Positions 1 through 64,000 of a stretch of 64,000 nt of DNA are shown one piece after another. The first letter of the stretch is position 1. Each line of letters starts with the position of its first letter. The notes under the pieces were generated by a model. The model saw only the letters and a program-made list of their open reading frames with translations, did no database searches and had not been told where the DNA came from. Source of the DNA: Syntrophorhabdaceae bacterium (GTDB lineage Bacteria; Desulfobacterota; Syntrophorhabdia; Syntrophorhabdales; Syntrophorhabdaceae); contig CAXXUO010000002.1 in the NCBI GenBank assembly GCA_963666485.2, positions 224,001 through 288,000 on the forward strand. Direction: 5' to 3'. Position numbers and translations under genes: made by a program.

Positions 1-1699
1 GGAACGGGCCCGCTTCGCCGGGGTCAATGCCCTCCCGCCCAAGAAGCGCCAGGGCATCCCCGGGCACCTGCGCAAAGACGATCGTGTACCCCGCCGATCT
101 GGCCTGTTCCCCCATCTTTATGAACGTATTGACTGCCGATGAATCGAGCCCGTTGACAAGGCGGAAATCGAGGACGGCGAACCGGAGAGCGTCACGTGTC
201 GCGTCATTTGCCCTCTTGCGGATCCTGTCGTACAGGTCGTTCGCGGTCCCGAAGAAGATAAAACCCTGCAGTTTCAAGATATAAATGCTGCTGCCCTTTT
301 CCGAGAGTATCGCCTTCTGCGCGGGGGCACGGTCCACATTGCTCTGGAAACTGATCCCCGACAACGAATGCTTGACGACGCTTACATGGCTGTATTTGAC
401 AACGAATATCACGATCGCGACGAGCATCCCGACGGCGACCCCCTGGAGGAAACCGAACATCCCGATGATAACGAGAATGAAGACGATGAGGGCATAATCG
501 GTCTTTGGAAGCCGCGTCCACGTGCGGTAGAGCCATTCATAAAGAAATGTCAACCCCAGGAAAAGCAGTACGCCGCCCATGATCGGCCGCGGGAAGTACG
601 CGAGCAGGGAACTGCCGAAGAGTATGATGGAACCGCACAGGACGGCCGAGATCACGCCCACCATGCGGCTCTTTGCCCCCATTGAATACCCGAGGGCCGA
701 AAGGCTCAGGGAGTGGAACCCGACCGTGCTCCCCGTAAAGCCGGAAAGCAGGTTGGCATATCCTGTCGCGCGCAACTCCCTGTTCAGGTCGATGTCCTCC
801 TTCACGACGATCTCCAGCCCGCTTGCGTTCAGCAAAAGCGATATGCAGCTCAAGATGAGGATGGTCAGGATCTTGCCCGTCTGCGCGGCGACAAGCCTCC
901 AGTCGATCTGTGCGACGGTCGACATCGTCAGGTCCCGTGCCCCGCTGCCTTCAATAGACCCGATCAGCCAGCCCCCGGCCTTCAGGTCGGTAAACGTGGC
1001 CCCCACCGAATGTGCGACTATGTAAAAGAGGATAAAGGAGATCGTGAGCCAGACGGGCATCACGAGATAATGATTGCGCCAGCGCAGGATAAAGAAAAGC
1101 ACGAGGGCGAATGCAAGGCCCGGCAGCCATTTGGCCAGAAGACCGGACGAGGCGAGATACGCCATGTTCTCCACCGTGAGCGCCCTGCCTGTCATGACGC
1201 CGAACGCCCCTTTGACGAGAAGCAGGCCCGTCCCGGCGAGAAACCCCCCGATAACGGGATACGGCACGAAGCGTATGAGGTTGCCTAAATTGAGGTATCC
1301 CAGGATGAGGAAGAAGACCCCGGTTGCGCACGACGTGATAAAAATGGCGGCAATGACCGTCGCGAAAACCGCACCGCCGGTTGCCCCCGCGGTCATGTGG
1401 CCGGCGATCGAGGCGGCGATGATCGCGACGATGGCCGCGGGTATCTCATGCGGGCGCGCAACCGTGCCGGCATAGGAACTCGTCAGCGCGGTCACGACGC
1501 CGAGGATGAATGCGCCGAAAAGGATAAGCGAGATGCCGGTCGAGACATAGCCCGAAAGAGGGCCTGAAAATATAAGGGCCGAAAAGGCGCAGGCCATCGC
1601 GATGGTCAGGACGCCCGAAATGAGACCGGCGGTCGCGATCGTAAGGTAACGGCCGGGTGCCGGGGCTGAAAGCTCACCGCTTAGCGCATTGTCCGCCAT
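1..1699 (-). CDS. SulP-family anion transporter with STAS domain (3' end runs off the window)
   Basis: Not in the ORF track because it is truncated. Manual translation from ATG 1699 gives MADNALSGELSAPAPGRYLTIATAGLISGVLTIAMACAFSALIFSGPLS..., many TM segments, then STAS-like ILKLQGFIFFGTANDLY...VLDFRLVNGLDSSA. Confidence 0.85.
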   Translation of the reverse strand, partial: MADNALSGELSAPAPGRYLTIATAGLISGVLTIAMACAFSALIFSGPLSGYVSTGISLILFGAFILGVVTALTSSYAGTVARPHEIPAAIVAIIAASIAGHMTAGATGGAVFATVIAAIFITSCATGVFFLILGYLNLGNLIRFVPYPVIGGFLAGTGLLLVKGAFGVMTGRALTVENMAYLASSGLLAKWLPGLAFALVLFFILRWRNHYLVMPVWLTISFILFYIVAHSVGATFTDLKAGGWLIGSIEGSGARDLTMSTVAQIDWRLVAAQTGKILTILILSCISLLLNASGLEIVVKEDIDLNRELRATGYANLLSGFTGSTVGFHSLSLSALGYSMGAKSRMVGVISAVLCGSIILFGSSLLAYFPRPIMGGVLLFLGLTFLYEWLYRTWTRLPKTDYALIVFILVIIGMFGFLQGVAVGMLVAIVIFVVKYSHVSVVKHSLSGISFQSNVDRAPAQKAILSEKGSSIYILKLQGFIFFGTANDLYDRIRKRANDATRDALRFAVLDFRLVNGLDSSAVNTFIKMGEQARSAGYTIVFAQVPGDALALLGREGIDPGEAGPF

Positions 1700-1706
1700 A
1701 TCCCTC

Positions 1707-1735
1707 ACAATAACGGGATATTAAGCTCTTGTCAA
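1707..1735 (-). promoter_or_regulatory. sigma70-like promoter of the SulP gene (probably leaderless)
   Basis: TTGACA (1735-1730), 17-bp spacer, TATTGT (1712-1707), then 7 nt to the ATG at 1699. Confidence 0.65.
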
Positions 1736-1743
1736 TCTGAACC

Positions 1744-3138
1744 TTACGGCGGCGTGGCTTTGCTGCCGTCGAGCATCTGCAGGTTGTTCATGGCATGCTC
1801 GAGCCCGGGATCTATCTCGAGCGCGCGCAGATATGCCTCGCGGGCGTCGCCCTTACGGCCGGCAAGGTAATACGCGTATCCCAGGTTATTGTAGGCCCGC
1901 GCATTTGCAGGGGATTTCTTCACCGTATCTTCCCACAGGGCTGTTTCGCTTGAATACACGCGGTTCCGGGCAACGGTAAAAGAACCGAGAACGATCGAGA
2001 TACACACCAGGAATATCACAAAAAAGCGAAACCGCGGAAGTCTCCGGTAAAAAAATGACGTTATCGCAATTGCCGCTGCGAGGAACAATCCCCAGCTCGC
2101 GTGATAGAAATGCCGGTCGCTTATACTGTCGATACGCGGTATCAGGACCACCATGGCCATGGCAAGAAAGAACCAGCATATCCCGAAGGCGACATACGCC
2201 CTCTTCCGCACAATTCCCAGGAGGGTGATAACGGCAAGCACAACGACAGCCGCAGTCTGAAGGGAAAAAGCGGACGAGGTGAACAGTTCACCGGGGTCGA
2301 TATTGAGCCGGTTCGGCAGGAACAGGTGGAAGAGAAGCTCCCCGGCGGCCGTCGCCTGGCCGATGAGGTTCTCCCTGAACCCCCTTAACCCGAAACTGTA
2401 CATGAGAATGTAGCGGTACCGGGGATGGGCGAGGACCATGGCAATGATCCCCGCAAAAAGCGCCCAATGGACCCATTGCCGGGACAGCGTTTTCTTGAAG
2501 GGCCTTACATGACCCGTGCCCGCCTCGTACAGGACAAGGGCCAAGGGTAGGGTGATGGCGTATTCCTTGGTTGCGACCCCCATGAGGAACAGAAGCGGCG
2601 ACAGGGCATACAGCCAGATCTTTTTCCCTTCCCGCGAACCCTTCACGTAAGCGGCGATGCTCCCCAGGCAGAACATCGTCATCAAAGAAGCGCTGCGCCC
2701 GCTTATATATGTGACGGCTTCCGTCTGGATGGGGTGCAGGGCGAACAGAAGTGCTGTCAGGAGGGCTGCCGGGTATGCGCCGTTTTCGGGAAGGCCCGTT
2801 TTGCTTTCCTTCACAAAAGAGACTGTGAGGTTGTATACGAGAAGTACATTAATGAGATGGATGGCAAGGTTGAATACGTGAAATCCGAACACCCCCGCGG
2901 GCGATGTCCAGTTCAGGGTATACGTTAGCTTGAGCAAAGGCCGGATGCCGGGAACGAACTGTTTCCAGAAGGCAGGCCATGAATGTACGGCCGGGTTGAA
3001 CACGATGACGTTGTAGTCATCGAGCTGGAACACACCCCGGAATGAGTTGATATAGACGATAAGCGCCGCGCCGAGCGGTATCAACGCGTATAAAGCACGG
3101 CTCGCGTCGGGCCAGTTCTTATTTTCCGAAGAAACCAC
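1744..3138 (-). CDS. TMTC-like GT-C membrane glycosyltransferase (protein O-mannosyltransferase-like) with C-terminal TPR
   Basis: Multi-TM protein with a DD motif after TM1 (FQLDDYNVI), HPIQTEAVTYISGR motif and C-terminal TPR (ARAYNNLGYAYY...ALEIDP). Start uncertain: GTG 3138 or 3165. Confidence 0.8.
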   Translation of the reverse strand: MVSSENKNWPDASRALYALIPLGAALIVYINSFRGVFQLDDYNVIVFNPAVHSWPAFWKQFVPGIRPLLKLTYTLNWTSPAGVFGFHVFNLAIHLINVLLVYNLTVSFVKESKTGLPENGAYPAALLTALLFALHPIQTEAVTYISGRSASLMTMFCLGSIAAYVKGSREGKKIWLYALSPLLFLMGVATKEYAITLPLALVLYEAGTGHVRPFKKTLSRQWVHWALFAGIIAMVLAHPRYRYILMYSFGLRGFRENLIGQATAAGELLFHLFLPNRLNIDPGELFTSSAFSLQTAAVVVLAVITLLGIVRKRAYVAFGICWFFLAMAMVVLIPRIDSISDRHFYHASWGLFLAAAIAITSFFYRRLPRFRFFVIFLVCISIVLGSFTVARNRVYSSETALWEDTVKKSPANARAYNNLGYAYYLAGRKGDAREAYLRALEIDPGLEHAMNNLQMLDGSKATPP

Positions 3139-3388
3139 CAGCCTTCTTGAAAACGTCAACAACACCCGGTGCCGGGTTGGAAGGATTCACCGACGGAACA
3201 GGGACAGGTTGTGAATTGCCTGTCTGCCCTGTGTTCTGGCGCGACGTACCGCTTCTGCCTGACGAGCTGTCCTGCCCCCCGGAGCCCGGCAGCTGCAGGC
3301 CGGGTATGGTCTGGCTCCCGGCTTCGCATACCATGAACAAAAAGCACAGGCCGAGGATAATAAGGGAAATGATCTTGACAGTTTTCAC
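3119..3388 (-). CDS. small exported Ser/Gly/Pro/Thr-rich protein (89 aa)
   Basis: GTG start with GGAGG RBS, signal-peptide-like N-terminus, low-complexity body; sits between two co-directional genes. Confidence 0.7.
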   Translation of the reverse strand: MKTVKIISLIILGLCFLFMVCEAGSQTIPGLQLPGSGGQDSSSGRSGTSRQNTGQTGNSQPVPVPSVNPSNPAPGVVDVFKKAGGFFGK

Positions 3389-3404
3389 GGTGCCTCCTGC
3401 AGCA

Positions 3405-6308
3405 TTAACGGACCACGGCGATCGGGAAATCCTGGATCGTCTGCGGCTTTGCCGTTGTGGGCGTCTGCCTGCCCTGGGTTAACTCTTTTACTCTCTCGGA
3501 CAGGTAAAGGTCAAGCATATTGATGGTGACCCTGCCTTTCCCTGTCATGTCGGCCTTTCCGCCGAGACCGTCGATCAAGGCCCTCGTAAAAGCGCCGTTG
3601 TTCCACTTCTGGTCTTCGAGCGACTGCTGGCGCCCTGTCGACGATGTAAAAACGACAGCACCGTTCTCGGCACTGATCAGCTCGTTGACAATGCCGTCGA
3701 TGTTCGGCGCGATCGCCTTTGCCCCTCTTTTGCCGAGGACGTCGCCCGCATGGCAGGTATCCATGAAAACGATCACCTTGCCGGGAATCGATGCCACCGC
3801 GTCCTTGATATAGGTGAAAAGGACACTCGTCGACTCGAGCCGTGCCTTGTCAAAATCGGACGGTATGAAATAATACTGCCCCGAGCTGTTGTCCCCGTGT
3901 GACGACATAAATATCATGGCGACATCGTGCTGCGTCGCGGAGCGCTTGAGCCATTGCAGGCCATCAACGACATTTTCCCGGGTCGCCTGCGCATCCGTCA
4001 GGACCTTCGTCGAAACGTCGCGGTACAGCTTTCCTTTCTGGGCATTCATCGCGCCGGCGAAATCGATGGCATCTTTCGCGGCAAACTTCAGGTTGTTCTC
4101 GGGATGCTTCGTGTACCTGCTGACGCCGATGGCGAGAACGTACAGTTTCGGCTTGATCGTGAAGCCCTCGGCAGCCGGCTGCTGCGCGTTGGTCCTCATG
4201 ACCCGGACGGATGCGGCCTCGCTCGTCGTGTTCTTTGTCATCGCGATAACGCTTATCGTGTTCTGCGGCCCGTCGATCGCCACGTCGACAGTCCTCGCAA
4301 CCGATCCTTTGCCTGTCGACGGCCGTGTGCCTGCTCCCTCGAGGACGATGTCGCGCGCCTGCGGTATCGGGCGGCCGTCAACGAGGACCTTTATGCCGGT
4401 TACCGGCGCGCCGGACGGAGATTCCACGGAAAATTTTACAGGAACTGTATTCGCACCGACCCGGGCCCCGTCGGCGGGTGACGTTATGCGGACCACCGGC
4501 GGAAGGTTCCCGGCGATGGATGACTGTGCCGCCTGCTGACCGGATGCTGTGAGCGCCCCGCCTTCATCGTAGGTCGTCATGAGATTTGCCAGGACCTCGG
4601 GATGGTAATATGTTTTCCGGAACTGGGCGACGGGATAGAAGTACGCCTCCCGGTCCCAGCCGTTGTTGACATGCCAGCCAAGGATCGAATCAGCGCCGGG
4701 GCTCGCCGCGTAGTAACCGCGGGGCGTCCATGCCACCCAGGGTTTCCTCGGGCCGTCAAACCTGAGGACACGGAACATTGCAGCCAGTTGCGTCCCGTCG
4801 GATACCCGGTACCACCGTATCGTCCCGTCGTCATGGCCCACCACGAGCACCTTGCCGTTCTGCGAAACATTCGCGACCCACGGTACGGAGAAGGCACGTT
4901 TCTTCCATATGACTTTGCCGCTTGCGTCAAACCGGAAGATAGACCAGTTCGACCCGACGATAAAAGATTGCCCTCCCGGGACTATTACGGCGCTTCTCGC
5001 CATCTCATCCTTTCCAAGATCGATCTTCTGATCATTGAGCCTGAAGCCATCCCTGTCCCTGATGCCCGTCAATTTCATCCCGGGCGCAGAGCGGATGGGA
5101 TCGGCAAGTTCGGAATCACGCCCTGACGCGGCGTCAAAATCACCATCCACAAGGGAGAACCTGTACGTGATGGCCTGCTCTCTTCCGAAGACCAGGCCGA
5201 TCGCACTGCCGTCCCCGGAAACCCTGATGGTCGTGCTCCGATAATCAGTCCCCACATCGGACCTGGTGAACAGGCGCTTACCCTCCGGTGTGAATCCGCC
5301 GAGGATGGGGTCCGCCGTGGCATACACCACGTTCCCGCCGGGAATGGTCCGGGTGACAAGTATCGTATTGGCCCCGGACACCACCCACGTGACACTGCCC
5401 CTGCCCGCATCGTCAAAGACGCCTATGACGTATCTTCCGTCCCGGATATACGTGCCCCCGGCGATAAGCCTCTGACCGTCGGGCGACCATGCAACGGCTG
5501 CAAGGCCCTGATTTTTCTTGAGGCTGGAAAGATCGGGTGAATAGAGGAATTTCAGGTCGTCACCCGACAGGACCTCGATGTCCGGCGTGCCGGATATCCC
5601 TGCCGCAATGCGTTTGCCATCCGGAGAGAACCTGACCTGCGCGGCGTTGCCGGTACGCGTCCTGGCCCGCGCGATCTGTTTCAGGCCCCGGTCATACAGG
5701 ATCACATCCCCGTTTCCTGAAGAGGCTGCCCAGCGGCCTGACCGGTCACAATCGATGGTCCTGACAGCCCCGGAAAATTCCGGTGTTCGGGCGATACGCG
5801 CGAATGTGGCGGCATCCACCGTATGTATGCCGCCGGAGTTGAGGCCGACCGCCAGTATTTTCCCGTCGGACGAATACGCAAGATATCGCGGGCGGTCGGG
5901 AAACCCGTTCAATCGCTTCACCATCCTGCCTGACGCACGGTCGTAAAAATACAGGGAATAATCGTTCGGGGCAGAATTCGTAAAGCCGCCGAACGCGACC
6001 ACCTCTCCGTCAGGCGAGATCGCAGCCGCACTGATGACCCCCTGCGAGCCCTCGTCGATGGGGAAGCGCAGCGCTCTTACAAGTTTGCCGTCGGGCAGCG
6101 ACCAGATCCTCACCTGTTTTTCCGAAGCCGTTACCATGAACCTGCCGGCGGCGTCGATGGACATTGTATAGATCGCCGAATTATGCGTGCCCGTATCCAG
6201 TTGGATTATGGGGTTGGATGTCAGGGCGAGCCCCCCTGCCGGAACGATCAAAAGGAAGAGGGAAATCAATGCCGTCACGTGAAAAACCGCAACCGCCGTC
6301 TTGCGCAT
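3405..6308 (-). CDS. exported WD40 beta-propeller + Ig-like + caspase-family (peptidase C14) protein
   Basis: ATG 6308 with GGAGG RBS and signal peptide; WD40-like repeats; C14 domain LYVLAIGVSRY...AKDA, catalytic SSHG and MDTCHAG. Confidence 0.9.
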   Translation of the reverse strand: MRKTAVAVFHVTALISLFLLIVPAGGLALTSNPIIQLDTGTHNSAIYTMSIDAAGRFMVTASEKQVRIWSLPDGKLVRALRFPIDEGSQGVISAAAISPDGEVVAFGGFTNSAPNDYSLYFYDRASGRMVKRLNGFPDRPRYLAYSSDGKILAVGLNSGGIHTVDAATFARIARTPEFSGAVRTIDCDRSGRWAASSGNGDVILYDRGLKQIARARTRTGNAAQVRFSPDGKRIAAGISGTPDIEVLSGDDLKFLYSPDLSSLKKNQGLAAVAWSPDGQRLIAGGTYIRDGRYVIGVFDDAGRGSVTWVVSGANTILVTRTIPGGNVVYATADPILGGFTPEGKRLFTRSDVGTDYRSTTIRVSGDGSAIGLVFGREQAITYRFSLVDGDFDAASGRDSELADPIRSAPGMKLTGIRDRDGFRLNDQKIDLGKDEMARSAVIVPGGQSFIVGSNWSIFRFDASGKVIWKKRAFSVPWVANVSQNGKVLVVGHDDGTIRWYRVSDGTQLAAMFRVLRFDGPRKPWVAWTPRGYYAASPGADSILGWHVNNGWDREAYFYPVAQFRKTYYHPEVLANLMTTYDEGGALTASGQQAAQSSIAGNLPPVVRITSPADGARVGANTVPVKFSVESPSGAPVTGIKVLVDGRPIPQARDIVLEGAGTRPSTGKGSVARTVDVAIDGPQNTISVIAMTKNTTSEAASVRVMRTNAQQPAAEGFTIKPKLYVLAIGVSRYTKHPENNLKFAAKDAIDFAGAMNAQKGKLYRDVSTKVLTDAQATRENVVDGLQWLKRSATQHDVAMIFMSSHGDNSSGQYYFIPSDFDKARLESTSVLFTYIKDAVASIPGKVIVFMDTCHAGDVLGKRGAKAIAPNIDGIVNELISAENGAVVFTSSTGRQQSLEDQKWNNGAFTRALIDGLGGKADMTGKGRVTINMLDLYLSERVKELTQGRQTPTTAKPQTIQDFPIAVVR

Positions 6309-6348
6309 AATGCCTCCCTTGCTATTGCGAGATATGATCCACCACGGG

Positions 6349-9300
6349 TCAGCGGATGCGCTGCACCGCGTATGTCCGCGAATCACCGCCTTCCGTCGCG
6401 CGGACCGTGCATGAGAACTGGTTGCCGCTTCCGTCCATCACAAAACTGAAGGTCCCCGAGTTCTTCGCATCGCTTGCTTCGCGGAAAGTACCCTTCGCCG
6501 TGTTGCCGGCAATGGTGCCTTCGAGCGGCCCTCCGAGTGTTTCCGTCTGACGTGCACCCGATGACGTCTTGTACGGGACATTGACCGAAAAAGTACCCGT
6601 GATGCGCGTACCGCTCGATGTCAGGCTGAAGGTAATGACCTCACCCTCGCGGCCGGCTGAGCTCTTCCATGAACCCGAAAATGACACCGCAGCCGCAGGG
6701 CCGTGCGAGGTCTCCACCGGTTTCGCGGTATATACCCTTCCCGTCTGGGTGCCCGGCTTGCTGGCGGCATACGAGGCTTCCAGCTGTTTCACATAATTTG
6801 CCATCGCGGTGTCGTTCGGCGCATACCTCAGGTATTCCCTGTATGCGGCAATCGCCTCGGGGATCTTGTTCTGTTTTTGCAATTGCTCGCCCTGCTGGCG
6901 CAGCTGCATGGCGTGCTGTGAATTCTTCTGGTCGGCGGCATATTTCGCTTCCAGTGTTTTTATGTAATTTGCCATCGCGGTGTCGTTCGGTGCATATTTC
7001 AGGTATTCCTTATACTTCATCACCGCTTCGGGGATCTTGTTCTGCTTCTGGAAGGCCTCACCTTCGGAACGCAGCACCTTCGCACGGGCCTCAATGGCCC
7101 TGGCGTCCGCCTGTTTCTTCAATTCCGCCTCGAGCTGCCGTATATAATCCTGCAATTTCGGGTCGGGCTGGCACTTCAGGCTTTCACGATACTTATCGAT
7201 GGCATCGGCGTATCTCTTCTGCTGCGCGAGGGCGTCACCCTGCTGGCGCAGGGCCTGGCACGCCTGTTTCGCTGCCGCTTGTTTTTTCAGCGAATCATCG
7301 AGCTGGGCTGCATATGTTACGCGCTGTTTGTTCCCCGGAGCACAGGCGATGTTCTCTTTGAACTTCGCGAGCGCATCGGCATGCTTGCCTGCATTGTAAA
7401 GCGCCTGGCCTTCGGTCCATTTGGCCTCGCACTTACGGGCCGCATCATCTTTCTTCGCCTTTGCCTGCTGCAATTCATTAAGCTTCCCCTTGAGCTTGTT
7501 CCCGTGGATCTCCATGTCCCCGTTGCGAGGACGGATCTTGAGGCCTTCTTCGGCCGAGGCTATGCCTTTTTTGATCGTCGCCTCGTCGAGAGGCTGCGTC
7601 GTCGTGGCAAGCCCGGCGACGTACGCATAAAGCTCCTTGAACCTCTTATCTTTGAGGCCCGCGTCTTCCTTGAGCTTCGAGTATTTTGCGTAGTCAGGGT
7701 CTTTGATGTCCCCGTTGTCCCGCATGGCCTTGAGCCCCTGTTCATAACTCGTTGAGGCCGCCTCGAAATTATAGGAGCGGTAATACTGGTCCCCCGTATT
7801 GAAGAAGGATTGCGCGTACGCCTTCGCGTTGGCATTCTTTTGCTTTTTCTCCATCGCCGCGGCAAGCTCATTTATCTGTGCCCGCCTCGGATCGTCGGCC
7901 TTGAAGCGCGCGGCTTTGTCCTTGAGTTCCTTGACGACCGCCGCGATCGCGTTCGGGTCCGAGGGTACACCCCGCGCGAAATTGGCCTTCGCGGTCTCGT
8001 AATACTGCATCGCGTCGCGCTTCATTGCGAGCATCGTGTTTATCGTCCCGAGCGCGGCTTCGTAGTGCTTTTTATCCGCAGGGTTCAGTTCATATGTCAG
8101 GACCTGCTTGACGTGGACCTCGGCCTTTTCCCAGTCCTCCGCCTTGAACAGGCGCGTCCATTCCGCGTTGCTCTTCTGCGAGAAGTCGTTGTACCATGCG
8201 ATCCCTTTATTGAAATCCGCCGTCACGCGGGCCCACAACGGGTTGGTCGACGCCTGTCCCCCTGCCTGTTCGCGCAGGATGTCCTGTATCTCGAGCATCG
8301 CCTTTTGGGCCGACCATATCTTTTTCTGTGCTATAAATGCATCGAATTCTTTTGTTTTTGCCTCGACGCGCGGCCATGCATCGGCGTATTTCTTCGCCTC
8401 TTCGAGCTTCTTTTTCGCATCGGCATCCGCGGGGTTGAGCTTTACCGCCTGTTCAAGCCGTTTTATCGCTTCTTTATGATCTGCCTTATTGAGGGCGTCC
8501 CATCCCATCTTCTTGCAGTCCTGCGAAAATTGGTTAAGAACGGGTGCGGCCAGTTTCGGGTCCGTCTTTGCCGCGTCTTCGGCGGCAGCAATTGCCTCAT
8601 CGTATTTCTTCTGCGACCAGAGCTGCTTTGCGGAGTCGAGCTTTTTCTTCGCCTCATCCTTTTTCTTGCCCGTCGACACGTCGGACTGGGAGATGGTGAC
8701 GCTGAGCGACCCGGTGCCGCTGCCTAAGTCCGCTCCATCGGCCGACTTGACGGCGCACGTCATCGTGTACGAACCGGTCTTGCTGCATGTTACCCCGGTT
8801 TCCTTTGACGATGGTCCCGAGATGCTGCAGCCTTCGGGGGCTACGGTCCACTGATAACGGAGATTTTCTGTGGCCGGGGTCACGCTCGCCGCGAACTCGA
8901 CCCGCTGCCCTTCCGCTATCTGGCGGTCCGCCGATACCAGCCCGACGCCTTCCTTCCAGATCATCGGGGGCGGCCCGGCGATCTTCGGGCCTGTTACGGT
9001 AACGGATGGTTTCTTCGCAGTAACCGTGATCTTTTCAACACCGATCTCATCGCCGCCGTCCTTTGCCTTCGCGTGAGCGGTCACGGTGACGGGTTTGTCA
9101 TCTTTCGGTTTATAGGTGTATGTCTTCTGGTCCTGTGTCGCGGCACCCCCGCTCTGCGTGTTGCCGGCTGCCTCCCACCAGTATGAGACGGTCTGCTGGT
9201 CGAGTTTGGGCTGTTCCGTCAGCGTAATCTTCACCTCCTGCCCGACAAGCGGTTCAGCAGGCTCGGCCTTCAGGGTTATCCCGGGCTTCACGACCTGGAT

Positions 9301-12300
9301 CTGTATCTGCTCCGATTCGCCGACCGTCATCTTCCGGCCGTCCACATCACGCTGGACAACGACCCAGACAGGTGTTGTCCCCGGCTTCCGGAAAGACGCC
9401 GTATTGCGTGACTGGGAACCGCCTTTCGTTTCGTATGTCGGGTTCTTCGGGTCGCCGAAAACAGCGTCGGGGTTGCGCTCCCATACAAATGAGAACGAAC
9501 CGCCCGCCGGTTTGTCGCCGGAAAAGACCTCAGCGAGGAAAGTCGCCTTCCCGCCTATCGGGATGCTGTTCTCCTTCGGGCTCTCCTTGGTGATCTTGAC
9601 CTTCAGGCCCGTGCACTGGATAGCCAGGCTGGCGGCTGCGCTGTTGTCATCCTGGTCCGTCACCGTGACGCTTGCGGTGCATGTCTTGCATTCACGGGTG
9701 TTCAGTACTTTTGCACGGTCTTCCTTTGCATCCTGGGCGCACCCGCCCCAGGTGAATTTGTATCCGCCGGATCCCTCGCTGGCCTCGGCTACGAGGTCGA
9801 CGATATCGCCAAAATCGGCGGGGTTCTTCGATGCGGTAAGTTTGACCGTAAGAGGCTTCGTGTGTTTCTTGTTCTGGTCGCGCCTCATCTTGTCGGCGAG
9901 CGCCGGGTCGTAGGTCCCCTTTCCATAAGCCCCTTCCCAGCAAGTCTTTGCGCAGTCGTTCGGGGCGCCGAAGCTATGCCGTCTGGTCGCTCCAAAGGCA
10001 CCTGCCCCGCCAAAACACGGGCCGGAGCTTTTTGCCTCGGGTATCGATTTCTCTTCCGGGTCCCACCATACGCCGATGTGCCCCGCCCAGCCGCAGTAGC
10101 ACCGGCACAGGCAGTTATAGTAGCGTGCGTCGAGTTCCTCTTTCGTCGGCGGCGGGGTGCAGCCCTGTTCCAGGGCGGGTTTGCCCCTTTCGACACAGTC
10201 GTCAGGCTTTGTTGCCGTAACGGTCCGCGTCTGTTTCTTCGTTGCCCTGCTGCATTCACCCCATTCGGAATATTCGTAAGAGCACGTGGGCGCCTCTTTT
10301 TTCGTCGTAGCCGCCGTATCGGTCGAGGGCGTGTCCGGCTTCTTCACATCCTGGGTCTTGTCCGGCGGCAGTTCTACAACAACCGTTGCGCAGCCTCTTT
10401 GTAACGCCTTGCCCGACAACCCGTCCTCAAGTGCGACGACCGGCAGGCCTGTGACATACCAGTCGTACTGTTCGGTCACACAGACCTCATAGTTCCCCGG
10501 GGTATCGAGGGTCAGTTCCGCCGCGCCCCTGTATTCTTTCAGCATTTCCCTGCCGTTTAAGGTCCAGACAAACTGCCGGCCGGAGCCCGGTTTCGCATGG
10601 ACCCCGCCGAGGCATTTCGCATGCTCTTCGATGTCCTTCCTGATCGCGGCCGTGTCTTTGCTGTCCGTCGCCGAAAGCCGGACGGTCCCCTTTTCTTTGA
10701 GCCGGGCCGGGCTTGCCGTGACAGTGATGCCCTGTTCTTCAAGGGACTGCCGCAGGGCATCCGTCTCGTTGACCTTGAGCTGGCGGTTGTCGAGCCACGT
10801 CTTCACCACAGGCTGAAGGCATTTATTGATGAGGGCCTGCTCAACCCCTTCGTCATGTTTTGACTCATAATCGTCATAATGTTTTGACGCGGCCTTGGCA
10901 TGGCACTTCAGAAGGGAGATCAGGTACGGCGGTATGAGTTCCTGCCGGAATTTGTGCCCCATCTCCAGGCTTTTCCTTAAGCCCTGGGAATCATATATCC
11001 GGCATGCGAGGCTCCCGTCATCGACAAGCTGTTCACACGTCTTGTCCTCGATATTCTGCTCCCTGCCGGGGACCGTGTAGATGCCGGCGATGAGGTCCAT
11101 GCAGTCCTGCCTGCTGACGACCGCCCCGTACCCGTACTGGCTGATCCAGTCGACAAGCAATTCCCCCGTGGTCATAAATATGACGCTGAACAACTGGGCA
11201 TAACCGAAGGTCGGGTTGGCGAGGCCTGCAATATTTGCCGCAAGGCGTGCACTTGCCTTTGCCGCCCCTTCCTTTTCGATGGCAGCCGGGAACTCCTTGA
11301 GCTCCCAGAGCATTATGAGCGACATGAACCAGTTCTTGTACGCGAACCTTGCGCCGCTCTGCAAGGTAGCGAGAGCACTTCCTGAGGCCTCTTCAAGGTT
11401 TACACGTAAAGTGGCCCACTTTCCCTCACCTTCGAGTATCCCCTTGAGAAAAGCCCGGTACCGCGCGGAAGCCTTCGCCGCCATTGCCTCGAGTGCGGTG
11501 AACTCGACATTGGCCTTTTTCGTCACCTCCGAGCCGAGCTTGTTTGCTATCTGCCTCGATTTGGCCAGCATTGCCTTTGCATCGTCGGCGGATTCAAATG
11601 CGGCCTTTATCGCGTCATCGACCTGGCCCTCGAGGCTGTCGAGGTCTTTCACCACGGCGCCTTCGGGGGTGACCCCGCCGAGCTGGCGTGCACTCTTCAG
11701 CCGGTCTTTCGCCCGTTTCAGGTTCTTCTTCGCCGTGTCGAGCTTCCCTTCTTTCAGCGCCTTCTGGGCTTCATTCAGGCTGTATTCCGCCGACTGCACG
11801 TACCCTTTCAGGTTGGCCTCACCTACCTGTTCGGCCGTGTGCTCCGCTTCCGCCGTCGCCTTGTGCACAAGTTCATATGAATCCGAACCCTCTTTTGCGA
11901 CAAGCTCCGAGACCTGGACCCTCTTACCTGTCTCGTATCCCTGGCGGATGAACTTCGTGGGGGTTGTGTAAAGGCCCTCCGCCGCATCCTCACCCACCTC
12001 GAGGAGGTTCGGGTAATTCCCCATCTTGAGGAATTTGGCGATCGCCTCTTCATTCTGCTCGATCCCTTTCATGAGCTGGGCGGGCGGATAGAAATTGACC
12101 GATTTCAAAAGCAGCTGGATCTGTTCCGTGCTGTATCCCGCCTTCTGGGCCATAGCGAAGATCTTCTTCCTGAGCCGGCCCTGGAAGGCTTTCCAGACCT
12201 CTCGCGCCCGTTCAGGTGACACATCATCCAGCGAGATGAACAACCGGGCGTCATGGTCGGACGGGTCCGCAAGATTGAGAAGGGGGTTCCTGTAGCCTTC

Positions 12301-12483
12301 GCCGGATATCCAGGACCCCTGTTTGATGACCTTGAGGAATGGGTTGCCCATATCCAGGAGGACCCCGTCCATCGCCTGGCTGACAAGATGCGACGGCTCC
12401 ACGGAGACCGCGAAGAGCAAGGCCGGGAATACCAGGGAAAAGATAATGACAGCTGCCGTGGCCAGATGTTTCGGGGTGCGCAT
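6349..12483 (-). CDS. giant exported multidomain protein (2044 aa): Ig/PKD-like, TSP1-like, Cys-rich and TPR modules
   Basis: Long ORF with GGAGG RBS and signal peptide; beta-rich PKD-like repeats (YQWTVAP, YKFTWG); TPR repeats in the C-terminal third; YSEWGECS motif. Confidence 0.85.
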   Translation of the reverse strand: MRTPKHLATAAVIIFSLVFPALLFAVSVEPSHLVSQAMDGVLLDMGNPFLKVIKQGSWISGEGYRNPLLNLADPSDHDARLFISLDDVSPERAREVWKAFQGRLRKKIFAMAQKAGYSTEQIQLLLKSVNFYPPAQLMKGIEQNEEAIAKFLKMGNYPNLLEVGEDAAEGLYTTPTKFIRQGYETGKRVQVSELVAKEGSDSYELVHKATAEAEHTAEQVGEANLKGYVQSAEYSLNEAQKALKEGKLDTAKKNLKRAKDRLKSARQLGGVTPEGAVVKDLDSLEGQVDDAIKAAFESADDAKAMLAKSRQIANKLGSEVTKKANVEFTALEAMAAKASARYRAFLKGILEGEGKWATLRVNLEEASGSALATLQSGARFAYKNWFMSLIMLWELKEFPAAIEKEGAAKASARLAANIAGLANPTFGYAQLFSVIFMTTGELLVDWISQYGYGAVVSRQDCMDLIAGIYTVPGREQNIEDKTCEQLVDDGSLACRIYDSQGLRKSLEMGHKFRQELIPPYLISLLKCHAKAASKHYDDYESKHDEGVEQALINKCLQPVVKTWLDNRQLKVNETDALRQSLEEQGITVTASPARLKEKGTVRLSATDSKDTAAIRKDIEEHAKCLGGVHAKPGSGRQFVWTLNGREMLKEYRGAAELTLDTPGNYEVCVTEQYDWYVTGLPVVALEDGLSGKALQRGCATVVVELPPDKTQDVKKPDTPSTDTAATTKKEAPTCSYEYSEWGECSRATKKQTRTVTATKPDDCVERGKPALEQGCTPPPTKEELDARYYNCLCRCYCGWAGHIGVWWDPEEKSIPEAKSSGPCFGGAGAFGATRRHSFGAPNDCAKTCWEGAYGKGTYDPALADKMRRDQNKKHTKPLTVKLTASKNPADFGDIVDLVAEASEGSGGYKFTWGGCAQDAKEDRAKVLNTRECKTCTASVTVTDQDDNSAAASLAIQCTGLKVKITKESPKENSIPIGGKATFLAEVFSGDKPAGGSFSFVWERNPDAVFGDPKNPTYETKGGSQSRNTASFRKPGTTPVWVVVQRDVDGRKMTVGESEQIQIQVVKPGITLKAEPAEPLVGQEVKITLTEQPKLDQQTVSYWWEAAGNTQSGGAATQDQKTYTYKPKDDKPVTVTAHAKAKDGGDEIGVEKITVTAKKPSVTVTGPKIAGPPPMIWKEGVGLVSADRQIAEGQRVEFAASVTPATENLRYQWTVAPEGCSISGPSSKETGVTCSKTGSYTMTCAVKSADGADLGSGTGSLSVTISQSDVSTGKKKDEAKKKLDSAKQLWSQKKYDEAIAAAEDAAKTDPKLAAPVLNQFSQDCKKMGWDALNKADHKEAIKRLEQAVKLNPADADAKKKLEEAKKYADAWPRVEAKTKEFDAFIAQKKIWSAQKAMLEIQDILREQAGGQASTNPLWARVTADFNKGIAWYNDFSQKSNAEWTRLFKAEDWEKAEVHVKQVLTYELNPADKKHYEAALGTINTMLAMKRDAMQYYETAKANFARGVPSDPNAIAAVVKELKDKAARFKADDPRRAQINELAAAMEKKQKNANAKAYAQSFFNTGDQYYRSYNFEAASTSYEQGLKAMRDNGDIKDPDYAKYSKLKEDAGLKDKRFKELYAYVAGLATTTQPLDEATIKKGIASAEEGLKIRPRNGDMEIHGNKLKGKLNELQQAKAKKDDAARKCEAKWTEGQALYNAGKHADALAKFKENIACAPGNKQRVTYAAQLDDSLKKQAAAKQACQALRQQGDALAQQKRYADAIDKYRESLKCQPDPKLQDYIRQLEAELKKQADARAIEARAKVLRSEGEAFQKQNKIPEAVMKYKEYLKYAPNDTAMANYIKTLEAKYAADQKNSQHAMQLRQQGEQLQKQNKIPEAIAAYREYLRYAPNDTAMANYVKQLEASYAASKPGTQTGRVYTAKPVETSHGPAAAVSFSGSWKSSAGREGEVITFSLTSSGTRITGTFSVNVPYKTSSGARQTETLGGPLEGTIAGNTAKGTFREASDAKNSGTFSFVMDGSGNQFSCTVRATEGGDSRTYAVQRIR

Positions 12484-12580
12484 GCAATCCCTCCGGATAT
12501 TTGTTATAAGGGTATCAGGTCAATCCTGATGAAAAGATATGGGCGGCGAAGGCATCGATACATCCTCCGCCCCGATTAGC

Positions 12581-12609
12581 AATATATTAGTCGTACAATG
12601 TATTGTCAA
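12581..12609 (-). promoter_or_regulatory. sigma70-like promoter for the leftward operon (giant protein)
   Basis: TTGACA (12609-12604), 17 bp, TATATT (12586-12581); a GGGCGG/CCGCCC hairpin lies in the predicted leader (12541-12572). Confidence 0.6.
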
Positions 12610-12671
12610 CATATTTTAGCAATCCCGTTTTTCCTTGTTTTTAAAGGTATTTTCGGCACCTTTATCTCTCG

Positions 12672-12701
12672 TTGACAAAATTTTCAGCTCATGGTTATAC
12701 T
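12672..12701 (+). promoter_or_regulatory. sigma70-like promoter for the rightward operon
   Basis: TTGACA (12672-12677), 18 bp, TATACT (12696-12701). Confidence 0.6.
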
Positions 12702-12817
12702 ACGTTCAACAGGAATCTTTTTGGGGTGGACATTCCGCGTTTAATCTCGTTAGCGCATGTCCCGTTTTCACCAGGCATCAGAAGTTAAAAAACATTTATT
12801 TTTACATGGAGGTTGGT

Positions 12818-13678
12818 ATGAAAGCATTACCTTCAGTCATTGCAGTTGTCGTCCTTTCACTTTTCATTCTCGGCCTCGCGGGCGAAGCCCCGGCGGGACC
12901 ATCCGGTGCAAAAGCGATCTTTGACAGCGGTGAAGGGCCTGCAGTCCGGATGTCATCAGGCGGCGGGACCGCAAAACCGGCCACGCAGACGGCTTCAGCT
13001 CCTGCCAGAGAAAAATATGTCGGTGTATCCTATAAGCTTGTACTCCTGCGCGACAATGGCTCCTTTGACATTGTCAGCAAGGCGCGTACCTTCCGTACCG
13101 GCGAGAAGATAAAGCTCCTCGTCCGGACCAACAGGCCCGGCTACCTCACGATCATGAATATCGGTACGTCCGGCAACTCAACCGTCCTGTGCAGCGAGCA
13201 GGTAGAGCCCGGCGCAATGGTAGAGATCCCGAGAACGGGTAATTTCCGGTTCTCCGGCCCTGCGGGAACAGAAAAGCTTCTCGTCATGCTTTCGTCCCAG
13301 CCGAATCCCATGGGCGGACCTTCGTCATCGACGGTAGCATCCGCACCGCCCCCTCCTCCGGCTGATGCATCCTCCACGGCTGCACTTCCCCCGCCGCCTC
13401 CTCCGGGTTCGTCGGACGCGGCAAACGTGCCGCCTCCACCGCCTCCGAGCGGCGCGGTCATGACGGCGTCACTTGAGGGCTCCAAGGATATAACGCTCGA
13501 CAGCAACGGCACGAGTTATGGCGTCGTTAACCCGAAAAAAGGCTGGAAGCCCGAAGCACGCGGGAAAAAAGACATTATCATGGAATCGGCGGGTGGTGAG
13601 AATTTCGGCGTCGTGCCTGCATCATATGTGGCGGACGGCAGCATACTCACGCTCGAAATAAAGCTCAAACACAGATAA
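12818..13678 (+). CDS. exported DUF4384-like protein with Pro-rich linker
   Basis: ATG 12818 after GGAGG; signal peptide; FRTGEKIKLLVRTNRPGYLTIMNIGTSG...GPAGTEKLLVMLS resembles DUF4384; three poly-Pro tracts. Confidence 0.75.
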   Translation: MKALPSVIAVVVLSLFILGLAGEAPAGPSGAKAIFDSGEGPAVRMSSGGGTAKPATQTASAPAREKYVGVSYKLVLLRDNGSFDIVSKARTFRTGEKIKLLVRTNRPGYLTIMNIGTSGNSTVLCSEQVEPGAMVEIPRTGNFRFSGPAGTEKLLVMLSSQPNPMGGPSSSTVASAPPPPPADASSTAALPPPPPPGSSDAANVPPPPPPSGAVMTASLEGSKDITLDSNGTSYGVVNPKKGWKPEARGKKDIIMESAGGENFGVVPASYVADGSILTLEIKLKHR

Positions 13679-13687
13679 GGAGCGGCT

Positions 13688-14515
13688 ATGAAGAAAGAAA
13701 GTATCAGGTTTCTCATCATTGCTTTCATCGGGGTATTCTTCCTGTACTCGTGCGCTTCCATGCTGCCGAATCCCGATGAGATAAAAACGGAAGAAGACCG
13801 CATTCGGGCGAGAAATCAATGCATAGCTATGTATACAGCCGGTGGAGCCCTCGGCGGTGCCATTATCGGCGGACTGATCGGCGGCGATTGGAAGGGGGCC
13901 GGTATTGGTGCCGCGATCGGGGGCGGTATCGGTTTCGCATATGCCTGGGGTAAATGCCTTTCACTGTACTCCACCCTGAAAAGCACCCAGACGGCAGGTT
14001 ACCAGGAGACTGCGCAGAAGACCGGGTACAATCAGTCGCAGGGCGAAGTCGTCAAGATACAGAGGTTCAACATCACTCCGGTATCCGTCGCGCAAGGCGG
14101 CTCGGTTAAACTGAACGGCTCCTATTATGTCATGGCCCCTCCCGACCGGAAAGAGATCAAGGTGACGGAAACGCGGATCGTGAAGTATTTCGATCCTTCC
14201 AAGAAAGAGTTCGTCGATCTCGGACAGGTAGACCAGGAAGTGACCGCAGCACCGGGAACGCGGACTGCGGACGGCTCTTTCGACATTCCCAAGGATGTCC
14301 CGGAAGGCCGCTATAAAATCGCATTTGTCGTCAATGCAGAAGGCAAGTCGGACATGGTCGAGCGTGAGCTCACTGTCCGGAAAGGGACCGCGTATGTCCC
14401 CGGCTTTAACATGCAGGCCTTCGACCGGCCGGTTACGTACTCCGCCCAGCAGGTCATGATCGTTGAGGAGGTTTCCCTGCTCCACAGAACGGCAGGCGGG
14501 TCTGTCGTGAGGTAA
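13688..14515 (+). CDS. glycine-zipper lipoprotein with Ig-like C-terminal domain
   Basis: Lipobox-like LYSC; glycine zipper GGALGGAIIGGLIGG..GAGIGAAIGGGIG; AAGGAG RBS. Confidence 0.8.
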   Translation: MKKESIRFLIIAFIGVFFLYSCASMLPNPDEIKTEEDRIRARNQCIAMYTAGGALGGAIIGGLIGGDWKGAGIGAAIGGGIGFAYAWGKCLSLYSTLKSTQTAGYQETAQKTGYNQSQGEVVKIQRFNITPVSVAQGGSVKLNGSYYVMAPPDRKEIKVTETRIVKYFDPSKKEFVDLGQVDQEVTAAPGTRTADGSFDIPKDVPEGRYKIAFVVNAEGKSDMVERELTVRKGTAYVPGFNMQAFDRPVTYSAQQVMIVEEVSLLHRTAGGSVVR

Positions 14516-14520
14516 GAGAT

Positions 14521-15765
14521 ATGAAGCTTCTGAAGATCCTTTTTTGTGCTGCACTTTGCCTGGCCTTCCTTGCTGCCCCGGGCGGCAGGGTGTGTGCCCA
14601 GACATCGCCGGTTACAGACGGACATTTAAATGCCATCAACAACAGTTTCAAGCAGAACAGGGTAACGAACGGTTTCGCTGAACTCGACTCGTATGGCCGG
14701 GTCCAGCTTAAAGGCGGATACGAGGACGACAGGCAGGTTGACCTGGCCTTCTCGCTTGCCCAGCAGATCGTCGGTGTAAAATGGGTCTCCCCCGTCACCC
14801 CGGACAATATCAAGGTCAAGGAATGGGAGAAAAGGATCGGCGGTCTTTTCAGCCGGGCCCGCGTTATCAAGGAGGTTGGACCTGACTCGTCCGTGCCGGG
14901 TTCGGTGCGCAACCGGTACGCCCTGGTCGTCGGTGTCGGCCAGTTCAAGTACGGTATCCAGTCCCTGCAGTACACGGTGCGGGATGCCTCCAGTTTTTAC
15001 AGCTTTCTCGTGAATCCGCAGGGAGCGGGGTTTCCCCGCAACAACGTGTATTACCTGACCGACCAGACGGCAACCCGGGACAATATCGTGAAATACCTCA
15101 ATACCATCAAGTCCCAGGCGGGGCCGGACGACCTCGTGGTCATTTACATGTCGAGCCACGGGACGCCCCCCGATAAGTTTGGCGGTGTTCACATCGTTAC
15201 GTACGACACCGAGGTGAAACCGCGTGAGAAGGTCTGGCACACGGCTATCACGGAACAGATGCTCAAGGACTTTGTTGAGAATTTAAGGTCAAAGCGTCTT
15301 GTGATGATCCTCGATACGTGCTACAGCAACGGCGCCTACCGCTCCATACCCGGTTTTCTGCCGCCGGGCGGCAAATCCCTTGGCGCAGACGAAGATGAGG
15401 GATACGGCATATCCCGTGACTACGGAAAACGGCTTCTCGGGTCCAAGGACATCGTCCTCGATGACGAGCCGAAGAAAAAAAGCTCGGGCAAGAGCATAGA
15501 CAGCCAGGACGGGTACGGCAAGGTCCTCCTGTCTGCCAGTAGCGCCGGAGAAAAATCCTGGGAATCCGACAGTCTCAAGAACAGCGTCTTCACGTACTAT
15601 TTCGTCGACGGTTTAAAGCGGTATAACGGTTCCGTAAAAGATGCATTTACATATTCCAAGCCGCTTGTTTCCCAGAGGGTAAAACAGGAAAAGGGCGCCG
15701 ATATTTCGCAGACCCCGCAGGCGATGGCGACGAGCGACAACTGGAACATGCGCATTACGAAATAA
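14521..15765 (+). CDS. exported caspase-family (peptidase C14) protein with N-terminal BON-like domain
   Basis: Signal peptide; GRVQLKG...AQQIVGVKWV is BON-like; RYALVVGV...RDA, catalytic SSHG and LDTCYS. Confidence 0.9.
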   Translation: MKLLKILFCAALCLAFLAAPGGRVCAQTSPVTDGHLNAINNSFKQNRVTNGFAELDSYGRVQLKGGYEDDRQVDLAFSLAQQIVGVKWVSPVTPDNIKVKEWEKRIGGLFSRARVIKEVGPDSSVPGSVRNRYALVVGVGQFKYGIQSLQYTVRDASSFYSFLVNPQGAGFPRNNVYYLTDQTATRDNIVKYLNTIKSQAGPDDLVVIYMSSHGTPPDKFGGVHIVTYDTEVKPREKVWHTAITEQMLKDFVENLRSKRLVMILDTCYSNGAYRSIPGFLPPGGKSLGADEDEGYGISRDYGKRLLGSKDIVLDDEPKKKSSGKSIDSQDGYGKVLLSASSAGEKSWESDSLKNSVFTYYFVDGLKRYNGSVKDAFTYSKPLVSQRVKQEKGADISQTPQAMATSDNWNMRITK

Positions 15766-15800
15766 ATATGAACTTTTAAATAAAGAGGAGGGAACTATAG

Positions 15801-16451
15801 ATGAGGAAAATGGTATTCGTTGTGACGATAGCATTTCTGGTGTCTATCGGGTTGATGGGAACGGGCTGCGACAAGATGCCGTGGAACAAGCCGAAAGCGG
15901 AGCCTCCGCAGCAGGCAGCACCGCCGCCGCCTCCGCCGCCGCCTGCGCAGGAAGAGAAGAAAGCCGAGCCTGCGGCCGCTCCTGACAAGAAAGCAGCATC
16001 AGGCGAACCGAGTGAAGCCGCCAAGGCGAACCTGAAACAGGCAATGCAGTACATCAATACAGCGAAGAGTACCAAAACCAATCGCAAAGAGAACATAGAG
16101 AATGCAATAGCCGAATATACGAACGCGATCAATAAAGACCCGAATTATGCCGAGGCCTATGCAGGACGGGCCGGTGCATATATGCTGCAGGACAAGAACA
16201 ATAAAGCCCTCGATGACCTCAAGAAGGCAAAAGAGTTGAAACCTGACAGCGCGAGCATCCGTTACAACCTGGCATGCGTCCATTCATTGATGGGAAATAC
16301 CGACTATGGCCTCGATGAACTCGACGCAGCGCTTTCCAAGGGTTTCAATGACTACGACTCCCTGAGGAAGGACCCGGACATCAACAATCTCCGGAAAAAA
16401 GCGGAATTTCAGAAGATACTGGAAAAACACAAGGTGTTTATCACGAAGTAA
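15801..16451 (+). CDS. TPR lipoprotein with poly-Pro linker
   Basis: GTGC lipobox, PPPPPPP tract, TPRs (AIAEYTNAINKDPNYAEAY; RYNLACVHSL). Confidence 0.85.
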   Translation: MRKMVFVVTIAFLVSIGLMGTGCDKMPWNKPKAEPPQQAAPPPPPPPPAQEEKKAEPAAAPDKKAASGEPSEAAKANLKQAMQYINTAKSTKTNRKENIENAIAEYTNAINKDPNYAEAYAGRAGAYMLQDKNNKALDDLKKAKELKPDSASIRYNLACVHSLMGNTDYGLDELDAALSKGFNDYDSLRKDPDINNLRKKAEFQKILEKHKVFITK

Positions 16452-16472
16452 AATAGGATAGTAAAACGCTCT

Positions 16473-16515
16473 AAAAACCCTGCAGATACTATGTATTTGC
16501 AGGGTTTTCTTTTTT
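16473..16515 (+). terminator. intrinsic terminator closing the caspase operon
   Basis: AAAACCCTGCAGATAC-tat-GTATTTGCAGGGTTTT hairpin followed by a T tract. Confidence 0.8.
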
Positions 16516-16786
16516 GCCTTCCTTGATTCATCGGACCTTCCTTGCCGGTCAACTGATTTTCACAAATCAGCTCTTTTTTTCACAAGGAGAGTGTCGGGTC
16601 TCGTCTACACGCCTTGCATTGATACAATGGTATTATGTTGTCATATTTGATGCATCCATTCTTGGTATCCCATCAATAGCTGATCCGGCCAGCATTTCAC
16701 TTTTTTTCTTTCTTCTGTGCACTATCATCTTTGTTGCAATCGCCCGGGCAGTATGTTAAAAAATTAACAAGCGAGGTTATAAAAAA

Positions 16787-17239
16787 ATGAGCAATTTTCT
16801 CGACAAGTTGTCCGTCAGGCAGATGACGAAAGATGACCTTGATGCAATTACAGAGATCGATACCCGGGTCCTCGGGGATCCGAGGCGCGAATACTGGGTG
16901 ACCAAGATCATAAAACAGGCCGAGAACAGGCCCCCCGATGCCTCGCTTGTCGCCGAAATAGACGGGAAGGTCGCCGGGTTCATACTCGGCGAAGTAAGCG
17001 GCTGGGAATTCAAGATACCCAACAACATCGGCTGGATCGATACCATAGGCATTGATCCCGATTATCAGAACAGGGGCATTGCCAAGGTCCTCGCAGTAGG
17101 CCTCATTGAAAACCTTCAGAAATACAGCGTCAACACGATATACACCCTCGTCAACTGGAACGACTGGGACCTTCTCCAGTTCTTCCACGCCATGGGATTC
17201 TCGCGGGGGGATATGATCAATCTCGTGCTGAAAGTCTAA
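16787..17239 (+). CDS. GNAT-family N-acetyltransferase
   Basis: Motif A IGIDPDYQNRGIAK and C-terminal FFHAMGF. Confidence 0.9.
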   Translation: MSNFLDKLSVRQMTKDDLDAITEIDTRVLGDPRREYWVTKIIKQAENRPPDASLVAEIDGKVAGFILGEVSGWEFKIPNNIGWIDTIGIDPDYQNRGIAKVLAVGLIENLQKYSVNTIYTLVNWNDWDLLQFFHAMGFSRGDMINLVLKV

Positions 17240-17379
17240 AAGACGGTTCCACGTTCCACGTTAAAAGAATCAAACCATCCCTTTTTCAAGAATTCCAAGA
17301 TTATCGTAATGTAATACAGGGAAGAATTAGCGGGTTTTTTAGCGTGGAACGTGGAACCTGGAACGTGGAACCGTCTTTT
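17238..17379. repeat. intergenic element bounded by inverted heptamer arrays (TTCCACG)n...(CGTGGAA)n
   Basis: 21-bp perfect terminal inverted repeat AAAAGACGGTTCCACGTTCCA around an AT-rich core, between convergent genes. Confidence 0.8.
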
Positions 17380-17382
17380 TTT

Positions 17383-19224
17383 CTACGACTTTCTATCGTC
17401 CACTACAATTTTGAGTTTTGCGTTTTTATTTATCTTATTCCCTTTTAACTTATTCGCCGCTTTAAGATCGTCTATGTCGACACCGTATTTATCGGATATG
17501 GAGCTGAGGGTCTCACCTTTTTTCACCGTGTGATATTTAACTTTTTTGGACCGGGCGGACTCGGTCTTTTTCGTTTCCGCCTTCGGCTCGACGTGACTTA
17601 CGAGCCGGAGCTTCATGTTGGGGTAGACCTTGCCGCCCTTGAGCTTATTTGTCGAGCGCAGGCTGTCCTCGTCTATTCCGTAACGGTCACTGATATCGGA
17701 GAGGGTCTCACCGCGTTTGACGACGTGATATGTCTTGAACACACGGGTCGCTGACCGGCCTTTGGCAGGGGGAGTCTCAGACGGTTTTTCAACTATTTTT
17801 GGTGATGCGGATGATCTCACGGTTGCTACGAGGACCGGTTTGTCGCCGGCATTTTTCTTGACCGTTCTCAGTTCGCTCACGGTAGGTGTATCGTCGCTGT
17901 CAACAGGGGCGATCTTTTCATCTGTATCGGCCCGGGCAACGGACTCACGGACCCTCTCTCCCGAGAACCTGGGTATGGCAAGGACCATGCCGGGCTTTAT
18001 CTTGAGGTCGTTATCGCTTGAATTCAGAAGAAGGAGGTCTCTCTGGTCGATCTTGTGCTTCTTCAGGATACTCGCGACACTGTCCCTTTTTTTGACCTTG
18101 TATGTCGTAATGCTTTTCAGGACCGGAATACTCTCAAGTTCGGGCCCAAGACGTTCGTAAAAGGCCTGGGCGGTTACGTCGGAAGGAAGTTTGACAACGT
18201 AATCTTTCCCCGGCGGGGTTATGCCTCTCAAGATCTCCGGGTTGAAGGTCCGAATGAGGTCGATATCCACGAGCGACGCCTTTGCGATCGTTGTGATCGG
18301 GGTGGCGGGAGGCACCTTTGCCTCTGTGAACCTGATCGGCGGGTCGTAGGTTATATTGCCGAAACCGAATTTTGCCGGGTCCTTTGCGATAATGGCGGCT
18401 GCGATCAACTGCGGGACATATTCGCGGGTCTCCCGGGGAAGCGTGTTGTACCTGTGAAGTTCCCAGAAATCCATCGTGTTGTGTTTTTGCGTCAACCTGC
18501 CTATCCTGCCCTCGCCGGCATTATAGCTCGCAGCGGCCAGGTACCAGCACCCGAATTGGTCGAACAGGGCTTTGAGGTATTTTGCAGCGGCTACCGTGGA
18601 CTTTTCGGGGTCCCGGCGCTCATCGACCCAGTAGTTGACCTCCAGGCCGAATCGCCCTCCCGTCGAATAGATGAATTGCCAGGGGCCGGACGCCCGGGCG
18701 GTGGAATATGCCTTCGGGTTGAACCCGCTCTCTATCATGGCCAGGTACACAAGGTCCTCGGGCATGTCGTTTTCGCGAAGTATTTCCCGTATAATTGGCA
18801 CGTAGAGTTTTGATCTCCTCAGCCAGTTGGCGAAGACCTTCTTCTTGTCCTCGGAGAACCATCTTATGTAATATTTGACAGCATCGTTGAAAACGATGGG
18901 GATATCGAAATTCTGGCTGTAATTGGTGCTCAGCAATTTTGTGATATCATCCTCGTCGTTGACCTTCATTTCCAGGCAATACCGGCCCGGCTTGGTCTTT
19001 TCCTGTTCCTCGCCGGTCTTCAATTCGCCCGGTTTGGTCTTTGAGGGCTTCACAGCGGTCTTTTTTGGTTTCGTAACGGCAGGCGCATCAGCCGGGCGGG
19101 AGGGCGGGGTATACGCATCGGCCACCGGTAGAGGTGTATCGGCGTTCTGGCTGGAGATATTATTGCCGGTTGCACATCCGGCGACAATAAGAACGAGTGT
19201 AGCCAAGAACCAGTATCGCTTCAT
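17383..19224 (-). CDS. mltD: membrane-bound lytic transglycosylase D-like lipoprotein (SLT + LysM domains)
   Basis: Lipobox VAGC; LAMIESGFNP, ASGPWQF, YNAGEG, ETREYVP; three LysM repeats (YHVVKRGETLSDIS). Confidence 0.9.
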   Translation of the reverse strand: MKRYWFLATLVLIVAGCATGNNISSQNADTPLPVADAYTPPSRPADAPAVTKPKKTAVKPSKTKPGELKTGEEQEKTKPGRYCLEMKVNDEDDITKLLSTNYSQNFDIPIVFNDAVKYYIRWFSEDKKKVFANWLRRSKLYVPIIREILRENDMPEDLVYLAMIESGFNPKAYSTARASGPWQFIYSTGGRFGLEVNYWVDERRDPEKSTVAAAKYLKALFDQFGCWYLAAASYNAGEGRIGRLTQKHNTMDFWELHRYNTLPRETREYVPQLIAAAIIAKDPAKFGFGNITYDPPIRFTEAKVPPATPITTIAKASLVDIDLIRTFNPEILRGITPPGKDYVVKLPSDVTAQAFYERLGPELESIPVLKSITTYKVKKRDSVASILKKHKIDQRDLLLLNSSDNDLKIKPGMVLAIPRFSGERVRESVARADTDEKIAPVDSDDTPTVSELRTVKKNAGDKPVLVATVRSSASPKIVEKPSETPPAKGRSATRVFKTYHVVKRGETLSDISDRYGIDEDSLRSTNKLKGGKVYPNMKLRLVSHVEPKAETKKTESARSKKVKYHTVKKGETLSSISDKYGVDIDDLKAANKLKGNKINKNAKLKIVVDDRKS

Positions 19225-19319
19225 ATTCCCCTTGTACGTTATAGTGTTTGGTGCAACTCTATCGTGATGATATGAGTTGTTCGCCTGTTATGTCAATAAA
19301 AAAATCGTTATTTATGAAC

Positions 19320-20243
19320 CTAATTCAACAGGTTGCCGCGTAAGTCACGGTATCCCCTGGAGAAATCATATGCTTTCATCCGTTTCTTGTTTTCGAGCTG
19401 CAGCTCCGAGACGGTAAGGATGCCGTGCCCGGTCGCCACATCAAACCCTTCTCTCGACACCGCCAGTATGGTCCCGGGGGCCTCGCCAGGATCTCCGGCC
19501 TCATCGACCCGGGAATGATATATCTTCAACCTTTTCCCGTTGAGATGGGTATAGGCCGTAGGCCATTCGACAAAAGCGCGTATCCGGCAGGAGATCTCCC
19601 GGGCGCCTGCGCTCCAGTCTATTTTTCCCATTTCCTTGGTGATGATCTTCGAGTAGGTGGCGCGGGAATGGTCTTGCGCCTCGGCCTTGATGACGGGCTC
19701 ATGCCCGATGTGATCGATGATCTCCGACAGGATATCCGCCGACCGTACCGCAAGCCGCTGCGAAAGGCTCGTATAGTCGTCATCGTCCTTGATCGCGGTA
19801 CGCTCCTGGAAGATGATATTTCCTTCATCCATCTTTTCATTCATGACGATAAAGGTGATGCCTGTCTCCCTGTCGCAGTTGAGAAGCGCCCACTGCATGG
19901 GCGACGGCCCGCGATAGAGCGGCAAAAGCGACGGGTGAATATTGACAGGAGCGATCGACGGGATGTCGAGGGCCCATTTCGGGACGATCAGGCCAAAAGA
20001 TATCACGATAAAAAGGTCCGGCCGGTAATCAGCTATGGTCTTTGCAGCCTCGTCCCGGAAGGAATCGATCTCAATGAGCGGGAGACCGAGCTCGAGGGCC
20101 GCCCTTTTTACCTCGTTGTCGTCGGTCTGGTAGCCCCTGCCCTTCGGCCGCGCCTTTTTCGTGACAACCGCGGCAACCTGGCCGCTCACCTTTTTTAGCG
20201 AGGGAACGGAAAACACCGAGGACCCGAAAAACACGATCCTCAT
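19320..20243 (-). CDS. fmt: methionyl-tRNA formyltransferase
   Basis: NIHPSLLPLYRGPSP motif; adjacent to def. Confidence 0.95.
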   Translation of the reverse strand: MRIVFFGSSVFSVPSLKKVSGQVAAVVTKKARPKGRGYQTDDNEVKRAALELGLPLIEIDSFRDEAAKTIADYRPDLFIVISFGLIVPKWALDIPSIAPVNIHPSLLPLYRGPSPMQWALLNCDRETGITFIVMNEKMDEGNIIFQERTAIKDDDDYTSLSQRLAVRSADILSEIIDHIGHEPVIKAEAQDHSRATYSKIITKEMGKIDWSAGAREISCRIRAFVEWPTAYTHLNGKRLKIYHSRVDEAGDPGEAPGTILAVSREGFDVATGHGILTVSELQLENKKRMKAYDFSRGYRDLRGNLLN

Positions 20244-20740
20244 GTATTTTTCCTGGAGTATTTCTTTTTGAAAAGGGCTTTCTTGAGCGGGCTCAATATA
20301 TCGGTGAACAGCACGCCTTCCAGGTGGTCCGTCTCGTGCTGCAGCGCACGTGCAAGCTGGCCTTCGCAGTCAAATTCGATCGTCCTGCCGTCAATGTCCG
20401 TGGCGCGCGCCAGCACTCTTTTTGCCCGCTTCACGTACTCATAATATCCCGGGACGCTCAAGCACCCTTCTTCGGCATTCTCCTCGAGATCTTTCCCGAC
20501 GATCACCGGGTTGATAAGGATAAGGTGTTCTTTCTCCCGGGGGTTCAGTGAAGCATCGATAACGATAAGGCTTATCGGGAGACCGACCTGGTTCGCTGCA
20601 AGCCCCGCACCATGCGCAAGGATCATCGTCTCTATCATGTTCTTTGACAGCGTGACGATATCGTCGTTGATATTTTCGACAGGCTTCGCGATCTTCCGCA
20701 GAACCGGGTCCGGGATCACTCTTATATCTATGACTGACAT
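20240..20740 (-). CDS. def: peptide deformylase
   Basis: GAGLAANQVG, EGCLS and QHETDHLEG motifs. Confidence 0.97.
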   Translation of the reverse strand: MSVIDIRVIPDPVLRKIAKPVENINDDIVTLSKNMIETMILAHGAGLAANQVGLPISLIVIDASLNPREKEHLILINPVIVGKDLEENAEEGCLSVPGYYEYVKRAKRVLARATDIDGRTIEFDCEGQLARALQHETDHLEGVLFTDILSPLKKALFKKKYSRKNT

Positions 20741-20779
20741 GGCAAAAGTATACAGGTTCAGGTTGAAGGTTGCAATACT

Positions 20780-20952
20780 AACGGCGTACGGCTTACGGCG
20801 GACGGCGGACGGAAAAAAAATAAATACAGGTTGTAATCAAAGACGCTGGATTCCGGCAAGCCGGAATGACGACCAGAAAAGATGCCTTTAGCCTTTAGCC
20901 TTTAGCCGTACGCCGTAAGCCGTAAGCCGTAAGCCGTACGCCGTACGCCGTT
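20780..20952. repeat. intergenic element bounded by inverted heptamer arrays (TACGGCG/GCCGTAA type) containing one REP-like palindrome
   Basis: AACGGCGTACGGC...GCCGTACGCCGTT inverted arms, (GCCTTTA)3, and internal CTGGATTCCGGCAAGCCGGAATGAC at 20846-20870. Confidence 0.8.
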
Positions 20953-20955
20953 TTT

Positions 20956-21327
20956 TCAACTCTCCGGGCTTCTGTAATACGGAAAATGCCTCACCATTTT
21001 TTCTTCTATATCATCGAGTATGGCGTCGGCGAATTCCTTCAGGCCCGGGGCGTCCTTCCAGTGCGGGGGGTCGTATTCGTCGATGTGCATGAGCATCAGG
21101 AAATTGACGATGCGCTGGGGCCTCCACGATGTCATGGCAGTCAGGGTCTCGGCCACATCGGTTTCCGCTTCGACAAGCCCGGTCTCGAGGGCGAGAAGCG
21201 CTGCCTGCGCGCAGTACAGGCTTTCGTCACGGGGACTCCTGCCCGATCCTTCCATCAGCTCGCGTGCCCTGACGTTCACAGGCATCGCGTTGAGGTCATG
21301 CATCACTTCGCCGTCTGTCTGTTTCAT
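20956..21327 (-). CDS. hypothetical protein
   Basis: ORF with natural composition between def and folK; probable start MKQTDG at 21327, TATAAT 10 nt upstream. Confidence 0.6.
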   Translation of the reverse strand: MKQTDGEVMHDLNAMPVNVRARELMEGSGRSPRDESLYCAQAALLALETGLVEAETDVAETLTAMTSWRPQRIVNFLMLMHIDEYDPPHWKDAPGLKEFADAILDDIEEKMVRHFPYYRSPES

Positions 21328-21434
21328 GCTCGCTAGTATTATACCGACCAAAACGCGATAATCAACACTTTTGATCACGCAAAAGCATTGACTCGATTTT
21401 TTCGCCGGTGCTATTATTAAAAATCGGGTCATTC

Positions 21435-21938
21435 ATGGACAAAAAGATATTTATCGGCGTCGGCTCCAACATGGGGCAGAGTTATAAGAACTGTGTCAAT
21501 GCAATAAAAAAAATTTCGAGCGATCAGAGGGCGTCTCTTCGCTCGATATCGTCGTTCTACCAGACGTCCCCCGTCTCGGCCGTCAAGCAGGATGATTTCA
21601 TCAACTGCGCCGTCGAGATCGAGTGGAACGGTACGCCACCGGAGCTTCTACAATTCCTGCATGAGATAGAAGATTCGATGGGACGGACACGTGATGTAAA
21701 AGACGGGCCCCGCGTCATTGACCTCGACATTCTCCTGTACGGGAACAAGATCGTGAACGAGGACGCCCTGACGATCCCGCACAAAGAGCTTCACCGCAGG
21801 AAATTCGCAATAATGCCCTGCCTTGAGATCCAACCGGACCTCGTCCTCACAATGCCTCTCGCCAACTTCCTTCCCGGACTGGGGGAAGATCAAAAGATTG
21901 CGAAACTGGAAGGGATAGGGTTCGACGAGAAAGAATAA
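21435..21938 (+). CDS. folK: 2-amino-4-hydroxy-6-hydroxymethyldihydropteridine diphosphokinase
   Basis: IGVGSNMG, GPRVIDLDILLY and LTIPH motifs. Confidence 0.95.
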   Translation: MDKKIFIGVGSNMGQSYKNCVNAIKKISSDQRASLRSISSFYQTSPVSAVKQDDFINCAVEIEWNGTPPELLQFLHEIEDSMGRTRDVKDGPRVIDLDILLYGNKIVNEDALTIPHKELHRRKFAIMPCLEIQPDLVLTMPLANFLPGLGEDQKIAKLEGIGFDEKE

Positions 21939-22068
21939 AAGACGGTTCCACCGTTCCACGTTCCACGTTAAAAAAATCCCTATAGTAAAGATTTCGATCC
22001 GACGGCACTGGCTGTCCTGTATGATCGGGCGTCTTGCTTTTCCGTGGAACGTGGAACGTGGAACCGTT
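21937..22068. repeat. intergenic element bounded by inverted (TTCCACG)n...(CGTGGAA)n arrays
   Basis: Same arms as 17238-17379 with a different core; begins at the folK TAA stop. Confidence 0.8.
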
Positions 22069-22070
22069 TG

Positions 22071-23075
22071 TTACGGTTTTATGATCACTTTTATCGACTC
22101 CCGTCCGTCCGATACCAGCTGAAAGCCTTTTACGATCTCATCGAGGGGGAGACGGTGGGTTATGAGGTCATCGACGATGATCTTTCCTGCGTTTATCAAC
22201 CCCATAGCTTCGATGATGTCGGGGGGACCGCAATAATATGATGTGAGTATCGCTATTTCCTTCGTCCAGAAATCATTGACGGGGACAACGACGTCCTCGT
22301 CCGGGCCGGGCACCGCGAACAAGACTACGACGCCGCCTTTGTCGACGCTTTGCCAGGCCTCGTCCACGGCCTGCCGCGCGGACGAGGCGAGAATGACGAC
22401 GTCCGCCTTGCGGCCGTTTTCGGATATAAGGCGGCCGTGTACGTCCTCGGCGCCGCTTATGATCTGCGCTCCCAGGCGGGCGGCGATCTCGAGCTTGGCA
22501 GGGTTTATATCGACGGCGAAAACGCGGCACCCTTCGGCGACGGCCAGTTTGACGTGGAGCAGCCCTGACATTCCGCACCCGAGGATCAGGACGGTTTTGT
22601 CTTTCGTCACCCCGGCAAGGCGCTGCGCCCTGACGGCGCAGGCAAGGGGTTCGATGAACGTGCTCTGCTCGTACGTGATGTTCCCGGGGAGAAGATAGGT
22701 TCCCTTCTCGACGAAGACGGCGGGGACCAGGATATACTCGGCGAATCCCCCGGGAAGGCGCTCGCCGATCGCAGTGCATTGCGGATAATGACCGTCGCGG
22801 CAATAATAGCATTCACCGCATGGTATCTTCGGCGGTATGAAGACCCTGTCGCCGGGTTTATACTTTGTTACCCCCTGCCCGACTGCGAAAACTTCCGCAC
22901 CGATCTCGTGGCCCTGGACCAGAGGTGCCCTGGGAAGCCGGTACCACTCAACGATATCACTTCCGCAGATGCCGCAGGCGTGGACCCTGACGAGCATTTC
23001 ACCCGGACCAGGTTGAGGGGTGGGGATCTCCTCGATGCGGATATCCTTGTTGTTATACCAGTATGATACCTTGAT
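22071..23075 (-). CDS. zinc-dependent alcohol/polyol dehydrogenase (MDR family); start codon non-canonical (ATC)
   Basis: CGSD, GHE, CGECYYC...C and GCGMSG motifs. The frame extends 26 codons upstream of ATG 22997 with the family-like N-terminus (I)KVSYWYNNKDIRIEEIPTP. Confidence 0.88.
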   Translation of the reverse strand: MKVSYWYNNKDIRIEEIPTPQPGPGEMLVRVHACGICGSDIVEWYRLPRAPLVQGHEIGAEVFAVGQGVTKYKPGDRVFIPPKIPCGECYYCRDGHYPQCTAIGERLPGGFAEYILVPAVFVEKGTYLLPGNITYEQSTFIEPLACAVRAQRLAGVTKDKTVLILGCGMSGLLHVKLAVAEGCRVFAVDINPAKLEIAARLGAQIISGAEDVHGRLISENGRKADVVILASSARQAVDEAWQSVDKGGVVVLFAVPGPDEDVVVPVNDFWTKEIAILTSYYCGPPDIIEAMGLINAGKIIVDDLITHRLPLDEIVKGFQLVSDGRESIKVIIKP

Positions 23076-23096
23076 ATCGTGCCTCGCTCTTTCCGT

Positions 23097-23978
23097 CTAT
23101 TTCTTTTTCTTTAAACTGTTGTAAAGCTTGAGCGCCTCTTTCGGCTTCATGTCCTGGTGGACAACGGCCCCTACCGCCCGGATCATGGCGATCGGCGCAT
23201 CGGACTGGAATATGTTGCGTCCCATATCGACGCCCGAAGCGCCCTGCTGCACCGCGTTATAGGCCATGGTCAGGGCATCGAGCTCCGGGATCTTCTTGCC
23301 GCCCGCCATGACGATCGGGACCGGGCAGGAGGATGTTACCGTGTCGAAATCCTTATCAACATAATAGGTCTTGATATAATGGGCGCCGAGCTCGGCACAT
23401 ATGCGGCAGGCAAGCTGGAAATACTTTGCGTCCCGCGCCATGTCCTTGCCGACCGCTGTGACGGCAAGCACCGGAATACCGTACCGGTTGCCGATATCGA
23501 CCATCTTCGTCATATTGATGATCGATTCTTTCTCGAATTCACCGCCGATAAAGACCTGGACCGCCATTGCGCAGACGTTGAGCCGGATCGACTCTTCGAT
23601 ATCGACGGCAATGTCCTCGTTCGACAATTCCTTGAGGATGCTCGCACCGCCCGATACCCTCAGCACAATGGCCTTCTGCGTGGCCGCGGGGACGACGCTC
23701 CGCAGGATGCCGCGCGTGAGCATCAGCGTGTCCGCATAGGGAACGAGGGGCAGGATATTGATGTCCACGCGTTCGAGGCCGGTCGTCGGCCCCTGGAAAT
23801 ACCCGTGGTCTATCGCAAGCATGACGGTCCTTCCGGTGTCGGGATTGAATATTCTCGAAAGCCTGTTCTTGATCCCCCAGTCAAGGGCGCCGCACCCTTT
23901 CAGGAAAAAACCCTCCGTCTTCTGGGGTGTGCCGATGTAAAAATTCTTGGCTTCCTTCATCCCGTCAATATCAGGCAT
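23097..23978 (-). CDS. lsrF: LsrF-like class I aldolase/thiolase (DhnA family)
   Basis: [36 protein letters not shown] and [13 protein letters not shown] 23978 after AGGAG. Confidence 0.9.
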
Positions 23979-24175
23979 CCTCTTCTCCTTTTTTGCGCTA
24001 AGCATTCGATAATGCAGAAATTGTTCGCTGCGAGAGTATAAGGCAAATGCAAATGAACCTTCAAGTTAAAAAAATGATGTTCCGACGACCCGCCTGACTT
24101 GAAGCGTGCGGCCGGTTTATGATACATCATTCTCTGTCCGGTACACGACAGGACATTCACGGTAAAGAGGCTTTT

Positions 24176-24730
24176 ATGCTCGACGGCTCCATCATACAGG
24201 ATTTTATCGACATCGGACGCGACATGTTCCTTCGGGGACTCATAAGTTCCCATGCCGGCAATATGAGCGTCAGGTCGGGTGATCTCATATATATAACGCG
24301 GAGCCAGTCAATGTCCGGACGCCTCAAACCTTCGGATATCATCAAGGTGCGCAGCCGGGACCCCGATGATCCGGCCCTCCTTATCGCCTCGACGGAATAC
24401 GTGGTCCACCGGACCATTTACATGAATACCGATGCAGGCGCCGTCGTGCACGCGCACCCGCCCTACGCTACCCTCCTGTCCTTCACCGGTGAACTCGTCC
24501 CCGTCGATGCCGAGGGGTCACACCACTTAAAGCGCGTCCGCGTCACGTCCCCGCAAAACCCGATCGCATCCAACGAAACAGCCGACCTCGTAGCTGAGGA
24601 GTTGAAGGAAAGCAGGATAGTGCTCGTCCGCGGACATGGCAGTTTCGCCCGCGGGAAGACCCTCGAAGAGGCCTACATGCTCACCAGTACGCTGGAATCG
24701 TCGGCGTTCTATCTCTACCACCTAAAATAA
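24176..24730 (+). CDS. class II aldolase/adducin family protein (FucA-like)
   Basis: GNMSVR, ASTEYVVH, VVHAHP and VRGHG motifs. Confidence 0.9.
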   Translation: MLDGSIIQDFIDIGRDMFLRGLISSHAGNMSVRSGDLIYITRSQSMSGRLKPSDIIKVRSRDPDDPALLIASTEYVVHRTIYMNTDAGAVVHAHPPYATLLSFTGELVPVDAEGSHHLKRVRVTSPQNPIASNETADLVAEELKESRIVLVRGHGSFARGKTLEEAYMLTSTLESSAFYLYHLK

Positions 24731-25135
24731 AAGGTTCAAAGTTCAAGGCTAAAAGTTCAAGGCTAAAAGCAAAAAAACAAAACAAACGGTCTGTCTTGAT
24801 ATGCACTGGTCAGGATAAGCGTTAACAATTACAGACTCAGATAAATGAAGAGTCACGGTCTTCCGGTCAAGATTGTTTCAGTGCAAGACATTCCAATCGC
24901 AGAAGGGATATCAGCTGCCACTCATTCATTGTCAAACCTTCCGGAAAAATTTGGGGGACGTCCTTAAGAAAGTAAGAAACTCCTCAAACAACTAAACGGA
25001 TCGCTCTGTCGTTATTATCCCCCGACCGGGTAATTTTAAGTTACTTACTTTCTTAAGGACGTCCCCTTTGCCTTTACAGTGCCTTTACAGTGTTTTTCGC
25101 CTTGAACCTTGAACCTTGAACCTTGAACCGGTTTT
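24731..25135. repeat. intergenic element bounded by (GTTCAAG)n...(CTTGAAC)n arrays carrying a ~280-bp dispersed repeat
   Basis: Inverted heptamer arms; 24802-25080 is highly similar to 34405-34676; internal 23-bp perfect IR GGGGACGTCCTTAAGAAAGTAAG (24954-24976 / 25044-25066). Confidence 0.85.
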
Positions 25136-26848
25136 TCAGTACCCCAGTGCCATGCCTTCCCTCCTCGGGTCCGAGGCGCCGAAGCGTATCGATGTGGCGG
25201 GGTCGATGAGGATGCTGGATGCGGCGCCCATGGGGGCCCTCACGACGACGTTGTGGCCCATGTCACGCAGTATTTTTATTGTGTCGGGGCTTATGCCTTT
25301 TTCTATCCTGAGCTCATCCGGCATCCATTCGTGGTGGACTTTCGGTGCGTTCACGGCCTCCTGTATGTTCATGCCGTGATCGATGGTGTTGAGGATGACC
25401 TGCACGATCGTCGAAATGATCCGGGAACTTCCCGGGCTGCCGGTGACGAGGAACAATGTCCCGTTCCTGAAGACCATTGTCGGCGCCATGGCGGTTACCA
25501 TTCGCTTACCGGGCGCAATGGCATTCGCTTCACTCTGAACTATCCCGGCACCGTCCGCCCGGCCGGGGTTCGTGTTGAAATTGTCCATTTCATTATTGAG
25601 GAGGAATCCCATTCCTTCCACGATGATCCCGCTCCCGAAATTGCCGTTTAAGGTATAGGTAGCGGATACTGCGTTGCCCTCCCGGTCGACAAGGGAAAAA
25701 TGCGTGGTGTCGCCCTTCTCAAAGATACTGACGTCTCCTGACCGGATCTCCTTCGAAGGGGTCGCACGCGACCGGTCGATGCCCCCGGCGAGCGTGAGGG
25801 CGTACGCCTTCGATGCGAGTGCACGGACGGGTACAGCGACTGTGTCCGGATCGCCCGCGTAGACGAAAAGGTCAGCAAAGGCACGCTTCATGGCCTCGGC
25901 GATCAGATGTATCGAAGCCGCTGTGTTGTGGCCCGCGCCCGCCATATCGAAGTTTTCGAGGATATTGAGGACCTGGGTTATTGCAACCCCGCCGGAGCTC
26001 GGCGGATACATAGAATAGACGGTATTGCCCCGGTATGTCGTCCCGACAGGCCGGCGGAGCACAGGCTGGTACGCGGCCAGGTCGGCTTGCGTGACCAGGC
26101 CCCCGTTCCTTTTCATCTCCTTCGCGATGCGTGCCGCGATCGGCCCGTCGTAAAATGCCTGCGGGCCTTCTTTCGCTATCAAGCCCAGCGTACGGGCAAG
26201 GTCCTTTTGAATGAACCTGTCACCGGGCTCGTAAAATGCACCGGACGGTTTGAAAAAGATCGAGGCGGACCCGGGACGGCTTTTCAGCAATTTCTCATAC
26301 GACCTGATATCCGCGCAGACCCCCGCGCTTAAAGGAAAGCCGTGCTCGGCATACCTTATCGCAGGCGCCATCGCATCCTGAAGCGACAGTGTCCCGTATT
26401 TCGCCAGGGCAAGGAAAAGACCTGCCACCGTTCCCGGCACCGCGACGGCACGGTAGCTTTCACGGCTCGATCCCGGATCGGTCCTCCCGTCCCCGCCGAC
26501 GAACATGTTCCTCGAGGCGCCAGATGGGGCCTTTTGCCAGAAATCGAGAGCAATCGTCTCTTTCTTTTTTGCATCGTGGATAAGCATGAACCCGCCGCCG
26601 CCGATGTTGCCGGCGCGGGGGAGGGTAACGGCCATGACGAATGCCGCAGTGACGGCGGCATCGATGGCATTGCCGCCTTTTTTGAGCACCGCTACCGCTT
26701 CTCTGGTCGCAAGCTCCTGGCCGGTCACGACCATTGCGTGACGTCCCTCGACCGGGAAGGAAATTGCGGTTTCTTCAGCAGCGCCGTTATGGCACGCTGT
26801 GATGGCGAGCACTATCAGGAAAAGGCAGGATGCAGCCCTTTTCACCAT
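25136..26848 (-). CDS. ggt: gamma-glutamyltransferase-family Ntn hydrolase (exported; atypical substrate pocket)
   Basis: GGNAIDAAV, GNIGGGGFM, PPSSGG, nucleophile TTHFS and GASDPR motifs. Confidence 0.9.
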   Translation of the reverse strand: MVKRAASCLFLIVLAITACHNGAAEETAISFPVEGRHAMVVTGQELATREAVAVLKKGGNAIDAAVTAAFVMAVTLPRAGNIGGGGFMLIHDAKKKETIALDFWQKAPSGASRNMFVGGDGRTDPGSSRESYRAVAVPGTVAGLFLALAKYGTLSLQDAMAPAIRYAEHGFPLSAGVCADIRSYEKLLKSRPGSASIFFKPSGAFYEPGDRFIQKDLARTLGLIAKEGPQAFYDGPIAARIAKEMKRNGGLVTQADLAAYQPVLRRPVGTTYRGNTVYSMYPPSSGGVAITQVLNILENFDMAGAGHNTAASIHLIAEAMKRAFADLFVYAGDPDTVAVPVRALASKAYALTLAGGIDRSRATPSKEIRSGDVSIFEKGDTTHFSLVDREGNAVSATYTLNGNFGSGIIVEGMGFLLNNEMDNFNTNPGRADGAGIVQSEANAIAPGKRMVTAMAPTMVFRNGTLFLVTGSPGSSRIISTIVQVILNTIDHGMNIQEAVNAPKVHHEWMPDELRIEKGISPDTIKILRDMGHNVVVRAPMGAASSILIDPATSIRFGASDPRREGMALGY

Positions 26849-26849
26849 T

Positions 26850-27965
26850 TTACAGCTTCAATTTCAGCCCTGAATCGCTCTTCTCTTTTGAATCGCCCGG
26901 CTTCATCTCGGCCATCTTGATCTTGAGCCTCACGTCGTTCGGGCTGTCCGCATACGCGATAGCGTTATTCAGGTCGAGGACACCGGACTGGTACATGTCG
27001 AAGATATGCTGGTCGAATGTCTGCATCCCTTCGAAGTACGATTCGGCCATCGTTTCCTTGAGCATGGTTATGTCGCCCTTCAGGATGAGGTCCTTCACCC
27101 TCGGGCTGTCGAGCAGTATCTCGATCAGGGCCGCGCGTTTGCCTTCCACCGTCGGAACGAGCCTCTGGGAGATAATGGAGCGCAAATTGAGGGACAGCTG
27201 CATGTAGATCTGCAGGTGGCGCTCGATCGGGAAAAAGTTGAGGATACGCTCAATAGCCTGGTTCGCGTTGTTCGCGTGAAGCGTGGCAAGGGCCAAATGG
27301 CCTGTTTCTGCAAATGTGATGGCGTCTTCCATTGTCTCGGCGTCCCGGATCTCGCCTATGAGGATGACATCCGGCGCCTGGCGCAATGTATTCTTCAGGG
27401 CGTTGTAAAAACTCAACGTGTCGAAGCCGACCTCCCTCTGTGTGATGACACTCATCTTATGCTGGTGGACATACTCCACCGGGTCCTCGATCGTTATTAT
27501 ATGGCCCCGCTGGTTCGAATTCCGATAATCGATGAGCGCTGCGAGCGTGGTCGATTTACCGCTGCCGGTCGCGCCCACGACAAGGACAAGGCCGCGCTTG
27601 GACATGCAGATGTCCTTCATGATCGCGGGCAGGCCCCAGTCGTCGATCGTCTTGATCGTCATCTTTATCTGGCGGATGACGATCCCGACAAAACTTTTCT
27701 GCCTGAAGATGTTCACCCTGAACCTGCCGTATTCCGGCTTGTAAATGGCAAGGTTCATCTCCATTTCCTCTTCGAATTTCTTCTTCTGCTGGTCATTCAT
27801 GACGGAATATGCCAGCTCGTGCGTATCTTCCGCGGTCATGGTTTTGTCGCCATAGGGTGACACGATGCCTTCAATGCGGAACGAAGCGGGCACTCCCACG
27901 GTAAAATAAATATCCGAAGCGTCCGTATCGACCATGTACTTCAAATATTCATCAATAACGTCCAT
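26850..27965 (-). CDS. pilU: type IV pilus retraction ATPase PilU
   Basis: GATGSGKST, EDPVE, GEIRD, TLHANNANQA; follows pilT. Confidence 0.93.
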   Translation of the reverse strand: MDVIDEYLKYMVDTDASDIYFTVGVPASFRIEGIVSPYGDKTMTAEDTHELAYSVMNDQQKKKFEEEMEMNLAIYKPEYGRFRVNIFRQKSFVGIVIRQIKMTIKTIDDWGLPAIMKDICMSKRGLVLVVGATGSGKSTTLAALIDYRNSNQRGHIITIEDPVEYVHQHKMSVITQREVGFDTLSFYNALKNTLRQAPDVILIGEIRDAETMEDAITFAETGHLALATLHANNANQAIERILNFFPIERHLQIYMQLSLNLRSIISQRLVPTVEGKRAALIEILLDSPRVKDLILKGDITMLKETMAESYFEGMQTFDQHIFDMYQSGVLDLNNAIAYADSPNDVRLKIKMAEMKPGDSKEKSDSGLKLKL

Positions 27966-27968
27966 GGA

Positions 27969-29000
27969 TCACCTCATTGAGCTGAGATAGAATGAAACCT
28001 CGTCCCTGGTCACCAGGTTCTTGGCGATCAGGTCGTTGCACGCCGCTTCCATCGTCTGCATGCCGATGCCCTTGCTCGTCTGGATCATTGACGGGATCTG
28101 GGCGATCTTGTTCTCCCTGATAAGGTTCCGTACCGCCGGGGTTGCGATCATAACCTCGAACGCCGCGACCCGGCCCCTGCCGTCGCGCCTTTTGAACAAC
28201 GCCTGGGAGATGACGGCCTGCAGTGAACCGGACAGCATCGAGCGCACCTGGTTCTGTTGGCCGGCCGGGAAGACGTCGATGACCCTGTCCACCGTATCCG
28301 GCGCCGAGCTCGTATGGAGTGTTGCAAAAACAAGGTGCCCTGTTTCAGCTGCCGTCAGCGCCAGCTGAATGGTCTCGAGGTCGCGCATTTCGCCGACGAG
28401 TATGATATCGGGGTCTTCACGCAGCGCGCTCCGCAATGCATTGGCAAAACTCTTGGTATGAGGTCCGAGTTCGCGCTGGTTGACCAGGCATTTCTTGGAG
28501 AGATGGAGGAATTCTATAGGGTCCTCGACCGTCAGGATATGTTCCTTCGCCGTGTCGTTTATGTAATCGATGATAGCCGCAAGGGTGGTCGACTTACCGC
28601 TGCCGGTAGGTCCCGTGACAAGGACAAGGCCTTTCTCGAGGTTTGCGATATCCTTGAACACCTTGGGAAGGTTAAGTTCGTCGAAGCTCGGTATCTTGGT
28701 TGGAATTGTCCTGAAAACCGCGGATTCACCCCGGTGCTGCTTGAAGACGTTGACCCTGAAACGGGCAATTTCCCCGAGACCGAAAGAAAAGTCAAGTTCG
28801 AGGTGCTCCTCGAAGACCTTTCTCTGGAAGTCACTGAGGATATCATAGATCATGTTATGCACGTCCTCTTTATCGAGGGCGGGCAGATCGACCTTCGTCA
28901 TTTCACCATGGATCCTGATAACGGGCGGCTCACCGGCGCTTATATGCAGGTCGGACCCGCCGCTTTCAAGGGCAAAGCGCAGCAATTCGGAAATATCCAT
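27969..29000 (-). CDS. pilT: type IV pilus retraction ATPase PilT
   Basis: GPTGSGKST, LREDPD, GEMRD and AVRNLIRE motifs. Confidence 0.96.
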   Translation of the reverse strand: MDISELLRFALESGGSDLHISAGEPPVIRIHGEMTKVDLPALDKEDVHNMIYDILSDFQRKVFEEHLELDFSFGLGEIARFRVNVFKQHRGESAVFRTIPTKIPSFDELNLPKVFKDIANLEKGLVLVTGPTGSGKSTTLAAIIDYINDTAKEHILTVEDPIEFLHLSKKCLVNQRELGPHTKSFANALRSALREDPDIILVGEMRDLETIQLALTAAETGHLVFATLHTSSAPDTVDRVIDVFPAGQQNQVRSMLSGSLQAVISQALFKRRDGRGRVAAFEVMIATPAVRNLIRENKIAQIPSMIQTSKGIGMQTMEAACNDLIAKNLVTRDEVSFYLSSMR

Positions 29001-29009
29001 TATTACCTC

Positions 29010-29528
29010 CTATCCTTCTAAAGATTCGATATCTTTATATGTCGGCAGATCTTCGATGCTTTTTAACCCGAACACTTCAAGGAACCTCGCCGTGGTCCTG
29101 AATGCCATCTTTTTCCCGGCGTCACCGTTGCGGCCCGCGATATCGATGAGCCTTTTCTCGAGCAGGTGCTTGATCGCCCGCGCCGAATCGACACCGCGCA
29201 CCGCGTCGATGTCCTTCTTGGTGACCGGCTGCTTGTACGCGATGATAGAGAGCGTCTCGAGCATGGGCCGGGACAGTGCCACATCCTTCTCTTTCACGAA
29301 GCGCTTGACGATCTCCCGGTAATCCACCTTGGTCCTCATCTGGTACCCGCCCGCAACCTCGGCCACCTCGACCGAACGGTCCGGGCCGGAATAATCCCTG
29401 ATGAGGACCCTGAAGGCCTCATCAATGTCCCCGATGGGGAACTCTTCAAGGCGCCGGGCGACCTGTTTCGACGTCACGGGCCTCGATGAGGAAAAAAGGA
29501 CGGCTTCCAGTATGGTCTTCAGTTCCAT
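29010..29528 (-). CDS. scpB: SMC-Scp complex subunit ScpB
   Basis: LEAVLF, ETLSIIAYKQPVT...RGV, TTARFLEVFGL..DLP. Confidence 0.93.
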   Translation of the reverse strand: MELKTILEAVLFSSSRPVTSKQVARRLEEFPIGDIDEAFRVLIRDYSGPDRSVEVAEVAGGYQMRTKVDYREIVKRFVKEKDVALSRPMLETLSIIAYKQPVTKKDIDAVRGVDSARAIKHLLEKRLIDIAGRNGDAGKKMAFRTTARFLEVFGLKSIEDLPTYKDIESLEG

Positions 29529-30448
29529 TACGATAAAAAACCTGCGATCATGTCAAAAATCCTGTCAGTATCCCCCGGATAGTTGAACCATCGTATATCT
29601 TTTTCTTTAGCGAACCAGGTAAACTGCCGCTTGGCATAATGTCGTGTATTTTTCTGTATATCTTTTATCATATCTTCATAATCAATGGAACCATTAAGAT
29701 ACAGGAGCACCTCCCGGTACCCGATGCTCGAAAAAGGCTTTTCTTTTCCGTTATATCCCCGCGCAAGGATCGATCTCGCTTCACCGACGAGGCCGTCGTC
29801 GAGCATCTTTCTGACCCGTGTATCTATCCTCCTGTAGAGCTCGTCGCGGGGCGCCGTAAGCCCGATCATGCACAGGTCATACCGCGGCTCGCGAAAACCG
29901 TGTTCTTTCTCGAGAGCGCTCATCGGCTTTCCTTCAAGGAGATAGATCTCCATCGCGCGGACGCTCCTGACGCGGTCCTTGAAACTTATCCGCAGGGCAT
30001 ATTCGCTGTCGACGCCTTTCAGTTTTTCGTAAAATGCGATGGGGTCGCGGGCGTATTCGGCGTTGAGGTCTTCACGGAGCTTTCCATCCCTTTTCGCCGG
30101 GAACAACCCGTAAAAAAGTGCCCTGAGGTAAAGCCCGGTGCCCCCGACGACAACAGGCAGCCTTCCCCGCGATGCGATCTGCCTTATCGCTTCGTCCGCC
30201 AGTGACCGGAACCGGGCGGCGTTGAATTCCTCGTCCGGGTCGATGATGTTGACGAGATGATGGGGAAGTTCTTCAAGGGTATCGGGGGAGGGCTTGGCCG
30301 TCCCTATGTCGAAATAACGGTACACCTGCATCGAGTCGGCGTTCACGATCTCGCCGCCGAATCTTTTCCCTGCGCTCAGTGCGAGGTCCGACTTGCCGGT
30401 GCACGTCGGCCCGCCGATCGCGAGGACCCTGATCTTGTTTGATAACAT
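29528..30448 (-). CDS. miaA: tRNA dimethylallyltransferase
   Basis: GPTCTGKS, DSMQVY, DIGTAKP, GGTGLY and YAKRQFTW motifs; probable start 30448. Confidence 0.96.
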   Translation of the reverse strand: MLSNKIRVLAIGGPTCTGKSDLALSAGKRFGGEIVNADSMQVYRYFDIGTAKPSPDTLEELPHHLVNIIDPDEEFNAARFRSLADEAIRQIASRGRLPVVVGGTGLYLRALFYGLFPAKRDGKLREDLNAEYARDPIAFYEKLKGVDSEYALRISFKDRVRSVRAMEIYLLEGKPMSALEKEHGFREPRYDLCMIGLTAPRDELYRRIDTRVRKMLDDGLVGEARSILARGYNGKEKPFSSIGYREVLLYLNGSIDYEDMIKDIQKNTRHYAKRQFTWFAKEKDIRWFNYPGDTDRIFDMIAGFLS

Positions 30449-30476
30449 ATGTGATATACAGTATAATAAGCCCCGG

Positions 30477-32345
30477 ATGTATTCAAGGATTATCAAAATA
30501 GCGATAATACTGATCACCCTTCCGATGATCTTCGGTGTCGGGCTCGGTTACGGCCTTGTAAATTACCTCGAGATCCCCGACGTAAAGCAGCTCGAAAGCT
30601 ACCGCCCGAAATCCTCCACCCGGCTTTACTCGGACGACGGGACCCTGTTTGCGGAGCTGTATGTCGAGAAGAGGGTCCCTATCCCTCTCACCGAGATGCC
30701 GAAACACCTGCGCCTCGCCTTTATCGCGATCGAGGACGTCCGTTTCTACAGCCATTTCGGGGTCGACATGCGCGGCATCGGACGGGCATTTTTTCGCAAC
30801 CTGATGAAGAAGGGCATCTCGGAGGGGGCATCGACCATTACCCAGCAGCTCGCGCGCAACCTCTACCTGACGCCCCAGAAGACGTACAAGAGGAAGATCG
30901 AGGAGGCCATCCTCGCCATACAGATAGAGCGGACATATTCCAAGGATGAGATCCTCAACATGTACCTGAACCTCATCTACCTCGGTGAGGGGGCCCATGG
31001 CGTGGAGGCTGCCGCGTACACCTATTTCCATAAGAAGGCAAAAGACCTGAACCTCGAAGAGTCCGCCATGCTTGCCGCGCTCACCAAGTCGCCCTCTCGG
31101 CTGTCTCCTTACAAGAACGCGGCCCGGACCGTGGAGCGCCGCAATCTCGTCCTGAAGAAGATGTACGAGGCCGGTTTCATCGACAAGACCAGCTATGCGA
31201 AGGCCGTCCAGACAACGCTGGCCATAGCGCCCTTCAAGACATATGAGAAAAAGACAGGATATTTCACCGAGTATGTAAAGCAGGTGCTCGAGGAATACGT
31301 AGAACATGCACAGGAAGTCTTTACAAGCGGTTTCAACGTCAAGACGACAATGAACATGAAGATGGTCGATTACGCCTACGAAGCGATCGAGAAGGGAATG
31401 GAGGCGTACAAAAAACGTCATCCCGGCGTCCAGGAAACACCCGAGGTCGCGCTTGTCGCGATCGAAGTGAAGACCGGAGAGCTCAAGGTCATCGTGGGCG
31501 GCAAGGATTTTTCGCAGTCACCGTACAACCGCGCGGTCCAGGCGAAACGGCAGCCCGGGTCCTCTTTCAAACCGATCATATACCTGGCTGCCCTCGAGCA
31601 GGGGTTCACCCCGGACAGCATATTGAGGGATTCACCCCTGTCATACACGAACCCGTACACGGGTGTCGGGTGGAACCCCAAGAATTACAGGAACGAATAC
31701 CACGGCGACGTGACGCTGAGGAAGGCCCTCGAGCTGTCCCTCAATACCGCGACGATCCGGCTTCTTGAGAGCGTCGGGCTCGAGAACGTCATAGACATGG
31801 CGAAGCAGCTCCATATAACGAGCAAGTTCGAGCCGAACCTGTCGCTCGCCCTTGGAACGACCGAGATAGCCCCCATAGAGCTCGCGAACGCCTACGCCAC
31901 GTTCGCCCGCGGCGGCGCCTATATCCAGCCCATATCGGTCCGGGCGATCACGACAATGGACGGCGAGGCCCGCTACCGCGAGGAAGCGGTCGAAGAACCC
32001 ATCGTAACGCCCGAGATAGCCTATACCCTTGTCGATGTCATGAAGGGCGTCATCAAGCACGGCACAGCGCGTGCTGCCGCAAAGATGCCCTATTATCTCG
32101 CCGGGAAGACCGGGACCACGGATGATTTCCGGGACGCCTGGTTCATCGGCTTTTCACCGAACCTCCTGTGCGCGGTCTGGATAGGCTACGACAAGAAAAC
32201 GAACCTCGGGGCCAAAGAGGCCGGCGGCACCGCGGCCCTGCCCATATGGATCGATTTCATGACAAAGGCCCTGCCCATGTACCCCAACATCGACTTCCCT
32301 CCGCCAAAGGTGGACATAGAACCGAAAAGCAATGTGGGTAAATAG
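30477..32345 (+). CDS. class A penicillin-binding protein (PBP1A family)
   Basis: EDVRF, GASTITQQL, RKIEE; transpeptidase SSFK, SLN and KTG motifs. Confidence 0.95.
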   Translation: MYSRIIKIAIILITLPMIFGVGLGYGLVNYLEIPDVKQLESYRPKSSTRLYSDDGTLFAELYVEKRVPIPLTEMPKHLRLAFIAIEDVRFYSHFGVDMRGIGRAFFRNLMKKGISEGASTITQQLARNLYLTPQKTYKRKIEEAILAIQIERTYSKDEILNMYLNLIYLGEGAHGVEAAAYTYFHKKAKDLNLEESAMLAALTKSPSRLSPYKNAARTVERRNLVLKKMYEAGFIDKTSYAKAVQTTLAIAPFKTYEKKTGYFTEYVKQVLEEYVEHAQEVFTSGFNVKTTMNMKMVDYAYEAIEKGMEAYKKRHPGVQETPEVALVAIEVKTGELKVIVGGKDFSQSPYNRAVQAKRQPGSSFKPIIYLAALEQGFTPDSILRDSPLSYTNPYTGVGWNPKNYRNEYHGDVTLRKALELSLNTATIRLLESVGLENVIDMAKQLHITSKFEPNLSLALGTTEIAPIELANAYATFARGGAYIQPISVRAITTMDGEARYREEAVEEPIVTPEIAYTLVDVMKGVIKHGTARAAAKMPYYLAGKTGTTDDFRDAWFIGFSPNLLCAVWIGYDKKTNLGAKEAGGTAALPIWIDFMTKALPMYPNIDFPPPKVDIEPKSNVGK

Positions 32346-32740
32346 TTAATAGGTAACGGGTAACGGTTGTAAACGAAAATTATAACATCATACCCGTCGT
32401 CATTCCCGCGAAGCGGGAATCCAGCGTCTTTGCTTTTCTAATCTTTATGTTTATTAGCCTTTTTGTATATAAGGCGCTTGGCTGATCTACCAGTCCAAGA
32501 TGTCTGCACATTTCCAGATATTACCCAAAAAGAACAACTGAAAAAACACTGGATTCCCGCTTCGCGGGAATGACGGAAGTTTTATAATATAGTCTTATCG
32601 ACGACTTTGTGGCGCTTACGACTGAGAACCTGGAACCCTTACCCATTACTCCTTATCCATTACCATAACCCTTACCCCCTACGCCTTACCCATTACCTAG
32701 TACCCATCGCCCCTTGCCTATTGCCTCTCGCCCGTTTTTC
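32346..32740. repeat. intergenic element with heptamer arms enclosing a REP-like doublet
   Basis: GGTAACG arm versus TTACCCA-type arm; 27-bp perfect IR CGTCATTCCCGCGAAGCGGGAATCCAG (32398-32424 / 32549-32575); core homologous to 43329-43510. Confidence 0.85.
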
Positions 32741-32783
32741 GTTTATTTACATCCCCCCAATTTTGCCATATAGTATTCGAATC

Positions 32784-33692
32784 ATGGCTATCGAGATGAA
32801 GCAAAGGGTCGCCCTGTTCGCGGCCGCTTCGGCGCTTATACTCGCCGCCGGCAAGATCGCAATCGGGCATTTTTCCGGGTCCATGGCCGTCGTTTCATCG
32901 GGCGTCGACAGCCTTCTTGACGTCTTCATGTCCGCCATGAACTTTTATGCCATCAAGAAAGCGTCCGAGCCGGCCGATGAGTTGCATCAGTACGGCCACG
33001 GCAAGGCCGAGGACATAGCCGGGACCTTTCAATCGGTTGTCATCGTGGTGTCCGGGGTATACATCATCGCAAAATCGGTGCATGCGTATATCGACAAACA
33101 GCCTATCTCGTATACGTTCCTCGATTTCTTTATCATGTGCCTTTCCCTCGTGTTCAGCTTCGTTATATCGACAGCCCTCCTGTCGATCGGCAACCGCACC
33201 GGGTCGAACGCACTGCAGGCGGACGCCCTCCATTACCGCAGCGACCTGTACTCGAACTCGGGAGCGATAATCGCTATCATCCTCACCCGCTACACGGGCA
33301 TCACCGCTTTTGACCTCGTATTTGCCGTGATCGCCGGCATCATCATTCTCATCTCTGCCGTCCAGATATTCCGGAGGAGTTTTTCCGGGATCATGGATGC
33401 GCGCCTGTCGGATGAAGTGGAGCGCCAGATACGGGAGATCATCAGCGGAATGCAGTTCCCGCTCGCCGGTTTCCACAAACTCAGAACCCGCCAGGCCGGA
33501 AGCAGCAAGTACGTTGATTTTCACCTTCTTGCCTGCAGAAAACTCGACGTCGACGAGGCCCATACCCTTGCCCACAGGATAGAGAACAGGATCAGGATGT
33601 CGATCGAGGAGGTCGACGTCATCGTGCATGTGGAACCGTGCAAAGAAAGATGCGATCTTACGGAGATAACCTGTGTTTTCAAGAAACGATAG
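32784..33692 (+). CDS. cation diffusion facilitator (CDF) family metal transporter
   Basis: DSLLD, HQYGHGKAE, ADALHYRSD and VIVHVEP motifs; probable start 32784. Confidence 0.93.
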   Translation: MAIEMKQRVALFAAASALILAAGKIAIGHFSGSMAVVSSGVDSLLDVFMSAMNFYAIKKASEPADELHQYGHGKAEDIAGTFQSVVIVVSGVYIIAKSVHAYIDKQPISYTFLDFFIMCLSLVFSFVISTALLSIGNRTGSNALQADALHYRSDLYSNSGAIIAIILTRYTGITAFDLVFAVIAGIIILISAVQIFRRSFSGIMDARLSDEVERQIREIISGMQFPLAGFHKLRTRQAGSSKYVDFHLLACRKLDVDEAHTLAHRIENRIRMSIEEVDVIVHVEPCKERCDLTEITCVFKKR

Positions 33693-34380
33693 CCCCTCAG
33701 CGGCGCGAGTTGCCGGATGGAAAGCCGTACTGCTGGTTTTCCTCCTATTCCTGTCGGGGTGCGCAACCCAGCAGAAAGCTCAGTATGTCAAGCAGCAGGC
33801 CAACCCGCAGATGTACCAGCGTGTCGACCACATTCTTGCCCGGTCCCGGGCCGTTATCAATCCCTATCCCATCTACCGTTTCCAGTTTGCCGTTGTTAAA
33901 GACGATACGCCGAACGCCTGGGTAAATACGCAAAAAGGGATCCTCGTCGTGTCAACCGGCCTCTTGTCGATGTTCGACGACAACGAACTGTCCCTGATAC
34001 TCCTTCACGAAAATGCGCATGTCAAGTATGACCATGCCGCGAAGAACGCCCTTCTTTCCGACGTCACGTCCGCGGCATTCACGATAGGCGGCCTCTTCGT
34101 CCCGGGCGTCGGCTACGGTAATCTCCTCGTCAATCCCCTCGTCACAAGCGGCTACAGCCGGTCGCAGGAACTCGAGGCGGACAGGGATGTGGTGAACCAG
34201 TGCTACCTCATGGGCCTCAACCCGGACCAGTACGTTGCCGCCCTCGAAAAATTAAAGCAATACGCCGCGAGAAAAGGTGAGAGCTCCAACACGACCGGAC
34301 TTTTCGACACCCACCCCAACCTGCAATACAGGATAGACACGATCAACAGGATGACAGGAAGAAAGACAGGCGGGCAATAG
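33673..34380 (+). CDS. M48-family metallopeptidase lipoprotein
   Basis: LSGC lipobox, PNAW, HENAH (HExxH), SRSQELEAD and THP; start uncertain. Confidence 0.88.
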   Translation: MFSRNDSPSAARVAGWKAVLLVFLLFLSGCATQQKAQYVKQQANPQMYQRVDHILARSRAVINPYPIYRFQFAVVKDDTPNAWVNTQKGILVVSTGLLSMFDDNELSLILLHENAHVKYDHAAKNALLSDVTSAAFTIGGLFVPGVGYGNLLVNPLVTSGYSRSQELEADRDVVNQCYLMGLNPDQYVAALEKLKQYAARKGESSNTTGLFDTHPNLQYRIDTINRMTGRKTGGQ

Positions 34381-34872
34381 GCTATAGGCAATAGGGCATT
34401 AAATTGCACTGGTCAGGATAAACGTTGACAACTACAGACTCATAAATGAAGAGTCACGGTCTTCCGGTTAAGATTGTTTCAGTGTAAGACACTCCAATCG
34501 CAGAGGGATATCAACTGCCACTCATTCATTGTCAAACCTTCCGGAAAAATGTGAGGGACGTCCTTAAGAAAGTAAGAAACTCCTCAAACAACTAAACGGA
34601 CCGCCCTGTCGTTATTATCCCCGGACCGGGTAATTCTAAGTTACTTACTTTCTTAAGGACGTCCCCTTTGCCTTTACTGTCGTTATTATCCCCGGACCGG
34701 GTAATTCTAAGTTACTTACTTTCTTAAGGACGTCCCCTTTGCCTTTACAGTAAAGACAGGCGGGCGATGGGCGATGGGCGATAGGCAATAGGCGATGGGG
34801 CATTAAATGCCGGCATTGTTCCCGGTTTTCCCATCGCCCATCGCCCATCGCCCATCGCCCATCGCCTGTTTT
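34362..34872. repeat. composite intergenic element: (GGCGATG/GGCAATA)n...(CCCATCG)n arms, second copy of the ~280-bp repeat, 71-bp tandem duplication
   Basis: 34405-34751 matches 24802-25080; 34606-34676 is repeated at 34677-34747; the left arm occurs on both sides of the insert. Confidence 0.85.
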
Positions 34873-34960
34873 ATTTCTCCCTAATATCAATTACTTACAA
34901 CCATCTTCTCATTGACAACCCCCTGACCTGACATTATAGACAGCTTAAGGTCTCACCGCC

Positions 34961-36553
34961 GTGTACTGCACGTTTGCCGGCGCCGGACACTTCTATAATG
35001 CGGGTGAAAATATTTCTATCCTGGAGAAAACATTTCTCTGGTTTTTTGCCGCCCTCGCACTGGCAGGATGCATCAAGGTGGGACCGGACTTTACCCGCCC
35101 GGATGCCCCGGTATCGGCTGGATGGCTGGAATCGGGCGACAACAGGATATCAGGAGCGGCGGTCGATTATCGTGCGTGGTGGCACGTCTTCAACGATCCC
35201 TCCCTCAACACCATCATTGACCTCGCCTACCGGCGTAATCTTACCCTCAAGGCCGCGGCGCTTCGCGTTATCGAGGCCCGGGCCCAGCTCGGCATATCGA
35301 TCGGGATGTTGTTCCCGCAGGACCAGCGCCTTATCGGCTCCTACCAGTTCAACCGGGTCAGCGAACGGGCCTTCCAGGCGGGCGCCCTTGCCCACCAGAG
35401 ATACGACCAGGCCGAGGTGGGCGTCACCGCCTCCTGGGAGATTGATTTCTGGGGCAAGTACAGGCGGAACATCGAATCCGCCAAAGACCAGTGGAAGGCA
35501 AGCCTCGCAGACTATGACAACGCGCTCGTGAGCCTCACCGCCGATGCGGCCACGTTCTATATCGCTATACGAACACTTGAAAAACGGATCGATGTCGCCC
35601 TGCAGAGCCTCGAGACACAGAAGGAGGGCCTCACCATAGCCGAGGCGCGCTACAACGCGGGTACCACGTCTTTGCGCGACGTAGAGCAGGCGCGGACCCA
35701 GCTCATGGATACGCAGGCCGCCATTCCCGTGCTGCAAAGCCAGCTCAGGCAGGCAAAGAATGCCTTGAGCGTGCTTTTGGGATCTCCCCCCGGCGACCTT
35801 GCAGACCTTCTTTCGGGTGCGTCCGGCATCCCGGCCCCGCCGCCGGAGGTGCCGCTCGGCATCCCTGCCGATCTCCTCAGGCGCCGCCCGGACATCCGCA
35901 GCGCCGAATACCAGGCCGCAAGCCAGAGCGCCAGGATCGGGGTCGCGAAGGCCGATCTTCTCCCGGCTTTTTCCCTGACGGGCATCTTCGAATTCGTTGC
36001 GACGGACGTCGGGAACGCCTCGACCGGTGACGTTTTCCAGTGGGGCAGCCGGCAATACACATGGGGGCCCGCGGGGGACTGGAAGGTCCTGAACTATGGA
36101 AGGCTCCTGAACGCAGTGCGTGTCGAAGACGCGAGATTCGAGCAGCTGGTCACCGCATACCAGAATACGGTCCTCAAAGCCCAGCAGGAGGTCGAAGACG
36201 CAGTCGCGGGGTTCTTAAGGTCACAGGAGCGGGCTGAATTCCTTGCCCGGAGCGTCGCATCGTCGAAGGTCTCGCTGGATATCGCCCATGCACAATACCG
36301 TGAGGGGGTCGCCGATTACACCACCGTCCTCGTTGCGCAGCAGGCGCTGCTCACCGGGCAGGACAACCTCGCAAGCACGCTCGGGGACGTTTCCCGCTAT
36401 CTGACCGCCGTCTACAGGGCCCTTGGCGGAGGCTGGCAAATACGGGAGAACTCGGACCTCGTGCCGGGGGACACAAAGGCTGCCATGGCAAAGCGAACCT
36501 ATTGGGGGGACCTCCTGGAGCCGGCAGTATACGTACCGCGCGACGGCCCCTGA
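34961..36553 (+). CDS. efflux outer-membrane factor lipoprotein (NodT/TolC family)
   Basis: LAGC lipobox, SWEIDFWG, PADLLRRRPDIR and YRALGGGW; exact start uncertain. Confidence 0.93.
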   Translation: MYCTFAGAGHFYNAGENISILEKTFLWFFAALALAGCIKVGPDFTRPDAPVSAGWLESGDNRISGAAVDYRAWWHVFNDPSLNTIIDLAYRRNLTLKAAALRVIEARAQLGISIGMLFPQDQRLIGSYQFNRVSERAFQAGALAHQRYDQAEVGVTASWEIDFWGKYRRNIESAKDQWKASLADYDNALVSLTADAATFYIAIRTLEKRIDVALQSLETQKEGLTIAEARYNAGTTSLRDVEQARTQLMDTQAAIPVLQSQLRQAKNALSVLLGSPPGDLADLLSGASGIPAPPPEVPLGIPADLLRRRPDIRSAEYQAASQSARIGVAKADLLPAFSLTGIFEFVATDVGNASTGDVFQWGSRQYTWGPAGDWKVLNYGRLLNAVRVEDARFEQLVTAYQNTVLKAQQEVEDAVAGFLRSQERAEFLARSVASSKVSLDIAHAQYREGVADYTTVLVAQQALLTGQDNLASTLGDVSRYLTAVYRALGGGWQIRENSDLVPGDTKAAMAKRTYWGDLLEPAVYVPRDGP

Positions 36554-36599
36554 CATTTGCCGCGGCGTGCTGCCGAAATATAGATCAAAGGCAGGAACA

Positions 36600-37775
36600 A
36601 TGAGAGGGACCGGGAATACAACGACACATCCGCAGGCCACGGCAAGGTTGATGCTGTGCCTTGTGTGCATTTTTCTGGTTGCCCCGGAGTGGGGATGCAG
36701 GAAGAAAACGCAGCAGATGGCGCCGCCTGCACCGCAGGTCACCGTCACGTCACCCCGGGCGCAGGAAATAACCGATTATCTCGATCTCACGGGAAACACC
36801 CAGGCCGTGCAGACGGTGCAATTGCGTGCGCGCGTGGCCGGCTATCTCCAGAAGGTCCTTTTTCAGGACGGCCAGGTCGTCAAGAAGAAACAGCGCCTGT
36901 TCGTCATCCAACAGGATACGTACCAGGCAAACTTAAGGCAGGCAGAAGCTGCAATCGAGCAGCAGAAGGCCCAGCTCGATTTTGCAACGGCCCAGTATGA
37001 AAGATATGCTGCCCTCGTCAAGCAGAAGGCCGCATCTCAATCGGATGTCGACAACTGGCGTTTCCAGCGGGACTCGGCCAAAGCAAACCTTCTCGCGGCG
37101 AAGGCCAAACGGGAGCTGGCCGCTCTCGACCTTGCCTACACGGAGGTAACGGCGCCCTTCGACGGCCGGATAGACAGGCGCCTTAGGGACCCCGGGAACC
37201 TCGTGGGGTCCGGTGAGACCACGGTGCTCGCCGAGATAAACCAGATAAATCCCATCTATGTCTATTTCACGGTGAGCGACACCGATCTCGCCCGGCTCAT
37301 GAAAGAGGCCAGGTGGGCCCCGGGACAGCTGAAAAACAGCGATTGGCCCGCCGAGCTCGGCCTGCCGACGGAAGATGGCTACCCTCACAGGGGAAAGCTC
37401 GATTTTGCATCCATCACCCTGACCGCCACCACGGGCACTCTCCTCATGCGCGGGGTCTTCACAAATCCTGACGGAAAGATAGTACCCGGCCTTTACGCCA
37501 GGATACGCATCCCCGTGAGGATGATGCGAGCGTACCTCGTACCGGAAGAAACCGTCGGGCGCGATCAGCGCGGTTCATACCTTCTTTCCGTCAACGGCCA
37601 GAATGTCGTGCAGCGCCTGGCCGTGAGAACGGGGCCGCAGGTGGGCAAGGAACGCGCCGTGATCGAAGGGCTTTCCGGGAACGAATTGATCATCGTGAAG
37701 GGCATGCAGAGGGCCATTCCCGGGAAAAAGGTCACGCCCGAAAAGCAGGGATCGGACAATAAGGGTACGCCGTGA
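36600..37775 (+). CDS. RND efflux periplasmic adaptor (MFP)
   Basis: VQLRARVAGYL and YTEVTAPFDGRI; lies between the OMF and the RND permease. Confidence 0.93.
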   Translation: MRGTGNTTTHPQATARLMLCLVCIFLVAPEWGCRKKTQQMAPPAPQVTVTSPRAQEITDYLDLTGNTQAVQTVQLRARVAGYLQKVLFQDGQVVKKKQRLFVIQQDTYQANLRQAEAAIEQQKAQLDFATAQYERYAALVKQKAASQSDVDNWRFQRDSAKANLLAAKAKRELAALDLAYTEVTAPFDGRIDRRLRDPGNLVGSGETTVLAEINQINPIYVYFTVSDTDLARLMKEARWAPGQLKNSDWPAELGLPTEDGYPHRGKLDFASITLTATTGTLLMRGVFTNPDGKIVPGLYARIRIPVRMMRAYLVPEETVGRDQRGSYLLSVNGQNVVQRLAVRTGPQVGKERAVIEGLSGNELIIVKGMQRAIPGKKVTPEKQGSDNKGTP

Positions 37776-40700
37776 TCTCGAAATTCTTCATTGAGCGCCC
37801 TATTCTCGCGAACGTTCTCGCAGTCGTTACCATCATCGTCGGCCTCGTGAGCTACCGCCAGCTGCCCGTCGAACAGTATCCCCCGATCGTGCCTCCGACC
37901 ATCCAGATATCGGCCCGCTATCCCGGTGCCAGCGCCTCTGTCGTTGCGGAAACGATCGGCGTCCCCCTCGAACAGGCGGTCAACGGCATCGAGCATTCCA
38001 TTTACATGTCATCCACGAGTTCAAGCGATGGTTCGTATACCCTGACCGTCACGTTCGATGTCGGAACCGACCTCGACAAGTCTCTGTCGCTTGTCCAGAA
38101 CCAGGTCAATTCAGCCCTGGCCCAGCTTCCCGGCGGTTCGCAGGAACAGGGCATCAATGTCAGGAAGGTCTCCACAAACATACTCCTGGTCGTCAGCCTC
38201 TATTCGGACAACAACATGTTCGACGAGGCCTTCCTTTCAAACTACGGCATCATCAATATGCAGAACCCGCTGTCACGCGAGCCGGGTGTCGGCCAGGTCC
38301 GCGTCTTCGGGGCAGGCCCGTACAGCATGCGGGTATGGCTCGATCCGCAGAGGCTGAAAACATTCAACCTGACAACGAGCGACGTCCTGAATGTCATACG
38401 CGATCAGAACATCCAGGTCGTGTCCGGCCAGCTCGGCGCTCCCCCGGTCCCGGCCGACCAGGCGTTTCAGTTCACGATAAACAGCCTCGGGCGCCTGTCC
38501 GATGTCAGCCAGTTCGAAGAGATCATCGTAAAGAACGACCCCGGCAACGCCACCCAGTTCGTCCGGCTCAAGGACATAGCCCGCATAGACCTGGCCCAGC
38601 AAAATTATGCGAACTTTGCACGACTGGGCGGCCTCGACTCGGCACAGGTCATTATATTCGCCCTGCCCGAGGCAAACGCGATCCAGGTTGCCAACCACGT
38701 TTACGAAGCGGTCGAGCAGATGAGCAAGGACTTCCCGGAGGGCCTGAAATACTCGATCCGGTACGATACGACAAAGTTTGTCCGGGAATCGATATCGTCG
38801 GTCTATGAGACCCTTTTCGAGGCCGCCATCCTGGTCCTGATCGTTATCATGGTGTTTCTGCAAAGCACCCGGGCGCTTCTCGTTCCCGCCACCACCGTGC
38901 CCGTGACGATCGTCGGGGCCTTCGGCGCCATGTATGCCATGGGCTTTACCATAAACCTCATGACCCTTTTCGCCCTTGTCCTTGCCATCGGGATCGTGGT
39001 CGATGACGCGATCGTCATCGTCGAGAACAGCGCCTATTACATAGAGCGGGGTTTGAGCCCCAAAGACGCCGCCATCAAGGCCATGTCGGAGCTTACCGGG
39101 CCGGTGATGGGCATAACCACAGCACTGATCGCGGTGTTCCTGCCCGCGGCGTTTCTCCCGGGGATAACGGGGCAGATATACCGCCAATTCGCCCTTGTCA
39201 TCGCCGCAACATCCGTCATCAGCGCCATCAACGCCCTGACCCTCAAGCCTGCGCAGTGTGCCCTGTGGCTCAAGACACGATCGGACAAGGAACCGGGCTG
39301 GTTTTACCGGGGATTCAACCGGGCCTTCATTGCCGTCAAGGTGCCCTATATGGGAGTTGTAACGTGGATGGCGAAGCGACCCTGGCCCATGGTGGCCGTG
39401 TTCTTCATCATCATCGGCCTTGCTGCGTGGCAGTTCATTCGTGTGCCGACGGGTTTTCTTCCCACGGAAGACCAGGGTTATGCGGTATTGTTCGCCCGCC
39501 TGCCCGACGGTGCCGCCCAGCCGCGGGCCCGGGTGGTTTCCGAGAAGATGGGCACCGTGCTCCGAAATACCCCGGGTATAGCCAGCTGGGTCACCATCGG
39601 CGGCTACTCTTTCCTCGACGGGGCGAACATCTCGACAGTTTCCAGTACCTTCATCATATACGAGGACTGGAAAAAACGCGGTTCGGCATTGAGCCAGGAT
39701 AAACTCATCGCGCAGCTGAACAGGGACATGGCCCGGATAGAGGAGGCGGATATTTTTGTCATAATCCCACCGTCCATCCGCGGTCTCGGCCAGGCCGGCG
39801 GCTTCCAGATGGTTGTCGAAGACAGAAAGAGCCTCGGGTTCGAAGCGCTTCAGAAGGCGGCGAATGATCTCGTCGACGCGGCGCGGAAAGACCGGAACAT
39901 ACGAGGCCTGACGACAACATTCGACGTCAGAAGCCCGCAGCTTTATCTCGACATAGACAGGACGAAAGCGCAGTCCTTCCAGGTCCCCCTCAACAACGTC
40001 TTCGAAACTCTCCGCGGCTATCTCGGTTCGTCTTTCGTCAACCTCTTCAATAAGTTCAACCAGGTGTACCAGGTGTACATACAGGCAGGAGACAGGCACC
40101 GGTTGACGCCTGAGAACATAAAGAACCTTTACACCCGGAACACGCAGGGCGCGATGGTACCGCTTGGCAGCATCCTCGAGGTAAAGTACGTTCAAGGACC
40201 GGAGCTCGTCACCCGCTATAACCTTTACCCGGCCGCGACCATTTTTGGCTCTGCGGCCCCGGGGTTCAGTTCAGGCCAGGCCCTGGACCTCATGGAAAAG
40301 TTGGCGGGTGACACCCTTCCTTACGGCGTCGGGTATGACTGGACGGCGACGAGCTACCAGGAGCGCGGGGTCGGGTACGAGGCGTATTTCATATATTTCC
40401 TCTCGATAACCCTCGTTTTTATGGCGCTTGCGGCCCTGTACGAGAGCTGGGCGTCGCCGATGGCTGTCATCCTGGCCGTTCCCATGGCGCTCGTCGGCGT
40501 CCTTCTTGCAATTATGATCAGGGGCTTCGACAACAATCTTTATACACAGATCGGCCTCGTCCTCATGATCGCCCTTGCCAGCAAGAACGCCATCCTGGTC
40601 GTGGAATTCGCCCGGGACCTTCAAAAGGAAGGCATGCCGCTCGTCGAGGCGGCGATCGAGGCGACCAGCAGACGGTTTCGCCCCATCATGATGACATCGA

Positions 40701-40888
40701 TCGCCTTTATCCTGGGGGTCACCCCCCTGCTCTTCGCGCGCGGGGCCGGCGCGGCGAGCCAGGAAGCGATCGGCACCGTCGTGTTCGGCGGGATGATAGC
40801 ATCGACCCTTTTTGCCATGCCGTTCGTCCCGGTGTTTTATATAGCCATTGAGCGATTGACTGCCCGCCGGGGCAAAAACAAGATGTGA
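37772..40888 (+). CDS. RND multidrug efflux permease (HAE1 family)
   Basis: FFIERP, GIVVDDAIVIVEN, KNAILVVEF and RFRPIMMTS motifs. Confidence 0.96.
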   Translation: MISKFFIERPILANVLAVVTIIVGLVSYRQLPVEQYPPIVPPTIQISARYPGASASVVAETIGVPLEQAVNGIEHSIYMSSTSSSDGSYTLTVTFDVGTDLDKSLSLVQNQVNSALAQLPGGSQEQGINVRKVSTNILLVVSLYSDNNMFDEAFLSNYGIINMQNPLSREPGVGQVRVFGAGPYSMRVWLDPQRLKTFNLTTSDVLNVIRDQNIQVVSGQLGAPPVPADQAFQFTINSLGRLSDVSQFEEIIVKNDPGNATQFVRLKDIARIDLAQQNYANFARLGGLDSAQVIIFALPEANAIQVANHVYEAVEQMSKDFPEGLKYSIRYDTTKFVRESISSVYETLFEAAILVLIVIMVFLQSTRALLVPATTVPVTIVGAFGAMYAMGFTINLMTLFALVLAIGIVVDDAIVIVENSAYYIERGLSPKDAAIKAMSELTGPVMGITTALIAVFLPAAFLPGITGQIYRQFALVIAATSVISAINALTLKPAQCALWLKTRSDKEPGWFYRGFNRAFIAVKVPYMGVVTWMAKRPWPMVAVFFIIIGLAAWQFIRVPTGFLPTEDQGYAVLFARLPDGAAQPRARVVSEKMGTVLRNTPGIASWVTIGGYSFLDGANISTVSSTFIIYEDWKKRGSALSQDKLIAQLNRDMARIEEADIFVIIPPSIRGLGQAGGFQMVVEDRKSLGFEALQKAANDLVDAARKDRNIRGLTTTFDVRSPQLYLDIDRTKAQSFQVPLNNVFETLRGYLGSSFVNLFNKFNQVYQVYIQAGDRHRLTPENIKNLYTRNTQGAMVPLGSILEVKYVQGPELVTRYNLYPAATIFGSAAPGFSSGQALDLMEKLAGDTLPYGVGYDWTATSYQERGVGYEAYFIYFLSITLVFMALAALYESWASPMAVILAVPMALVGVLLAIMIRGFDNNLYTQIGLVLMIALASKNAILVVEFARDLQKEGMPLVEAAIEATSRRFRPIMMTSIAFILGVTPLLFARGAGAASQEAIGTVVFGGMIASTLFAMPFVPVFYIAIERLTARRGKNKM

Positions 40889-40988
40889 GCGTTAGAAACG
40901 CGTGGAATATCCGAGCCAGAGAAAGAATGCGATGGCTGCAATATGCAGTATCCACCAGTTCACCGAGAATATCCTGAATAGACCCATA

Positions 40989-41486
40989 TCAGCTCCTCAA
41001 AAGATGTCCGGCATAATAGACTGCAGCCACCGAAACCAGGTGGACCCACCACCAGCCGAGGTTGGGATAGCGGTACGATATGCCTTTCTTTTCGACGGCC
41101 TTGTTGTAGCCGAAAACCTCGCAATCGAACAGTGCCTTCCCGACAAAGAACTTGCCCCATAATATGAGGATATCGGGAAGGGTCGTCTTGAGAAGTATGC
41201 CGGCCGGCGTCAGCGGCGCCGGCAGGTGCGCAAGGCTGAAGTGAGCCATCGTCACCGTCCCTATGATCGTGATGAACCCGTTGACGACATATCCGTAATG
41301 GATCGTTTCCTTCCGCAGGAAAAGCAGGGGAACGATGATAATACTCACGATACCGGTCACGAAGTTGGTAAGAAATGACATGTTCTCTGTAAAAGGGTGG
41401 ATGCGCATGTGAAGGAGGAAACCGCCAAGGGCCATAACGACAAGCGCGGTCAGGCAGAGGGACCTTATATAACTTCTTACCGTCAT
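40989..41486 (-). CDS. hypothetical integral membrane protein with several His residues
   Basis: Several TM-like segments; GGGGG/GGAA purine-rich RBS; downstream of the selenoprotein gene. Confidence 0.75.
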   Translation of the reverse strand: MTVRSYIRSLCLTALVVMALGGFLLHMRIHPFTENMSFLTNFVTGIVSIIIVPLLFLRKETIHYGYVVNGFITIIGTVTMAHFSLAHLPAPLTPAGILLKTTLPDILILWGKFFVGKALFDCEVFGYNKAVEKKGISYRYPNLGWWWVHLVSVAAVYYAGHLLRS

Positions 41487-41525
41487 ACTATTCCCCCTTT
41501 CCTGCCCATCACTGACCCCCCGGGA

Positions 41526-42095
41526 TCACGGTAATAAACTATACGGTTCGGACCGCTCGACCCATTCGCTTGAAGGATGCTCCGCTTTCAGTTTGTTATG
41601 GATGGCCTTCAGGTGCTGCGTATCGTGCGTGATCTCGAAATTGGCAACCCCGTGCCAGTATATCGCTTCGGGAACGGCCCTGGATCCAGAATATTCCCTC
41701 ATCAGATTTTCTGCAAGATTAATCGCCTCACGGTATTCCTTTGCATCGAATTTCGCCTTGAGCATCCCGAGAAGCAAAGAGGGGATGAATTCTTTCGGGG
41801 GAATAAAACCGACCGTGCGGTTATGTTCTTTGCCGTTCTCGTCGAGAATTATGACAACCGGGGTCCACTGGATAGTGAAATCGTCTGCATACGGCTTCGC
41901 ATCGGCGAGCATCTGGACGGGGACCAGGTTCGTATTGATAAAATCGGCCACTTTTTGATCGGGGTACGTAACTGCACCCATCTGTTTGCACCCGATTCAG
42001 ACCGGGCTGAAAAAGTCGAGCAATACGAGTTTCTTTTCTTCCTTTGCCCGGCGAAGGGCATCCTCCAAACTACGCAGCCATCGGACCTCTGCCAT
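41526..42095 (-). CDS. thioredoxin-fold/TPR selenoprotein (UxxC; UGA at 41999-41997 read as Sec)
   Basis: AAGGAGG RBS, ATG 42095; MAEVRW...VLLDFFSPV-TGA-IGCKQM continues in frame into ORF 41526-41981; hairpin just downstream of the UGA. Confidence 0.85.
41958..41996 (-). promoter_or_regulatory. candidate bacterial SECIS element
   Basis: After UGA: AUCGGG...CCCGAU can pair, or alternatively the overlapping GGGUGC-AGUUAC-GUACCC stem-loop with G in the loop. Confidence 0.6.
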
Positions 42096-42225
42096 AACTG
42101 CCTCCTTGATCGTATTTTGAAAAATATAATGATTTTCCCGAGGCGAGGCAAGGCGATAAGATAAGGATCGAGGTTCGGGGTCCCGGGTATCAGGAGTTGA
42201 TGGCATGATATACCACTACCACCGC

Positions 42226-42375
42226 CGTCATCCCGGTGCTTGACACCGGGATCCAGTGTCTTTGCTTTTTCTTCTTTATTTCAGACCTGAATTGCTTCAT
42301 GGCTTCTTTCATAACATTCAGACAGACAACGAAGAGGCAAAACCTTGGATCCCGGTGTCAAGCACCGGGATGACG
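42226..42375. repeat. REP-like doublet (30-bp perfect inverted repeat)
   Basis: CGTCATCCCGGTGCTTGACACCGGGATCCA (42226-42255) and its reverse complement (42346-42375); each arm is itself a hairpin. Confidence 0.85.
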
Positions 42376-42612
42376 ATATCTGTTACTGGAAAAGATTCAA
42401 TCCACTATGTGTAGTCGTTTATTGTGTATATAACCCCCGGGGTTCCAGGTCAGCGAGACGTAAGGCTCGGGTCGCGAGATGGTAATAATCCTCTGTTATC
42501 AACTATCCGTGGATGATAGCTGTTGACTTAATTCGGGACAACCTTACATTTATTTCTGGAATCGCTCTTTCCGGAAGAGCGCTTTTGATGCTTAAGAACG
42601 AAAGGAGGATTT

Positions 42613-42927
42613 ATGAGAAAATTATGTCTTTTTTCAGTGGTCGCCCTTCTGGTCCTTGCGGTCCTTGCCGGATGCCAGACACCGGCGGGAAGGTCATCAG
42701 GTGAGGTTGTGGATGATGCCGCGATAACGACCGAGGTAAAGGCAAAGCTCCTGGAAGATGACGTCACACGGGGCATTGCTATTACAGTGCAGACATTTGA
42801 AGGTACTGTGACCCTGATCGGGGCCGTGGACACCCGTGAGCAGATAAACAGGGCGTCCCAAATCGCGCGCAGCGTCAAAGGCGTCCGGAAGGTGGACAAC
42901 CGGCTTCAGCTGAAAGCTGCGAAGTAA
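42613..42927 (+). CDS. BON-domain lipoprotein (OsmY-like)
   Basis: LAGC lipobox; DDAAITTEVKAKLL...GTVTLIG...GVRKVDNRL; AGGAGG RBS. Confidence 0.92.
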   Translation: MRKLCLFSVVALLVLAVLAGCQTPAGRSSGEVVDDAAITTEVKAKLLEDDVTRGIAITVQTFEGTVTLIGAVDTREQINRASQIARSVKGVRKVDNRLQLKAAK

Positions 42928-42939
42928 AAATACCGGGAC

Positions 42940-43251
42940 CTATTTTTTCAGCAGGAGATAGAGCTCGTCGGCAAAGGCATCCCTGGCCGACGGGCCTTTT
43001 CCGGCATCGGTAAAATCGGGCTCATTGAAACGGGCCAGCAGCTCCTGAAAGGTCCCCTGCCCCTTGACCCACCCCAAAAGGCGCAGGAAATCCTCTTCAA
43101 CGGAGAAATCGTTGTTTCCCAGGATAAATCCTTTACACTTTTTGCAAATATACGCCTCGAGCGAGTACGTATTTATATGATTGTCCGGGTCATAATCATG
43201 CCAGCACTTACCCATCGCTTCCGTGATAAACCTGTCCCTTTCCTCATTCAT
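42940..43251 (-). CDS. hypothetical protein with CxH...CxxC possible metal site
   Basis: GGAGG RBS; KCWHD and CKKC motifs. Confidence 0.7.
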   Translation of the reverse strand: MNEERDRFITEAMGKCWHDYDPDNHINTYSLEAYICKKCKGFILGNNDFSVEEDFLRLLGWVKGQGTFQELLARFNEPDFTDAGKGPSARDAFADELYLLLKK

Positions 43252-43284
43252 AGTAAACCTCCACTCGCACTATATCATGATTCA

Positions 43285-43600
43285 GGGTAATAGGTAAGAG
43301 GTAATGGTAATGGGTACCAGGACACTGTCGTCATTCCCGCGAAATGGGAATCTAGTGTCTTTATCTATTTAATCTTTTATAGGTTTATAATATTGACCTT
43401 TTTCTGTAAGGCACCCTGCCGCTGATCTACCACACAAGATGCATGCACGTTTCCAGCATTACCAAAAAAATAACTTAAAGACACTGGATTCCCGCTTCGC
43501 GGGAATGACGGAAGGTCTCGTTGCACTTTCCCTCACCCATTACCCATTACCTCTTACCCATTACCTATTACACATTATCTATTACACATTACCTATTTTT
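43285..43600. repeat. intergenic element with (GGTAATG)n...(CATTACC)n arms enclosing a REP-like doublet
   Basis: IR CGTCATTCCCGCG...CGCGGGAATGACG (43329-43510); interior homologous to 32398-32575. Confidence 0.85.
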
Positions 43601-44119
43601 TTACCATACCCCGCCGGGATATCCCCACCATATCGGCCCCGGGTACGGAGGCGGATAATAGTAGTACACAGCTGCCGGCCTCCTGGGCTCGAGGTAGATC
43701 TGCACGATCCTGAATACAGGAAAGACGTATTCCATCTCGTCGACCTTTCCCGCCATTATACCCGTGAAGGTGCCTGCGATCGTGACCCTGCGGTTCTTCT
43801 GATAGATGAGGGGATCGAGGACGCCCATCTCCCGGGGGTAAAGGGCGAGAAAACGTTGACTGGACAGCGGGGTGTCCTGCGGGTATCCAAAGCTGTCCAC
43901 CGGGACGAAAAGGGCCTCTATCTCGGAGCCTTCCGGCTTCAATGTCGTGCGGGCGATCAGACCGCCGAGGATGAACAACTGGCCACGGTACATGTCCGGG
44001 TTTTGGACAAGCGACGGGAGGGATGGATTTTTGGTTGCCTGCTGCATGTAGTCCGGGCGTATGGCCGACGTACACGCAACAAGGCTGAGAACCAAGAGCG
44101 CCACGGCGATGAGCTTCAC
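43601..44119 (-). CDS. Slp-family outer-membrane lipoprotein
   Basis: LVAC lipobox; GGLI, RFLA, LDPLIY, RRVTIAG, YVFPV; Tyr/Pro/Trp-rich tail. Confidence 0.85.
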   Translation of the reverse strand: MKLIAVALLVLSLVACTSAIRPDYMQQATKNPSLPSLVQNPDMYRGQLFILGGLIARTTLKPEGSEIEALFVPVDSFGYPQDTPLSSQRFLALYPREMGVLDPLIYQKNRRVTIAGTFTGIMAGKVDEMEYVFPVFRIVQIYLEPRRPAAVYYYYPPPYPGPIWWGYPGGVW

Positions 44120-44176
44120 GGGTCATCCTCCTTCACATAGTTTAACATACGACCAGGAAGACTAATGTGCAAGAAG

Positions 44177-47100
44177 CTATTTTCCGGTTACTTCATCACC
44201 CCCGGCATGATCTGCTGAAACCCCATCGCCCCCTCCCGGCTGCTGGCTCACCTTGAAGATGTAGGGGACCGTTGTCACAGGGTCCTTGCCGGGCTGCGTG
44301 ATGTGGACGATGGCCTTGTCGGGGAACTTGACCGGCTGCCCCTTCGGGACCAGGTATTTCGCACCGAGCTCGCGGGGACCCCCCGTCGCCTTGTCGAAAC
44401 CTAAAGCCTGCCATGCGGAGCCCTCGCCGCCGGGGCCAAAGACACTCAAGGGCATGGTGCCGGACTTCGACCAGCCGCCGCTCGTGTGGCTCGTCTGCCG
44501 GTTGTTGACGTACGTGGTCCTCGACCAGCTCACCGAGAGCTGCCACTTCCCCCAGAGCTGGTAGACGACGTACTCGCTGGGGAGTATCGTGGTGCAGTCA
44601 TCGTCCCTGTGGAGGGTCATGCTGTGGATCGTGGGCTTGCCGTCCCCGTCCTTGATGCCCGCGGCAAGGAGGAAGCCCTCCTCCGTCTGCTTTCCTGCTA
44701 TGGATATGGATGTATTGGATGGCGCGTCGCTGAAGGCCTGCATGTTCTCGAACGGGTTCCTGCCAAGGGGCGGGCTGTCGGAGCCGGGCCCCATGCTCCC
44801 CGGGGAAGAGTCCCTGCCTCCCCCGAAAAAGCCCCCGAGGACGCCGCCGAGGACGTTCTTTGCCACATCGGCTGCCGTACCGGATGCACTGCTGCCGTAC
44901 TTGGACTGGGGGCCGATGATGACGGGCTGGAAGGGGGTGGTGGGACATTCCCCCGGCGGCTGGGAAGGAACACCTGAACAGGCATCTTCACATCTTTTAA
45001 GTTCTTTTTCCAGCGCTATCCTCTTTGTCCTCAAAGCCCGGATCTCTTTTGACAGTACATTGAAATCGATAACGGACGCGGTGTCGTCCTGGTATGCCTT
45101 CTGCTTTGCCTTGATCTCCTCCACGACAGCGGTCAATCTCTGTAATTCCTGTTCGCAGGGCGGGCACGTCCGTACCGGGGCGGATGGTTCAGGCCATAAT
45201 GGGGGTACCGGGTATAGGTCCGGGAAGTCCGGGATCGGGTTTCTGTTCCGCCGGGAAGCGCTGGTTTCGGCACCGGGTCAGCCTGTCCGGGGCCCGGTCC
45301 TGCCTTCGGCGGTGCCGGCTCCGGTGTGTGGGCACCTTCGGAGGGGTGGCTTTGCGGCTGCGGCCCTGTCTTGGGAATGGAAAGCCCGGTCTTTGGCGGG
45401 ATCGCCTGCGGTCCGGGAGTTGCCGGTTTCGGCGTCGTTCCGGCCTGGGGTTTCGGAAGCGGTTCGCGGGGTACCTGCTCGGGGCCCGGTCCTGCCTTGG
45501 GAGGCACTGGTTCGGGGGCGGGCACTTTCGGAGGGGTGCTTTGCGGCGCGGGCATCTGCCCGGCCGGAGGTTCCGCCTTTGGTACCTGCGGTTCGGGGGC
45601 CCGCGGAACGGGAGCGGGTATTCCCGAGCATTTTTTCTTCACATAACTTGAGGTCCCTTTCCCGTATCCTTCGCTTCTCCTGCAACCCGGCGACCTCGGC
45701 CTTCAGGGTGTTCCATTCCCTGAGAGATTGCGATTCATACTGCTTTTTCTGCTTCGCAGCGATCTCGTTCACAAGGGCGGTCAACCGCTCCAATTCCGGT
45801 GTACAGGGCGGGCACGTACGGGCCGGAGGGGGGACTATTGACGGCGGCGGTTCACACGCGGTTTCGCACTCCTTCAGTTCCGCCCTGTCCTTGGCTTCGA
45901 CTGCCTTTAAGTTCTCGAGGTAGGATGCCGTATCGGCGATGTCTTTTTGAATATCTCGAATTTCTTGCCGGGATTCCCTGATGTCCGATTCAAGCAGGCC
46001 TGCGGATTGCGGTCCCGGGTCTTTGCCGTCCGTGAGATATGTGTACCATGCCTCTTCCGCACGCAGTTCGGCCCTCAATTTTTCCTGTATGCTCTGGTAG
46101 TATTCTATCTTAAGCAGGGTCCTTTTGAGTCTCTCGGCTTTCTCTATGCAGGGCGGACACGTGGTTTTCACAGGGCCCGGGACCACCGGCGGCTCAGGTT
46201 TCGCGGGCCTTGGCCTCACGGGTTTTTGCGGCGGTGTGATCGACGGGGGCCCGTCCGTGCACGAAGCCTCGCATTTCTTAAGTTCAGCCGCCAATTTTTC
46301 CTCTTTCTGCCTGAGTCTCGACAATTTTTCTTCTGTGTAGCGGATGTCGTCTTGTATCTCTTTAAGGTTGTTTTTAGATTCTTTGACCTCACCTTTCATA
46401 ATTACCCCAAGCATAAGATCGCCGGGTTTGCCCTTCGTGAGATGATCAAGCCATGCTTCTTCCAGGCGCATCTCGGCCCGGAATTCGTCGACCAATTTTT
46501 CGTTGTACTCTATGTCGAGCCGGATATCGGCAAGCAGCTGCGCCATTTCTTTGCAGGGCGGGCATGACGTTTTCGGCTGGACAGGCGTCACCGGGGGCTT
46601 TGGTTTGGGCGGCCTCGGCCGCTCGGGTTTGGGGGGAGCAGTTTCAGGCCCGGGAATGGCCGGGGGCATTGCCGCGGGTTTTTCCTGGCATTTTTTCTCG
46701 CATTCCTTCAGTTTTTTTTCTGCGTCGTCTTTTATTTTTTTGTAGCGGGCAACTTCTTTATCCACGTCCGGTTTGCGCTTCAATCTCTTTTTGTATACGT
46801 CTATTTTTTTCCGGGCTGTGCTTATCTCATAGTCATAATCATATAATGCCGCGCCTGCACCCGCTGCCTTTTTATACATTTCCAGGTCATTCAGCCGCTT
46901 GTACTCGGCATCCATCTGGCGTTTGTATTCTTCCAGTTCCTCTAAGTCCTTCAAGGCCTCGTTAAGCCGGGACGTCGCGGCCTTCAGATCCTCTGCTTCT
47001 GTCCTGCAGGCGGGACACGTGGTCAATGGCGGAGAATCCGGTTTCCCGGGAGGATCTCCCGGCTTCGATGGCGGAACGCCCGGGCTGCACTGTTTCTCGC

Positions 47101-47923
47101 ATTCTTTGAGGTCCTTCACCAGTTTTGCCGCTGCCTTTTCAAGGTCCGCCTTTTTTGCCTTGTTTTCTTCAAGCGCTACCTTATCTGCGTACAGTTCCCG
47201 TTCGAGCCGCATGATAGTTGTTGTCATCTCTTCCAGGGCGAACCGGTACCAGCCTCCCTCTTTGTCAACCCTTTGCGAATAGAGCCCGGCCATGCTCAGG
47301 TGGTTCGTCATCCTCACTTCCTGGTTCGTAATGGCCTTCGTGACTATGTTTATCTCTTTTTCGAGGAATGCTATTTCCCGTGCGGCGATCTGCATCTCCC
47401 TCTTCGTTGTGTCAATATCCGCTGCGATGTTCCGGCAGCGCGGGCATGTGACCGTCGGTTTCAGAGGGGGCAGCGGACCTTTTCTCTCCTTGCAATACTC
47501 CTCGCATGTCTTCAGGTCCCACTCGGCAGATTCTTTGTCAAAATCGAGTTGATTCAGGCGTCTCCTCAAGCGGGCGGCTTCGGCCTCTTTCGCCTTGATC
47601 TTATCAACTTTTTCTTTCAGTTCTTTAATCTCTTTATCCAGCCGGGCATCGTCGATCCCCGGATAATTTTTTCTCTGCTCCTGCCAGATCTTGAGCTTGC
47701 CTTCTTCAACCATGAGGGGTGAAGCCGACAGTTCCGCCTCCAGGGCCTGCAGCTGAGTCATGGTATTATCCCGGTTCTCCGAGATATCCTTGAGAAGCTC
47801 AACAAATTTCTGGCATTCGGGACAGTCGGTCCGGGAAGGTATATCGGGAAAAGCCACCAGGGGAAAAACCAAAACGAACATGAAAGAAAACATAATGGCA
47901 CGATTCAAGAACCGGTCAAACAT
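44177..47923 (-). pseudogene. exported Cys-stapled coiled-coil repeat protein (~1250 aa) interrupted by frameshifts, or sequence errors
   Basis: ORFs 45278-47965, 45133-45642 and 44177-45136 join into one protein with seven CPxC...LKxCExxC repeats; frame breaks at the A6 run (45631-45636) and at about 45190-45245. Confidence 0.7.
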
Positions 47924-48055
47924 GGTCGCCTCGCTTTCGATCAAATTGCGGTTGATAAGCGCCATGGTAGCACATAATCAAAAAAATGCACATCAGGAAA
48001 AAACACTTTTTCGATGGGGTGGTTAAATTATCGAGATATTCCCGGACGGGGGCCT

Positions 48056-49372
48056 TTATCCAACTTCGGGGCGGCGCGGCGTGATGTCGGAGCCCAGGTA
48101 AAATTGCCGGATAGGCCGGTTGAATGCAAAACCGATCGCCAGCAGTGCGCATATCACAAAAATAAAGGAAAAAAGCATTGCGATGTTCTTCCCGGTAAGG
48201 TCGATAATGATGCCGCCCAATACGAAGGACAACGGGGCGAGGCCGCCGTTGATCGAATCCAGGGTCCCGAAAACCCTGCCCCGTAAGTTCTCGGGGATCA
48301 CCTTCTGTTTGAGGGATGTATTGATGAGCCGGGAGATGGCCATGCACCCGGAGAGGAGCGACAGGAGCAAAAAAACGGACACGACGCCTGTTGTCAGCGA
48401 AAGGAGAAGGAACAAAAGTGCTTCAGCGAAAAATATCGCGCATATCACGATATAATTCTGTTTTTCCGTCGTGTTGAACTGGCCGAAAATGAAATACGCC
48501 GCAATGGAGCTCAAGGTGAGCAGGCTCAGCAAATAACCGTAGTAGGTGCTTTTCAGGTGAAGTATATCCTCGACCAGGAAAGGCAGGGAGAGCATGACCA
48601 TCGGAAAGAGGAGGTTAGATAAAGCATAGATGATCGTCTGGTTCCTGAGCCCCCTGTTCGCCCAGATGAAAACGAAACCCTCCTTCGTTTCCCCGAGAAA
48701 ACGCCTGTAAGAGAACTGCGCCCCGTTCGGCGGCGGACCGTGTTCGATCTTTATGAACAGGCTCGCGATGGCCGCGGCGAGGTACGATATGCCGTTGATA
48801 AGAAATGCCAGTGCGCCGCCCAGGAATGTAAAGAATATGCCGCCAAGCGCGTTGCCCGCCATCGCCAGGACGCCTGACGAACCCTGGAATAGCGCGTTGC
48901 CCTTCTGGATCTTTTCCTTCGTGATTATTTCGGGGACGATGGAGTACAGCGCCGAGTTAAAAGCGGAATCAATGATACCCACGAGCATCGTCACAAAAAA
49001 TACAGCATAGACGGTCACCGGGAAAGGAGCGAGGCGAAAACCGGCTATAGCACCATCAAACAGTGTGAGACGGGTGAAACAGTTCAGGCCGGCGACAAAC
49101 AGGAGGACCATGAGCACGCCGCGCAAAAGATCACACCACACGATCACCTTTTTCCTGCTCGACCTGTCAACGAGGGTACCGGCAAACGGCCCGAGCAAAA
49201 CCCACGGCAGGAACGCAAGCAGTTCAACGATGCCGATAATGGTTGCGGAACCGGTCAACTGCTTCAGGTACAGGACAAGGACGACCGAATAGAGTGCGCT
49301 GCCGGTAAAAGACAGGCATTGCCCGGCAAAGACCAGGGTAAAGTTCCTGTTGAACAATCTATAAGAGGTCAT
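48056..49372 (-). CDS. MFS exporter (macrolide/peptide efflux-like)
   Basis: NRNFTLVFAGQ, GTLVDRSSRKKV and PENLRGRVFG; about 12 TM segments. Confidence 0.9.
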   Translation of the reverse strand: MTSYRLFNRNFTLVFAGQCLSFTGSALYSVVLVLYLKQLTGSATIIGIVELLAFLPWVLLGPFAGTLVDRSSRKKVIVWCDLLRGVLMVLLFVAGLNCFTRLTLFDGAIAGFRLAPFPVTVYAVFFVTMLVGIIDSAFNSALYSIVPEIITKEKIQKGNALFQGSSGVLAMAGNALGGIFFTFLGGALAFLINGISYLAAAIASLFIKIEHGPPPNGAQFSYRRFLGETKEGFVFIWANRGLRNQTIIYALSNLLFPMVMLSLPFLVEDILHLKSTYYGYLLSLLTLSSIAAYFIFGQFNTTEKQNYIVICAIFFAEALLFLLLSLTTGVVSVFLLLSLLSGCMAISRLINTSLKQKVIPENLRGRVFGTLDSINGGLAPLSFVLGGIIIDLTGKNIAMLFSFIFVICALLAIGFAFNRPIRQFYLGSDITPRRPEVG

Positions 49373-49423
49373 GATCTCTTTTCGAGGCAGTGCCCCGGCA
49401 GTCCCGCGGGGGACAACGGGCTT

Positions 49424-50608
49424 TTACATCTGCCGGGCCCGTGTACCGCATGACTTGGGAACATCGCCGGGATACGCTGTCCTGTGCGCCAGGAACCTCC
49501 TGGCTATGAGCTCCGCGATCTCCCTGTTCTCATCCATCAGTCTGCGCAGGTGCACCTGTGCGTTGCAGAAAGATTCCATAACGTCGGTGTCGGTCACGGG
49601 CTGGAGGGCACAATATTCCCCGCAGATGGGAAAAGCCGGACAGTCCTTGCATTTTTGATCGTAATACGAATTCGGCGCCTCGCATTGCCCGATCACCTTC
49701 ATGGCTCCGTCCATGACTGAAGGCAGGTCCTCCGCCTTCGCGATAGGACCGGTGACACCGGTAAAGAAACTGCAGGGATAGACGAGCCCGTCGAGGTCCA
49801 CGTATGCGGACCACAGTCCGGCCATGCATTTTTGCGGGCGCGGCGCCGGGTTATAGCTCCGGCCGCAAATGACGTTGTTATAATAAAAGGCGAATTTGTT
49901 GAGCCCGACATTGTCCCGCGTGGCGAAATCAAACTGGGAAGCCAGGAACGCCGCCTCGAACTCGGCCTCGGCGCGCAGCGACGGCGGGATCTGCGACACC
50001 GTATGTCCCCTGCCCTGGCTTGAGACACAGTTCACGCGATAGAACCGGACACCATGGCGGGCAAAAAACTCCACGGTGGACGGCAGGGTCTTGAGGGACT
50101 CCACCGTTCCCACGACAAGCGCCGTAACAGGGAACCCGTTCTCGAACAACGTAACGATGTTGTCCCTTCGCCTCATCGATGATATCTTCGGATCGTCGAG
50201 TTCCCCGTCGTAATGGACGGAGAAATGAACATCGTGCTTTTTGAAGAGTTCGATTACCGCCGGGTTCAGGATGGAAATATTGGTCTGAATTGAATACTCG
50301 AGTGTTTTCCCCGATCCATCGAGGTACGGGTCAACGATACCGAAAAACGTTTCATACCAGTCAGCCCGGGCCAGCAGGGGCTCGCCCCCGGAGAAGACCA
50401 TTCCCATATCGGCGGTACTGAAGTCGAGAAGTTTTATGAGTGTTTCGGCGGTCTTCTCAGGATCGACAATTGTCGTCCGCTCTCCCGGCGGCGACGCGGT
50501 AACATTGCAGGCATCCTGAAAGCAGTAGTCGCAGGAAAGGTTGCAGGCCGTGGTCAACTGAAATGTCACGCCCCGAAGATCGCTGAAGATGGGAGATTCT
50601 ATTGTCAT
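49424..50608 (-). CDS. radical SAM/SPASM-domain peptide maturase
   Basis: CNLSCDYC, SGGEPLL; SPASM-like CMAG...GLVYPC...CKDC...CGEYC...FC. Confidence 0.9.
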   Translation of the reverse strand: MTIESPIFSDLRGVTFQLTTACNLSCDYCFQDACNVTASPPGERTTIVDPEKTAETLIKLLDFSTADMGMVFSGGEPLLARADWYETFFGIVDPYLDGSGKTLEYSIQTNISILNPAVIELFKKHDVHFSVHYDGELDDPKISSMRRRDNIVTLFENGFPVTALVVGTVESLKTLPSTVEFFARHGVRFYRVNCVSSQGRGHTVSQIPPSLRAEAEFEAAFLASQFDFATRDNVGLNKFAFYYNNVICGRSYNPAPRPQKCMAGLWSAYVDLDGLVYPCSFFTGVTGPIAKAEDLPSVMDGAMKVIGQCEAPNSYYDQKCKDCPAFPICGEYCALQPVTDTDVMESFCNAQVHLRRLMDENREIAELIARRFLAHRTAYPGDVPKSCGTRARQM

Positions 50609-50807
50609 TTACGTATCCTTGAGAATTCTTGCATGGGACCGGCGATCTGCCCGGACAAGCCCGCCGGGCGTAAAACCGGGCTGTGTGGTCAAATTTTGAG
50701 GCACAGTACCGTAACCGGCATTCGGATATGAGTCCCGGACGCTTAAAACAGCCGCCATGGATAATTTCTTCAAGGCCGCGGCGATAACGCAGCGGTGCAT
50801 GAGGAGA

Positions 50808-51008
50808 TTATCTGTTCGGGCAATAATTAGAATAAATGCAGCAGCACCCGCAGTCGTCTTCTTCCGGCAGGGGGGAGATCGATGCGCGCATTGTGCCCAG
50901 CATTTCGTTGATTGTCTCTCTCGATGAGCTCAGGTCAAGAGCTACAAATTCCTCGGCTAAATGTTCGGGGACATCATAGAACCGGCCACTTCTGTTCATT
51001 AGCAGCAT
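50808..51008 (-). CDS. candidate RiPP precursor peptide (66 aa, Cys-rich core)
   Basis: AGGAG RBS; acidic leader then core CGCCCIYSNYCPNR; lies between two radical SAM genes. Confidence 0.8.
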   Translation of the reverse strand: MLLMNRSGRFYDVPEHLAEEFVALDLSSSRETINEMLGTMRASISPLPEEDDCGCCCIYSNYCPNR

Positions 51009-51052
51009 GATTAACTCCTGTACAACCTGTATTTGTGATAACTGCTGGGCAA

Positions 51053-51082
51053 ATTGTATAACAACAATCCGGAAGATTGCAA
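51053..51082 (-). promoter_or_regulatory. sigma70-like promoter dedicated to the precursor peptide
   Basis: TTGCAA, 18 bp, TACAAT about 45 nt upstream of the precursor ATG. Confidence 0.5.
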
Positions 51083-51118
51083 GGCAATAAGCAAGGCTAA
51101 AACACGGGTATCGTTCGG

Positions 51119-52285
51119 TTAATTAGCGATATAATTATATACTTCTAATACATTCTTTGGTGAGTCCTGCTTGACGGCCTCCATATTGTCCCCCCCCTTG
51201 ACCAGGAGGTCAAAGAACATCTTTTCGATGCCCGTGAATATGAAGCACGTATCGATATCCTCCCTGTTGAGGACCATGGTCTTCGCGGCGTCGGAGTACA
51301 TAAGCCATTTCTGATCGTCGGCCTGAGGTTTTATACCGGTTTTCAGGGTGAGCGGCTGCAATCTCGATATGAAGTTATTCAGGCATCCGCCAAAGCAGGA
51401 TAACCTGAAATACCTGCACGACGAGCACGGCTCAATGGTGATGTTGTTTTCAAGGAGTTTGTGGAGCCTCATAAAATATGCCTGGAAATCCTGGCCGGTC
51501 GTGTACCGGGAGAACGGGACCTGGAAGCTTGCCGTGCCGAAACAGCTGCTCACCATCTTCCCCGGCATGTAATCCGAAGGGGGCGCGCAGGACGTCAGCA
51601 TGTCTTTCCCGAAATTCCTTTTCCACAGGGCGATGGTGGCGTCGTCGAGCTGGCACAGGGGAATGCTCGTGCAGTCTTCCGCCAGGTTAATGCCAGCTTT
51701 GAACAACTTCCGGGCAACCCGTTGCAGGTCCTCGTTGAACTTCTTCTTCTCTTCAGTGAATTCGATAAATTTATTGCTCCGCTCGCAATCGGGCGAGGCG
51801 ATGCCAAACCTGAGAAAGCGTTTCAAATTGTATCGATCTATCGCCTCTATCCATGTATCGATCTCTTCGGATGTAATGTCCCCGGTGTAGGTCACCCCGA
51901 GTGTGACATATTTGCCCAGGGTCTTCAAAAAATAGTCCAGGTCTGCCTCCGGCCGGGTTGAAAATTTCCTGGCCGCATAATTGACGACATACCTCGCGGA
52001 GGAAAATTGCGTGAGCCGCTCCGTTATTTCCCTGTCGACAAACCCGTGCGTCAGGACGAAGAAATTGTTGAACAACCTGTCCGCCTCGGTCATCAGCGCG
52101 ATAAAGTCGGGGTGCAGGGTCGGTTCTCCGCCGAAGATGCGTATGAACGAATACCCGGAGCTTTTCAAGAATTGCAGGATTTCCTTGAATTCATCGACCC
52201 CCATACAGGAGGTGCTGTCCGAAAACGGTTTTGCAAAACAATAGTCGCAGTTGCAGTTGCATTGATAATTGATTATGACGTTCAA
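51119..52285 (-). CDS. radical SAM protein with SPASM-like Cys cluster and C-terminal extension
   Basis: CNCNCDYC, GGEPTLHP, IPLC, C...SSC...CSSC...CFGGC; TTG start after AAGGA. Confidence 0.88.
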   Translation of the reverse strand: MNVIINYQCNCNCDYCFAKPFSDSTSCMGVDEFKEILQFLKSSGYSFIRIFGGEPTLHPDFIALMTEADRLFNNFFVLTHGFVDREITERLTQFSSARYVVNYAARKFSTRPEADLDYFLKTLGKYVTLGVTYTGDITSEEIDTWIEAIDRYNLKRFLRFGIASPDCERSNKFIEFTEEKKKFNEDLQRVARKLFKAGINLAEDCTSIPLCQLDDATIALWKRNFGKDMLTSCAPPSDYMPGKMVSSCFGTASFQVPFSRYTTGQDFQAYFMRLHKLLENNITIEPCSSCRYFRLSCFGGCLNNFISRLQPLTLKTGIKPQADDQKWLMYSDAAKTMVLNREDIDTCFIFTGIEKMFFDLLVKGGDNMEAVKQDSPKNVLEVYNYIAN

Positions 52286-52514
52286 AACGATTTCCTTTCG
52301 TGCGCCGGTTCACATATGCTGCCATTTATGTACCATTCATCGCCGCTGCCGGGCAAGGGCAATAACGTGAAAACCCTGGATGTGAATTGTTCGTCGGGAC
52401 CGTCGGGCCTTTCGGCTCCGGCCGCGTGTATTATATTACTCGTAGGAAAAAGGTCATTTTTCCGGGCCTTGTTCCGGCAATACATTGCTTCAAAAAGATA
52501 AGGTCGTGATAAGC

Positions 52515-53936
52515 ATGTTCGATGGACCTGAAGGAACCGTGAACGACGGCCTGAGGCTTGAAGGCGACAGCATGGGAAAGGTCTGGGTACCGGCCGACCG
52601 CCTGTGGGGGGCCGGCACCCAGCGCGCCCTCAAGCACTTCAGGATCGGCACCGACGTAAACCCCCCGGAGCTCATCAGGGCCCTCGTCATCGTGAAAGAG
52701 GCTTCGGCCATGGCCAACCGGGAATTGCTCAAGCTTGACGAAGAACGGGCGAGCGCCATCATAGAGGCCGCCCGCGAAGCTGTCTCGGGCAAACTGGACG
52801 GCCATTTCCCTTTGCCCGTCTGGCTGAGCGGAAGCGGCACGCAATTGAATATGAATGTCAACGAGGTCCTTGCGAACCGGGCCATAGAACTGATGGGCGG
52901 GATCAAAGGGACCAGGTCGCCGGTCCATCCCAACGATCATGTCAACATGTCGCAGTCGACGAACGATGTCTTCCCGACGGCCATGAACATTGCGGCCCTG
53001 ACCGCTATCCGGGACCATCTCGGACCGGCTGTCCGGAAACTGGCGGACGGCCTTGAAGAAAAGGCGAAGGCATGGGCCGGCATCACGAAGATCGGCAGGA
53101 CGCACCTCATGGATGCGGTGCCGCTCACCCTGGGCCAGGAGTTCTCCGGGTACGCCGCCATGATCGGCGACGATCTCGCGAGGCTCGACGCCGTACTTCC
53201 CGGACTTTATCACCTTGCCATCGGCGGTACGGCAGTGGGTACCGGCATAACAGCGGAAAAGGGGTTCGGGGACGCAGCCGTGCGCCATATTGCCGGGATC
53301 ACGGGCCTTCCGGTTTCCCCTGCTCCGAACAGGTTTGCCGTGCAGGGCGCCCACGATGCGATGGTCATGGTGAGTGCTGCCCTGAAAGGCATGGCCGTTT
53401 CCCTTTTCAAGATAGCCAACGACATCCGGCTTCTCGCCTCCGGGCCCGACGCGGGTATCCGCGAGCTTATTCTCCCCGCTAACGAACCGGGGTCCTCCAT
53501 CATGCCCGGCAAGGTAAACCCGACCCAATGCGAGGCAATGACCATGGTGGCCGTGCAGGTGATGGGCTATGACCTGGCGGTGGCTTTCGCCGGCGCCGGC
53601 GGCTACCTGGAGATGAACGCATACAAGCCGCTCATTGCATTCAATGTCATCCAATCGATCCGGCTTATCTCGGATGCCTGCAATTCATTCGAGACATTCC
53701 TTGTTGCGGGACTCAAACCGGATAGAAAAAAAATAGATGACTATGTGAATCGCTCACTGATGCTCGTGACGGCCCTCGTACCGGTCATCGGTTACGACAG
53801 GGCCGCCCGGGTGGTTGACCTGGCTGTCGCCGAAGGCCTTACACTCAAGGATGCGGCCCTGAAGCTCGGCTGCATTTCGGCCGAAGAGTTCGATCGCGTT
53901 GTCGATCCTTACAGACTGGCACATGACAACGCGTGA
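52515..53936 (+). CDS. fumC: class II fumarate hydratase
   Basis: HPNDHVNMSQSTND, KIGRTHLMDA and the signature GSSIMPGKVNPTQCE. Confidence 0.95.
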   Translation: MFDGPEGTVNDGLRLEGDSMGKVWVPADRLWGAGTQRALKHFRIGTDVNPPELIRALVIVKEASAMANRELLKLDEERASAIIEAAREAVSGKLDGHFPLPVWLSGSGTQLNMNVNEVLANRAIELMGGIKGTRSPVHPNDHVNMSQSTNDVFPTAMNIAALTAIRDHLGPAVRKLADGLEEKAKAWAGITKIGRTHLMDAVPLTLGQEFSGYAAMIGDDLARLDAVLPGLYHLAIGGTAVGTGITAEKGFGDAAVRHIAGITGLPVSPAPNRFAVQGAHDAMVMVSAALKGMAVSLFKIANDIRLLASGPDAGIRELILPANEPGSSIMPGKVNPTQCEAMTMVAVQVMGYDLAVAFAGAGGYLEMNAYKPLIAFNVIQSIRLISDACNSFETFLVAGLKPDRKKIDDYVNRSLMLVTALVPVIGYDRAARVVDLAVAEGLTLKDAALKLGCISAEEFDRVVDPYRLAHDNA

Positions 53937-53957
53937 CGTGGTGGAGGTATTCATCCC

Positions 53958-55679
53958 ATGATCTTCGATTATGACATAGTGATCGCCGGCGCGGGGCTCG
54001 CGGGTTTGCGGGCCGCGGTGGAGGCCGTGGGAGGGGCCCGCGTCGCAGTCGTATCCAAGGTCCTGCCCACACGCTCCCATTCAGGGGCAGCCCAGGGAGG
54101 GATCACCGCCGCGCTCGGCAACGAGGAGGAGGACCGCTGGGAATGGCACCTGTTCGATACCGTCAAGGGCGGTGATTACTTAAGCGACCAGGACGCCGTC
54201 GAGATCATGGTGAGGGACGCGCCGCGGGCGATCTACGAACTGGAACACATGGGGGTCCCCTTCAGCCGCACAAAGGACGGCAAGATAGCCCAGAGGAACT
54301 TCGGGGGCCACACGAGGGATTTCGGCAAGGCGCCTGTGAAGCGCGCCTGCCATGCGGCGGACCACACCGGGAGGGTGGTCCTCGATACGCTCTACGACCA
54401 GGCCCTCCGGCAGAACGTGAGATTCTACGCGGAGCATCATGTCCTGTCCCTCGTTTTCCGCGATGGGCGGTGCGCGGGTGTCGTGACGTACGAACTCGCC
54501 ACGGGCGAGGTGAATTTCCTGCGGGCAAAAATAGTCCTGCTTGCGACCGGCGGCTGCGGCAAGATCTATCAAACGACATCAAATGGTTTTGCCACCACCG
54601 GCGAGATCCTGAACCTCGCCTACCGGGAAGGCGTCCCGCTCCAGGATATGGAGTTCGTCCAGTTTCACCCGACCGGCCTGTTCCCGCTCGGCATCCTCGT
54701 CAGTGAAGCCGCGCGGGGCGAAGGAGGGGTCCTGCGCAATAACGCGGGGGAGGCCTTCATGGAACGGTATGCGCCGAAGATCAGGGACCTGGCAGCCCGC
54801 GACGTTGTCTCCCGGGCGATCCTGAGCGAGGTCCGCGCGGGGCGCGGCATCGGGGGAAAGCCGTATGTTCACCTCGATCTAACCCACCTGGGGGAACAGA
54901 AGATAACCGAGAAACTCTGGGAGATCACCTCGTTCGCGCGGACCTACCTCGGCATCGACGCCGTCACGCAGCCCATTCCCGTTGCACCCACCTGCCATTA
55001 CCTGATGGGCGGGATCCCGACGGACTTAGACGGCAGGGTCCTTGCCGATGAAAAAGGCCGGACCGTCCCCGGGCTCTATGCGGCGGGCGAATGTGCCTGC
55101 GTGTCCATACACGGCGCAAACCGGCTCGGGTGCAACTCGCTCCTCGACCTCGTCGTCTTCGGCAGGCGCAGCGGAAAAGCGATGAAAGACGAGCTGCCGG
55201 GGATGGTTTCCGTGCCGGGCCCCGACCCGGCCGAGATCGTCAAAGAAATGCTTGCGTCACTCCTCGAAAGGGAAGGAACGGAAAGATCCCACGTGATACG
55301 GCAGGAAATGCAGGCCCTCATGACGGAACGCGCCTCCGTCTTTCGCACGGGGGAAGGTTTGAAACAGGGATTGGATTCCATCAGGTCTCTGAAGGAAAGA
55401 TACCTTCACCTGCCGGTGACGAACAGGGCGGGGCCGTTCAATTATGACCTCATGGAAACGATCGAGCTAGGCCATCAACTGGAGCTCTGCGAGGTGATCC
55501 TCACGAGTGCGCTCAACCGGAGAGAGAGCCGCGGCGCCCACTACCGGGAAGATTTTCCCGAAAGGGACGACCGGAACTATGTGAAGCACACCCTCGCATT
55601 CGATGCGCCCGGGGGGCCGCGGATAGAATATAAACCGGCGGTGATAACCAGGTTCCAGCCAGAGGTGAGAGTGTACTGA
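53958..55679 (+). CDS. sdhA: succinate dehydrogenase/fumarate reductase flavoprotein subunit
   Basis: [10 protein letters not shown] (covalent FAD His), [20 protein letters not shown] and ESRGAH. Confidence 0.95.
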
Positions 55680-55688
55680 TGACGGGAG

Positions 55689-56396
55689 GTGTCCGTGGCT
55701 ATAAGGCTCAAGGTCTTTCGCTTCGATCCGGCAAAGGATGAAAAGCCGTATTACAAGGACTATGAGGTCGACGCCGAACCCACGGACCGGCTTCTCGATT
55801 GCCTGAACCGTGTCCGCTGGGAGAAGGACCCTGGCCTTTCCTTCCGCATGTCGTGCGGCCACGGCATCTGCGGGTCGGACGGCATGCGTATTGACGGGAT
55901 GTGCGGGCTTCCCTGCCAGAGGCTCGTCAAGTCGCTCGGGCCCGAGGTGCTCATCGAGCCCCTGCCCGTGTTCAGGGTGATCAAGGACCTCGTCGTTGAC
56001 CTCGAGCCGTTCTTCGAAAGATACCGTTCGATAAGGCCATACCTCATCGCCGCCGAACCGCCCGGCGACGAACGCAGGCAATCACCGGACGAGGCCCGCC
56101 TGCTGGAAACGTCGGTGCGCTGCATCCTGTGTGCCTGCTGCACCGCGTCATGCCCGGTGAACCAGGACCCGCAGACCACGGACTACGTGGGGCCCGCCGC
56201 CCTGGTCCGGGCCTTTCGTTATCTTTTCGACTCGCGGGACGAGGGCCTCGCGCAGCGCCTGCCCGTTCTCGACAGGAAAGAAGGCGCGTGGGGCTGCCGG
56301 ACCCTGTGGAAATGCACGGAGGTCTGTCCCCGGAAGATCCCTGTTACGAAGCTGATCGGCCAGATCAAACGGAAGATCTACGAGACGAAAAAATGA
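55689..56396 (+). CDS. sdhB: succinate dehydrogenase/fumarate reductase iron-sulfur subunit
   Basis: SCGHGICGSD, CILCACCTASCP and CRTLWKCTEVCP. Confidence 0.95.
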   Translation: MSVAIRLKVFRFDPAKDEKPYYKDYEVDAEPTDRLLDCLNRVRWEKDPGLSFRMSCGHGICGSDGMRIDGMCGLPCQRLVKSLGPEVLIEPLPVFRVIKDLVVDLEPFFERYRSIRPYLIAAEPPGDERRQSPDEARLLETSVRCILCACCTASCPVNQDPQTTDYVGPAALVRAFRYLFDSRDEGLAQRLPVLDRKEGAWGCRTLWKCTEVCPRKIPVTKLIGQIKRKIYETKK

Positions 56397-56412
56397 AGGG
56401 CGAACCGCGGCT

Positions 56413-59400
56413 TTGCCGGTGGAGAAATGCGACGTGAGTCCGGCTGAATTGAACGTCCGTATCGTTGAAAGAGGAAAAGAGCTTAACGCGGCCCTCAAGG
56501 GAGAGAAACCGTCCCTTTTTCAGCGATCACGGTGGGTTGGCACGGTCCTCACCTGGCTTCTCAGACATGATGAACTGCGTGCCGGCGTATTTCGCTTTGT
56601 CGATGTATTCCCCGCCCTCGCCACGTCCGCGATGCTGGTCGACCACCTCGAGGACCTCGCAAGGTCCGACGGTTTGCACGCACCCATCCGGTGGGCCGTG
56701 CACCGTGCCCTGGCGGGAGACGGGCTTGCGAGGTCCGCCCTCGCCACGACGGTCCGGTACACGATGCGAAAGCTGGGCGAACAATTCATGGTGGGTGAGA
56801 ACACGGGAGATGCCGTTCGGAGGCTTTCGCATATACGCCGTGAAGGGTGTGCCTTCTCGGTCGATATTCTCGGAGAATCGGTCCTGAGCGAGGCTGAGGC
56901 CCGGGAGTACCGTGACCACTACCTCGATCTCATCGGTGCGCTCGCGCAAGCCCAAAGGCACTGGCCGCCCCTTGGCACGAAGGACGATCAGCCTGACCAC
57001 GACTGGGGATATCACCCGAAAGTAAACATTTCCCTCAAGCCGACATCTCTCTATTCGCAAGCCAGGCCCGTCGATTTCAATAACTCCGTCGAGGCGATGG
57101 TCGCACAGATCCGGCCGGTGTACGAAAAACTGCTCGGCAGCGGCGGTTCCCTTTGCATCGACATGGAATCGTACCAGTACAAGGACCTGTCGCTTGAGGT
57201 CTACAAACGGCTCAGGGCCGAATATCCCGGTCATCCCCACCTCGCCGTCGCCTTGCAGGCCTACCTTACCGACACGGACAATGACCTTTCCGAATTGCTC
57301 GACTGGAGCGACAGGCAGGGACTGCCTGTCTCGATCCGTCTCGTGAAAGGCGCCTACTGGGACCACGAGGTAATGAGGGCCCGCCAGAACGGCTGGGACG
57401 TCCCGGTCTACAGGGAGAAGGCGAAGACCGATGCCTCTTTCGAGCGCAACGCGCTGCGCATTCTGTCCCACCCCACCGCCTACCTTGCCTGCGCCTCCCA
57501 CAATATACGCTCCATCGCCGCAGTGATGGAGGCAGCCAGGTCCCTGGGCGTTCCGGACAACCGCTACGAGTTCCAGATGCTCTACGGCATGGCGGAACCC
57601 ATCCGGAGGGCCCTCGCACGAATGACCGGCCGGGTGCGGCTTTATTGCCCGTATGGCCGGATCGTGCCCGGGATGGCCTATCTCGTGCGCCGCCTTCTTG
57701 AAAATACCGCCAACCAGAGCTTCCTGCGCCTCGCCTTCACACGGGTGAAAGATGTCGACGCCCTCCTTGCAGACCCGGCGGGATTGACGGCTGAAGGCGG
57801 GACCGTCCCGGCCGTCTCTACCGGTCCTGCAGCCTTTTCCAACCAGCCGCCGGCCGACTTCACAAAGCGCGAGGAACGCCGCCTCTTCGCCCGGGCGGTG
57901 GCACTCGTCCGCCGGGAGTTCGAAAAGCCCTGCCCCCTCTTCATCAACGGCGAGGACAGGGCCACCGGGGATGTACTTCCCTCACTGAACCCGGCCGATC
58001 CTGACGAGGTGATCGCCCGTGTCTGCCAGGCGGGACGGGATGATGTGGACGATGCCATCGCGGCGGCGCAAAGCGCCTTCATGCGCTGGCGCGAGACGGA
58101 AAGCCCCGTCAGGGCCGGATACCTTACGGCTGCCGCGGCCTGGATGAGAGACCACAGGTACGAACTGGCGGCCCTGCAGGTATGGGAGATCGGCAAACAA
58201 TGGGGCGAGGCCTCATCCGACGTGGCGGAAGCCATCGACTACCTGGAATATTATGCCCGCGAGATGATACGGCTCGGCGTGCCCCATCCCCTTCCCTCGG
58301 TCCCCGGTGAGGTCAATAAGTACCTGTATGAGCCCCGGGGCGTCGCCGCCGTGATCGCGCCGTGGAATTTCCCGCTCGCCATTACGACCGGGATGGTCTC
58401 AGCGGCCGTCGTTACCGGGAACTGCGTGGTCTACAAACCCTCTCCCCTTACCCCCGCGGTCGGCCGCAGCCTGGCAGACGCATTCAGGGCCGCCAATCTG
58501 CCGGCGGGCGTTTTCAATTTCATCCCCGGCCGCACCGAGGTCATTGCGGAATACGTGATAAACCATCCTTCGATCGCCACCATTGCCTTCACCGGGTCTA
58601 CGCAAACCGGTCTCAAGATCATAGAGAGCACTGCGATCACCCGGCCCGGGCAGGTATGTGTCAAACGCATGATATGCGAAATGGGCGGAAAAAATGCGAT
58701 CATCATAGACGACGACGCCGATCTCGATGAGGCGGTACCCGGGGTCCTCGTATCCGCCTTCGGCTTCCAGGGTCAGAAATGCTCCGCCTGCTCGAGGGTC
58801 ATTGTCCTCGAAACCATATACGATGCCTTTGTCGAGCGCCTGGTCAGCGCGGCCGAATCGCTCCCGCTGGGCCCCGCGAGCGATCCCGCTTTCGTCCTGG
58901 GCCCCGTCTGCGACGCCGCCTCCCGGGCGAGGATCTCAGGCTACATCGAGACGGCTGCCCGGGAAGGGAGGGTCCTCTATAAAGGCAGGACGCCGCCTGC
59001 CGGCAATTATGTACCCGTTACCATTGTGGGCGATATCGCACCCGGGCATCGGCTCGCCGAGGAAGAGATATTCGGACCGGTCCTCGCCGTCATGAAGGCC
59101 AAGACCTTCGGGCAGGCCCTCGACGTTGCCAATTCAACGATGTATGCCCTCACGGGAGGCGTGTTCAGCCGGAATCCGCGCCACCTTGACGAAGCACGGA
59201 AAAGATTCCGGACGGGCAATCTCTATCTGAACCGCCATATTACCGGTGCCCTTGTGGGCCGCCAGCCCTTCGGCGGTCTTAAGATGTCCGGACTTGGCAC
59301 GAAGGCGGGCGGTGAAGGATACCTGCTTCATTTTATGGACCCCCGGGTCATTACGGAAAACACCGCGCGCCGGGGCTTTTCCCCGGAGTTGCTCGACCGG

Positions 59401-59430
59401 GGACGAAACGGCGAAAGGACGAAACGGTAG
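56413..59430 (+). CDS. putA: bifunctional proline dehydrogenase / glutamate-gamma-semialdehyde dehydrogenase
   Basis: IDME, RLVKGAYW, YLVRRLLEN; ALDH motifs PWNFP, EMGGKN, GQKCSAC, EEIFGP. Confidence 0.95.
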   Translation: MPVEKCDVSPAELNVRIVERGKELNAALKGEKPSLFQRSRWVGTVLTWLLRHDELRAGVFRFVDVFPALATSAMLVDHLEDLARSDGLHAPIRWAVHRALAGDGLARSALATTVRYTMRKLGEQFMVGENTGDAVRRLSHIRREGCAFSVDILGESVLSEAEAREYRDHYLDLIGALAQAQRHWPPLGTKDDQPDHDWGYHPKVNISLKPTSLYSQARPVDFNNSVEAMVAQIRPVYEKLLGSGGSLCIDMESYQYKDLSLEVYKRLRAEYPGHPHLAVALQAYLTDTDNDLSELLDWSDRQGLPVSIRLVKGAYWDHEVMRARQNGWDVPVYREKAKTDASFERNALRILSHPTAYLACASHNIRSIAAVMEAARSLGVPDNRYEFQMLYGMAEPIRRALARMTGRVRLYCPYGRIVPGMAYLVRRLLENTANQSFLRLAFTRVKDVDALLADPAGLTAEGGTVPAVSTGPAAFSNQPPADFTKREERRLFARAVALVRREFEKPCPLFINGEDRATGDVLPSLNPADPDEVIARVCQAGRDDVDDAIAAAQSAFMRWRETESPVRAGYLTAAAAWMRDHRYELAALQVWEIGKQWGEASSDVAEAIDYLEYYAREMIRLGVPHPLPSVPGEVNKYLYEPRGVAAVIAPWNFPLAITTGMVSAAVVTGNCVVYKPSPLTPAVGRSLADAFRAANLPAGVFNFIPGRTEVIAEYVINHPSIATIAFTGSTQTGLKIIESTAITRPGQVCVKRMICEMGGKNAIIIDDDADLDEAVPGVLVSAFGFQGQKCSACSRVIVLETIYDAFVERLVSAAESLPLGPASDPAFVLGPVCDAASRARISGYIETAAREGRVLYKGRTPPAGNYVPVTIVGDIAPGHRLAEEEIFGPVLAVMKAKTFGQALDVANSTMYALTGGVFSRNPRHLDEARKRFRTGNLYLNRHITGALVGRQPFGGLKMSGLGTKAGGEGYLLHFMDPRVITENTARRGFSPELLDRGRNGERTKR

Positions 59431-59462
59431 CTATGCGGCACAGAAAGGATTATAATTTCTAG

Positions 59463-60470
59463 ATGACACATACAGTCACTCTCATTCCCGGTGACGGCAT
59501 CGGTCCCGAGGTTTCTGCAGCCGCGCTGCGCGTTATTGAAGCAGCCGGTGTCGATATCGCGTGGGAAAGGTTCGACGTCGGGAACCGCGCCCAGGAATCG
59601 TCAGGCTCTTCGCTCCCCGATGAGGTCATCGAATCCATCAGGCGCAATGGCCTTGCCCTCAAAGGCCCGGTCGCCACCGAGATCGGGAAGGGCTTTACGA
59701 GCGTCAACGTTCGATTGCGCAAGGCACTCGATCTTTATGCCAATTTACGCCCTGTGCGGAAGCTCCCGGGAGTCGAGACACCCTTTGGCGACCTCAACCT
59801 CGTCGTCGTCAGGGAAAACACGGAAGACCTCTATGCGGGCATCGAACACGAGGTCGTGCCGGGGGTCATAGAATCACTGAAGATCATCACCGAAAAAGGG
59901 AGCACCCGCATCGCCGCCTTTGCCTTTAATTATGCAAGGACATTGGGACGAAAGAAGGTCACCGCCATTCACAAAGCGAACATTATGAAGATGTCGGACG
60001 GGCTGTTCCTGAACTGCTTCAGGCGTGTCGCCGCCGATTACCCGGACATCGAACACGACGAAATGATCGTCGATACCGCGTGTATGAAGCTTGTCATGGA
60101 CCCGCATCAATTTGACGTCCTCGTGATGGAGAACCTTTACGGGGACATCATTTCCGATCTCGCCGCAGGCCTTGTGGGAGGTCTCGGGGTCGTCCCCGGC
60201 GCCAACCTGGGCGAAAAGGCGGCTATTTTCGAGGCCGTACACGGCACGGCGCCGGACATTGCCGGGCAGGGCCTCGCGAACCCCACGGCAATACTCCTGT
60301 CCGTCGTCATGATGCTGCGCCACCTCGGGGAAGAAAACGCAGCATCGGGCATCGAAACCGCGTTGAACAAAGTACTCACACAACGGGAAAAGACGACGCC
60401 CGACCTTGGAGGCAGGGCTTCGACCACGGAGTTTACAGACGCCGTCATTACGGCCCTTGAACAAACGTAA
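59463..60470 (+). CDS. icd: NAD-dependent isocitrate dehydrogenase (isocitrate/isopropylmalate DH family)
   Basis: GDGIGPE, SVNVRLRK, RENTE, HKANIMK, NLYGDIISD and EAVHGTAPDIAG. Confidence 0.85.
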   Translation: MTHTVTLIPGDGIGPEVSAAALRVIEAAGVDIAWERFDVGNRAQESSGSSLPDEVIESIRRNGLALKGPVATEIGKGFTSVNVRLRKALDLYANLRPVRKLPGVETPFGDLNLVVVRENTEDLYAGIEHEVVPGVIESLKIITEKGSTRIAAFAFNYARTLGRKKVTAIHKANIMKMSDGLFLNCFRRVAADYPDIEHDEMIVDTACMKLVMDPHQFDVLVMENLYGDIISDLAAGLVGGLGVVPGANLGEKAAIFEAVHGTAPDIAGQGLANPTAILLSVVMMLRHLGEENAASGIETALNKVLTQREKTTPDLGGRASTTEFTDAVITALEQT

Positions 60471-60581
60471 AACATACGATGGGAGCCTATCGGCGATGAA
60501 TCGCCACCCGGTGTACCGGCTTGCGGCCATGCGAGAATAGTTGTACACTATCAGGCACAGTTGCTTTTTCAGGAGACTCAC

Positions 60582-63518
60582 ATGGCCAAAGCAAAAGACC
60601 CGGCCGAAGAGGAACTTGACACGGGAATCTCTAAGCTTTATCCACTCACGAGCGCACCCCAGACCGTAAACAGGGCGGAAGAGGAACCTTTCCGGATCAC
60701 ATCCGGTTGGCTCGAGATCGCGGAACAAGCCGCAGATGCGGGATTCTATGACTGGGACATGGTCACGGAACAGCTCACGTGGTCCCGGGGGATATACCAC
60801 CTGTTTGGTCTTTCTCCCGATGTAAAAGCAACCTTTGATACGTGGCTTGCGGTGATGCACCCTGACGACCGTGAACCGGCGATGGCAAGGATCCATCAAT
60901 CATGCGAGGAAAGGCTGCCCGGCAGAAACGAGTACCGTATCATCCTGCCTGGCGGGCAAGAGCGGTGGATAAGCGCATTCGGGACGACATTTTACGATGA
61001 GGCCGGCAAACCTTTTCGGCGTTGCGGCATCTGCATCGATATAACCGAGCGCAAGCAGTCGGAGGCCACGCTCAACAGAAGCGCGGAAAGGCTGGCCATT
61101 ATATCGGATACAGCCAACCGCCTCTTGATGAGCAAGGAGCCTCAATCGATCGTTGAAGACCTGTGTCAAAAGGTGATGGAACACCTTGATTGCCACGTTT
61201 TTTTCAATTTCCTCGTCGATGATGAAAGGAACTGCCTGCGGCTCAATGCTTATGCGGGAATCCCGGAAGAGACAGCCCGGGAGATCCATTTCCTGGATTA
61301 TGGTGTTGCCGTATGCGGCTGCGCGGCCAGGGACGCGTGCCGGATCGTAGCGCAGAACATCCCCACGACCCCGGATATCAGAACGGACCTCGTCCGTTCG
61401 TTTGGAATCACCGCCTATGCCTGCCACCCCCTGTTCGCACAGGGCAAAGTCATCGGGACCCTTTCTTTTGGTACCCGGTCGCGTCTTACCTTTAGCCAGG
61501 ACGAACTCTCCCTCATGAAAACTGTAGCCGACCAGGTTGCCATCGCGATGGAACGCATACGCCTTTTGCGGTCGGCGCAGGCGCGTGCCGAAGAACTCGA
61601 GCTCCGTGTCGGGGAACGTACTGACGAACTTCGGCAGGCCCTGCAATCGCTTTCCCGGGGCAGACAACGGTTATACGATGTGTTGGAGACGCTGCCCGCC
61701 TACGTTGTACTTCTCGCGCCGGATTACCGGGTCCCGTTCGCGAACCGTGTTTTCCGGGACCTTTTCGGCGATCCTGCCGACAAGAAGTGTTTTGAACATC
61801 TCTTTGGATGGACCGAACCATGTGAGACGTGTCAAACCTATGAAACGCTGAGGACCTCGATGCCCCAGCATTGGATGTGGGCCGGCCCGAACGGGCGGAC
61901 GTACGAAGTTCGTGATTTCCCCTTCACGGACACGGACGGATCTGCCCTTATCCTCGAGATGGGCGTGGATATAACGGACCAGAAACGTGCGGAGGAAGAG
62001 GTCCGTCTCGCGTATGCCTACAACCGGAACCTCATTGAGGTAAACCTCGACCCTCTCGTGACAGTCAGCCCGGACGGCCGGATAGCGGACGCGAATACAG
62101 CAACGGAAAGGGTGACGGGGTATTCCCGCGAAGAACTGATCGGCACGGATTTCAGCGATTACTATACCGAGCCTGAAAAGGCAAAGACCGGATATTTACT
62201 GGCCTTCGAGAAGGGCGCCGTAAAGGACTATGAACTCGCCATCCGCCACCGCGACGGACATGTTACGCCTGTCCTGTACAACGCGTCTGTCTACAGAGAT
62301 GAAACCGGCAAGGTGAGCGGTGTTTTCGCCGCAGCCCGGGACATGACCGACCAAAGGCGCCTCGAAAGCGAGCTTCGCCACTCCCAGAAGATGGAAGCTA
62401 TCGGCACCCTGGCGGGAGGCATTGCGCATGACTTCAATAATATGCTGGCCGCCATTCTCGGTTTTACGGAAATGGTCATGGAAGATACGCGCGACCGTTC
62501 CGACGTGCAGAGAAGTTTGCAGAACATCTCAAGGGCAGCCATACGAGCACGGGACCTGGTGAAACGGATCCTCACCTTCTCCCGCAGGACGGAGGAGCAA
62601 AGAAGTCCCATTTCCCTGTCACCCATCATCAGGGAGACAGTCGAGTTGCTCCGTGCTTCTATCCCTGCAATGATCGATATCGAACTCTCCCTCACGGCGA
62701 CGTCCGACACGGTCCTCGCCTCACCGCTGGACGTGCAGGAGGTCCTCATGAACCTTGTCACCAACGCCTCCCTTGCAATGCCGGAAAAAGGGGGGACTAT
62801 CGAGGTGAGCCTCAGCGACATCGACTTTGCGCCCGAATCAACCGTGCAAGGTTTTGAAGTAGTGCCGGGGGAGTATGTTCAGCTGGTTGTAAAGGATACC
62901 GGCTCGGGCATGGGGCCCGACGTGATGAAAAGGGTCTTCGATCCCTTCTTCACGACACGGGAAGTCGGGAAGGGCACGGGCATGGGTTTGGCGATGGTAT
63001 ACGGCATCGTGCAGAACCTGCAGGGTACCGTTACAGTTGAAAGCGAGGTCGGAGCGGGTTCTACCTTCAGAGTACTCCTGCCCAAGGTCAAGGCGGATAC
63101 ACAAGCGGAGGTAGAGCAGCCTGCCGCGGTCCCTCGCGGCAACGAGCGGATCCTCTTCATTGATGATGAACAAATGCTTGTCGAATGGGGGCGGATCACG
63201 CTTGAGCGCCTTGGTTACACGGTAACCACTATGACGGACAGCCGGGAAGCATTGAAAACTTTTTTTGCCGGTCCTTTCCTCTTTGACCTCGTCATTACCG
63301 ACCATTCCATGCCGCAGATGTCCGGGGTTCAACTCGCCAAAGAGTTTCTCTCAGTAAGAGGAGACATACCCGTGATCCTCTGCACCGGTTACAGCGACGC
63401 CGTTAATTCGGAAACAGCGAGAGCGGAGGGCATCAACGACTTCCTCATGAAACCCCTGTCCAAAGAGGAATTGGCGATAGCGATCAGAAAAGCGCTTGAC
63501 ACAAGATGCGCCGTGTGA
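60582..63518 (+). CDS. cytoplasmic hybrid sensor histidine kinase (PAS-GAF-PAS-PAS-HisKA-HATPase-REC)
   Basis: AHDFNN, NLVTNA, DTGSGM, PFFTT..GKGTGMGL; receiver IDDE...TDHSMP...KP; AGGAG RBS. Confidence 0.95.
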   Translation: MAKAKDPAEEELDTGISKLYPLTSAPQTVNRAEEEPFRITSGWLEIAEQAADAGFYDWDMVTEQLTWSRGIYHLFGLSPDVKATFDTWLAVMHPDDREPAMARIHQSCEERLPGRNEYRIILPGGQERWISAFGTTFYDEAGKPFRRCGICIDITERKQSEATLNRSAERLAIISDTANRLLMSKEPQSIVEDLCQKVMEHLDCHVFFNFLVDDERNCLRLNAYAGIPEETAREIHFLDYGVAVCGCAARDACRIVAQNIPTTPDIRTDLVRSFGITAYACHPLFAQGKVIGTLSFGTRSRLTFSQDELSLMKTVADQVAIAMERIRLLRSAQARAEELELRVGERTDELRQALQSLSRGRQRLYDVLETLPAYVVLLAPDYRVPFANRVFRDLFGDPADKKCFEHLFGWTEPCETCQTYETLRTSMPQHWMWAGPNGRTYEVRDFPFTDTDGSALILEMGVDITDQKRAEEEVRLAYAYNRNLIEVNLDPLVTVSPDGRIADANTATERVTGYSREELIGTDFSDYYTEPEKAKTGYLLAFEKGAVKDYELAIRHRDGHVTPVLYNASVYRDETGKVSGVFAAARDMTDQRRLESELRHSQKMEAIGTLAGGIAHDFNNMLAAILGFTEMVMEDTRDRSDVQRSLQNISRAAIRARDLVKRILTFSRRTEEQRSPISLSPIIRETVELLRASIPAMIDIELSLTATSDTVLASPLDVQEVLMNLVTNASLAMPEKGGTIEVSLSDIDFAPESTVQGFEVVPGEYVQLVVKDTGSGMGPDVMKRVFDPFFTTREVGKGTGMGLAMVYGIVQNLQGTVTVESEVGAGSTFRVLLPKVKADTQAEVEQPAAVPRGNERILFIDDEQMLVEWGRITLERLGYTVTTMTDSREALKTFFAGPFLFDLVITDHSMPQMSGVQLAKEFLSVRGDIPVILCTGYSDAVNSETARAEGINDFLMKPLSKEELAIAIRKALDTRCAV

Positions 63519-63566
63519 AAAGAAACATCGCAGAGTTCCCCGGATCGTCCGAACCTATCTTCTCAA

Positions 63567-64000
63567 TTAAATCTCGCAGATGAGGTTCCCCAGTTCTTCC
63601 GAGAATGTCGCGTAGTTCGCCGAATAATCTATGGGACATTCCACGACTGCCGGCCGGTTGAGCGCGAAGGCCTCGTTGAGAACGTGCGAGAGATCGTCCC
63701 CTTCCCGGACGGAAAAACCGGCGGCGCCGAAACTCTCCGCAAATGTGACGAAGTCCGGGTTCCCGAGATCGAGGCCGAAGTTCGTGAACCCCTTGGCCTC
63801 CTGCTCCCACTTGATGAACCCGTAGGCGTTGTCATTGAGAATGAGTACGACCACGGGAATGTTGCACCGGATGGCTGTTTCGAGTTCCTGGGCGCTCATC
63901 ATGAAGCCCCCGTCCCCCACGACGGCAAGCACTCTCCGGCGGGGATTCAACATCTTTGCCGTCATTGCCGACGGCAGACCCGCCCCCATGCTCGCGAGCG
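63567..64000 (-). CDS. acetolactate synthase large subunit-like TPP enzyme (5' part outside the window)
   Basis: MGAGLP, GDGGFMM...NDNAYG TPP-binding motif. Confidence 0.88.
   Translation of the reverse strand, partial: LASMGAGLPSAMTAKMLNPRRRVLAVVGDGGFMMSAQELETAIRCNIPVVVLILNDNAYGFIKWEQEAKGFTNFGLDLGNPDFVTFAESFGAAGFSVREGDDLSHVLNEAFALNRPAVVECPIDYSANYATFSEELGNLICEI

Follow-up and report, generated by a model that had tools for sequence, protein, structure and literature searches.

A conserved four-gene cassette encoding a predicted exported metacaspase-like protease in Desulfobacterota, Nitrospirota and Betaproteobacteria

Introduction

Known bacterial defence systems built on caspase-fold proteases are cytoplasmic and require an NTPase, CRISPR or gasdermin partner, and the characterised orthocaspases are cytoplasmic single proteins. 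A periplasmic cysteine protease is at work in the LapG-LapA system, where it is encoded near a giant surface protein and cleaves this giant to control its retention; LapG is not a C14 peptidase, and the Lap system depends on type I secretion and on LapD, a c-di-GMP receptor. The proteins DolP and OsmY carry two BON domains and no enzyme domain.

According to excerpts of a 2012 survey of 671 prokaryotic metacaspases (PMC3501461), 98 are membrane proteins, mostly with an N-terminal helix that is possibly a signal peptide, and 30 are extracellular. A sequence-only reading of the DNA described here, by which most characterised caspase-fold proteases are cytoplasmic, needs this qualifier. In type II metacaspases a conserved basic activation residue lies directly ahead of strand beta5, and the S1 residues of TbMCA2 are Asp95, in alpha1, and Asp211, two residues ahead of Cys (excerpts of PMC4357240). 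The C14 p20-type enzymes among cyanobacterial orthocaspases are tied to DUF4384 and WD40, with DUF4384 listed as an accessory domain (excerpts of PMC7475262); a preprint describes, in part of its text, DUF4384 as frequently fused with protease domains (10.1101/2022.08.17.504292). FtsZ-like 1 (Tubulin_2) operons were described with periplasmic and outer-membrane FtsZl1 partners (Makarova and Koonin, 2010), and the word 'caspase' occurs nowhere in the part of that article considered here (PMC2875224).

We describe an eight-gene locus in a window of 64,000 nucleotides from Syntrophorhabdaceae bacterium (GCA_963666485.2, CAXXUO010000002.1:224001-288000). Its rightward operon, D-E-F-G, is a conserved cassette of which no description was found in the literature searched.

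Results

The locus spans positions 1744-16451 of the window, with genes A, S, B and C running leftward and D, E, F and G rightward:

A, 1744-3165, minus strand: multi-pass membrane protein with C-terminal TPR
S, 3119-3388, minus strand: 89-aa Gly/Ser/Pro-rich protein, predicted exported
B, 3405-6308, minus strand: WD40 propeller, Ig and C14 protein, predicted exported
C, 6349-12483, minus strand: 2044-aa giant protein, predicted secreted
Leftward promoter, 12581-12609, minus strand: TTGACA, 17-base spacer, TATATT; 11/12 matches
Rightward promoter, 12672-12701, plus strand: TTGACA, 18-base spacer, TATACT; 11/12 matches
D, 12818-13678, plus strand: DUF4384 protein, predicted exported
E, 13688-14515, plus strand: putative glycine-zipper lipoprotein
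F, 14521-15765, plus strand: BON-domain and C14 metacaspase-like protease with H213 and C267, predicted exported
G, 15801-16451, plus strand: TPR lipoprotein, TPR families in Pfam
Intrinsic terminator after G, 16474-16508, plus strand: 16-pair stem, 3-base loop, T-run

Open reading frames, hexamer matches and stem agree with the sequence-only reading on where each of the eight genes, each promoter and the terminator lie. By count, promoter-like sites in the region do not exceed chance (5 observed, 3.5 +/- 2.2 expected). Both promoters nevertheless stand out as invariant islands when 11 genus genomes are aligned (mean column identity 49%); the leftward one is kept in 11/11 genomes, and both hexamers of the rightward one are invariant or nearly so in 11/11. 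The flanks consist of housekeeping genes (SulP, GNAT, SLT-LysM, Fmt), are syntenic within the genus and, as had been noted before, hold no gasdermin, CRISPR or sigma factor gene adjoining the locus; nor does an NTPase, CRISPR-Cas or gasdermin partner lie next to the caspase genes. Signal peptides were called from hydropathy and conservation, without a trained predictor. By the hydropathy heuristic, A has six or more hydrophobic segments and each of S, B, C, D, E, F and G a single one, at the N-terminus, so that with the lipoboxes all products are predicted to be exported or membrane proteins, in keeping with the initial proposal. The export signals are kept in orthologues of D, E, F and G.

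The rightward operon D-E-F-G is a real conserved unit, which the eight genes together are not. Its gene order is kept in 52 of 63 loci from a species-genome collection comprising Desulfobacterota, Nitrospirota and Betaproteobacteria, with 7 of the others ending at contig edges and 4 differing, and in 20/20 loci around F orthologues in relatives, a set that overlaps the former in genomes. Between these three phyla F retains 55-70% identity. On the F tree the phyla are interleaved, with at least 5 changes for Nitrospirota, and a Betaproteobacteria clade is united with a Nitrospirota clade by a starred branch (97/92); the patchy spread across phyla, together with their mixing on the tree, suggests transfer. 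In 3 of the 63 loci, all distant, the D/E/F genes are followed by genes for a Tubulin_2 protein of about 1000 aa and for a G-like protein with a zinc-ribbon and one TM segment, much as in FtsZ-like 1 operons; the window itself contains no Tubulin_2 gene.

To judge from its structural model, F has the caspase/haemoglobinase fold of Peptidase C14, the Pfam family that it matches at 1.1e-19. The best fold matches of the model are AtMC4 (6w8r; Z 21.9, rmsd 2.2, 213 aligned) and AtMC9 (8a53; Z 21.2), 3bij scores Z 20.6, and the best Foldseek match is the C. glabrata metacaspase 7qp0 (E 7e-11). Its SSHG and DTC motifs, with H213 and C267, align with SGHG and DSCHSG of Yca1. Among 28 family members C267 is invariant and H213 present in 27, the exception, P0147, having Tyr in its place; D155 and D265 are invariant in 28/28 and likewise align with Yca1 positions. 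Through this alignment we take the two Asp residues to be the S1 positions Asp95 and Asp211 of TbMCA2. The p20-p10 linker (residues 270-332, roughly 60 residues, low pLDDT) holds a short K-D motif, in a low-confidence and flexible segment, that recurs in D:

F linker motif, 15439-15462, plus strand: GSKDIVLD (K309-D310), between Cys267 and strand 333-338
D motif copy 1, 13478-13501, plus strand: GSKDITLD (K223-D224), before the C-terminal domain, where the model has low confidence
D motif copy 2, 13562-13585, plus strand: GKKDIIME (K251-D252), partly in predicted strand 254-258

In F, G307, K309 and D310 are invariant in 10/10 close relatives; [KR]-D-[ILM] stands at this site in 20 of the 28 diverse family members, with Arg in 3, and 3 further members carry K/R-D-I/L/M at an earlier linker site instead. 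With a catalytic dyad, acidic S1 residues and a long linker that bears G-x-K/R-D-I/L, with a basic residue before beta5, F resembles the type II metacaspases AtMC4 and AtMC9 (MEROPS C14B). It differs from these plant enzymes in being bacterial, predicted to be exported, fitted with an N-terminal BON domain and encoded in an operon of exported partners, at about 20% identity. A formal classification as type II was rejected, since type II enzymes are of eukaryotic (plant) lineage and have neither an N-terminal prodomain nor any other domain, and F is bacterial and has a signal peptide besides its BON domain.

The BON assignment of the F N-domain is a modest one. Pfam, scanned with residues 1-140 at E values up to 5, returned no BON match (PF04972); the profile of the domain matches OsmY (E 4.8e-4), and residues 28-100 of the model are arranged alpha-beta-beta-alpha-beta (H33-45, E51-55, E61-67, H70-84, E97-99), a fold shared with DolP (6xmv; Z 7.5, rmsd 2.4, 67 aligned) and OsmY (8rjx; Z 7.2, rmsd 3.3, 72 aligned). 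The Z-scores are middling (<8), and the agreement of profile and fold carries the assignment, which had been proposed at the outset and thus survives on fold and profile but not in Pfam. Unlike DolP and OsmY, F would have a single BON domain, fused to a protease. Remoter members of the F family have a lipobox in place of the Sec signal.

D matches DUF4384 (PF14326) in Pfam (9e-12; 45.4 bits, cut-off 27) and consists of a signal peptide, the segment GAKAIFDSGEG, an Ig-like beta-sandwich, a Pro-rich linker and a small C-terminal beta domain. The signal peptide is kept in orthologues, and the mature N-terminus GAKAIFDSGEG, a variant of the F linker motif, is conserved. The model of D reaches pLDDT 69 overall and above 85 in the sandwich (67-159), with generic Ig-like matches (best Z 7.6). 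K223 and D224 are invariant in an alignment of 30 orthologues (30/30), and K251 and D252 recur in 90% or more of the 30 sequences. Across the genome the strict motif was counted 8 times among 13,299 frames, 3 of these in D and F, and 0-1 times in shuffles; as the motif was defined after it had been sighted, this count is no independent test. The two copies of the F linker motif make D a candidate substrate or decoy. Both copies also lie within a tandem repeat of about 28 residues, KDI..S.G...GVV, and copy 2 is partly strand, so they could be a structural or docking element and not scissile. In one genome (G054) a B paralogue lies divergent to D-like DUF4384 and G-like TPR proteins, with the motifs kept.

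E has a putative glycine-zipper hairpin between C45 and C90, followed by a beta-rich C-terminal domain; these two Cys and the lipobox Cys22 are invariant in 17/17 sequences, and the plain G-x-x-x-G run is conserved in orthologues. It falls below the cut-offs of the Pfam Gly-zipper models (3.5e-4 and 7.6e-4; 20.6 bits versus 28.9 and 19.8 versus 24.2) and of the NCBIfam one, and has no sequence relative in the PDB. G matches NCBIfam TPR_END_plus (1e-20), and its G-C lipobox is kept in orthologues, as is the lipobox Cys of E. Many G orthologues have Asp at +2, which in E. coli lipoproteins means inner-membrane retention.

The giant C matches TPR_2 (5e-14) and PKD (1.4e-7) in Pfam and runs from a signal peptide through a helical N-part (about 30-700) without annotation, a Cys-rich segment, PKD/Ig and about 600 aa of TPR to a beta-rich C-terminus; between phyla, 51-68% identity is kept in its central part (about 700-1250). 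C is a frequent but movable partner of D-E-F-G. A relative of its non-TPR part lies within 7 kb of the cassette in 23 of the 63 loci (upstream and divergent in 10, immediately behind G in 11, upstream and co-directional in 2) and is missing from the 7-kb neighbourhood in the other 40. Five genomes without an adjoining giant were checked: a strong homologue stands elsewhere in 2/5, and in 2/5 no giant was found anywhere in the genome. C is therefore not an obligate part.

B, S and A appear, on sequence comparison, to be lineage-specific additions on the giant's side, outside the core. B matches WD40, Big_7 and Peptidase_C14 (2.8e-14), its C14 assignment being that of Pfam alone; its start ATG sits 26 codons inside a 993-aa frame. 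Its SSHG (3894-3905) and DTCH (3750-3761) motifs, with SSHG and DTC in F, confirm that both C14 domains keep the His-Gly and Asp-x-Cys signatures noted earlier. B adjoins the giant in 4 of the 11 genus genomes in which the region is visible. The cross-phylum loci showed no B orthologue, and the only B matches there overlap the F caspase domain; in 10 Syntrophorhabdus-type loci the 7-kb flank is too short to reach the position of B. Paralogues of B, 40% identical, occur in other contexts, such as beside CHASE2-cyclase genes. C, B and A stand together in another genus too (G023, L092), where the C-B-A cluster and D-E-F-G are on separate contigs. S is 80% identical in one genome (G007), with partial matches in other genus genomes, and has no family match in Pfam, NCBIfam or further family searches. 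In A the TPR part alone matches Pfam, which gives nothing at E up to 5 for residues 1-390, the membrane domain; look-alike clusters in the Atlas carry the names PMT/GT87 plus TPR, so that the TMTC-like glycosyltransferase proposed initially stays, as a GT-C/TMTC-PMT-like enzyme, a lead. A is linked to the giant within Syntrophorhabdaceae and was not found in 5/5 other genomes with core and giant (G101-G105).

Discussion

We tentatively favour, as a serious possibility, a reading of D-E-F-G as an envelope-anchored, Lys/Arg-specific protease module that has spread horizontally, acts on its own partners and is often coupled to C. F, exported via its Sec signal and probably held at the membrane surface by its BON domain, would be a metacaspase-like cysteine protease with Lys/Arg specificity, and K309 within G-x-K/R-D-I/L of its linker the site of its autoprocessing or activation. 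D may be the first protein that F cleaves, or may fill the active site as a decoy or regulator; as DUF4384 is fused to caspase and other proteases elsewhere, D would represent this pairing in split form. The lipoproteins E, with its putative glycine zipper, and G, with its TPR, may anchor and scaffold an F-D complex at whichever membrane is involved, and C may be cargo, client or sensing scaffold, its processing or release being the putative physiological output.

In comparison with the cyanobacterial orthocaspases, the WD40 fusion recurs in B and DUF4384 in D, as a separate gene; the locus differs in the splitting off of this partner, in the export signals on all products and in two added lipoproteins. 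The logic is also like that of LapG-LapA, with a gene for a predicted periplasmic cysteine protease near that of a giant, whose cleavage is here a proposal. Unlike LapG, F belongs to C14, and the giant has a Sec signal peptide; no LapG-family protease, LapD or type I secretion genes are among the Pfam matches of the window genes or conserved neighbours.

The sequence-only reading had gone further and joined all eight genes into a single zymogen cascade of the periplasm, with either caspase, B or F, activating the other and a membrane-active effector, E or C, being set free. Both C14 genes do share one divergent promoter region that is kept in the genus, both enzymes have intact catalytic dyads and basic residues after the catalytic Cys, and C-B-A recurs in the second genus. 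However, the scarcity of B beside the giant (4/11) leaves a two-protease cascade unsupported, as do the cross-phylum loci, in which no B orthologue was seen, the separate contigs in G023 and the other partners of B paralogues, and we regard it as very unlikely. What stands is an extracytoplasmic set around caspase-fold enzymes with BON and lipoprotein anchors and TPR partners; on gene neighbourhood D-E-F-G held (52/63) and the eight-gene system did not (B 4/11, A 0/5). A smaller chance still, slight at best, goes to F as a transpeptidase that attaches the giant or D to a lipoprotein-held envelope component in the manner of legumain-type ligases or GPI transamidase. The F model does match asparaginyl ligase (5h0i; Z 19.1), legumain (4aw9; Z 18.7) and a GPI transamidase subunit (7w72_K; Z 17.4, 23% identity), Pfam gives a weak Peptidase_C13 match (1.1e-4), and the giant has a distinct beta-rich C-terminal segment; yet the match to metacaspases is better (Z 21-22), the acidic S1 residues suit Lys/Arg and not Asn, and the giant showed no conserved C-terminal sorting motif and is missing from many loci.

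That the cassette is an envelope defence or programmed-death device, in which the giant TPR/PKD protein or its partners would sense an invader (phage, predator or envelope damage) and F would destroy envelope proteins, strikes us as improbable. The role of caspase-fold proteases in defence, the match of B and F to the generic 'caspase' model of PADLOC and, below cut-off, to the NCBIfam EACC1-associated caspase, the patchy cross-phylum spread suggestive of transfer and the variable large partner point this way, but the other six proteins match no defence-family model, the syntenic housekeeping flanks show that the locus is not a defence island, and the partners of the known cytoplasmic systems are missing. 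Somewhat less probable again is that D, E, F and G form a structural envelope complex with proteolysis marginal, the K-D-I motif being a strand-docking element that could bind the G TPR groove. TPR proteins bind short extended peptides, the motif lies in a repeated unit and partly as strand, and P0147 has replaced its catalytic His; the invariant Cys, the His in 27/28, both invariant S1 Asp and the K-to-R swaps at the motif, which suit a P1 residue, speak for proteolysis.

A bolder form of the protease module, which we think unlikely but the most far-reaching, is a self-contained extracytoplasmic proteolytic switch traded across phyla. Here the DUF4384 protein would be a decoy that bears copies of the metacaspase's own activation site and restrains the BON-tethered enzyme, which on release would process very large secreted proteins; in the remote variants, the protein with zinc-ribbon, TM and TPR might pass the signal across the inner membrane to an FtsZ-like GTPase in the cytoplasm.

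We know of no characterised member of the class of exported caspase-like proteases, and for such enzymes the cassette offers, in F and D, a testable protease-substrate pair. If the switch reading were true, it would amount to a new kind of trans-envelope caspase signalling system.

Gene content and transcription signals

An ORF check found all eight reading frames that the sequence-only reading had placed at the locus. The features of the window are listed by coordinates and strand, with the source of domain matches in brackets.

1744-3165, minus strand: A, multi-pass membrane protein, TPR match at the C-terminus only (Pfam, NCBIfam)
3119-3388, minus strand: S, 89-aa small protein, predicted exported, frame present
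3405-6308, minus strand: B, predicted exported WD40-caspase; WD40 propeller, bacterial Ig and Peptidase_C14 (Pfam, NCBIfam)
6349-12483, minus strand: C, the "giant", 2044 aa, predicted secreted; TPR and PKD (Pfam, NCBIfam)
12609-12581, minus strand: leftward promoter, TTGACA-17-TATATT, 11 of 12 positions matching
12672-12701, plus strand: rightward promoter, TTGACA-18-TATACT, 11 of 12 positions matching
12818-13678, plus strand: D, predicted exported; DUF4384, over cut-off (Pfam)
13688-14515, plus strand: E, predicted lipoprotein; glycine-zipper models, scores under cut-offs
14521-15765, plus strand: F, predicted exported protease; Peptidase_C14
15801-16451, plus strand: G, predicted lipoprotein; TPR, including NCBIfam TPR_END_plus (1e-20)
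16474-16508, plus strand: intrinsic terminator, 16-pair hairpin with T-run

The start of B was taken as the ATG 26 codons within a 993-aa frame, and that of D as the first Met preceding a signal-like segment. A search of the window's own genome (3.77 Mb, 10 contigs) found two C14 genes, both at this locus. The flanks encode a SulP/STAS transporter, a GNAT acetyltransferase, an SLT-LysM transglycosylase and Fmt. A PHROGs search of the window proteins returned two weak matches, for E and G, and nothing meaningful; phage relatedness of these two proteins was not adopted, the matches being too weak.

Promoter-like sites in the scanned 5 kb numbered 5, against 3.5 ± 2.2 expected, which is no excess over chance, and the C-D intergenic region of the genus genomes was therefore aligned. 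Across 11 genomes its mean column identity was 49%, with both hexamer pairs and a GGAGG ahead of D invariant or nearly so, and it is mainly this conserved footprint that bears out the back-to-back promoters proposed earlier. The terminator proposed to follow G was likewise found.

Export was judged with our own hydropathy rule and by orthologue conservation. One hydrophobic segment, at the N-terminus, was found in each of S, B, C, D, E, F and G, and at least six in A, so that all eight products are predicted, as had been claimed, to be signal-peptide, lipoprotein or membrane proteins. Orthologues conserve L-x-S-C in E, x-G-C in G and, in D, a signal peptide followed by the near-invariant mature N-terminus GAKAIFDSGEG; in remoter relatives of F a lipobox replaces the Sec-type signal.

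Conservation and spread of D-E-F-G

F orthologues were present in 21 of 101 related genomes. The neighbourhoods of 20 of these orthologues, up to 20 kb each, were searched with all window proteins, and the order D, E, F, G was kept at all 20 loci, which come from five genera. A wider scan with a 10-row F alignment, using one genome per species and partially overlapping the 101 related genomes, yielded 63 loci with titles from the Desulfobacterota side (Syntrophorhabdus, Syntrophaceae, Syntrophus, Geobacter), Nitrospirota (Thermodesulfovibrionales, Nitrospiraceae, Dissulfurispiraceae) and Betaproteobacteria (Rhodoferax, Ideonella, Burkholderiaceae). The D-E-F-G order was found in 52 of them; 7 end at a contig edge and 4 deviate (L056, L075, L077, L083). 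All-against-all clustering of 708 called frames gave no other widely common neighbour bar the giant and an antisense frame over D and E, which was rejected as an artefact.

Between phyla, F is 55-70% identical. A maximum-likelihood tree of 50 rows was computed from frames of 380-470 aa only, leaving out truncated or mis-called rows; its labels are the submitters' record titles, in which some instances of 'Pseudomonadota' are legacy names. The phyla are interleaved, Nitrospirota requiring at least five changes, with a Geobacter/Syntrophus clade grouping with Nitrospirota (support 98/97) and a Betaproteobacteria clade with another Nitrospirota clade (97/92). Such interleaving is consistent with horizontal spread, without proving it.

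In the three most distant variants (L077:3884-6913, L078:8564-11542, L083:8170-11151; F 32-48% identical), F is followed downstream by a protein of about 1000 aa of the Tubulin_2 (FtsZ-like 1) type without signal peptide, and next by a G-like protein with a Cys4 zinc ribbon at its start and one TM helix. Such variants would connect periplasmic D, E and F to a cytoplasmic GTPase. Decay of the cassette was seen in two genomes, one (G085; L020/L063) with five stops in the N-terminal half of F and a split E, the other (G013; L013/L030) with the giant in several frames and D in two. Contig L080, titled Candidatus Pacearchaeota archaeon, opens within an F orthologue of 57% identity that precedes a G-like gene; bacterial DNA may have been wrongly binned here.

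The protease F

F aligns to the yeast metacaspase Yca1 over SSHG (H213) and DTC (C267). In a diverse set of 28 full-length relatives, C267, D155 and D265 never vary, and 27 retain H213. An AlphaFold model built on the 28-relative alignment (pLDDT 83) matched Arabidopsis metacaspase 4 (Z 21.9, rmsd 2.2, 213 residues), Arabidopsis metacaspase 9 (Z 21.2), MALT1 (Z 20.8) and Geobacter GSU0716 (Z 20.6). Mapped through Yca1, D155 and D265 presumably take the places of TbMCA2 Asp95 and Asp211. A clan CD review (PMC4357240) counts these two aspartates among the S1 residues of TbMCA2 and notes, for type II metacaspases, a long post-Cys insertion that ends, immediately ahead of beta5, in a conserved basic residue serving activation. 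Like the type II enzymes, F has a long insertion after its catalytic Cys (residues ~270-332, low pLDDT).

Residues 28-100 of the F model have a helix-strand-strand-helix-strand topology that matched DolP (Z 7.5, rmsd 2.4, 67 residues) and OsmY (Z 7.2, rmsd 3.3, 72 residues), and a profile of this domain from 23 orthologues matched OsmY over both its BON domains (E 4.8e-4). Because the fold and profile matches, obtained by independent methods, agree, we accept the domain as BON-like; the earlier description of F as a BON-caspase stands to that extent, but the Pfam BON model gave no match to F.

A motif shared by D and F

In an alignment of 30 D sequences, the motif G-x-K-D-I/L-x-x-D/E appeared twice in the last third of the protein. 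The first copy is GSKDITLD, whose K223 and D224 never vary (30 of 30); the second is GKKDIIME, whose K251 and D252 are conserved in at least 90%. The mature N-terminus of D carries the variant GAKAIFDS. The linker of F has GSKDIVLD, in which G307, K309 and D310 are invariant in 10 of 10 close relatives; K/R-D-I/L/M occurs at this site in 20 of the 28 diverse relatives, 3 with Arg, and 3 further relatives have the motif at an earlier linker site, where the window protein reads GGK285SL. Over the whole genome (13,299 frames of at least 100 aa, 2.84 million residues) the strict motif occurred 8 times, 3 of them in D and F, and in residue shuffles 0, 0, 1, 0 and 0 times; because the pattern was derived from these same proteins, the count speaks to rarity only.

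The most economical reading of the motif is a candidate Lys/Arg cleavage site, in view of the swaps of K for R, the acidic nature of the S1 pocket and the example set by type II metacaspases; D would then be a substrate or decoy. The linker of B has conserved basic residues 8-13 positions past its Cys (RGAKAI in the window, RR or RK in paralogues); their comparability to the motif in F and D is suggestive only.

The partners D, E and G

The DUF4384 domain of D is modelled as an Ig-like sandwich (residues 67-159, pLDDT >85), for which a fold search gave a generic Ig-like sandwich as best match (Z 7.6) and several alpha-2-macroglobulin MG domains at Z 5.8-6.5; E gave an MG2 match at E 0.019. A reading of these proteins as alpha-2-macroglobulin-like 'bait' was dropped, the MG similarities being too weak. 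DUF4384 appears among the orthocaspase accessory domains in a review (PMC7475262), so that D beside F looks like a split version of a known DUF4384-protease fusion. In E, the lipobox Cys is invariant, as are two more Cys, one on either side of the glycine zipper. A PDB profile search with the E alignment found no solved relative, nothing scoring below E 0.29, and so gives no backing to a SlyB-like reading of E. G is a short TPR lipoprotein.

The giant

In the window's own genus, 12 of 13 loci have the giant next to the cassette in divergent orientation, and the remaining locus is just 3.5 kb long. In other genera the position holds no giant, or a co-directional giant-like TPR protein is found upstream (L018, L020). 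Among the 63 loci, 23 have a relative of the non-TPR part of C within 7 kb: divergent upstream in the 10 Syntrophorhabdus-type loci, co-directional and starting immediately downstream of G in 11 (L040, L049, L052, L055, L057, L062, L066, L068, L069, L073, L082), and upstream co-directional in 2 (L063 and L079, weak). Several giant-bearing loci have frames >1,800-2,000 aa that extend past the locus end. Five genomes in which D-E-F-G has no giant beside it were searched further. A strong homologue was encoded at another place in two of them (59-60% identity, in frames of 3,390 and 2,996 aa), a third gave weak matches, and the other two gave none. These counts make the giant a frequent, movable and non-obligate partner.

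Residues ~700-1250 of C, a Cys-rich segment with PKD/Ig domains, are 51-68% identical across phyla, and the N-terminal part is often replaced. An Atlas search with residues 30-700 gave no usable match, and a PDB sequence search with the whole giant only a TPR match (E 0.056). Residues ~730-860 (window 9900-10300), Cys-rich and among the best conserved parts across phyla, weakly match the pleiotrophin/midkine C-terminal domain (E 1.9e-4, below cut-off) and may resemble a thrombospondin type 1 repeat (EWGEC...).

B, S, A and their paralogues

Close B orthologues (65-84%) lie between the giant and S/A in three genomes (G007, G011, G016) besides the window, and B is missing in 7 other genus genomes in which the region is visible. 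In G003 and G009, C directly adjoins A; in G018, G006 and G019 a gap separates it from the S-A that follows; in G004 and G013 neither B nor A comes after it. In G023, of another genus, C, B and A cluster together and D-E-F-G sits on a separate contig. Five genomes from other phyla that carry D-E-F-G plus a giant were searched for A, and it was found in none. For A as a TMTC-like glycosyltransferase, Atlas look-alikes named PMT/GT87 plus TPR offer a lead only, and its membrane part has no Pfam match. An A-like gene (49% identity, multi-pass plus TPR) stands right after G in G045 (L015:14465-15895), with no giant near, so that A seems able to join the D-E-F-G side too.

B paralogues (about 30-40% identity) occur in contexts other than the giant. 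At four loci (L084:5526-7487, L087:5165-7024, L090:5830-7689, L093:10317-11750) the paralogue lies beside a membrane protein with an extracytoplasmic CHASE2 domain; three of these neighbours carry an adenylate/guanylate cyclase domain and are divergent from the paralogue, and at L093 a CHASE2-only gene lies downstream on the same strand. The arrangement may represent an exported caspase paired with a CHASE2 receptor. In G054 (L091:10552-11517, 11561-12277) the genes divergent from a B paralogue encode a DUF4384 protein (30% identity to D), in which the GAKALF and KDL motifs are retained, and a TPR protein (45% identity to G); E and F are absent from the locus. Exported caspases may generally be partnered by a DUF4384 protein and a TPR lipoprotein. 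Beyond the window, on contig C9 of the same genome (76021-76434), a 146-aa fragment 54% identical to the C-terminal part of the B caspase domain, with one in-frame TGA, is probably a decayed copy.

Interpretation

We tentatively favour, at slightly less than an even chance, the reading of D-E-F-G as an envelope-anchored, Lys/Arg-specific metacaspase module. F would be activated through its own linker motif and would act first on D, with E and G as anchors and the giant as a frequent client or scaffold. Gene order, conservation, export signals, fold, catalytic dyad, S1 residues and the common motif are observed; the substrate specificity, cleavage events, complex, membrane involved and output are inferred.

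The sequence-only reading had instead joined all eight genes into one periplasmic or surface zymogen cascade with two caspases. All eight frames exist and are predicted to enter the envelope; B and A are patchy across genomes, so that the eight genes are not one conserved system and D-E-F-G is the conserved core, and a cascade linking B and F is not supported. An envelope defence or death device is a less likely contender, and PADLOC matched its generic 'caspase' model alone, for B and F. F might also be a transpeptidase: its model resembles a legumain-type ligase and a GPI transamidase subunit at Z 17-19, below the metacaspases. D-E-F-G could, finally, be mainly a structural complex. The motif copies in D are parts of a tandem unit of ~28 residues, and part of copy 2 is predicted to form a strand in a small C-terminal domain; these two features would suit a docking role for the motif. 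Copy 1 lies in a low-confidence model segment. A complex prediction of F (122-414) with D (28-286), from alignments of our own, scored 0.00 against a mark of 0.32 and weighs neither way.

Bacterial caspase homologues are abundant, and we know of no exported one with a known substrate or role. Exported C14 proteins have been counted before, 98 'membrane' and 30 'extracellular' of 671, and C14 operons with OmpA or surface proteins noted, in one survey (PMC3501461). We found no description of the cassette, a BON-caspase or the common motif in the open-access main texts searched. The cassette offers a concrete, conserved test pair, a protease and a neighbour bearing the protease's own linker motif, with defined point-mutant targets in F (C267, K309) and D (K223/K251) and with versions in Geobacter, Rhodoferax and Ideonella relatives that may be handled more easily than Syntrophorhabdus. 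If the motif is a cleavage site, it would provide the first recognition rule for this group of enzymes and would allow substrates to be predicted in many genomes.

Follow-up and report, generated by a model that had tools for sequence, protein, structure and literature searches.

A lysine motif common to an exported metacaspase-like peptidase and its DUF4384 partner: putative self-processing sites copied in a candidate substrate

Our analysis of a 64,000-nucleotide stretch of Syntrophorhabdaceae DNA (the window) showed that a DUF4384 protein and a metacaspase-like C14 peptidase both carry near-invariant G-x-K-[S/A/D]-[I/L] motifs, that these are more strongly conserved than the folded cores of the two proteins, and that the two genes are obligate partners. 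Judged from sequence, there is about an even chance that the motifs are P1-lysine self-processing sites of the peptidase, copied in the DUF4384 protein, which would then be a dedicated substrate or pseudo-substrate. The analysis establishes the anatomy of the motifs, their conservation, the co-occurrence of the genes, the pocket residues of the p20 subunit and a linker predicted to be disordered; we infer that the lysine is the P1 residue, that any bond is cut and in which direction regulation would run.

Results

The two proteins belong to an exported operon of four genes on the forward strand (12818-16451). A promoter-like site found by consensus scan only (TTGACA, an 18 nt spacer and TATACT; 12672-12701, forward strand, 11 of 12 consensus matches) lies upstream, and a terminator-like hairpin of 16 pairs with a T run (16474-16508, forward strand) lies 3' of the operon. 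The first gene (12818-13678) encodes the DUF4384 protein, 286 aa when read from Met62 of the listed open reading frame, with a signal peptide, a PF14326 match of 45.4 bits (cut-off 27) and a core (residues 66-160) that AlphaFold2 models confidently; its homologues are 278-331 aa long. It is followed by a lipoprotein with weak glycine-zipper matches and a C-terminal beta domain, a conserved member of the cassette (13688-14515), by the metacaspase-like peptidase (14521-15765), and by a lipoprotein with a lipobox, a Pro-rich linker and TPR repeats (15801-16451). The peptidase is 414 aa long; besides its C14 domain (PF00656, 71.5 bits, cut-off 21.4) it has a signal peptide and a small alpha/beta domain at the N-terminal side. 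Its dyad, His213 (15157-15159) and Cys267 (15319-15321), is invariant in 63 rows. The DUF4384 protein is the only one in this genome, and the peptidase and a second caspase, the WD40-caspase described below, are its only two Peptidase_C14 proteins.

A sequence-only reading of the window had proposed that K/R-D-I-x-L/M-D/E and GAKAI motifs link these two proteins and the WD40-caspase as a cleavage code, and every motif was found at the position it gave. In the DUF4384 protein, the N-terminal site GAKAIFDSGEG (12905-12937, with GAKAI at 12905-12919) directly follows the signal peptide, site 2, GSKDITLD (13478-13501), marks the end of the Pro-rich linker at the edge of a disordered stretch (residues 167-227), and site 3, GKKDIIME (13562-13585), comes after it. 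In the peptidase, the p20-p10 (L2) linker (residues 277-328; 15349-15504) carries GGKSLG (15367-15384), GSKDIVLD (15439-15462) and a third, looser copy, SGKSI (15484-15498), all on the forward strand. The description of all motifs as linker-like holds for the peptidase linker, predicted by AlphaFold2 to be disordered and without secondary structure (pLDDT 24-37), for the N-terminal site (pLDDT below 50) and for site 2, all of them low-confidence and unstructured; it fails for site 3, which is modelled as a beta-hairpin (254-258/261-267, pLDDT 61-76), and for the RDIVLE motif of the WD40-caspase, which closes an Ig-like domain.

The expectation that the motifs would be kept while the surrounding linkers diverge was borne out for both operon proteins, each aligned over 121 homologues. 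The N-terminal site reads G-A-K-A-[IL]-F-D-S-G-[ED]-G in 119-120 of the 121 DUF4384-protein rows; in site 2 the K, D and final D are each present in 121/121 and the I in 119/121, and all 121 rows have the G, K, D and E of site 3. Of the partner's three copies, the one at the N-terminus of the mature protein has the form GAK-A[IL]FDSGEG, and the two after the proline-rich linker have the form G-x-K-DI-x-x-[DE]. The peptidase linker has two near-invariant forms, GGK-SLG and G[SA]K-DIV[L][DE]; K285 and K309 occur in 121/121 rows and K324 in 117/121. Column identity in the DUF4384 protein is 0.94, 0.87 and 0.90 for the three sites, 0.79 for the core and 0.53-0.54 for the linkers, with 0.53 in the linker that comes after the N-terminal site; in the peptidase the first two sites reach 0.999 and 0.92, and the p20 core 0.86. 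The glycine-zipper lipoprotein, over 54 aligned rows, showed no conserved G-x-K-x-[ILV] motif, and the TPR lipoprotein of the cassette also lacks the shared G-x-K motif.

Frequency in the crude proteome of the same genome (3223 ORFs, 1,145,617 residues), set against shuffles, gave a divided answer. The pattern [KR]DI.[LM][DE] occurs 20 times (7.3 in shuffles, maximum 11), with 4 of the 20 in the three proteins, and the 3 matches of G.[KR]DI.[LMV][DE] all lie in the DUF4384 protein and the peptidase. GAKAI occurs 4 times where 2.95 are expected, a count that chance can explain for the pentamer taken by itself, and a proteome-wide code is contradicted by the 49 matches of G[GAS]K[SAD][ILV] (51.9 in shuffles). 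Only 2 of the 3223 ORFs contain two matches of this last pattern, and they are the neighbouring genes of the DUF4384 protein and the peptidase. The conservation of the KDI motifs rules out chance in their case.

Chance resemblance concerns mainly the GAKAI shared with the WD40-caspase, and as an account of the motifs we consider it very improbable. This exported protein (3405-6386, reverse strand; 993 aa as listed, with a likely start at Met27) combines WD40, Ig-like (Big_7, residues 630-675) and C14 domains (PF00656, 53.8 bits) and has relatives in 25 of the 401 genomes of a phylum sample. Its GAKAI (3711-3725, reverse strand) lies in the L2 loop, ten residues past the catalytic Cys of DTCHAG, so that the lysine is 12 residues past this Cys (3753-3755). 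The family does not conserve the motif: 1/27 rows has the exact pentamer and 4/27 have K-A-[IL], the other rows having a basic patch at this position (TRRGVA, KRRGAL and similar). Together with its chance-level frequency and the absence of the protein from 17/18 syntenic loci, this favours coincidence. On the other side, in the three genomes that have both proteins the WD40-caspase loop matches the partner's N-terminal site, with K-A-I in G000 and K-A-L in G056 and G039, and only the subclade to which these belong shows the RD[ILM]..E flavour in the Ig-domain motif. That motif, QARDIVLE (4338-4361, reverse strand), closes the Ig-like domain; R-D-[ILM]-x-x-E is found in 4/27 aligned rows (the window, L043, L057 and L064), and R-[GSA]-[VIL]-x-[IVL] occupies the position in at least 15/27. 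The WD40-caspase lies outside the conserved cassette and is present in 1/18 syntenic loci, which weakens its place in the proposed code; we propose that this protein, 6 kb away, is an optional second or accessory protease with the same motif flavour.

The genes for the DUF4384 protein, the glycine-zipper lipoprotein and the peptidase are together in 17/18 syntenic loci and in 53/57 related loci from several phyla (records from Syntrophorhabdus, Syntrophus, Geobacter, Nitrospirota, Thermodesulfovibrio and Betaproteobacteria), three of the four misses being contig ends, and the TPR lipoprotein is conserved in the cassette in 18/18 and 47/57 loci. Among 96 genomes of the class, the DUF4384 protein is present in 21/21 genomes with the cassette caspase, and this caspase is present in 0/74 genomes without the DUF4384 protein. 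The sole genome with the DUF4384 protein only (G056) has the gene adjoining a WD40-caspase.

I/L and rarer changes in the motif partly track between the two proteins, as seen in 39 pairs placed on a tree. The peptidase has KDL in place of KDI in 8/39 rows (4 lineages), and 7 of these 8 (3 of the 4 lineages) have KDL at both partner sites; the 31 rows with KDI in the peptidase all have KDI at the first partner site, and at the last site 28 have KDI and 3 have KDM. KDLVAE is common to both proteins of L215, and KDLV[IL]VD to both proteins of L210 and L216. The two proteins do not always change together: L201 is an exception, the partners disagree at P4' in L197 and L198, and the Syntrophorhabdus clade has Thr at P3' in the partner and Val in the caspase. 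The I-to-L changes are located in the most divergent lineages.

A profile comparison by hhalign aligned the partner tail with the caspase linker and first p10 strand over 41 columns (probability 72%, E 3.5e-5), and a Y-[AG]-V-[VI] strand comes after each copy of the motif. The alignment counts in favour of P1-lysine sites copied in the partner and also of another account. It is conceivable, if rather unlikely, that the tail and the linker plus strand are related hairpin units kept for folding, with no interaction implied. Site 3 fits such a module in that its pattern, DIxLE..GG..Y.V, recurs without the Lys in other DUF4384 tails (low hhalign probability, 2%), and this recurrence and the predicted hairpin suggest that at least site 3 may be structural. 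Yet the caspase linker, the partner's N-terminal site and site 2, to which AlphaFold2 gives no structure, are the most conserved columns, and the strict gene co-occurrence and shared rare variants point to coupling between the proteins.

In fold searches, the best matches of the peptidase were yeast metacaspases, MALT1, GSU0716 and plant metacaspases. Its profile matches Arabidopsis metacaspase 4 (AtMC4; E 4.5e-7) and Yca1, with the SSHG and DTC motifs aligned. The pocket that holds Lys225 in AtMC4 consists of Ser84, Asp137, Ser350 and Asp352 (bioRxiv 10.1101/2020.03.09.983940). The peptidase has S211, D265, S346 and E348, all invariant, the p10 pair being mapped to AtMC4 by pattern only. The Asp two residues before the catalytic Cys, noted earlier in both enzymes, is indeed there (DTC in each), and the other acidic-pocket residues are likewise present in both. 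The Asp and the Ser at His-2 are placed by alignment; the S-x-E of p10 is matched from its pattern alone. The proposal that these are basic-P1 enzymes agrees with a peptidase fold that matches Arg/Lys-specific metacaspases and MALT1. Among 133 diverse relatives, those with Ser at His-2 have a linker motif with Lys in 57, Arg in 13, both in 4 and no motif in 32; those with Ala have Arg in 8, Lys in 0 and no motif in 19. With relatedness controlled, this association between pocket and P1 residue is not significant (3 independent pairs on well-supported branches, about 2.8 going the same way and none the opposite; sign test p 0.25).

Discussion

The motif lysine is most likely a P1 residue. In the zymogen, a linker lysine would fill the acidic S1 pocket and be cut, giving self-inhibition and then self-processing as in plant metacaspase 4. 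The active site may next engage the motif copies in the DUF4384 protein, which would make this protein a dedicated substrate, or a pseudo-substrate competing with self-processing. Counted against P1-lysine processing is the fact that the shared conserved positions are mainly on the prime side (D-I-V-L-E), whereas the contacts described for AtMC4 are before the Lys, where residues 221-223 pair with a strand (bioRxiv 10.1101/2020.03.09.983940).

The conserved positions form an alternating hydrophobic pattern of the kind expected in strands, and the model of site 3 is a hairpin. It is possible, though we think it doubtful, that the K-D-I-x-L-[DE] strand is instead a non-catalytic peptide ligand, with the protease and partner copies competing for the surface of a receptor or bridging the two proteins. 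The receptor could be the DUF4384 sandwich itself, through strand addition, or else the TPR lipoprotein or the WD40 propeller; domains of the WD40 and TPR types are known to bind peptides. The TPR lipoprotein is kept even in the locus whose sole caspase is the WD40-caspase, and Arg-Gly tail motifs are found in DUF4384 proteins that have no caspase. Across the wider family of DUF4384 proteins, the related R-[GSA]-[VIL]-x-[VIL] tail motif is as frequent where no caspase adjoins (24/43 tails) as where one does (15/42), which also counts against P1-lysine processing. A Peptidase_C14 match is absent from 9 of the 20 genomes that have an Arg-Gly-tail DUF4384 protein and no adjacent caspase, and a CHAT protease or truncated WD40 gene stands next door in only 3 of these 9. 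Docking is opposed by the nature of the invariant residue, a Lys after small residues in the disordered inter-subunit linker where caspase-fold enzymes self-process, and by the Lys/Arg identity, which goes with the enzyme pocket residue. Arg-Gly DUF4384-caspase pairs, moreover, mostly lack a TPR216-like gene in their 1.5 kb flanks, and 1/29 WD40-caspase loci has one (L055).

For processing at the lysine, the nearest precedent is AtMC4 (type II; PDB 6W8S, 6W8R, 6W8T), the closest solved sequence match to the peptidase, with the same C14 fold, His-Cys dyad, Ser at His-2 and Asp at Cys-2. Its p20-p10 linker has several Lys/Arg self-cleavage sites, and Lys225 in the acidic pocket blocks the zymogen (bioRxiv 10.1101/2020.03.09.983940). 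The linker described here also has several lysine sites, candidates on sequence grounds, but at about 60 residues it is predicted to be fully disordered, without the beta-hairpin or the helical linker-C domain, and the peptidase is exported and has a small N-terminal domain. PROPEP1, the small substrate dedicated to AtMC4, is cut after a basic residue and has a candidate counterpart in the DUF4384 protein; the latter, however, copies the linker motif and is encoded in the operon, features that the accessible parts of the sources do not describe for PROPEP1.

Craspase (type III-E CRISPR) likewise pairs a caspase-fold protease with a neighbouring substrate dedicated to it, in our case a candidate one: the TPR-CHAT protease Csx29 of Craspase cuts Csx30 in a flexible linker (bioRxiv 10.1101/2022.08.17.504292). 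Craspase differs in being cytoplasmic and RNA-triggered and in having a CHAT rather than a C14 domain, and the accessible part of the same report mentions no motif shared by Csx29 and Csx30.

The recurrence of an inter-subunit linker motif of a caspase in a separate regulatory protein follows the logic of caspase-9 and Smac/DIABLO. The IAP-binding motifs of these two compete for XIAP BIR3. Such a motif is common to the caspase-9 small subunit and Smac/DIABLO (PMC5410359, citing Srinivasula et al. 2001). There, in an animal cytosolic system, the motif is a neo-N-terminus bound by a BIR domain and not a cut site read by the protease, and no BIR-like receptor is known for the present system.

Among prokaryotic C14 enzymes, the Microcystis orthocaspase MaOC1 and others cut after basic residues (PMC6426788), and the bacterial homologue GSU0716 (PDB 3BIJ) is among the best fold matches of the peptidase. 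Cyanobacterial orthocaspases are known to carry DUF4384 as an accessory domain (23/473; PMC8283722, Table 1), whereas here DUF4384 is a separate protein and not a fused domain; the accessible parts of these sources describe no partner substrate or shared motif for MaOC1 or the bacterial homologues. If the DUF4384 protein is read by the peptidase in the way we propose, the shared lysine motif would give a first testable substrate for a poorly understood group of bacterial caspase-like enzymes.

Results

The two operon partners and the WD40-caspase

The gene cassette considered here is a four-gene operon bracketed by a promoter-like site (12672-12701, +) and a strong terminator-like hairpin (16474-16508, +). 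It begins with the gene of the DUF4384 protein, hereafter the partner; its open reading frame spans 12635-13678 (+) and its true start is Met62 (12818), which yields a protein of 286 residues with a signal peptide, the length also found in the best 120 of its 317 homologues. Then come the genes of a Gly-zipper lipoprotein (13688-14515, +), of the second caspase (14521-15765, +; 414 residues with a signal peptide, a small N-terminal domain and Peptidase_C14) and of a TPR lipoprotein (15801-16451, +). A divergent gene for an exported TPR/PKD protein of 2044 residues (6349-12483, -) separates this operon from the WD40-caspase (3405-6386, -), whose 993 residues comprise a signal peptide, WD40 repeats, an Ig-like domain and a C-terminal Peptidase_C14 domain. 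The 2044-residue protein is kept beside the cassette in the genus-level loci and a few others (58-86% identity), and our own-genome motif scan found none of the motifs in it. A sulfate permease with a STAS domain (2-1708, -) and a lytic transglycosylase with three LysM domains (17383-19224, -) are ordinary flanking neighbours.

Peptidase_C14 of Pfam matched the second caspase with 71.5 bits and the WD40-caspase with 53.8 bits (cut-off 21.4), and the full DUF4384 profile (PF14326, 1-81) matched the partner with 45.4 bits (cut-off 27). The genome encodes one DUF4384 protein and two Peptidase_C14 proteins, which are exactly these three. The SSHG (His213) and DTCYSNG (Cys267) motifs of the second caspase, aligned counterparts of SGHG and DSCHSG in AtMC4, are invariant in a 63-row alignment, the cysteine in 121 rows as well; the WD40-caspase has SSHG and DTCHAG. 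Both enzymes thus carry the aspartate two residues ahead of the catalytic cysteine that the sequence-only reading had pointed out. Its label of "BON" for the N-terminal domain of the second caspase (14521-14880) found no backing in Pfam, which gave no BON match at E ≤0.01; a BON-like fold may still be present, since AlphaFold2 models residues 33-84 as a small helix-strand-strand-helix domain (pLDDT 72-85).

The lysine motifs are conserved in the operon partners

Every motif listed in that reading was found at its position. In an alignment of the partner with the best 120 of 317 proteins retrieved at E 0.001 or better (121 rows, 45-99% identity), the N-terminal site G-A-K-A-[IL]-F-D-S-G-[ED]-G is kept in 119-120 rows, and all 121 have the K, D and last D of site 2 (G-[SAG]-K-D-I-x-x-D) and the G, K, D and E of site 3 (G-x-K-D-[IM]-x-x-E). 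The corresponding 121 rows of the second caspase, which include the best 120 of 600 proteins at E 0.001 or better, are invariant at Lys285 (GGKSLG) and at Lys309-Asp310-Ile311 (G[SA]KDIV), and Lys324 is present in 117. Column identity in the partner is 0.94, 0.87 and 0.90 at the three sites, against 0.79 in the DUF4384 core and 0.53-0.54 in the linkers; in the second caspase it is 0.999 and 0.92 at two motif sites, against 0.86 in the p20 core and 0.59-0.64 in the segments after site 2. The idea that the motifs are retained while their surroundings diverge is therefore borne out for these two proteins, whereas it fails for GAKAI of the WD40-caspase, which is exact in the window's protein alone among 27 aligned family members. 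Recent gene conversion between the motif copies was not supported: their codons differ at synonymous positions and so give no sign of recent copying.

Motif frequencies were determined in a crude proteome of the genome (3223 non-overlapping ORFs of at least 100 residues; 1,145,617 residues). The loose pattern [KR]DI.[LM][DE] has 20 matches, compared with 7.3 in residue shuffles, and four of them lie inside the three proteins; all three matches to G.[KR]DI.[LMV][DE] fall within the DUF4384 protein and the second caspase. The motifs had been expected to exceed the proteome background, and this holds for the KDI-type pattern but not for GAKAI, whose four matches against 2.95 expected are unremarkable. 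Nor does a motif "code" extend beyond these proteins: a proteome-wide substrate code was rejected, G[GAS]K[SAD][ILV] showing no enrichment (49 matches against 51.9), and the operon partners are the only two ORFs with two such matches each. No conserved motif was found in the Gly-zipper and TPR proteins of the cassette. Elsewhere in the genome, F-x-SGYT-[KR]-DI-[IV]-LDKG lies near the C-termini of four long proteins on contigs C1, C3 and C4; these supply four of the 20 loose matches in an unrelated conserved context.

Predicted structures

The AlphaFold2 model of the second caspase (63 rows, mean pLDDT 64.1) has a confident core (pLDDT 80-94), and its whole p20-p10 linker (277-328, about 52 residues with all three lysine motifs) is at pLDDT 24-37 with no predicted secondary structure. 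Foldseek matched the model, at E 1.6e-10 to 1e-6, to Candida and yeast metacaspases, MALT1, Geobacter GSU0716, AtMC9, TbMCA2 and AtMC4; the nearest solved proteins by sequence are AtMC4 and Yca1. The linker would work like that of type II metacaspases, but the protein is no member of that type: the type II hallmark, a large structured linker domain with a beta-hairpin and a helical region, is missing from 277-328, which has neither helix nor strand. In the model of the partner (71-row alignment, mean pLDDT 65.6), the DUF4384 sandwich (66-160) is well modelled, pLDDT falls below 50 both in residues 22-62, which include the N-terminal site, and in the Pro-rich linker that runs up to site 2 (167-227), and site 3 forms a predicted beta-hairpin (254-258/261-267, pLDDT 61-76). 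A Foldseek search with the DUF4384 model gave weak Ig-like or RhoGDI-like sandwiches only, with nothing at E 0.001 or better.

The catalytic pocket and co-variation of the partners

According to the AtMC4 preprint (bioRxiv 10.1101/2020.03.09.983940), the linker residue Lys225 is held between the catalytic dyad, in a pocket of Ser84, Asp137, Ser350 and Asp352, activation involves several linker cuts, and the freed enzyme cuts PROPEP1 after Arg69. Ser211 and Asp265 of the second caspase, which stand two residues ahead of the catalytic His and Cys, align with Ser84 and Asp137, and Ser346-Trp-Glu348 is, by pattern only, the likely p10 pocket pair; Ser211, Asp265, Ser346 and Glu348 are all invariant in the 63-row alignment. 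When the p10 part by itself was searched against solved structures, spurious weak matches came up and no solved relative.

We examined the pocket in the best 150 representatives from 1.84 billion proteins, 133 of which have recognisable His and Cys motifs; aspartate precedes Cys by two residues in 131 of these 133. Where alanine stands two residues before His, the linker motif has Lys only in 0 sequences, Arg only in 8 and both in 0, with no motif in 19; with serine in this place the numbers are 57, 13, 4 and 32, respectively. On a tree of 78 unambiguous rows the alanine arises eight times, and its well-supported branches hold only three independent pairs; the motif residue changes in the same direction in about 2.8 of these and in the opposite direction in none (p 0.25), significance being out of reach with so few pairs. 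The test is thus underpowered, and the direction of the association fits a reading of the lysine as P1. The rival explanation that the motif is a non-catalytic docking element is in our view less likely. A G-[GAS]-[KR]-[GASD]-[LIM] motif 10 or 18 residues after Cys is found in 36 of the 82 motif-bearing sequences and is common in this enzyme group; inter-subunit processing of animal caspases occurs at roughly this place.

The residues that follow the lysine could be compared in 39 caspase-partner pairs placed on the caspase tree. KDL replaces KDI in eight caspases from four lineages, and both partner sites are KDL in seven of these eight (three of the four lineages), locus L201 being the exception. 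Among the 31 pairs with a KDI caspase, partner site 2 is always KDI, whilst site 3 reads KDI in 28 pairs and KDM in the other three. Rare variants are also common to both proteins (KDLVAE in locus L215, KDLV[IL]VD in loci L210 and L216), and mismatches occur at P4' in loci L197 and L198 and at P3' in the Syntrophorhabdus clade (Thr versus Val). The lineages with the Ile-to-Leu change are also the most divergent overall. The N-terminal site of the partner aligned as expected with the first linker site of the caspase, with an E of 0.15 that is not significant.

The four-gene operon is the core system

The DUF4384, Gly-zipper and caspase genes are together in 17 of 18 syntenic loci of the class, the TPR lipoprotein gene in 18 of 18 and the WD40-caspase in one of 18. 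A sample of 57 loci, drawn from contigs of one genome per species, has the first three genes side by side in 53 cases and the TPR gene in 47, the misses being contig ends and one non-relative; the record titles include Syntrophorhabdus, Syntrophus, Geobacter, Nitrospirota, Thermodesulfovibrio and Betaproteobacteria. Among the cassette carriers is Syntrophus buswellii, a culturable organism with a complete genome. Of the 96 class genomes, 22 encode the DUF4384 protein and 21 the caspase, and no genome has the caspase without the DUF4384 protein; in the sole DUF4384-only genome, G056, the gene adjoins a WD40-caspase and a TPR216-like gene (locus L043). From these counts we conclude that the core system is the four-gene operon and that the WD40-caspase is optional. 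In one genome that is 73% complete (G091:C41:27556-28774; loci L040 and L192) the cassette caspase is split, its N-terminal half lying in another frame with five internal stops (one TGA, one TAG, three TAA) and its C-terminal half and the DUF4384 gene being intact; the split may reflect either gene decay or a misassembly.

The WD40-caspase

The part of the finding that concerns the WD40-caspase is weaker, and its GAKAI taken alone could be due to chance. K-A-[IL] is present in four of the 27 rows (the window and loci L043, L057 and L064), the remainder having a basic patch such as TRRGVA, and the same four have R-D-[ILM]-x-x-E at the position of RDIVLE, where at least 15 of the 27 have R-[GSA]-[VIL]-x-[IVL]. 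The R-D-x-x-x-E flavour is restricted to the subclade that occurs with a window-type partner, and in the three genomes with both proteins the caspase loop and the N-terminal site of the partner agree, as K-A-I or K-A-L. In most close relatives the gene of the 2044-residue protein is followed directly by that of a 473-residue TPR protein (1744-3165, - in the window); the WD40-caspase intervenes only in the window and in genome G039 (L064) and therefore looks like a patchy insertion.

A second DUF4384 subfamily (loci L049-L053, L081-L082, L094-L104, L118 and L121), with an N-terminal lipoprotein-like domain and a tail of the form ..TRGVK[LI]..ASEFFE..KTG[KR], adjoins WD40-caspases and other large caspases whose Ig-like domain has R-[GSA]-V-K-I. 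WD40-caspases of the R-G-V-K-I-V flavour adjoin such proteins, with tail T-R-[GA]-[VI]-K-[LI], in L049-L053; in L051 the caspase has RAVQIV and its partner TRAVKI, and in L081, which has a different caspase, RSVKI is present in both proteins. These motif comparisons suggest a second, coarser case of co-variation between WD40-caspases and DUF4384 tails. Extended homology between the Ig domain of the WD40-caspase and DUF4384 tails was not supported (hhalign probability 6.7%), the likeness being confined to the motif.

The wider DUF4384 family

Evidence counting against the cut-site reading came from 80 DUF4384 loci sampled across the phylum, 42 of which have a caspase gene within the fetched stretch. 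An Arg-Gly tail motif, expected by chance in about 17%, is present in 24 of 43 tails without a caspase versus 15 of 42 with one, so that a dependence of this wider motif on caspases was rejected. Of 20 genomes without a caspase near the DUF4384 gene, nine have no Peptidase_C14 match at all, and seven of these nine are at least 98% complete. The DUF4384 neighbours in the nine include CHAT proteases in two, a contig-truncated WD40 gene in one, and a CHASE2 cyclase/FecR, beta-helix lipoproteins or metabolic genes in the other six. In L102 (G006, 3136-9622), from a genome without a Peptidase_C14 match, the gene of the DUF4384 protein is flanked by those of a FecR-like protein and of a CHASE2 adenylate/guanylate cyclase, and a TPR/NosD/GNA1162-like lipoprotein is encoded upstream. 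In L095 (G377, 8135-13143) and L139 (G420), both from genomes without Peptidase_C14, DUF4384 is fused to or adjoins CHAT proteases, which fits the published remark that it is often fused to protease domains.

By profile comparison, the site 3 hairpin DIxLE..GG..Y.V matches, with low probability, the tails of the other DUF4384 subfamily, which have no lysine there, and the whole partner tail aligns with the caspase linker and first p10 strand (probability 72%). Together with the Arg-Gly tails that occur without caspases, these alignments suggest that the motif is probably, in part, an ancient structural feature of DUF4384 tails to which the lysine was added in the window's DUF4384 family. That the motif as a whole is an inherited structural module we consider unlikely.

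Discussion

Our analysis confirms the finding for the second caspase and its DUF4384 partner, which have in common a conserved, operon-specific lysine motif located in the disordered inter-subunit linker of the protease and in its obligate neighbour. The likeliest mechanism, to which the sequence comparisons lead us to give about an even chance, is that the linker lysines would serve in self-inhibition and self-processing of the caspase, and that the same motif in the partner would be engaged as a substrate or pseudo-substrate.

A further view, close to the tethered-ligand idea of the sequence-only reading, is that the motif is a cut site and then a signal. Cleavage after the lysine would expose DI[VT]L[DE]..., or AI[AF]... 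at the GAKAI-type sites, creating identical new N-termini on the small subunit of the protease and on the partner fragments. These would be read by one envelope receptor, such as the TPR lipoprotein of the cassette or the DUF4384 domain, and the partner fragments would compete with the processed protease or relieve its brake. Such a scheme would transfer to the bacterial periplasm the logic of the motif common to caspase-9 and Smac; we hold it to be improbable.

In the part of the literature on DUF4384 and orthocaspase autoprocessing that was accessible outside subscription journals, we found no printed description of a motif shared by caspases and DUF4384 proteins. Bacterial relatives of caspases are widespread and, to our knowledge, essentially nothing is known of their substrates and control outside the CRISPR-linked and gasdermin systems, especially for the exported ones. 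The cassette offers a concrete pair to test, consisting of one peptidase and one 286-residue neighbour with named lysines, across several phyla. If these lysines are cut, a cognate substrate and self-processing sites would be in hand for the first time in this group of enzymes, and the frequent company of DUF4384 and caspase-fold proteases would be accounted for.
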